Assembly: GCF_004010195.1 (NCBI RefSeq)
Contig: NC_057718.1
Location: 81,565,718-81,598,852 of the forward strand
Source: Chiloscyllium plagiosum
Lineage: Eukaryota
Reading direction: 5' to 3'
DNA length: 33,135 nt
Shown in pieces: positions 1 to 33,135 of the stretch (within the stretch, counting starts at the first letter, position 1; the number at the start of each line of letters is the position of its first letter). Both the position numbers and the translations under genes were made by a program. The notes beneath the pieces are model-generated. The model was not told the origin of the DNA. It searched no databases and worked only from the letters and a program-made list of their open reading frames with translations.

Positions 1-146
1 ACCCCCACCCTCCTCTAGCTTATCTCTTCACGCTTCAGGCTCACTGCCTTTATTCCTGATGAAGGGCTTTTGCCCGAAACGTCGATTTCAAAGCTCCTTA
101 GATGCTGCCTGAACTGCTGTGCTCTTCCAGCACCACTAATCCAGAG
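1..146 (+). mobile_element. Penelope-like element 3' terminal (pLTR) fragment
   Basis: C/T-rich tract, then an HHR motif, then the tail GATGCTGCCTGAACTGCTGTGCTCTTCCAGCA. The same tail occurs in the GIY-YIG-bearing PLE at 32624-33135. Confidence 0.8.
52..87 (+). ncRNA. Minimal type I hammerhead ribozyme motif (PLE-associated)
   Basis: CTGATGA (56-62), A, GGGC-TTTT-GCCC, GAAA (76-79), CGTC. ACGT palindrome at helix III; GUC cleavage triplet at 81-83. Confidence 0.8.
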
Positions 147-149
147 TTT

Positions 150-235
150 GAGGTGTCATGGTCTGACTCATTGTGGCAATGGAGATGGCTTTGGATGGTC
201 ATGTTGGAAAGGGAGTGGGAAGTGGAATTAAAATA
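150..235 (-). mobile_element. Inverted PLE GIY-YIG C-terminal fragment
   Basis: Minus strand reads YFNSTSHSLSNMTIQSHLHCHNESDH, homologous to the plus-strand copy at 266-339. Confidence 0.7.
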
Positions 236-247
236 GGAAAGTGAATA

Positions 248-745
248 CCTCCCAGTCACCACCCAATTTAAATCCCCCTCCCACTCCCTTTCCGACATGA
301 CCATCCTTGGCCTCCTCCATTGCCACAATGAGTCAGACCGCAAATTGGAGGCACAACATCTTACCTTCCACCTGTGCAGCTTACAGCCCAGAGGACTCAA
401 CACTGAATTCTCTAATTTCAAATAACCTTCCTTCCCATCGCCCAACTCCCTTCCCAGCCCCTCTCCCTCCATTTCATTCCTCTCATTGACCCTTCCTTCC
501 AGCTACCAACCGGATTCCTTCCTCCCATCGACCAACCAAGTCGTACCCTCTATCTGTGTTCACCTATCCTCACCTCACTACCCTGCTCCCCGCCACCCCC
601 TATATCTGCAGCTCCCCTTCCACTCACCCCTAGTCTTGAAGAAGGGTTACACCTGAACGTCAACTTCTCCACCTCCTGATGCTTCCTGGCTTGTTGTGTT
701 CTTCCACCCTCCTGTTTGTCTACCTTGGATTCCAGCTTCTACAGT
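248..745 (+). mobile_element. 5'-truncated Penelope-like element (GIY-YIG C-terminus, 3' region, degenerate HHR)
   Basis: Reads LPVTTQFKSPSHSLSDMTILGLLHCHNESDRKLEAQHLTFHLCSLQP, then a frameshift, then GLNTEFSNFK*. This aligns with the ORF at 32872-33099. It is followed by a C-rich tract and an HHR remnant. Confidence 0.8.
632..665 (+). ncRNA. Degenerate minimal hammerhead ribozyme motif
   Basis: agtc-TTGAAGA-A-GGGT-TAC-ACCT-GAA-CGTC-aact. C3 is mutated and one core A is lost. Helix I agtc/aact is consistent with CpG decay of agtc/gact. Confidence 0.6.
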
Positions 746-764
746 TTTGTTGTCACTAACCCAG

Positions 765-1279
765 GTCAGTGAGATCACAGGTGGGAGATCAGAATGAGGG
801 AAGCAAGATGACAGAGAGAGACAGTGGGATGACATTGTGGTAGCAATTGTACCCAAACATCTGAGACCATCACCATTTGAGAGTAGTTGCCATGGAGACA
901 CGAGACAGAAATCAGATGGAGTAATCTTAGGGTAATAATCTTGGGGAGAGATTGTGAGAAAAAGAAAACCTACAGTAGAAGATTGTGCCAAAGGCATTGC
1001 TGCAGAAAATCAGAGAGGAATGATTGTGGGCAAAGGAATTGTGCAGATTGAGATTGCATGGAGAAAGGTTCACAAATGAGAAATCTTGTAGGATTTGTGG
1101 TTGGAGGAGCTGAAGTGACCAGGAACAATTGGAGGACGTAGATTGCAGGAAGACATTGGGGAAAGACTGAGTCATCATGAAATCATTAGATATAGATCAA
1201 TGGGGGAGGCATTGTATTCCAGCATGTGACCAAACTGGGGTGACTGTGGGAGGGGAGGTAACTGGGTAAGAGGGCAGAC
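765..1279 (+). repeat. Purine-rich degenerate tandem repeat (GAGATCATGGGA..ACATTGTGG-like units); resumes at about 2180-2335
   Basis: Recurring gagatca, gagaccat, gacattgtgg and gagattgtg words; a similar array lies at 9560-9935. Confidence 0.5.
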
Positions 1280-2176
1280 TTGTGTTATCACCTTTTGAAG
1301 TGATGTTCCTGTCAGAAATCAACATGCAAATAAACAAAGTATCCAGATGTCATTGACTAGACTCAGGATTACAGGCTTGCTGTATTGTAGCAGTGTAAGA
1401 ACAGACTCGGCCTGGACATTTAGAAATCCTCCATTGCACACCATGTAAATGGAATTTAGATAATGTTAAGAATATTGCTTCAGGGTTCACAGCTGTTTTT
1501 TTCTTTAAATACAGAACAAAGGAAAAAACAACTTTTTGAGCTTAAAGATCAAAGGGAGAAGATGCTAAATAAAATATAACAGTGATCCAGAAGTTTCTCC
1601 AGAACACCAAAAATAAAATGTCTTCATAAACGTTCCAAGTTAATGCAGCAGTCAGCTGAGTCGAATCTGCCCTTTCTAAAAGTTATTCCAAACCTGATTG
1701 GCTATTGGGAGTCAGCCCTTTACTGAAGTAAGCTGAAGCACATCTAAATTCAAACAACAAAATCAAAGCAGGAACAATGCAGATCCATCAGAACGTGCCT
1801 AAAAATAAGTTTCAAACCAAAAGTAGAAAAGGATCACTGAGTACAGTTTTTAAAGCACAGAAGGATGGATACTTAAACCCCTTCCAACACCTCGCCCCAC
1901 CCCGCCCCACAAAATGTATTGGAATGCCTCAGATCTCCTATCTGAGTTCAAAACATTAAATAAAGGATGCAACTATGCTTCAAAGACCAAGCATTTGCAG
2001 AACTGGTTATGTATGCTGTGAAAAAACTGAATACTGTTAACAAGAGGTGACACACAATCAACAGCTCAGAACTAACTGAACAGAATCAGAACAACTCAAT
2101 AATGAAGTAGAAAATGCAAGGAGATCAGTTCACATTGAGCTCTTAAAAAGATATGATTGCAAAGTTGATAACACAA
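1280..2176. mobile_element. Inverted-repeat-bounded insertion (MITE or solo LTR)
   Basis: TTGTGTTATCACCTTTT at 1280-1296 matches the reverse complement of 2160-2176 (TTGTGTTATCAACTTTG) at 15/17. The A-rich interior interrupts the purine repeat. No clear TSD. Confidence 0.4.
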
Positions 2177-2339
2177 TAACTAGGTTGAGAGGTACTTGGG
2201 ACAGAATGGATTGTGGAGGAGAGATTACATGGAAGATCATGGGATGACATTGTGTTACTCATGTCACAGGTGAGTTATTTCACAGCAGAGATTGAGGGGG
2301 TATGGGGTAGAGAGATCTGATAGAAAATGTGTGGGGTGG

Positions 2340-3060
2340 GGACATAGAAGCAGGAATAGGTCATTTAGACCCTGGTCCTACCTTCCCCCTCCCCCACATT
2401 CACTGTGATCATGGCTCATTTGTGACAGGGCGGCACGGTGGCTCAGTAGTTAGCACTGCTGCCTCACAGCACCAGGTTCCCAGGTTCGATTCCAGCCTCG
2501 GGCAACTATCTGTGTGGAGTTTGCACACTCTCCCCGTGTCTGCGTGGGTTTCCTTTGGGTGCTCTGGTTTCCTCCCACAGTCCAAACATGTGCAGGTTAG
2601 GTGAATTGACTATGCTAAATTGCCCGTAGTGTTACGTGCATTAGTCAGGGGTAAATGTAGGGGAATGGGTCTGGGTGTCGGTGTGGACTTGTTGGGCCAA
2701 AGAGCCTGTTTCCACTCTCTAGGGAAACTAATCTTTGCCCCACATCTTTCAATACCTTTGGATGAAAATGTGTTTTGAACTCAGTTTTAAGGTTAACACT
2801 TAATGTATGATCAATTGATGTTTGTGGAAGAGAATTCTGGATTTCTACCACCTTTTACATTCAGACGTTTCTCTCCTACAATGTTTAAGTTTAATTTTTA
2901 GGCAATGTCCCATTCCTAGCCTCCTTACCAGTGTAATAGTTCCTTTCTAACACCCTTTATGTTCCCCATAGCATTGGGAAAACTTCATTCAAATTACCCT
3001 TTAACATCACCGAGAAAGCGTTCCTAGCTTCTGTCATTTTACCTTGAATTTAAGCCATGG
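2340..3060 (-). mobile_element. Old CR1-type LINE 3' end, split by an HE1 SINE
   Basis: Starts gacatagaagcaggaataggtcattta, resembling the CR1 3' end at 5853, and continues after the SINE. Confidence 0.55.
2428..2733 (+). mobile_element. HE1-like tRNA-derived V-SINE
   Basis: A box (TGGCTCAGTAG), B box (GGTTCGATTCC), V-domain (TGTGTGGAGTTTGCAC...GGTTTCCTCCCAC) and a CR1-like tail. Confidence 0.9.
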
Positions 3061-3501
3061 TGACTCTCACCCAGCTCTCCCACTATGGTGAATATATTGT
3101 TATTAAGGTTAGAACTGCTGACAGTACTCAAATCACTGTCAAAGCAGAGCACTGAATAGTGGAATCGTTCTAACTTATACTGCAGTCCTCCTGATATAAA
3201 AACCTCCTGATACAAAAGAATTGATTCAGTCTTTTTGTTTCGAATGGAACAAAATGCATTAAATGAGTGCTGCTTGTCTGCATTGTGAGAGAAACCAGGA
3301 ATTTGGTGAGTGAAGAGATCTTGAAGAGTAATCTGTCTCAATAGTCTTGTTTATATTTCACAATTAACTAAAAACTACAGTTTAAAAGTAAGTAGCTTTT
3401 TCCCAGTCTTAGACAAGAATTGTATTGTCTGAGAGCAACTGTCAAGCTGGATTCTGTGCTTCAGCAAAATTAACTCATTATTTTTCAAAAGGTAAAAGAG
3501 T

Positions 3502-3608
3502 AGGGCTATTGTGGTTCAGTGATCGTGACACTACCTCTGGGTCAGGAGATACAGGTTCAAGTTCCAATGGCTCACAATGTGTCTAAACAAGTTAATTAAA
3601 AAGTATCT
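3502..3608 (+). mobile_element. Short (~110 bp) tRNA-derived SINE, copy 1
   Basis: GTGGTTCAGTG A-box-like motif, CTACCTCTG, GGTTCAAGTTCC B-box-like motif; similar to 3636-3740 and 7143-7258. Confidence 0.55.
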
Positions 3609-3635
3609 AACTTTGAGAGTGATTGCAATTTTAGA

Positions 3636-3740
3636 AGAGTTCTTGTGGTGCGGTGGTAATGCTCCTACCTCTGGACAATGAAGCCCAGGTTCAAACCCGA
3701 CTCATTCTGCACACCTCTGAACAGGTTAGAAACATATCTA
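3636..3740 (+). mobile_element. Short (~105 bp) tRNA-derived SINE, copy 2
   Basis: GTGGTGCGGTGG, CCTACCTCTG, GGTTCAAACCC, and tail TCTGAACAGGTTAGAAACATATC. Confidence 0.6.
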
Positions 3741-3769
3741 GAAATGAAGGGCCTCTGAGTGCTGCCGAT

Positions 3770-4975
3770 CTGCACTAAATGTGAAGTCAGGAGTTTGGTG
3801 AGTGAGGAACTTTGGTGAAAAGGGTAATTATAAATTAAGAGAAAAATATGACTAACACAGTAAATGTGGCAGAATGGGTGATACTTCAACCATGTCTGTA
3901 ATTAATGTTTGTGGCTTGATCACTTCAGCTCAGAGTTCATGGGCTGCAGGACAAGCTTCTGGCTTTGTAATCGACCAGAGAGCTGAAGGTTCACTGGACA
4001 TTTTGTTCTTGAAGTTAGTTCAGTTAAGGCAGTCCTTTGGTTAACGTCATCTGATTTAGTCAGTGGCAGGGACAGTGAGGCAGATACGGGAATCAGGAAT
4101 AAGACAGTAAGATGTAGGAGCAGAAGAAGGCCATTTGGCCCATCAAGGCATCTAGATGGGCATATGAATAGAAAGGGTTTAGAGGGGTATGGGCCACATG
4201 CTTCAGCTGTAACATCTCACCCAACCTACCTTCTCTGTTGTATTTTGTTTAAGTATTTAAATTATTCAAGTATCTCTGTTGTATATACTTGAAGAATCCT
4301 TTTGTTTTTACATAAGAAGATGGAGCAGAGGAATCTTAACTATTATAACTGAGTTTGATGTTCTTGTAGCTTGTCAGGACAAGAAGTTGGCTATACTGTG
4401 GATGAACAGATTGAGCATAGCACTATGATACAGGACGATATCCAAGTTCAGGAGTGGGCAGGCATGTTAAAGGTGTGTAGTGCTAATTGGGGAACTGTGT
4501 AGTCAGGGCAATAGATACTGTTCTCTGAACCAGGGAGAATACAGAAGGTTGTGTTGCTGGCCCAGTGTCAGGGTTCAGGACATCAGCTTGGGGCTAGAGA
4601 GGAACCTGCACTGGATTGGGAAGATCAAGTTGTCATGGGTTACGGAGATAGCAGCAACCTAGAAAAGACTAACAAAATGGTTCTACATCGGGAGTACAAG
4701 GAGCATGACACTAAATTAATAAGGTTCAAAGGCAGTTGTCCCTGGATAATTACCCAAGCCACATTCAAATTAGTGTAAGGTAAATATGATTAGAGAGTCA
4801 CAAAAACTGGCACAGGAGAAGTAGGTTTCAGTTCAGTGACCTCTAGCACCAATACTGGGGAAAGTGGGGGGAGCTGTACCATTGGGATGTGCCTTCACCT
4901 GAATGGTGCTGGGCTAGTGTTCTAGCACATAATATAACTAGGAAAGTAGAAAGAGTTGTAAACTAAATAAGCATA
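3770..4975 (+). mobile_element. Decayed CR1 5' region / ORF1 (zinc finger-leucine zipper remnant and SGNH esterase domain)
   Basis: Frameshifted fragments VVLIG, RRLCCWPSVRVQDISLGLERNLHW, EDQVVMGYGDSSNLEKTNKMVLHREYKE and LHLNGAG match the esterase blocks of CR1 ORF1 (GDS, CLPGA, HVGTND, GLHL). Confidence 0.65.
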
Positions 4976-5852
4976 GCTGGCACTCCTGATCTCTAATCCT
5001 AGAAGACATTTAACACCACACCCCACACTTCACTTGTCCTTAGATACATTGTATTTAAAGACTCTCTTTGAGAGCAAGCAACTGTTTCCCCACACCCCAT
5101 TGGTTCACTCACATTTTCTTGTTGTCCAGCAGGAGAACATCAGTACAGGCATGAATTCAGACAACTCCAAACATAAGCTTTCATTTCTAGCTAGCAAAAG
5201 GGAACATTAAGGAAATGAGTCCAGGATACAGTTGCACCCACAATGCGAACCTAATGCTGCATCTTGACCTTGCCAGTCCATGATGATCTTCTGCTCATAG
5301 CTTCCATCTAATAGAAACCCTCCTCTTCCTCCATCCTCTCAGGTAAGTTCCTGCTGATACGTAGCCCATCTGTGTATCTATGCAAAAGAACTCATCAATA
5401 CGACAATACTAATAGCCTTTCTCTCTGGTTGAAGCATCAATATGCTAACTAACATGGGATGACAAGCATAGCATGGTATGGAAGCTGTGAGCCTGCAGAT
5501 AGATGCTCAGTGAGTGAATGCTACAAGAGCAAATGAGCAGCCATGAGATGCAGCCTAGTCCAATCTGTGCAATAGATCTGTATCTCTATGCACAAAGTAT
5601 CCTTTCAATGCTAAATTGCAATTGGACACAGCAGTGCGAGTTTGGGCTTCCAGACTGTCCTGCAAATGTGTTGGAGAAGTGTCTCAATGGTCACGAGAGG
5701 TTGGCAAGTTTCAGATTGCCATGTCCCTGGATGATAGAGTGCAAGAGTGTAACCATTGATCATGCCCTGAGATGCTGTTTGGTATTGAGCAGAATGGAGG
5801 CTTCTCAGCTAGTAGTGAGCCTGAAGTCACCAGTTACCCCATTGTGACATCC

Positions 5853-6335
5853 ATAAGACATAGGAGCAGAAATTAGACCATTCAGCCCTTTGAGTCTGTC
5901 CTGCCATTCAATCATGGCTGAGAAGTTTCTCAACCCCATTCTCCTGCTTTCTCCCTGTAACCCTTGATCCTCTTGATAATCAAGAACCTATCTTCATCTT
6001 AAATATATTCAATGACCTGGCTCCCACAACCTTCTGTGGCAGTGAATTCCATAGATTCACCATTCTCTGGCTGAAGAAGTTTCTACTTATCTCCTTTCTA
6101 AAAGGTCGTCCCTTACTCTAAGGCTGTGCCTTGGGTCCTAGTCTCTCCCAGCAATGGAAACATCTTACTAACATCCACTCTGTCCAGGCCATTCAGTATT
6201 CTGTAAGTTTCTATTAGGTTCCACCTCCCCCCCCCCCCCCCATACTTCTAAATTCCATCGAGTATAGACCCAGAGTCCTCAAACATTCCTGTTATATTAA
6301 GCTTTTCATTCCCGGGACCATTCTCGTGAATCTCC
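5853..6335 (-). mobile_element. 5'-truncated CR1-type LINE 3' end
   Basis: Begins cataagacataggagcagaaattagaccattcagccc. Includes the reverse complement of the ORF2 C-terminus (NFFSQRMVNLWNSLPQKVV). Confidence 0.85.
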
Positions 6336-6690
6336 GGCTGGAGATTTCTTTATATAGCTTGTTTGGTAGGACAGGAAGCTGAATATCAATGAAATGAATT
6401 GAGCTGTTAACAAAGTGTTTAACAATCTATAATCTATAACCCCCATAATTAGCAATTCTCTGCTGCCAAGCGAGGGACTTGGCATATCACTCGGCAAAAA
6501 TATAAAAGCATTACATTCCTGAGACTGAGCTAGGCCTTATCAGACTTCTCGTATGATTCTGACACAAATCTTGCCATCGCCAATATCATTCAGAGTTTCC
6601 ACCCATAAAGTAAGAATAAATCAGTCATTTTTAGGTTGGTAGGTTGTGAGCAGGAATATACTGCAAAAATCCATGGATGAGCTACTTATC

Positions 6691-6718
6691 CTGAAGAAGG
6701 GCTTATGCCCGAAACGTC
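6691..6718 (+). ncRNA. Minimal hammerhead ribozyme motif
   Basis: CTGAAGA-A-GGGC-TTAT-GCCC-GAAA-CGTC; the core is intact. Confidence 0.8.
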
Positions 6719-6815
6719 TATTCTCCTGCTTCTTGGATGCTGCCTGACCTGCTGCGTTTTTCCAGCAACACATTTTTCAGCTCTGATCTCCAGCATCTGC
6801 AGTCCTCACTTTCTC
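6691..6815 (+). mobile_element. 125-bp PLE-derived insert starting exactly at the HHR core, 9-bp TSD
   Basis: TSD CTACTTATC at 6682-6690 and 6816-6824. Confidence 0.85.
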
Positions 6816-7142
6816 CTACTTATCTGTGTCAGTCATTTCGATCTGGAAATTATTGTAATATTTCCAATTTTGCAGATAACACATAGCAGGATGCAAGTGT
6901 AAGATAAAAAGATGCTTCAAGTGGATTTAAGGAGGATTAGAATAAATAAAAAAATTGTCAGATGGACTGCAATATAGAGAAATGTAAGGTAATCCTCTTC
7001 GGTGGGAAAAGTAGCAATATCGAGTATTTCTTAAATGGTGAGAAGCTGGGAAGTGTTGAACTTAAAGGGGATTTAGGCGTCCATATTTCTGAGTCATTAA
7101 CAGTTAACATGCAGGTAAAACAAGTGATACAGACAAACGATA

Positions 7143-7258
7143 GATATTTTCAAACAACCAGTTCAGAGTTATTATGACATACCTCTAGAGCAGGTGGGAT
7201 TTGAGCCCCAGCTTTCTTGCTCAGAGGTAGGGACATTATCAAGGCACCACAAGTGCCT
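7143..7258 (-). mobile_element. Short tRNA-derived SINE, copy 3 (inside CR1)
   Basis: Reverse complement reads CTTGTGGTGC..CCCTACCTCTGAG..GGCTCAAATCCC..TCTGAACTGGTTG..AAAATATC, matching the 3502 and 3636 copies. Confidence 0.6.
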
Positions 7259-7654
7259 CCTGACATCAAGTAAAGTATGAATGTAACAATGTCTTACTGC
7301 CTTGATGAGACCACACCTGGAGTACTGTGTGCCATTTTGATTTTTACCTACAGAAAGATATCTTTGCCGAAAGGGAATGCAACAAATGTTGATCATACTC
7401 ATAACTGGGATGGATGGATTGTTGTGCAAAGAAAGCTTTAAATGACTGGGGCTTTATCCTCCAGAATGTAAGAGAGTGAAAGGTGATCTCATTCAAACAT
7501 ACAAATTCATACAGGGCTTGATAGATACAGGATGAATGTTTTCCTTGGCTGAGGCATTCTAGAAGCAGGGAACACACAGTAGGAATATTGGGCAGGCAAC
7601 ATCATGAGCAGACAATGGAGCATTATAAATGGAAAGAAATACAAATAAATTACT

Positions 7655-8440
7655 AATTCGTTTGAAAAGGGATGTTGGGGCCATGGATGGCGATTAGGGA
7701 GGAGATAAAAATGCAGGTAGTGTATCTGCTGCATTTACACAGAAGGAATAAGAGTGGGAATTGTGGATCTCTGAAGGAGAAGTGTATCAGAATGTTGTAG
7801 AGTGACTGAGAAGGTTGAAATGAGAGTGAAAGGTGTATTTGGTGATTGCATCTCACTGGAGGCAGTGTATGATGATCCATTGACTACAGAAGCTGGGGAT
7901 GTGGAAAGTGAGACTATGAGAAGTTCTAACATGGTTCTAAATTAAAAGGGGAAGGGGTGAGGGCAGAAGTGCATGAAGTAAAGTCATAGGTCCTGCCAAC
8001 AATAGTGTGCTATTCTTTGTAGGCTGAGAAAATTAAAAATCAATCAGATAGGAAAATGGAATAAAGTCATCACAGAATGTGGGGTGTAAAGAAGTTATTT
8101 AAGGTAGCTGTGTTTGTTAATGGGCCTGTACTGATTATTAGTGGTTAGCCCATCCCCACAAATGTAGACAAGTCAAGGATGTGAGGGGAGGAATTGGAGA
8201 TGGACCAGATGGCAGTGAGATAAGGGAGGAAATTAGAAACAAAATCACTAGAATTTTCTAGTTCAGTGTGACAGCAGGGAGTGGCACTGTCAGAGTCACT
8301 AATATACTGGTATAGGATGAGAATAAAGAATATCGTACATATGCCTCAAAAGACTAGCATACCAGATATCCATAACAACAGTTTCTATTTGGAGGAAGTC
8401 ACAAGTGTTGAAACTTGCAAGGGACATCCAAATCAATCAG
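7655..8440 (-). mobile_element. Decayed Penelope-like RT and Cys-rich linker
   Basis: QYISD at 8295-8309 (YIDD-like), followed by CCHTELENSSDFVSNFLPYLTAIWSISNSSPHILDL. The linker LCKCSRYTTCIFISSLIAIHGP is typical of PLE ORFs. Confidence 0.7.
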
Positions 8441-8469
8441 AAGTGATGTGATAGTTATATAAAGGGAAA

Positions 8470-8872
8470 GCGGGCAGCCAGGAGCAATGCTGGCCCACTA
8501 AAGATGTAAGTGGGGATATTGTAAATGATTATGGGGAAATGGCAGACATGTTGAATAATTACTTTGCCTCTGTATTTACGGTAGATACAGAATAGAGAGA
8601 CATGGGGAGTGAGCAGGAAAGTGGGTTTCTTGCCCTAGATCAGCCAAGATTGTATTAAGACCATAAGAAATAAGAACAGCAGTAGGCAGTTTGGCCCTTC
8701 AAGCCCACTATGACATTCAATAGGCTCAGGGCTGATCTGGCTTTCCTCATGTCTACTTCCCAGCATTTTCTCCATAGTCCTTGGTTCCCTGACTGACCAA
8801 CTATTGAGTTGCAGAGCAAGCCTAACTGGCCATATATCCTACTTCTGCTGCTAGGTATTGTGTTCTTGTATT
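8470..8872. mobile_element. Mosaic of CR1 fragments (plus-strand ORF2 piece and 3' end; minus-strand 3' end at about 8660-8800)
   Basis: GEMADMLNNYFASVFT on plus; ccataagaaataagaacagcagtaggc begins a reversed CR1 tail. Confidence 0.65.
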
Positions 8873-9020
8873 TTGTGTACAACAAGGGACTGGTTATTGT
8901 GTAAAACTTCAGGGGGTTTGACATGGAACTTAATGTATTGCAGAATGCATTGCATTGGAGAAAATTGAATGGCATTGCATTTCATATTCTGTTTGATAAT
9001 GTGTTCTTATAAATTTAGCA

Positions 9021-9338
9021 TTAGATTACTTACAGTGTGAAAACAGGCCCTTTGGCCCAACATGTCCACACCGACCCGCCAAAGCGCAACCCACCCAGAC
9101 CCATTCCCCTACATTTACCCCTTCACCTAACACTACAGGCAATTTAGCATGACCAATTCACCTAACCTGCACATTTTTGGACTGTGGGAGGAAACCGAAG
9201 CTCCCAGTGGAAACCCACACAGACACGGGGAGAATGTGCAAACTCCACACAGTCAGTCATCTGAGGTGGGAATTGAACCCAGGTCTCTGGCGCTGTGAGG
9301 CAGCAATGCTAACCACTGTGTCACCGTGCCGCCCACGG
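9021..9338 (-). mobile_element. HE1-like V-SINE
   Basis: Close reverse-complement match to 15705-16023. Confidence 0.92.
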
Positions 9339-9384
9339 GATATTATTGAAAAACAATTCCATGTTTAAAATATTTCTTCCTCAC

Positions 9385-9438
9385 CTTGGTTGCTTTCCCA
9401 TCACATCCTGAGAGGTTTACCAATAGCTGAAGACCCAT
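9385..9438 (-). CDS. Candidate 54-nt exon (MGLQLLVNLSGCDGKATK)
   Basis: Acceptor cattaaccccttctggttttctgcaag; donor AAG|GTGAGG; phase 0-0; no homology recognised. Confidence 0.2.
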
Positions 9439-9559
9439 CTTGCAGAAAACCAGAAGGGGTTAATGAGATCCCAAACCCCCATCAGTTTCCAGGACTTTCC
9501 TGCATCCTTCAGAAGCTGACTCTAACCAACTGGGTGATGACTGCTGAACACATCACAGG

Positions 9560-9935
9560 AAGGACCAACGGACTGTATCACAGGGAGCTGTCGTAGAAGC
9601 AGAGATCGGTCAGAGAGATCTTTGTAAGAGATTTTAGGGAAGAGATCATGGGAATGATTCCTAGAGAAGGATATGATTCCAGGAAGAAATCATGGGAGAC
9701 AATTCAGGGGGAGTGTAATGATGTGGGCAGGGATCGAATGGGAAGAGTTTGGGAAGAAATTGCCACAGTAATTATGGTATAGGTATCATCACATGTGATG
9801 ATGAAAGAGTACAATTGTGGGGTGTTATCTTGGGGGACTCTGGGAGATCTCATGAGATGGAGAGAGATGGTAAAAGAAAGATCAGTGCATGGGGTGATAA
9901 TATGAGGGAGAGTTTGGGGAGTCAACCGTCAATGG
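9560..9935 (+). repeat. Purine-rich degenerate tandem repeat
   Basis: Repeated gagagatc, atcatggga and aattgtgggg words; same style as 765-1279. Confidence 0.5.
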
Positions 9936-11040
9936 GTGGCAATCAGAATTTGTTATCTCTGGTTGCATATTTTTCACCCAGGGACTAATTTTGGGAGAGC
10001 AACCCTTTCACCACGCCAACAGCAAGAGTACTGGCACTGCCATACTGGCATATGCAGCCCTTTCTCAGACAGATGACCTCTGTGTAAAAGAAGTGCCAGA
10101 ATAGATCCCTGCACTAAATTGGTGAGTGATGAGCTAAGAAGATTCTGAGTCTGCCAAAACAAGCATCTTCCTTATAAAATACATTTCAGTGCTGAGCCAC
10201 AGTCTGAGCTACTATTGCCTAAACTTTGTATCTTCCATATATACTTATGAGTTAGCTTTGGGTCTCTCATGGAGACAATTGGCCTGAAATTAGAATGCCA
10301 GTAAAGTTGCCTCCAAAAATGCAAGAGGCTTCATTATTGAAATGAGGCTTGAGGCCCAATGATGGATGATCTTTGACCCTCCTTGTTAAGGTGTTCATTC
10401 CATTAATTTTGTTTTGTGCCCAAAGGTGGGTCTTAATTAATTTGTACTTTGTGATGTACTTATAGGTGGAAGAAATCCTATAGTTTGATTGAGATTATGG
10501 TCCTTGGAAGAAATAAGTTTCTCTGGGATCTGATTTTTTTGCTAAAACACCTAGCTTCCAGTATGTGATCATGTAACCAGATTGCCTGGAGAATAAATTG
10601 TAGGTAAAGATTCAACAAGTTGATTATAGGCCGAATAGATTTTGAGCATGTGACAGTTTCAAATAGGGTTCTATGTGTGCATTTGGGTTTTTTGAATAAC
10701 AAGCTGCAGAACAGGAAAATCCCCTCTCATAGTTCAGATGCAATTCTAGGTATGGGCTAAAACAGTTCAAAACGTTTGTTAAGTTAAGGAAACCCCATCA
10801 GTGAGTTGATATAGCCAACCTGAAGACAGAGGGAGAATTTAACTTGCAAAATTCAAAAATTAAAGAATATTACAACCAGGATAATTCTGATTCAAAGTGG
10901 TTACTCTTAAAATGTTGTTTAGAACAGTTGGAGAAAATTTGACATGACAACTTTTCTGAAAGTAAGTGGAAGGCCAAAGAAATCTCAACCTATACACAAA
11001 TCTTCAAAACAGCATTCAGGACCAATTATGAGAAGTACCT

Positions 11041-11761
11041 TGTTACGATACAGCCGTGGACCCTTCTGCTAATTTAAACCAAACACACAGAAAAACTCAC
11101 CTCGCCTTGTAATCTGTTAAAGTATGAGTGATAGAGAACTACCCAAATTCCACTATTTAAAAAAAAAAATTATTCTTTAACTCCAAAAGAGAACATTAAA
11201 CAACAACTATCTACAACTGTTAGCCTCCTTTCTCTTAGAATTTGTCATCTACCTCCCACTCTATAACAATATATTGATCCAATAAAGCCCCTATAAAATT
11301 TACAGCAAATCAATTTTCAAAACCAGTTGTCATCTTTCTCTGTCTGTAGGTGTCTTTGGTCTTCTGCTGCAAAGATGTTTCATATGGAAAAGATACCTCT
11401 CAGAGAGGGGGTCTGCAGGCACCTTATCAATGGCAGTAAGTGTTCTTTGTTTTGAGCTAACTGTCCAAAATGTCTGCTTTTTATACCTCAAAACTTCAGA
11501 TCGTCTCATTGGTTTGATGTTGTCAAAACAGTAAAATTAAAATTCAATTGGGATTTGGTATCTTGGGGCATAATTTAAGTTGATTGGTTGAATTCGAGTT
11601 GTTGTAAAAACAACTCATTATCTGAGTTACAGCTCAAATGTTACATTTCAAAATTGTCCAGTCGACTTTGTGCCTGCAGTCAGTCACATGACAGGTGCTT
11701 GCCAGCTTTTCAACTTTCACTCTCCCTTAAATATATAGTACACACCTTCAACTCCACAACA
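11041..11761 (-). mobile_element. Probable solo LTR
   Basis: Termini TGTTA...CAACA. The minus strand has CCAAT (11583-11587, 11508-11512) upstream of TATAAAAA (11478-11485). Flanks ACCT/ATTT could be a decayed 4-bp TSD. Confidence 0.6.
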
Positions 11762-13422
11762 ATTTGACTTGTATTTTTGGAGTGTAAGTTAATGGGTGCA
11801 TAAGGAAAATGGAATTAAAATGATTAATTTGGAATATGATTGATTGTGTTGGCTGTACTTAAATTTTTTTAATGTAACTTACTATATAAAATGAAGTGAA
11901 TTTATTCGGATTCATGTTCTTTGATTTTTGGTATAATAAACTTTCTTTTTTAAACTGTCACTAATTTCTTTCAGTAAATATCTGGGTATCCCCTTTCTAG
12001 AATATGAACACATGTCTTTCGGTAAGGCGACTATCCAAAAATACAAAATGGAACTTTATTTCATTCTTGTTCATGCTCAATACTCATTCAGTTTTATGTA
12101 CTCCTGTAGTCAGCACATAACGTCTCATCAAACATCTCATATTTGACGCTAGTATAAAATGACAACAGCTTTGAAATAAATAATCAAAATTGCAAAGGAT
12201 TGTCCTCTGTTCATTTGTCTTCTACCTGCCTTGTCACCTTCAATATGTCTCTCTGTTGTCAGTTTGTGGGAGGCAATCCATTCTGAACAACCTTTCAAGT
12301 TTAGCGAAGATGCCCTGTGTGAATATCATTAATGAACAAACTATTTAGGACAAACAAAGAGACTCTGATTTTTAAAACACACCTTAATTTGAATGTGGAT
12401 TAAGTACATAAAATGTCAACCTGCTCTGAGCTAAAGTTCAATGTTGAAAAATATGCTTGCTCTGACTATGGCAATTAGGGGGAAAAAAATCACAAAGTGT
12501 TGAGTTTAATGTTCGGCCACAACAGGCAGCAGTTCCCCACAAGAAGGGAAGGAAAGTAAGATGCTTCGGGCAACACTTTTGCAGAGGCAAACCAAAATTG
12601 GAAGCCATTGAAAATAGTGGATGTGAAGTCCTGCTGGAGTTTCCAGTAGATCCCATTTACACCAGTGCAGTAAGGGGCAGGGTGTGCATCACATAGTTAG
12701 GAGACTGGAAACAGCAGAGACAGTTGAAATTAGCACTAAATTCAAACAGACCCCACTTTTACTGTTCCAAGGGTTTTGACGTAAAATGTGGGAGCCATGA
12801 TTTTAAGGATGAGGCATAAATTCTTTTGAATGCTGAAAAAATGGGGTGAGGGAGTGTGGAAGTCTGCTACAGCTTTCACTTTGAGTGAAGAAAAAGCAAG
12901 ACATCTGCTTTTGGAGTACATTAATTGACAACGGAGTAGCTCTAAAACATAGTGCCATCTGTTCCTTCTATTTCAACTGACACCACTTTTGATATTTCCC
13001 ATAGGCTTTTATCATAGTAAAGCAAATTAAAACCTCTTGGCTGAGTTTCAAAAAGTCCAAAGTAACTTGCCTCAACAGGGAGGGTTCATTCACATTTTGA
13101 TTGACTGTTTTAGTCGTTATTAAAGTATTAGATGCCTTCAATGTTTTAAGTGGGTAAATGTTTCTTTGTTTTACAACAGGTTGACTGGAGAAGGTGGATT
13201 CAAATTCATGATAAGTTTCATGACGTAGTTGTTTTTCAGTGTCAAATGTGTAATGAAAGCTCTCTTAGATTGTTAGTTTTTTTAAAAAAAAGTCATTTCT
13301 ACATGGGTCCTGAGGTTTCTCCGTTGTGGATACTGGATAAGTGGACATGGAGGAGGCAATAGGTTATGAGGGCATGCTGTGACATGGCATAGAAGGTAGT
13401 ATGGAGACACAAGGTGAAATAG

Positions 13423-14368
13423 GGTCATAGAGATGTATGGCACGGAAACAGACCCTTCAATTCAACTCGTCCATGCTGACCAGATATCTTAAATTAATCT
13501 CGTCCCATTTGCCAGCACGTAGACCATATCCCTCTAAATCCTTCCTATTCATGTACCCATCCAGATGTCTTTTAAATGTTGTAATTGTACCAGTCTCCAC
13601 CACTTCCTCTGGCAGCTTAATCCATACATGCACCACCTTTTGCATGAAAATGTTGCTCCTTAGGTCCCTTTTAAATCTTTCCCCTCTCACCTAAACATAT
13701 GCCCTAGCACTGGACTCCCCTAACCCAGGGAAAAGATCTTGTTTATTTACCCTATCCATGCCCCTCATGATTTTATAAACCTCTATAAGGAAACCCCTCA
13801 GCCTCCGAAGTTCCAGGGAAAACAGCCCCAGACTATTCAGCCTCTCCCTATAACTCAAACCCTCTAACCCTGGCAACAGCCTTATAAATCCTTTTTGAAT
13901 CCTTTCAAGTTTCACAACATCCTTCCTATAGGAGAGAGACCAGAATTGCACACAATATTCCAAAAGTGGCCTAACCAATGTCCTGTAGCAACATGATCTC
14001 CCAACACCTTTACTCAATGCTCTGACAAAAAGAGGAAAGCACACTAAAAGCTTTCGTCACTATTCTATCTACTTGAGACTCCACTTTCAAGGAACTATGA
14101 ACTTGCACTCCAAGGTCACTTTGTCCAGCAACACTCCCCAGGACCTTATCATTAAGTGTATAAGTACTGCACTGATTTGCCTTTCCAAAATGCAGCACCT
14201 CACATTTAGCTACATTAAACACCATCTGCCACTCCTCAGCTCATTGTCCCATCTGATCAAGATCATGTTGTACTCTGAGGTAACTTTCTTCGCAGTCCAC
14301 TAGCCTCCAATTTTGGTGTCATTTGCAAACTAACTCACCATACCTCCTATGTTTAAATCCAAATCATT
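13423..14368 (-). mobile_element. CR1/HER1 LINE copy A, 3' part
   Basis: ORFs 13457-14225: KCEVLHFG, TLVRPLLEYCVQFWS, VWIKLPEEVVETGTITTFKRHLD; CR1 3' terminus. Confidence 0.93.
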
Positions 14369-16352
14369 GAGTCATAGAGATATACAGCATGGAAACAGAC
14401 CCTTTGGTCCACGCCGACCAGATATCACAACGCAATCTAATCCCACCTGCCAGCACCCAGCCCATATCCCTCCAAACCCTTCCTATTCATTTACCCATCA
14501 AAATGCCTCTTAAATGTTGCAATTGTACCAGCCTCCACCACTTCATCTGGCAGCTCATTCCATACATGTACCACCCTCTGTGTGATAAAGTTGCCCCTTA
14601 GGTCTTTTTTATATCTTTCCCCTCTCACCCTAAACCTATTCCCTCTAGTTCTGGACTCCCCGACCCCAGGGAAAATACTTTGCCTATTTACCATATCCAT
14701 GTCCCTCATAATTTTGTAAACCTCTGTAAGGTCACTGCTCAGCCTCCAAAGCTCCAGGGAAAACAGTTACCAGCTTCTTCAACCTCTCCCTATAGCTCAA
14801 ATCCTCCAACCCTGGCAACATCCTTGTAAATCTTTTCTGAACCCTTTCAAGTTTCACAACATCTTTCCGATAGGAAGGAGACCAGAATTGCATGCAATAT
14901 TCCAACAGTGGCCTAACTAATGTTCTGTACAGCTGCAAACATGACCTCCCAACTCGTGTACTCAATATTCTGACCAATAAAAGAATACATACTAAACACC
15001 TTCTTCACTATCCTATCTACCTGTGACTCCACTTTCAAGGAATTATAAACCTGCACTCCAAGGTCTCTTTGTTCAGCAACACTCCCTAGGACCTTACCAT
15101 TAAGTGTATACGTCCTGCTAAGATTTGCTTTCCCAAAATGCAGCACCTCGCATTTATCTGAATTAAACTCCATCTGCCACTTCTCAGCCCATTGGCCCAT
15201 CTGGTCAAGATCCTGTTGTTATCTGAGATAACCCTCTTTGCTGTCCACTACACCTCCAATTTTGGTGTCATCTGCAAACTTACTAACTGTACCTCTTATG
15301 CTCGCATCCAAATCAATTATGTAAAAGTAGAGGACCCAGCACCAATCCTTGCAGCACTCCACTGGTCACAGGCCTCCCGTCTGAAAAACAACCCTCCACC
15401 ACCACCCTCTGTCTTCTACCTTTGAGCCAGTTCTGTATCCAAATGGCTAGTTCTCCCTGTATTCCAAGAAATCTAAGTTTGCTAATCAGTCTCTCATGGG
15501 GAACCTTGTCGAACGCCTTACTAAAGTCCATATAGATCACATTTACCGCTCTGCCCTCATCAATCCTCTTTGTTACTTCTTCAAAAAACTCAATCAAGTT
15601 TGTGAGACATGATTTCCCATGTACAAAGCCATGTTGACTATCCCTAATCAGTCCTTGCCTTTCTAAATACATGTACATCCTGTCCCTCAGGATTCCCTCC
15701 AACACCGTGGGCGGCACGGTGGCACAGTGGTTAGCACTGCTGCCTCACAGCGCCAGAGACCCGGGTTCAATTCCCGCCTCAGGCGACTGACTGTGTGGAG
15801 TTTGCACGTTCTCCCTGTGTCTGCGTGGGTTTCCTCTGGGTGCTCCGGTTTCCTCCCACAGTCCAAAGATGTGCACGGCCAGGTGAATTGGCCATACTAA
15901 ATTGCCCGTAGTGTTAGGTAAGGGGTAAATGTAGGGGTATGGGTGGGTTTCGCTTCGGCGGGTCGGTGTGGACATGTTGGGCCGAAGGGCCTGTTTCCAC
16001 ACTGTAATGTAATCTAAAAAAAAACTTGCCCACCACCAAGGTCAGACTCACTGGTCTATAGTTCCCTGGCTTGTCCTTACCACCCCTCTTAAACAGTGGC
16101 ACCATGTTTGCCAACCTCCAGTCTTCCGGCACCTCACCTGTGATGATCGATGATACAAATATCTCAGCAAGAGGCCCAGCAATCCCTCTCTAGCTTCCCA
16201 CAGAGTTCTCGGGTACATCTGATTAGGGGCTGGGGATTTATCCACCTTTACTCATTTCAAGACATCCAGCATTCCCTCCTCTGTAATCTGGACATTTTGC
16301 AAGATGTCACCATCTATTTCCTGACAGTCTATATTTTCCATATCCTTTTCCA
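14369..16352 (-). mobile_element. CR1/HER1 LINE copy B nested in copy A
   Basis: PEDWRLANMVPLFK..NYRPVSLT, QHGF..KSCLTNL, YMDFSKAFDKVPH, SGVLQGLVLGP; possible 4-bp TSD CATT (14365-14368 and 16353-16356). Confidence 0.93.
15705..16023 (+). mobile_element. Young HE1-like V-SINE nested in CR1 copy B
   Basis: Intact A and B boxes, CpG-rich, A tail. It splits CCCTCCAACA|ACTTGCC, which is contiguous in copy A near 16725-16740. Confidence 0.95.
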
Positions 16353-16965
16353 CATTTATACAAATGACGAAAAATACTAATCCATGTGGCACAGCATTGG
16401 TCACAGGCCTCAGTCTGAAAAGCAACCCTTCACCAGCAACCTTTGTCTCTTACCTGCAAGCCAGTTATGCATTTGAATGGATAGTTCTCCCTGTATTCTA
16501 TGTGAGCTTGCTACCCAATCTATCATGAGGAACCTTGTCGAATGCCTTACTAAAGTCCATATAGATCACATCCACCGTTCTGCCCTTATCAAGCCTCTTT
16601 GTTAGCTCTTCAAAAACCTCAATCAAGTTCGTGAGACATGGTTTCCCACGCACAAAGCCATGTTGACTATCCCTAATCAGTCATTGCCTTCCAAATACAT
16701 GTCAATCATGTCCCTCAGGATTCCCTCCAACAACTTGCCTGCCACTGATATCAGGCTCACCGGTCTATAGTTCCCTGGTTTTTCCTTATCACCTTTCTTA
16801 AATAGTGGCTAGAAACTCCAGTCTTCCAGCACCTCACCTGTGGCTATCGATGATCCAAAAGTCTCAGCAAGGGGCCCAGCAATCTAGGATTCTAAGGTAC
16901 ACCTGATGACATCCCAGGGATTTATCCATCTTTGTGCATTTAAGACATCCAGCATCACCACCTTT
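16353..16965 (-). mobile_element. CR1/HER1 LINE copy A, 5' part
   Basis: Resumes the RT where 14368 stops and parallels copy B at 15310-16275. Confidence 0.88.
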
Positions 16966-17276
16966 GAGATGGACAGAGAGGAAAAGTGTGGGGGGGAGGG
17001 GGTTGCTAGAGGTCTAAGTAGCCTATACAATTGTGCTAAAGACACAGATAACTAGACAGGCCTCTGAGCAGGCTGCCTCAGCAATCATCCATTTCTGTAA
17101 GTGTTTCTGAACTGCGTTTGAATGTATTGAGCTCGACTCCATTCCATCTCGTTGCCTCCAGAATGCAAATATGGTGCATACAGGCCTTTTTAAAGGTAGG
17201 TCTACTGGTTGGGAACATTACTGTTGCAACTTTCCCACGTTGATGGTGAGAATTCAGCCATAAATTTTCAGAAACT

Positions 17277-17331
17277 CTACATTCCTCATATTCTGGCATT
17301 TCATGCACCCCAGTTCCTTCTATCTCACTTT
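17277..17331 (+). repeat. 55-bp direct repeat, copy 1
   Basis: 54/55 identical to 18504-18558. Confidence 0.9.
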
Positions 17332-17414
17332 GGTGGGTATGGTTTCATCTTGCTGGACCCTCATGTATAGAATTCCCTCTTTCAATGAATTCTTTGCATT
17401 AAGATCAAATGACA

Positions 17415-17725
17415 ACATTAAATTCCTACATTTATACAGAAACTTTTATAACCTAGGACATCCCAGAGCACTTCAGTCAATGAATTGTGATTTTTGAGGT
17501 GTGGTCATTGTCATAGGGTGCTAGCTTAGAATATGTACACCTTGTGGAGGAGAGGAACAACTCACAGAAGTGATCAGCATTCAAAATACACGGAGAGTCA
17601 AGCAAATTTGCCCTGAAATCCTCAAAATACCCCAAAACATTCAATCTTTGGGTGAACAATAAGAGTAAAATTGCCACCATAAGTAGAATGGGCATAATCT
17701 CCAAGGGGCTGCTCTTCCAATCACA
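17415..17725 (-). mobile_element. Decayed SacSINE1/Deu-SINE-like 3' portion
   Basis: The reversed tail (gaccacacctcaaaaatcacaattcattgactgaagtgctctgggatgtcctagg..tataaatg) matches 29620-29705. Confidence 0.5.
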
Positions 17726-18503
17726 GGCTGGTTCTCTCCAGTGCTTGCTGCTGATAGGTTCACTGTGAGCTAATCAGCAGCAAGGTGGTAGAGAAACAAT
17801 GTGTGATTGGAGGAGCAACAGACATGGTTTGCAAATCAGATCAAAAGGAAAGAAATGAAGTGAAGAAGCTGCTGGGGAAAGGCTTCACTGGATTGGGGAG
17901 GGGGCGCAAGATGAAAGAGCCAAGAATGAGGCTGGAGTGTTGAAGTGGGGTGCTTTTGCCAGAGGTGCTAAAGCCAGGGAACTATCTGTTGGCAATTCTA
18001 TCTGCTGGGTCTATGGGGATGCAGGCACCTGCATGGGAGGTGGGGAGTAAGAAATACTTTGCAAGAGGGTGTTGGGGTGAGAGGGGCTGCTTTCAAAGCT
18101 GTTGAGGAGGTTCTGTAGCATGGGATAAAGGAGGAAACTGCAAATGGGGATTGGGTGAGGGGAAATCTGAGAGGCGGATTGGATTAGAGGCTGCTAGCAG
18201 ATATGGGGGAAGAGGGGAATTGTAAGAGAATGGAGTGAGAGCAGGCAGAGTGCAAGGTGTGGGGGGGGAGAGGGAAGCTGCAAAGTGGTTGGGGAAAAGA
18301 GGTTGGAAAAGAGAGATAACAGGTTTAAATCTGTCAACAAAGGAAACCATATCTATCTATAGTCGAGAAACCTTGAAACCTTGAGGTGATCAATTCCTTG
18401 CAAATTAATGTGGAATCACAAGTTTAAGATTGCACATGTTCAGGAGCTAACATGTAGGGGAGGGTAGTTAGAAATTTAGTATAAAAGTTATTCGAATGAA
18501 CCC

Positions 18504-18558
18504 CTACATTCCTCATATTCTGGCATTTCAAGCACCCCAGTTCCTTCTATCTCACTTT
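18504..18558 (+). repeat. 55-bp direct repeat, copy 2
   Basis: 54/55 identical to 17277-17331. Confidence 0.9.
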
Positions 18559-18861
18559 AACATGTCAATTGTTAAATTTAAATCTGAGATTAAGCTGCAA
18601 TAAAGACATTAGTAACTGTCGTCTTAAAATCTCTCAGTTTTATGCATGTGGAAATGCATTGACTGTAACTTTTGTCAGTCAGTTGTGGGGTTTTTTGGAT
18701 AATGGCCTTTTCGTGTGAAGCAACGTGCATTGGTTACTTTGAAAATAAATTTTGCTGAAAAGTTGTGCCTATTGTGCCAATGTAAATACTGCAGTGTCTA
18801 GAAAATTGTTACTTCCTTGTGTGCTGTGGCTTTAAGTTTAAATGAAAGTTGACAATTATTA

Positions 18862-19126
18862 TCTGTTCCACCCTTTTCTCCCACCTATCACTTTCACTCC
18901 CACCTTCATCTACCTATCGCATTCCCAGCTACCTTCCCCCACAAGCCCCACCCCCTCCCATTTATCTCTCAGCCCCCTTGACCCACAAACCTTATTCCAG
19001 ATGAAGGGCTTATGCCCGAAAGGTCGATTCTCCTGCTCCTCGGATACTGCCTGACTGGCTGTGCTTTTCCAGCACCAAACTCTTCAACTCTGATCTCCAG
19101 CAGCTGCAGTCCTTACTTTCTCCTAA
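18862..19126 (+). mobile_element. 265-bp PLE 3' insert with HHR, 13-bp TSD
   Basis: TSD TTGACAATTATTA at 18849-18861 and 19127-19139. The 3' end matches the insert at 6691. Confidence 0.88.
18994..19029 (+). ncRNA. Hammerhead motif with core mutations
   Basis: CAGATGA-A-GGGC-TTAT-GCCC-GAAA-GGTC; U4 is changed to A and the palindrome is broken. Confidence 0.65.
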
Positions 19127-19921
19127 TTGACAATTATTAAGGATATTGTGAGAGTTCAAAAGCCCCATACATCAATGTAAATGCCAAAGATAGTGCATCA
19201 CCTAATAAACAAGTATATAAGATTGAGAAAGGAACCCCTGAAAATCAGAAGTGTTTCCAAAAACCAGAAAGTAGCCCTCAAGAAAGTCTCAAACTGAGCC
19301 CAGGAATGTCTCACTTGCACACTGGAAGTGATGTATCATTTACAAATTCACAGTAAAATGCAGAAGTGATTGATTACTGGAATTGTCCTGAGTGCATTGT
19401 TCACAACTAGAGTTCAAGAGAAATCAACTGTGAGATGAGATTGCAGCCCTCTCAGTCATTCTGGGTTATCTCTTATGAAGACATATCAATCTATATGGTG
19501 AATCGTGTGTGGTTGGCAATGGTTTCCCTAATAGACACGGGCGAATGGCTACTGTGCTCCGTTATGACAGGGAACCTCAGGATTAATGACTGCAACCTGG
19601 TCACTGAAAGGTTATTGATATTGAGCAGCAAGTGTGGATTTTACTGCAACATCACAGGACCAGCACTCATAATAAAGCATTGCATGCCTAAATGTTGTCT
19701 TTCAACAGCTAAGCAACAGGAGCTCAGGGTTAATTTGTCGAGGTGCCCTAAAATTTTTATTGGGAATCATGTGCAAACGAAATAACTGGACCATGCGGTG
19801 AGGCCCATATCCCCCTTTTTAGTCTCGCAAAGAAAATACGACTGGGGAGAACTCTCTCACGCCTGCAGTGCAGATTGAGTAATGCTTTATTCAAACTCGT
19901 GACAAGACACCCATAACTCAC

Positions 19922-20067
19922 TGTCACCAGATTAATTGCCTCAAGCCAGGAGGTGGGGGAGAGAGGGAACAATGTGATCAGATTCCCTCTGATGCCAAAA
20001 GTAGTTAGGATTTCAAGCTGTTTCTTTTTTTCCCTTTTGTGTTTTGGAAACCTTGAAAACACAAAAG
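19922..20067 (-). CDS. Candidate exon of unidentified host gene
   Basis: Acceptor cattcacatttaatag; donor ACA|GTGAGT. Reads FVFSRFPKHKREKKKQLEILTTFGIRGNLITLFPLSPTSWLEAINLVT and is phase-compatible with 20212-20304. Confidence 0.35.
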
Positions 20068-20211
20068 CTATTAAATGTGAATGTTATTTAAAGTAGAAAT
20101 TAATTCAAATGAAACATCGAGGCACAAGAAATCAGAATTAAATTAGAATGAGGAACACATCTTGCCAAAAATATGCTTGACTTCAGGCAATCTGGAGTGC
20201 AAACAATTTAC

Positions 20212-20304
20212 TTAGCTCTGCAATAGATGGTGCATGATGTTTTAATCCTTCAAACACTTTTTTTTTCTTTCTCCAGAAATAATGGTTTTCCACTTGCATA
20301 ACAT
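20212..20304 (-). CDS. Candidate 93-nt exon of unidentified host gene
   Basis: Acceptor gcttttcttgcag; donor TAA|GTAAAT. Only the phase-1 frame is open (VMQVENHYFWRKKKKVFEGLKHHAPSIAEL). Confidence 0.3.
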
Positions 20305-20504
20305 CTGCAAGAAAAGCATTACTTGAGCATTTCTGCTGCTTGGGGTTATAGGGTAGAAATTGAGAAATGTGGAGACTCCATCGCAGTTCTGAAGTCATGC
20401 AATTCATTAACCCTTTCCTCCCTAACTGGATGTAATAATCCAGAAATGTTGCTTCACTCAAATGAGTGATTTCAGATTAAAGCACCTAAAGATTAAATGT
20501 GCTA

Positions 20505-20835
20505 ACTATAGTTTAGTGGGAAGTTTTATGAATATCTGAATCAGAAGTCTATGGCTTTATGTCCCATTGCAGAGATCAGGTTGCCCACTCCAGTGGAGTG
20601 CTGAGGGTCGCTGCCATACCAGACATATCTCTTTCAGATGAGACACCAAGCTGAAGTTCCATTTACACTCTCAAATGAACATAAAGGATCCCATAAAGCA
20701 TTATTTCATTGGAGAACAGACATCTTCTCTCCTGGCCAAAATTTATCCCTTAACAGACATCATGAAAATAACATATTTGGTTATCATTTACAGTTTGTGG
20801 GACTGCTGCTGCTTTTTCTACATTACAGTGCTAAC
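20505..20835 (+). mobile_element. Decayed SacSINE1/Deu-domain SINE
   Basis: tctttcagatgagac...taaaggatccca...cctggccaaaatttatccct...gtttgtgggac resembles the Deu domain. Confidence 0.65.
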
Positions 20836-21210
20836 AATGGGTTGGGCTTAATGTCCAGCATTAGTTGGACAACCAGTGGTAGCCCCATGTCACTTCTGTG
20901 GCCCAGTACAATTAGCCAGCATTGCCACTGGTGACAAAAAAAAACATCCTGACATTTTTGTTTTCAGCTTACAGTCTGAGTCAATTTCAGAATCCACAGG
21001 CTAGAGTTGGTCAGATTGACAACAGCTAGCTGATATTATGGGTCAATTCATAGGCAAGGGTATAGATGCTAACTTAGCTGATAGGTTTATGGAATTGCTG
21101 ATTGCTTCTGCACCCAACAGATTTTTCAGAAAAGCAATTGTAGACAAATGCACAGAATATACCATCGATGCTCTTCCAGAAGAATGCAAGTTTGAACCAA
21201 TTGCAATAGG

Positions 21211-21308
21211 GCTCGAAAGGTGCGGCACTGAAAAAGCACAGCAGGTCGGGCAGCATCCAGGGAGCAGGAGAGTCGATGTTTCAGGCTAAGCCCTTCATCA
21301 GGAATGTG
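21211..21308 (-). mobile_element. 98-bp PLE-derived HHR insert in Gypsy gag, 13-bp TSD
   Basis: TSD CAATTGCAATAGG at 21198-21210 and 21309-21321. Confidence 0.9.
21271..21305 (-). ncRNA. Minimal hammerhead ribozyme motif
   Basis: attc-CTGATGA-A-GGGC-TTA-GCCT-GAAA-CATC-gact; the differences from the consensus are mostly CpG-type changes. Confidence 0.7.
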
Positions 21309-21664
21309 CAATTGCAATAGGCCAGCAGTACCTACAAGTGCTGGACACTGAATCAATTATGGCAGCTGTCAAACAATTCAGGGAAAATCCAGATCTTGTA
21401 TTAGATGTGGCTTGTCTCACTCACGAGGACAGTATCCAATATTTTGTGACACAATGTAAGCTATGTTCCACAAGAGGATACTGGAATAAAATGTGTCGGA
21501 AGTGCATCTGCCCAGAGAAACCCGAAGTACAAGAGAATGTTCCACAGCAGTGCGTGAAGATCCAACCAAGGAAAGCTGCCAAAACTCCACCAATGACAAA
21601 TTAGCAGGTTAGTGAAATCAAAGAAGTAACCGTAATGTTTCAGCTTGCAGAACCATGGTTAATG

Positions 21665-22005
21665 AGGTGACCTGGTGGCTCATGGTTAGCACTGCTGCCT
21701 CACAGCACCAGGGACCCAGGTTCGATTCCATCCTTGGGCGACTGCCTGTGTGGAGTTTGCATGTTCTCCCCATGTCTGTGTGAATTTCTTGCAGGTGCTC
21801 CAGTTTCCTCCCACAGTCCAAAGATGTGCAGGTTGTGAGGAATGGTCATGCTAGATTGCTCATCATGTCCAGGGATTTGCATGCTGGGTGGGTTAGCAAT
21901 GGGAAACATGGGGCTATGTGGTTACGCGAGGATGTTCTTTAGAGGGTCGGTGCGGTCTTGATGGGCCAAAGGGCCTCTTTCCACATTTTAAGGAATTCTA
22001 TGAAC
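21665..22005 (+). mobile_element. Older HE1-like V-SINE inserted in Gypsy
   Basis: GGTTAGCACTGCTGCCTCACAGC, GGTTCGATTCC B box, V-domain and CR1-like tail. Confidence 0.88.
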
Positions 22006-24430
22006 TCAAAGAGTACATGTGGCAAACATGACACACACCTCAAGGATGTTGTTGAAAGGATTGAAGCCTAAGTAATATACCCAAAAAGAAATGGACACCA
22101 GGCACAATTTGCCAAGATTAATGCTGGTGCCAGTGAAAATATCACTCCTTTATACATCTTACATTAAACGTACACAGGAAACTGGCAAAATGTGCTGCAG
22201 TCTACACAAGATATTCCATCTATTTGCAATGACAATTGCAATTGAGTCAATTGATACCCAAAACCCTTAGTTCATTGAAAGAGATAGGCTTCATATTACT
22301 AGTCTGCCAGTACACACAATTCTATGGACATCACAAACCACAACACTGGATCTATCCATGACCTGACTAACTTTTAACTAGACTCATTTGATGATGTCAG
22401 CAACTTTAAAGGTAATGCGTTAGTAGATCTGAAAGATGATGCCTAACCCAGGCTCAAGCCTCCTTGTAAACATAGCATTCACATTCCAAAGAAGCTCAAA
22501 CTGGAATTGAATTACATGGTACAATACAACCGTGTGTGAAAAGCCAAGTAACACACAAATTGGTGCATTTGCATTGCTTGCGTTTTGAAGAAAGATGCAG
22601 CAACAGACATGCATTTTAACATTCGAGGTGCCCAAATATTGCACTAAAACTCAGCTGCTGAGTTTTTTGTCCAAGCTTGTTGCTAAGGATCTATGTTAAT
22701 GCAGTCCACATATCTTTCCCCAAAGTCAGAACACCTTTCGGTAAACACCTTTTTTGTCAGATTACCATTAGCTAAGATGTATTCCAAAAATCTATGGATC
22801 ATGTCATTGAGAAACTGCCAGATTGCTTTTAACATTTCAGATGACATTGCACTTGTCTGAAGAACTAACCGGGAGAATGATGTAAACCTCCATCAGTTCA
22901 TATCAGCAGCAGGGAAACATGAACTTGTTTTCGACAATAAAGTAAGTAAAGTCATCATAGTCCCACAAGGCTGCTCTCTCAAGGGAGAGAAACTACTGGT
23001 GATGATGAGCCAAATCAATTTCTTTGGTTCAATCTACTTGTCAACTGCGGTTAGATCTGATCCTACCAAAATAGAAAACATACTGAGATGCCTACACAGC
23101 AAGACAAATTGGCTGACAAAGGTATCTCTGTTTCCTTCATTGTTTATTCCTGTATGTTCTGAACTTTGTGATTAAGGTCTTTGAGATCTTTGCTGCAAAG
23201 GTACACCATACACTTAGCAGGAAAATCACTATTATATTTTGTGCAATTCAATATTATGTTCTGACCAAGCTTACTGTATTGGAAATAGATGTCTATTAGC
23301 ATGGTTATCACTCATTTAGAACCCCTTACCTCATTAATATGCAGCTTCCCATTCCATCACCCATCAGATAGAAACTAGACACGGAGAATTCACAACGTGT
23401 AAGTCAGAATGGTTCACCACTTGCTCCTCCATCTTGAACACCCATACTCTCAGAGTATGCTCCATGGGTAGTGACTACAGCTGTCCTACAGGCACGAACA
23501 TTGTCATCTGACATGTATCAGCTTTACAACATGCATCAGACCCATCTCTGACCCACTTATAGGATGCTTCTGCACTGTAAAGCTGTTCTTTGGAGCACCA
23601 TTGGAAAGCTGATACCAGCTATGTACACATGGAGACAAACAACCAGCTGACAGGTTTGGTCGTGCTGCACCTCAGGGATCTTTGCTCACTCACTTTGTGC
23701 CTACTTCAATACTTGGTGTATCCATGCCTGGCCTTGCCTTCTGGTGTTTCATCCTCTCAGCTGTCCCTGAAGGTTTTCCTGTATGTAATGGTCCCACGTC
23801 GAACAATGACAAGATGCTGGGCTATGGTGGGCAGTGGGAAAACAACAGCATTGGCTTAGACAGAGGTTTAAGATGGGATGTTGCTAAGGACAATAAGCTG
23901 TGTACTGGTGCATAAAAGCATTGGGTGGAGGAGCATTGGTTTGTGGTAATTGTCACACTTTGTTCATGTGAAAAACAGCTCTGGATTGCCAACGCTTAAT
24001 CAGGTGTGAAGCTCGGAATCAAAATGGCCCTAGTGCCAGGAATCCCGGAGTATCTCAGTAATTGTGAAGGGCTTACAGCGGGTCGGACAATCGAGTTGGC
24101 ATTGAATGAACCAGGCACCATAGTGTCATGGTATCTAGTCAATGAGGTGAGTTTTGAGTGCCAGCATGAGAAACACTTGAGGGCTCACGGGGAGAAAATG
24201 ACAGCTGACTTCTGGTCAGATTCAGCCCAATATGCACCCTTGTACATATTTATCATAGGAGGAAAAAGAATTATGTTGTATTAAGACATAGATTTCAGAG
24301 GAGACAAGCATGTAGCGTTAAGACAGTTATATGACTTCATGGCATGTGATGCTTTGTATAAAAGTACACACCTCACCAACTCTATACGGTGGACACAATG
24401 TAGTATCTTCAATCAGTCAGCTATGTGAAT

Positions 24431-24750
24431 TTTTTTTTAAAGATTAGATTACTTACAGTGTGGAAACAGGCCCTTCGGCCCAATAAGTTCACACCGACCC
24501 GCCAAAGCGCAACCCATCCAGACCCATTTCCCTACATTTACCCCCTCACCTACTGGCAATTTAGCATGGCCAACTCACCTAACCTGCACTTTTTGGACAG
24601 AGGGAGGAGACTGGAGCACCCGGAGGAAACCCATGCAGACATGGGGAGAACGTACAAACTCCACACAATCAGTCGCCTGAGGCGGGAATTGAACCCGGGT
24701 CTCTGACGCTGTGAGGCAGCAGTGCTAACCACTGTGCCACCGTGCTGCCC
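24431..24750 (-). mobile_element. HE1-like V-SINE with A tail and TSD
   Basis: Full-length reversed copy; TSD GTGAAT at 24425-24430 and 24751-24756. Confidence 0.93.
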
Positions 24751-25586
24751 GTGAATGTAACAGAATTAAGCACAGAACACACACTATGGGCAGAATTTAA
24801 TAAGGGCTTGAATAACGAGACATCTGAGTAAATTGCATGGAAAATCCAGCCAGGCCTTTCTCAAAGTCAGGAACTACATTTTTGAACAGAATACCAGGTA
24901 TGGGGTTGAGATACCTTGTCTGGCAGGGATCAGATGCATGTTATAGGTGATTATTGCTTGTTGTCAGCCTAATTAACAACAGGCTTCACCTCACTAATAT
25001 GTAACCTCCTATTCTGACACCTGTCACAGGGGAACAAGGCATGGAAAATTCGAGATATGAGTATCTGAGTAGGTACATGGCGACACCAGTTCTCTACTTG
25101 CTCCATCCTGAATACCCATCACTGAATATTTACAGGACACACCTGGACTTAAAAGCACCTCAGGGTGCACTGACATCAACCATTGGCATGCTGCTGCAAG
25201 GATACTTTACACAGAGAAGCACCCAGCTGAAGGACTGGGCCAAGCTACACCTCAGGGCTGTTGGCCTGCTCTCTCAGCACCCACTCACTTTGAGCGTAGC
25301 TGGTCTTGCCTTTTTGCACTTTGCCCACTTAGAGCTACCCATGTCATGGTATTTCCACCTTGCCTTGTCGTTTAGCCCAAACCCAAGAAGACTGCCACAG
25401 TTGACTGTAGTCCTCGGTCAAGTCAAGGGAACTAGCCTTCACTTGGAATTGTCAATCATGGCAGCCTCTGATACCAGTCCAGAGCCCAGAAGCTGGTCAG
25501 TCAGGGTCAGGGTTTTCTCCTCATAAGGGATGAGAATCGAAATGTCGGATAGCTCACCACCTGGCTTTGATCTTTCTGCCCTGTTG

Positions 25587-26858
25587 TTTTTTTTTTAATT
25601 CATTGTTGGATGTAGGCATCGCTGGCTAGCCAGCATTGATAGCCCATCTCTATTTGCCCTTGAGAAGGTGGTGGTGCCTTCTTGAATCGCTGCAGTCCAC
25701 TCGCTGTGGGTTAACCCATAATGCCATTAGGGAGGGAATTCCAGGATTTTGACCGAACAACTGTAAAGGAATGGTAGTATATTTCCAAGTCAGGGTGGTG
25801 AGTGGCTTGGAGGGGAACTTGCAGGTGGTGGTGTTCCCAAGTACCTGCTGCCCTTGTTGTTTTAGGTGGAAGTGGTCGTGGGTTTGGAAGGTGCAGTCGA
25901 AGGATCTTTGGTGAATTTCTGCAGTGCATCTTGTAAATAGTACACACTGCTGCTACTGAGTGCCAGTGGTGGAGGGATTGAATGTTTGTAGATGTGGTGC
26001 CTATCAAGTGGGTTGCTTTGTCCTGGATGGTGTCAAGCTTCTTGAGTGTTATTGGAGCTGCACCCATCCAGGCAGGTGGAGTGTATTCCACCACACTACT
26101 TGTGCCTGTAGATGGTGGATAGACTTTGGGGTATCAGGAGGTGAGTTACTCGCCGCAGTATCCCGAGTCTCTGACCTGCTCTTGTAGCCACTGTGTTTAT
26201 TTGGTGAGTCCAGTTGAGCTTCTGGTCAATGGTAACCCCAAGGATGTTGACAGTAGGGGGTTCAGTGATGGTAAAGCATCGAATGTCAAGGGGCAGTGGT
26301 TAGAGTGTCTCTTATTGGTGATGGTCGTCGTCTGGCATTTGTGTGACGCAAATGTTACTTGCCACTTGTCGGCCCAAGCCTGGATATTGTCCAGCTCTTG
26401 TTGCATTTGAGCACGGACTGCTTCAGTATCTGAGGGGTTGCAAATGGTGCTGAACACTGTGCAATCATTAGCGAACATTCCCACTTCTGACCTTATGACA
26501 GAGGGAAGGTCATTAATGAAGCAGCTGAAGATTGTTGGGCCTGGGACACGCCCCTGAGGGAATCCTCGAGAGATGTCGTGGAGCTGAGATGACTGTGCCT
26601 CCACAACCACAACTATCTTCCTTTCTGCCAGGTATGACTGTAACCTGTGAAATGTTTACCCCCATACCCATTGATTCCAGTTTTGCCAGGGCTCCTTGAT
26701 GCCATACTCGGTCAAATGGGGCCTTGATGTCAAGGGCTGTCACTCTCACCTCACCACTGGAATTCAGCTCTTTTGTCCATGTTTGAACCAAGGCTGTAAT
26801 TAAATCAAGAGCTAAGTGAGCCTGGCAAACCCCAAACTGGGTGTCACTGAGCAGGTTG
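25587..26858 (-). mobile_element. 5'-truncated LINE of the CR1/L2 group (family distinct from HER1)
   Basis: QFG, ALDIKAPFDRVWHQG, PQGRVPGPTIFSCFINDL, MFANDC (FADD-like) and KSWNSLP; poly(A) end seen as a T-run at 25587-25596. Confidence 0.88.
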
Positions 26859-27126
26859 TGGGCTGTGGTCTCCTGGAATGAGAGACAAGGATGAATGAAG
26901 GGAGATGAAACTGGCTGCACAGCTGTTAGTGCTGGTGCAGGTGAGGGAAAAGTGGTTGGTGTTCCCAAGTGATGAGTAGGCTGCACAGAGGGCATGCAAG
27001 ATTAATGGCAGAGACTTAAGGGAATTGGTAAAAGTGAGTGAAAGAGAGAGTGGGAAGAATATAAGACTTGTTAAGCTTGACTGTTTCAATTATGAGGAGG
27101 GGTTCTACACTACATTGCAGCCTCAG

Positions 27127-27830
27127 ATTCTTTTCATTTCAAAAACATACCTTATTCATAAAATATCTGTTTGTATACATAAATAGTCACAAACGCAGTT
27201 CAATTCTGTGCAGTTATATATCAAAGAAAAAAACAAACATTGGAGTTTGATCCTATCCAAAAACCAAAGACCTCTCTTACACAAACAAGACAAAATTTAC
27301 ATATATTTGAGGCAGTAGGTCCAATAACTAAGAATCCACCCCACTCCCCCCCCCCCCACTCCCCCCCCCAAAACAGGAATATTTCAGATGGTTGTCTTTT
27401 CCCAACGTACCTTGACAGCAGCTGCCCCAAGCTTTAGTGTGTCCCTCAGCACATAGTCCTGGAACTTAGAATGTGCCAGTCTGCAACACTCAGGTCAAGG
27501 TCAGCTCCTTGCTCTGGAAGCAACAAGTTTCAGAAAGATCAAAGAGTGTCATTCACTGAGGTGATGGTCCACCAGGCACAGTAGATGTTTGTCTCAGTGT
27601 ACATCCCAGGCAACAAATCGTACACCATAGACTCCCACATCACAAAGCTAGCTGCTCGGGACAAACCTCGACAAAAACCACTGCACCTCTCTTCAGACAC
27701 AAAGACACATTCCAACAGATGTAAGACAGTGTCAAACCCCCACAGCTGCTCCAAAGTTACATGAAGGATCTCACAGGTGCCCATCTCACCACCAGCCAAG
27801 CAATGTTTTGGTGTTTTCTGGAAATTTACA
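27127..27830 (-). mobile_element. Tx1/L1-type LINE 3' end
   Basis: ORF2 C-terminus DTVLHLLECVF, YTETNIYCAWWTITSVNDTL and CCRLAHSKFQDYVLRDTLKLGAAA, followed by a G-rich 3' UTR. Confidence 0.75.
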
Positions 27831-27901
27831 ATGCTACCTGTAGTGGTTAACAATCACACAACACCAGGTTATAGTCCAACAGGTTTAATTGGAAGCACAC
27901 T

Positions 27902-28198
27902 ATTACGTGTGGGAACACCTCCCACCTTGTACATGGCAGGTACTCATGTGACTCAGCCAACGTTGTCTATCTTATATGTTGCAGGCAAGGATGCCCAGAG
28001 GCATGGCACATTGGGGAAACCGAGCAAAGGCTACAACAACGGATGAATGGGCACCGCACAACAATCAACAGACAGGAGGGTTCCCTCCCAGTTGGGGAAC
28101 ACTTCAGTGGTCCAGGACATTCAGCCTCGGACCTTCGGGTGACCATCCTCCAAGGTGGACTTCGGGACAGGCAGCAGAGAAAAGTGGCCGAGCAGAGG
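27902..28198 (+). pseudogene. PLE GIY-YIG endonuclease fragment
   Basis: Open frame ...YSCDSANVVYLICCRQGCPEAWHIGETEQRLQQRMNGH...VGEHF...VAEQR (VVY / HIG / R / E motifs); it runs into the gap. Confidence 0.88.
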
Positions 28199-28549
28199 NN
28201 NNNNNNNNNNNNNNNNNNNNNNNNNNNNNNNNNNNNNNNNNNNNNNNNNNNNNNNNNNNNNNNNNNNNNNNNNNNNNNNNNNNNNNNNNNNNNNNNNNNN
28301 NNNNNNNNNNNNNNNNNNNNNNNNNNNNNNNNNNNNNNNNNNNNNNNNNNNNNNNNNNNNNNNNNNNNNNNNNNNNNNNNNNNNNNNNNNNNNNNNNNNN
28401 NNNNNNNNNNNNNNNNNNNNNNNNNNNNNNNNNNNNNNNNNNNNNNNNNNNNNNNNNNNNNNNNNNNNNNNNNNNNNNNNNNNNNNNNNNNNNNNNNNNN
28501 NNNNNNNNNNNNNNNNNNNNNNNNNNNNNNNNNNNNNNNNNNNNNNNNN
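28199..28549. other. Assembly gap (351 N)
   Basis: Run of N. Confidence 1.
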
Positions 28550-28717
28550 TTTTAAAAAAAGGGTTTTGTGATTTACACATGAAAGAAGTGAAACTATCAC
28601 TGTATTCTAACAGATGAAAGGCTTAACAGACAATCAATTCTTCAATGTATAATTTCAGTTACATCACACTGCAAATTTTTGCTATAGATTCTGTGTTACG
28701 ATCGAGCCCTCCACAAT

Positions 28718-28752
28718 CACCTGATGAAGGAGCGTCGCTCTGAAAGCTGGTG
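28718..28752 (+). ncRNA. Minimal hammerhead ribozyme motif, distinct family
   Basis: cac-CTGATGA-A-GGAGC-GTC-GCTCT-GAAA-GCTG-gtg. AGCT palindrome; helix I cac/gtg; the triplet is CUG here, probably from CUA. Confidence 0.75.
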
Positions 28753-28859
28753 TGCTTCCAATTAAACCTGTTGGACTATAACCCGGTGTTGTGTGATTTT
28801 TAACTTTGTACACCCCAGTCCAACACCGGCATCTCCGAATCATGACCTGTAGTGGTGCA

Positions 28860-29200
28860 TGTGACACGTGTTGTACAGTCTGAGTATCCATCAGTATGAC
28901 ATATTGTACAGTCTGAGTTTGTATTTGTATGTATCTCAGTTGTGATGCTGCTTGTATTCACATATGGGTGATGAAAAATGTACAGTCTGATATTGCACTG
29001 TTACAATTATCGTGTGTCTGTGATATACAGTCTGACACATGGCAGTACATGGGAGTTATGAAATTGCCTGTACTGGTATAGTCTGAGTTACAATGAGGTC
29101 TGTGTTGATATGTGTAATTTATAGTGCTGCCTCTATCTGTACATGTGACGCACAGTCTGAATTAGCACATATCGTATAGGTGTATGTACAGCTGAATCCC
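28860..29200 (+). repeat. Degenerate minisatellite with recurring (TGT)ACAGTCTGA
   Basis: The motif recurs near 28875, 28906, 28980, 29027, 29079 and 29152. Confidence 0.6.
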
Positions 29201-29489
29201 AATGTAAAACTTGCATATAGAGATAATCTCGCTCCATGTCTCATTTTAATGTTTGAATGCATGGCTGGGACTCCTGTTTAACTTGTAGTGTTCAAGCATT
29301 TCCTTTCTGGAGGCACTTTTAGATTTGATTTTATACCAACGGGAACCATATTGATTCCAGTATAATAATCCAAGTAGACTATCTATTTTACATGGTGTCA
29401 CACCTCTTGACTTTGAGCCACCATAGACAACAAATAAAAACTTCTCTACCCTCCTCAACTCCTGAGCTTTACTTTCGGTCTTCCTTTGA

Positions 29490-29710
29490 CAGAACTAGTG
29501 GAGAGAGTTCACTTGGGTGTCCTTGCCAGATTCTTCCCACATTGACACTAACAGCAGCTGAACTGGTCATTATCTCTTGGCGGGTTACTATGTGCAAAAT
29601 TGCTTGCTGCTTTCTTACATGACTACACCTCAAAAAGTACTTCAATTATGCGAAGCAATTTGGGATGCCTGAGGTCAGAAAGTGTGCTTTATAGACTGTA
29701 AGCTTTTCTG
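29490..29710 (+). mobile_element. Decayed SacSINE1/Deu-SINE-like 3' half
   Basis: ggtgtccttgcca..ctggtcattatc..tgtgcaaaattg..gactacacctcaaaaagtacttca..tttgggatgcctgaggtc. Confidence 0.65.
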
Positions 29711-29904
29711 TCTCACAGGAAATTCAAACCCTTCCTCGTTTTGACTCAACCACTATGTCCAGCATTTTCTGCTTTTGCTTCATATTCTTGGCAAATGTTG
29801 GATGTTCTTCCCTTCATCCCACATCCTTTTGTTGTTGTTTTATTTGATTTAATCCTGTAGTCTTTTCTTTGCATGTGTGGAGAGAGAGCCATTGTTTTAT
29901 TTAC

Positions 29905-30102
29905 TTTTAGCTTAGGGTCATAAAATAGTTTCTTTTGCTCGACTTGTTTTCTCAAGGTCATGGAAGGCAGCTCTTTAAGCAGGTTGTCATGGAGATGCAC
30001 AGATGGTTGTGAGGGGTCTTCCCACAGAGGACACTTTTTGGCCAGGTACAATTTGGCATGGGTCAAGTAATAGCAGCCAGAACTCCCATTGACTGGTAAT
30101 AT
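29905..30102 (-). CDS. Candidate 198-nt coding exon of unidentified host gene
   Basis: Strong acceptor ttatttcagcttcctttccag; donor AAA|GTAAAT. It encodes 66 codons in phase 0-0 (ILPVNGSSGCYY...KLFYDPKLK); the other two frames contain stops. Confidence 0.45.
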
Positions 30103-31074
30103 CTGGAAAGGAAGCTGAAATAATGAACAGAGCAGAACCAATTGAAACAAAATAAGGATTTATTTAAACAGTGAACCAAGCACAGAATGCAGGAGAACCT
30201 AAAGGTTTTCTCACATCGGTGAAGAAGATTAATAAAGGATAGAATGTTAGTGATGTGACATCTAACCCAGCCACTTGTGTATAAAACTGAGAGAAAAATA
30301 CATGTCAGGAAGAACTTGAAGCCTTGGGCAATTCTCAGCGACTGATGTTGATTTGACTGAGCTGTGTGCATCCAGTGTCCTTCACTCAATGGAGACAAAA
30401 GATGGAAGCTGTCAGAACAAATAAGCATTAGCTAAACAGAACAGAAATATTGTTGCTGTTCATATGTTTTTAGGGAGGTGAATATGCATGAAGTATCTGC
30501 AATTAACTTAGGGAGTAAGTTCCCAATCCTTCAGAATTTCCCTCCTGACTAGTCTCCAAATCACTCTCTATTGAGTAAAATCATGGTGGAGTTCAATAAT
30601 TTTGTTTCTTTTGAGTCTTGATTTACTTGCTATGAAAAAATTGGATAGGATGAGAAGGCAATTTGGCTGTCAGTCAAGAATCATCCAATTAGGTAACAAA
30701 GAGTCTACTGCTTTTCCATGAGCATTGGAAGGTGATGGCTTTGTGGGGACAAATATATCAGGCAATCAATGCTAGGAGTATTGAATGGGATCGTTACAGG
30801 TAGGAGCCATGTGATAACACCTCCAGGAACATGTCCAATACGAATTGGCAAACCTATCATGGAGGAGAAAGTGTTTGAATTTGAACTCCTGTTTGAGGAT
30901 TTCCCCTAGCACAGTGACATGGGACATTTTTAATATCTGTCCACAGCGCATTATGAAGGTACGTAGTACCCGCTGCTAATAATTGGAGTCATTGTGACTG
31001 CCCTGCTATACATGATGTCCAATAAAACCAAAGTAACTCTCTTTAAGATCTCTCCTAACTCTTAACATCTACAC

Positions 31075-31157
31075 CAAGGATCTCTTCGTTATGTTTTGAC
31101 ATATGTCTGGGGCAGGTGGGACTTGAAGCCAGACGTTCTGACCCATAAGGTAGGGTT
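31075..31157 (-). mobile_element. Short tRNA-derived SINE, partial copy 4
   Basis: gcaggtgggacttgaagcc..aggtaggg parallels 7190-7232. Confidence 0.45.
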
Positions 31158-31159
31158 AG

Positions 31160-31286
31160 GCTCAGCGAAAGAAAACTCATAACAGACTCAATCCATTAAC
31201 TTTCTCTTTCCACAGATGATGTCAGACCTACTGATAATATTCTCTTTGTATTTCAGATTTCCAGCATCCACAGTATCTTGTTTTTA
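31160..31286 (+). mobile_element. Old PLE 3' tail with eroded HHR
   Basis: cagatgatgtcagacctactg...tttcagatttccagcatccacagt follows the PLE tail layout. Confidence 0.5.
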
Positions 31287-31719
31287 CTGGATGTAAGCCT
31301 TATCCTGAAATTGGACCTCATTCACTTTGTCTTTTGTATATGAGCAGATCCTCGCCATTCATCAAATGGATTAGTTGTCCCACAGGTTCTAACATGTTAG
31401 TATCATGTATGCTTTAACCGAGTGAATATTAAGTCTGAGAAAGATTCACATCTCTTAATTCAAGAATCTCCTTTGAATTCAAATATGCTCAATTCAAATA
31501 ATCTGCTTACACAAATTGAAACTGTGTGAAATAAACTTCCTGTAGTATTTTATTAGAATTGTTTAATTGCACTACTGGATAATTAAAATCTTCTTTCTTC
31601 AGTAACATTCACCTTTAATGAACAGGAGAAAATTGTATTTCAATTTATACTAGTGACACAATACGCTGCATTTTACAGAACTTAAAACACAAATTGTATT
31701 TGTTTCAGATGGAAAAAAT

Positions 31720-31930
31720 TTATTGGGAATTCAATGGAGAAGACTGAAGAATTCTCTGACTCAAAACATTTTCATAGCAGAATTAGTTAACACTTTTAAG
31801 CAGAAATTAGTTAATTTTAAAAGAAGAATATTAAACCAAGTATTTGGAACAGACAGGAATTGGCATGCAGGAAAGTATTAAGGACAGACTTGTTGGATTG
31901 AATGAGTTATGGCTGTATTGTAACATTAAA
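31720..31930 (+). mobile_element. Very old CR1-type 3' end
   Basis: NSLTQNIFIAELVNTFKQKL resembles the CR1 ORF2 terminus and is followed by a tail-like sequence. Confidence 0.4.
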
Positions 31931-32049
31931 TGACATCGAATATTCATCAATAAGGAGATGCAAAAGATATTGATAAGGAAATGACGACTTTTTGGCTTAT
32001 TTCTATGCAGTTGCATTTTGTGGAGGAAAGAATCACAGGAATAGACCTT

Positions 32050-32620
32050 GAGTAGATGTTAGCTATAGTTCAGTGGTAACCTCTTTGAAGCAGAAAGTTA
32101 CAGTTTAATTTTCATTACAGAGACTTAACCACAGAGTCTATACTGACACCCAGTAAAAGTAAGGGAATCATAGAATCCCTATGGTGTGGAAGCAGGCCAT
32201 TTGGCCCATCAAGTTCACACTGACCCTCTGAAAAACATCTCACTTACTCTACCCTATTCCTGTAATGATGCATTTTCCATGGCTTATGCACCTAGCCTAC
32301 ACATCCCTCGACACAATGGGCAATTTAGCATAGCCAATCCACCTAACCTGTACGTCTTTGGACCATGGGAAGGCACCAGGGGATACTCATATAGAAAGAG
32401 GCAGAATGTGCAAACCCCACACAGACAATTGCACAAGAATGGAATCGAACCCAGGTCCCTGCCGCTGTGAAGCAGCACTCTTAATAACTGAGCAACCATG
32501 CCACTCTAAACTTCTGGAATGCTATATTTTGGATGAGCTGCCTGTTCTCACAAAGGTCTATTGGATTATATGGCACAAATCAAATAATAGCAGGGAAGTT
32601 GCCCTGGTGTCCTCTTTATA
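32050..32620 (+). mobile_element. Decayed Deu-SINE-like element split by an HE1 SINE and cut by a PLE
   Basis: 5' gttcagtggtaac..cagagactt..ctgacacccagt resumes at 32507 with tttggatgag..atggcac..gcagggaagttgccctggtgtcct. Confidence 0.5.
32165..32506 (-). mobile_element. Diverged HE1-like V-SINE
   Basis: Reversed B box GGAATCGAACC, V-domain and tail catagaatccctatggtgtggaagcaggcc. Confidence 0.85.
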
Positions 32621-32623
32621 ATC

Positions 32624-33135
32624 TGAGCTGAAAATGTGTTACTGGAAAAGCGCAGCAGGTCAGGCAGCATCCAGGGAACAGGAGAATCGACGTTTCGGGC
32701 ATAAGCCCTTCTTCAGGAATGAGGAAAGTTTGTCCAGCTGGCTAAGATAAAAGGTAGGGAGTAGGGACTTGGGGGAGGGTCGTCGGAAATGTGATAGGTG
32801 GAAAGAGGTCAAGGTGAGGGTGATAGGTCAGACTGGGGTGGGAGCGGAGAGGTCGGGAAGAAGATTGCAGGTTAGGAAGGCGGTGCTGAATTCGATGGAA
32901 TTGACTGAGACAAGGTGGGGGGAGGGGAAATGAGGAAACTGGTGAAATCCGAGTTCATCCCTTGTGGTTGGAGGGTTCCTAGGCGGAAGATGAGGCGCTC
33001 TTCCTCCAACCGTCGTGTTGTTGTGGTCAGGCGATGGAGGAGTCCAAAGACCTGCATATCCTTGGTGGAGAGGGAGGGGGAGTTGAAGTGTTGAGCCACA
33101 GGGTGGTTGGGTTGGTTAGTCCGGGTGTCCCAGAG
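32624..33135 (-). mobile_element. Penelope-like element 3' part (GIY-YIG C-terminus and HHR); runs off the window
   Basis: ORF 32872-33099 VAQHFNSPS..RRLEEERLIFRLGTLQPQGMNSDF, then a C-rich tract, the HHR and the PLE tail. Confidence 0.88.
32685..32720 (-). ncRNA. Minimal hammerhead ribozyme motif
   Basis: attc-CTGAAGA-A-GGGC-TTAT-GCCC-GAAA-CGTC-gatt; the core is intact. Confidence 0.82.

Follow-up and report, generated by a model that had tools for sequence, protein, structure and literature searches.

Minimal hammerhead ribozymes in Chiloscyllium plagiosum are probably remnants of PLE terminal repeats, and many copies begin at the ribozyme 5' edge

Hammerhead motifs of three PLE families in the window

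The hammerhead motifs in a 33,135-nt stretch of Chiloscyllium plagiosum DNA (GCF_004010195.1, NC_057718.1, positions 81,565,718-81,598,852, forward strand; hereafter the window) are very probably type I minimal hammerheads that belong to the terminal repeats of three PLE families, remaining as mostly broken stubs of a parent element that likely cut only as a palindrome-paired dimer. The features of the window are listed below.

1-147 (+): family A PLE 3' stub with an intact minimal hammerhead at 56-83 (ACGU, C17 at 83)
148-760 (+), outer limits approximate: family B PLE end with what is left of the endonuclease C-terminus, a pLTR and a broken hammerhead at 636-661; an inverted piece at 160-237 mirrors 262-339
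6689-6815 (+): family A stub starting from the hammerhead 5' edge (6691-6718), with a 9-bp target-site duplication
18862-19126 (+): family A stub with a broken hammerhead at 18998-19025 (U4 to A, AGGU) and a 13-bp target-site duplication
21211-21308 (-): family A stub starting from the hammerhead 5' edge (21275-21301, ACAU), with a 13-bp target-site duplication
27846-27902 (-): inverted family C tail without a ribozyme core, an eighth piece besides the seven motifs
27846-28844: single family C insertion whose left arm is 27846-27902, flanked by a 10-bp target-site duplication
27896-28198 (+): family C GIY-YIG endonuclease fragment, with an N gap after it at 28199-28549
28721-28749 (+): minimal hammerhead of family C with AGCU at 28745-28748 and, at position 17, G where the family has A
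28761-28781 (+): family C poly(A) signal ATTAAA (28761-28766) and poly(A) addition sites at 28778 and 28781, taken from family RNA reads
32621-33135 (-): family A PLE end with an endonuclease C-terminal fragment (32875-33135), pLTR, intact hammerhead (32689-32716) and tail

To the left of the window, the 5' side of the first stub enters an assembly gap, and a family A copy in opposite orientation lies past the gap on the right (locus L023:1218-1245).

An earlier note had located seven hammerheads here, and a hammerhead-like motif is present at 7/7 of these positions. A strict core with a 4-bp helix II was recovered at five of the seven; 300 first-order Markov controls averaged 0.01 such hits, with at most 1 in any control. 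The conserved core (CUGANGA-N-helix II-GAAA-NUH) holds in four copies (56, 6691, 21275 and 32689) and also at the family level. Copy 28721 fails it at H17 only, where it has G and 911/1,030 RNA reads have A; copy 636 combines C3 to U, the loss of one A of GAAA and two further changes. The earlier note counted 56, 6691 and 32689 as intact; 56 and 32689 alone keep every feature among the seven, but 6691, although its core and ACGU are intact, has lost the first helix I pair through a G1.1 to U change. Helix III had been described as a palindrome, mostly ACGT and AGCT at 28745-28748. The AGCT was confirmed, and helix III is self-complementary over four bases in five of the seven copies, but 21275 and 18998 are non-palindromic; the ACAU of 21275 fits CpG decay.

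The seven motifs derive from three families (five A, one B and one C) and therefore represent three independent examples rather than seven. Rfam covariance models matched no hammerhead family at the window motifs up to E 5. Weak Rfam miRNA matches at 193-306 were rejected, since they represent the family B inverted repeat.

Hammerhead architecture and dimeric fold

G10.1-C11.1 closes helix II in family majorities. Helix I comprises three pairs in families B and C; in family A it comprises two pairs, a U-U mismatch and one pair, with four pairs in one subfamily. The earlier note read the variation of helices I and II among copies as covariation. Pairing is indeed kept between families, but part of the variation is CpG decay: the quoted ACCT, GCTCT and aact fit such decay, with ACCC, GCTCC and gac standing in their place in family members.

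The dimeric fold proposed earlier was upheld by an energy comparison, in which it was the sole fold closing helix III, at -14.1 kcal/mol for one site versus -5.2 kcal/mol for the monomer, which cannot close that helix. The hammerhead of the active parent element would likely cut only as two copies paired through the four-base palindrome. Dimer-dependent, weak and protein-assisted cleavage of PLE hammerheads has been described in the literature.

Association with PLE coding sequence

The identity of the motifs as PLE minimal hammerheads is borne out by endonuclease and RT sequence upstream, by the core itself and by target-site duplications, which measure 9-13 bp around four window insertions. 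The motif sits in the pLTR downstream of an RT and GIY-YIG frame, all frames seen being broken. In 33 family A and 14 family C copies the motif is preceded by endonuclease coding sequence, a few of these pairings not being genuine, and RT motifs lie further upstream. GIY-YIG look-alikes of the endonuclease fragments scored 0.95-0.96; a Pfam search with two of the fragments gave no match. No intact full-length PLE was found, all seven long frames examined being N gaps or tandem repeat, and the tandem source of the dimer is therefore only assumed. The window contains no head-to-tail hammerhead array of the kind seen in retrozymes.

A CX2-5CxxC zinc-finger linker lies between RT and endonuclease in family A (L023) and family C (L015, L016). 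Such a linker defines the Neptune clade and is common to Nematis too (PMC8557442); by this motif, families A and C carry a Neptune-type linker.

The palindrome switch and lineage constraint

The palindrome is ACGU, with CpG-decay variants, in families A, B, D1, D2 and E, where CG is the commonest or undecayed central state; in family C the centre is GC, with AGCU in 98/100 family C matches among those listed. The earlier note took the change from ACGT to AGCT as a sign of selection for dimeric cleavage. The switch is family-wide, but it is one event: copies within a family do not count independently, and there is a single switch among six families. A15.1 and U16.1, which make up half of the palindrome, form an invariant core pair, so the switch involves a single dinucleotide, and a random change from CG remains self-complementary in 3/15 cases (20%).

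Constraint is apparent at another level. Across five A subfamilies, the only variable ribozyme columns were N7 and three loop II bases (P about 0.0002-0.0007), a pattern of constraint on the ribozyme that is visible only between source lineages.

A search for AT/TA palindromes returned 17,635 matches versus 5,968 in the control. Separate AT/TA families were rejected, the recognisable ones among the 100 matches listed belonging to known families, mostly with TA; these TA palindromes fit double CpG decay. A repeat with the core and AGAT was also set aside, since it looks like LINE RT coding sequence and has no helix II.

Copies begin at the ribozyme 5' edge

When copy starts were mapped against linear references, 113/212 family A copies began at the ribozyme 5' edge, between -36 and -21 (69/121, then 44/91 in a hold-out set), as did 23/57 family C copies. 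Genome-wide, cores fall from 65,563 to 14,661 across the next 10 upstream bases and to 9,926 across 10 more. RNA read depth drops from 860 to 193 at 32720, which is position -32. At the other end, 3' ends cluster at about +68 and +105 in family A and about +60 and +98 in family C. This 5'-edge pile-up hints at a new addition beyond the described motif. Microhomology near the ribozyme 5' edge could favour joints there.

Starts at the cut site are few. A footprint search gave 266 pattern matches, about 55/100 of those listed being true starts, which amounts to about 1% or less of young copies. Exact cut-site starts occur in 5/212 family A copies versus about 1.5 expected, several of them explicable by microhomology.

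Family C RNA carries poly(A) behind an uncut ribozyme

Family C RNA acquires poly(A) 29-32 nt past the uncut ribozyme, behind an AATAAA/ATTAAA signal, with AATAAA in about half of the family. Poly(A) was present in 719/2,686 family C reads, all poly(A) reads coming from one sample, and about 1,000 RNA reads span the uncut family C site. The poly(A) reads may derive from host RNAs ending in stubs, and cellular RNA seems to obtain functional poly(A) sites from family C stubs. Most A, D and E tails showed no poly(A) signal within their first 70 nt. Neither RNA read set contained molecule starts or ends piled at the cut site, although the library would lose short cut products; run X20 had no reads on the stretch.

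A possible terminal-repeat layout

Taken together, the 5'-edge pile-up and the family C poly(A) suggest that the element has a short, LTR-like repeat at its ends and makes run-off cDNA. PLE RNA would likely start about 31-32 nt before the cut site, as read from DNA ends only. Reverse transcription would start in the tail, 60-105 nt behind the cut site, and would often run off the 5' end of uncut RNA; priming behind the ribozyme and running off just before it would explain why the motif is present in nearly every insertion. For a long copy, either a jump to the 3' repeat or a cut-and-ligated circle would be required.

We tentatively propose a retrovirus-like layout, as one possibility among others. 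RNA would start about 32 nt before the cut site, poly(A) in family C would follow about 30 nt after it, and the hammerhead would fill a 60-nt repeat at both RNA ends, with RT starting only in the 5' copy, beyond the repeat. A strong-stop piece would form the first cDNA and would mostly be inserted directly, alone or as inverted twins, which would have produced about a million stubs. A full copy would depend on a jump to the 3' repeat, and the palindromic dimer would clasp, or cut and ligate, both ends.

Routine cutting in the PLE life cycle would read the same stubs differently: cut-and-ligated circles would be the main template, and stubs would reflect early termination and microhomology joints that coincide with the ribozyme 5' edge. 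We regard this model, put forward in PMC4209133, as rather doubtful here. The lineage constraint, which extends to every catalytic base, is in its favour, as are the exact cut-site starts and the joints of inverted pairs, where 2-3 shared bases close to an imperfect palindrome (-31 to -24) are frequent. Against it, solo copies have the same 5' edge as paired ones (26/58), the edge is sharp in young copies (11/57 at -31, three at -32, six in total from -33 to -40), and it recurs in family C, whose upstream sequence is unrelated. Starts from -3 to +3 (12/212) are also no denser than elsewhere within the ribozyme (26/212 over 17 nt), and uncut RNA was the dominant template in vitro in PMC11167929.

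It is improbable that the palindrome is retained for another role, as an internal promoter element or for RNA pairing without cutting. An initiator-like sequence lies at -32 in family A, but a start there would put the +28 to +32 bases outside the downstream-element consensus. The D. virilis Penelope internal promoter has a downstream element, RGACGTGY (PMC2377424), and HHR mutants left insertion in vitro unimpaired (PMC11167929). The AGCT of family C speaks against this role, as does conservation that covers the whole catalytic core, beyond the palindrome. ACGT as a downstream promoter element was rejected, its spacing not fitting.

Genome load and decay of copies

The earlier note foresaw a very large hammerhead reservoir. 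The number is there, with about 355,000 core matches above control genome-wide, but the copies decay like their flanks, and no purifying selection after insertion was found. In 84 family A and 21 family C copies, core and palindrome decayed at the pace of the tail. Non-CpG mismatches affected 55/840 core positions (6.5%) versus 182/2,856 tail positions (6.4%; P 0.87), and the palindrome CpG was retained in 43/84 versus 48/84 for the tail CpG (P 0.54). Close same-family neighbours (within 500 bp, 429 copies) formed 90 inverted pairs on opposite strands, which provide no dimer within one transcript, versus 7 tandem pairs. The copies are mostly broken PLE insertion stubs decaying neutrally.

That the dispersed copies form a working reservoir under host selection, cutting host RNAs as dimers, is thus very improbable: their number, their occurrence in RNA and the survival of core, palindrome and helix II in 28/84 family A copies reaching C3 agree with it, but the tail-like decay, the opposite-strand neighbours and the reads across the uncut family C site oppose it. 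A few copies may be host-domesticated, the sample having covered 1.5 Mb.

Comparison with known systems

The motif and the dimer logic are already known; our additions are the 5'-edge starts and the family C poly(A). The role of PLE hammerheads has been described as unclear (PMC8557442). An RNA start just before and poly(A) just after the hammerhead give a concrete, testable layout for that role, and 5'-edge starts with poly(A) would explain the element's mode of copying. We found no earlier report in the literature of poly(A) just behind an uncut PLE hammerhead.

The window motifs share with the PLE minimal hammerheads of Cervera and De la Pena 2014 (PMC4209133) the CUGANGA, unpaired 9.1, G10.1-C11.1, GAAA and palindromic 15.2-16.2, as well as a short helix I, the presence of several families in a genome, a predominance of single truncated copies and opposite-strand pairs. 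The palindromic helix III variants CG, GC, UA and AU, ACGU and AGCU included, were published there (Fig. S3). The top vertebrate counts in that study, about 9,000 in Xenopus and about 4,000 in the coelacanth, were obtained with a stricter descriptor than our core matches; one of its supplement files has no shark row. The present set far exceeds the published counts that we found and suffices to read element RNA ends from fossils. By its title and the paraphrase given in a review, the work of Lunse, Weinberg and Breaker (RNA Biol 14:1499) describes the same dimer mechanism for small PLE hammerheads.

PAc Poseidon of the green anole (Frangieh et al. 2024, PMC11167929) has two internal RT start sites behind the ribozyme, matching our 3' end clusters; there, uncut RNA is the main template and protein is required for cleavage. 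Unlike PAc, families A and C carry the Neptune-type linker; neither a 5'-end pile-up at the ribozyme nor a poly(A) site behind it is described for PAc in the sections consulted. Non-LTR retrozymes (bioRxiv 10.64898/2026.07.22.740005), which occur in a cartilaginous fish among others, likewise contain type I hammerheads from PLE pLTRs; they are tandem arrays, whereas the copies here are solo or inverted.

Hammerhead ribozymes of the window belong to Penelope-like elements

All seven minimal hammerhead motifs were present where the earlier note had placed them, and five of the seven passed a strict test of core plus helix II, for which 300 Markov controls gave an expectation of 0.01. Five belong to family A, one to B and one to C:

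56-83, + strand: family A, intact
636-661, + strand: family B, four lesions relative to its family
6691-6718, + strand: family A, first helix I pair lost
18998-19025, + strand: family A, palindrome broken
21275-21301, - strand: family A, palindrome broken
28721-28749, + strand: family C, G at position 17
32689-32716, - strand: family A, intact

Copies 56 and 32689, both previously called intact, are the only intact ones; the same claim fails for 6691. Hammerheads cleave after NUH, which bears on the G at position 17 of copy 28721, where 911 of 1,030 family C RNA reads carry A.

Each motif is a hammerhead within a terminal repeat of a Penelope-like element (PLE). The best two rows for the frame at 27875-28198 were GIY-YIG look-alikes, one scoring 0.96 with a Pfam share of 33% and the other 0.95 with a share of 20%, and a Pfam scan of both window endonuclease fragments gave no match. 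Over all loci retrieved, endonuclease coding sequence lay on the same strand 5' of the motif in 33 family A and 14 family C copies, a few of them non-partners. Still further upstream were reverse-transcriptase motifs and a Neptune-type zinc-finger linker, described as a Neptune feature in PMC8557442. Target-site duplications of 9-13 bp flank four window insertions, one of them bracketing an inverted unit at 27846-28844. No intact full-length PLE was found among the loci retrieved. In another stretch of the genome (L050:4800-6900), a tandem array of 66-nt units, open in all three frames for >700 codons, lies immediately 5' of a family A endonuclease fragment.

The window also contains other repeats:

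2428-2721, 9020-9338, 15705-16007, 21683-21996, 24439-24750 and 32176-32507, both strands: SINE-like repeat, six copies
13431-16884: LINE reverse-transcriptase fragment, Pfam RVT_1 at 15316-15744
25714-27001: LINE reverse-transcriptase fragment, Pfam RVT_1 at 26200-26655

The six-copy repeat presumably resembles the shark HE1 SINE, and the LINE fragments are internally duplicated over about 940, 1030 and 700 nt. At 21020-21604, + strand open frames of 89-104 aa are broken by the 21275 stub; the one frame scanned had no Pfam match.

Copies begin at the 5' edge of the ribozyme

Aligned to linear references, 69 of 121 family A copies (of 150, 17 abutting a gap or edge and 12 that failed to align were dropped) start at -36 to -21 from the cut site, the ribozyme 5' edge, as do 44 of 91 hold-out A copies (11 dropped from 102) and 23 of 57 family C copies. 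The commonest start among 57 young copies was -31; one began at the cut site, and such starts were rare and not clearly over background. Genome-wide, adding ten upstream bases reduced 65,563 cores to 14,661, and a further ten left 9,926, the last counted with a shorter core and all drop-off counts carrying noise from subfamily differences. RNA depth on copy 32689 dropped from 860 to 193 at 32720 (-32), where 151 loose ends were found; 93% continue into unlike sequence, indicating read-through of many copies.

Family C RNA reads show poly(A) addition just past the ribozyme

Among 2,686 RNA reads aligned to 28600-28860, an A-run follows 28778 in 321 and 28781 in 398, which places the poly(A) addition sites 29 and 32 nt downstream of the cut. 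Family C genomic copies carry a hexamer at +12 to +17 (ATTAAA in 23/51, AATAAA in 22/51) with a GT-rich stretch 3' of it, and a genomic A-run at this position occurs in 0/51. About 1,000 reads span the uncut site, and the several variants among them mean that they come from more than one locus. This evidence represents one sample, 2% of the run, from whose library a 30-nt cut product would escape. The poly(A) reads could all be host RNAs that end in stubs. At 28761-28781, the RNA-used signal alternates between two canonical hexamers. In one A subfamily, AATAAA lies at +49 (11/12), and no hexamer was seen in the first 70 nt behind the cut in the remaining families. Present in tens of thousands of copies, the family C signal may terminate many host transcripts.

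Constraint acts on lineages and inserted copies decay neutrally

Across the six families seen in the genome (A, B, C, D1, D2 and E), helices I and II vary yet stay paired, as had been proposed. The two middle bases of the palindrome are CG, or what CG decays to, in all but family C, where they are GC (30/33 and 18/21 sampled copies; 98/100 among matches listed). The outer A and U belong to the invariant core, so the CG/GC difference is one switch. Self-complementarity is indeed kept in this ACGT-to-AGCT change; a random change from CG preserves it with 20% chance. Constraint across A subfamily lineages is better evidence: in five subfamilies, variable ribozyme columns are limited to N7 and three loop II bases (P 0.0002-0.0007).

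After insertion, family A mismatches numbered 55/840 in the core vs 182/2,856 in the tail (P 0.87), and CpG was retained in 43/84 palindromes vs 48/84 tails (P 0.54), using 84 of 150 copies in a choice that favours intact cores. Inserted copies are under no constraint and stubs are neutral.

Same-family neighbours within 500 bp were tail-out inverted in 51 and 39 cases and tandem in 6 and 1 (two samples); a partner within one transcript is thus uncommon for dispersed copies. Such inverted twins account for about 40% of PLE stubs (180/429; stretches L025-L042, L069-L148 and L159-L218). Many are 100-250 nt perfect-looking hairpins, with assembly gaps frequent in longer ones.

Copy number, proposed mechanism and comparison with known systems

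A generic hammerhead pattern gave 378,500 matches in the 3.56 Gb assembly, whose repeats have a shark-like look, vs 22,856 with a reversed control, bearing out the predicted very large reservoir; a single exact family A 28-mer matched 34,833 times and a pattern for family C 19,814 times. In tail-only searches, 98 arbitrary 10-kb stretches yielded 252 copies and 60 further ones 177. At one copy per 3.5 kb, the density of the window is average; extrapolation from this sample, which comprised large contigs only, gives roughly a million copies. PMC4209133 counts about 9,000 in Xenopus and 4,000 in coelacanth, but its descriptor is stricter and the figures cannot be compared directly.

The PLE origin, neutral stubs, lineage constraint, 5' edge and family C poly(A) site are established here. 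In family A, 3' ends form two clusters, near +68 and +105. For an anole PLE, PMC11167929 describes internal initiation of reverse transcription at two positions downstream of the ribozyme, use of uncut RNA, and a protein requirement for cleavage; PMC4209133 reports weak cleavage by dimers and none by monomers. We infer that element RNA begins near -32 and that reverse transcription starts in the tail, usually running off the uncut 5' end. Run-off cDNA would yield stubs and inverted twins, while long copies would need a jump or circle, for which two terminal ribozymes would pair via the palindrome.

The motif, the dimer idea and CG/GC/UA/AU palindrome variation are already in PMC4209133, and the Lunse paper, as paraphrased in the review PMC6765202, treats hammerhead dimer cleavage and may hold more. 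The open-access literature searched yielded no report of PLE hammerheads in sharks, of the 5' pile-up or of a poly(A) site just past the ribozyme. Families D1 and D2 (stretches L122:2191-2980, L062 and L066) have a long helix II with ATG at its start, like the description of the Poseidon element PAc.
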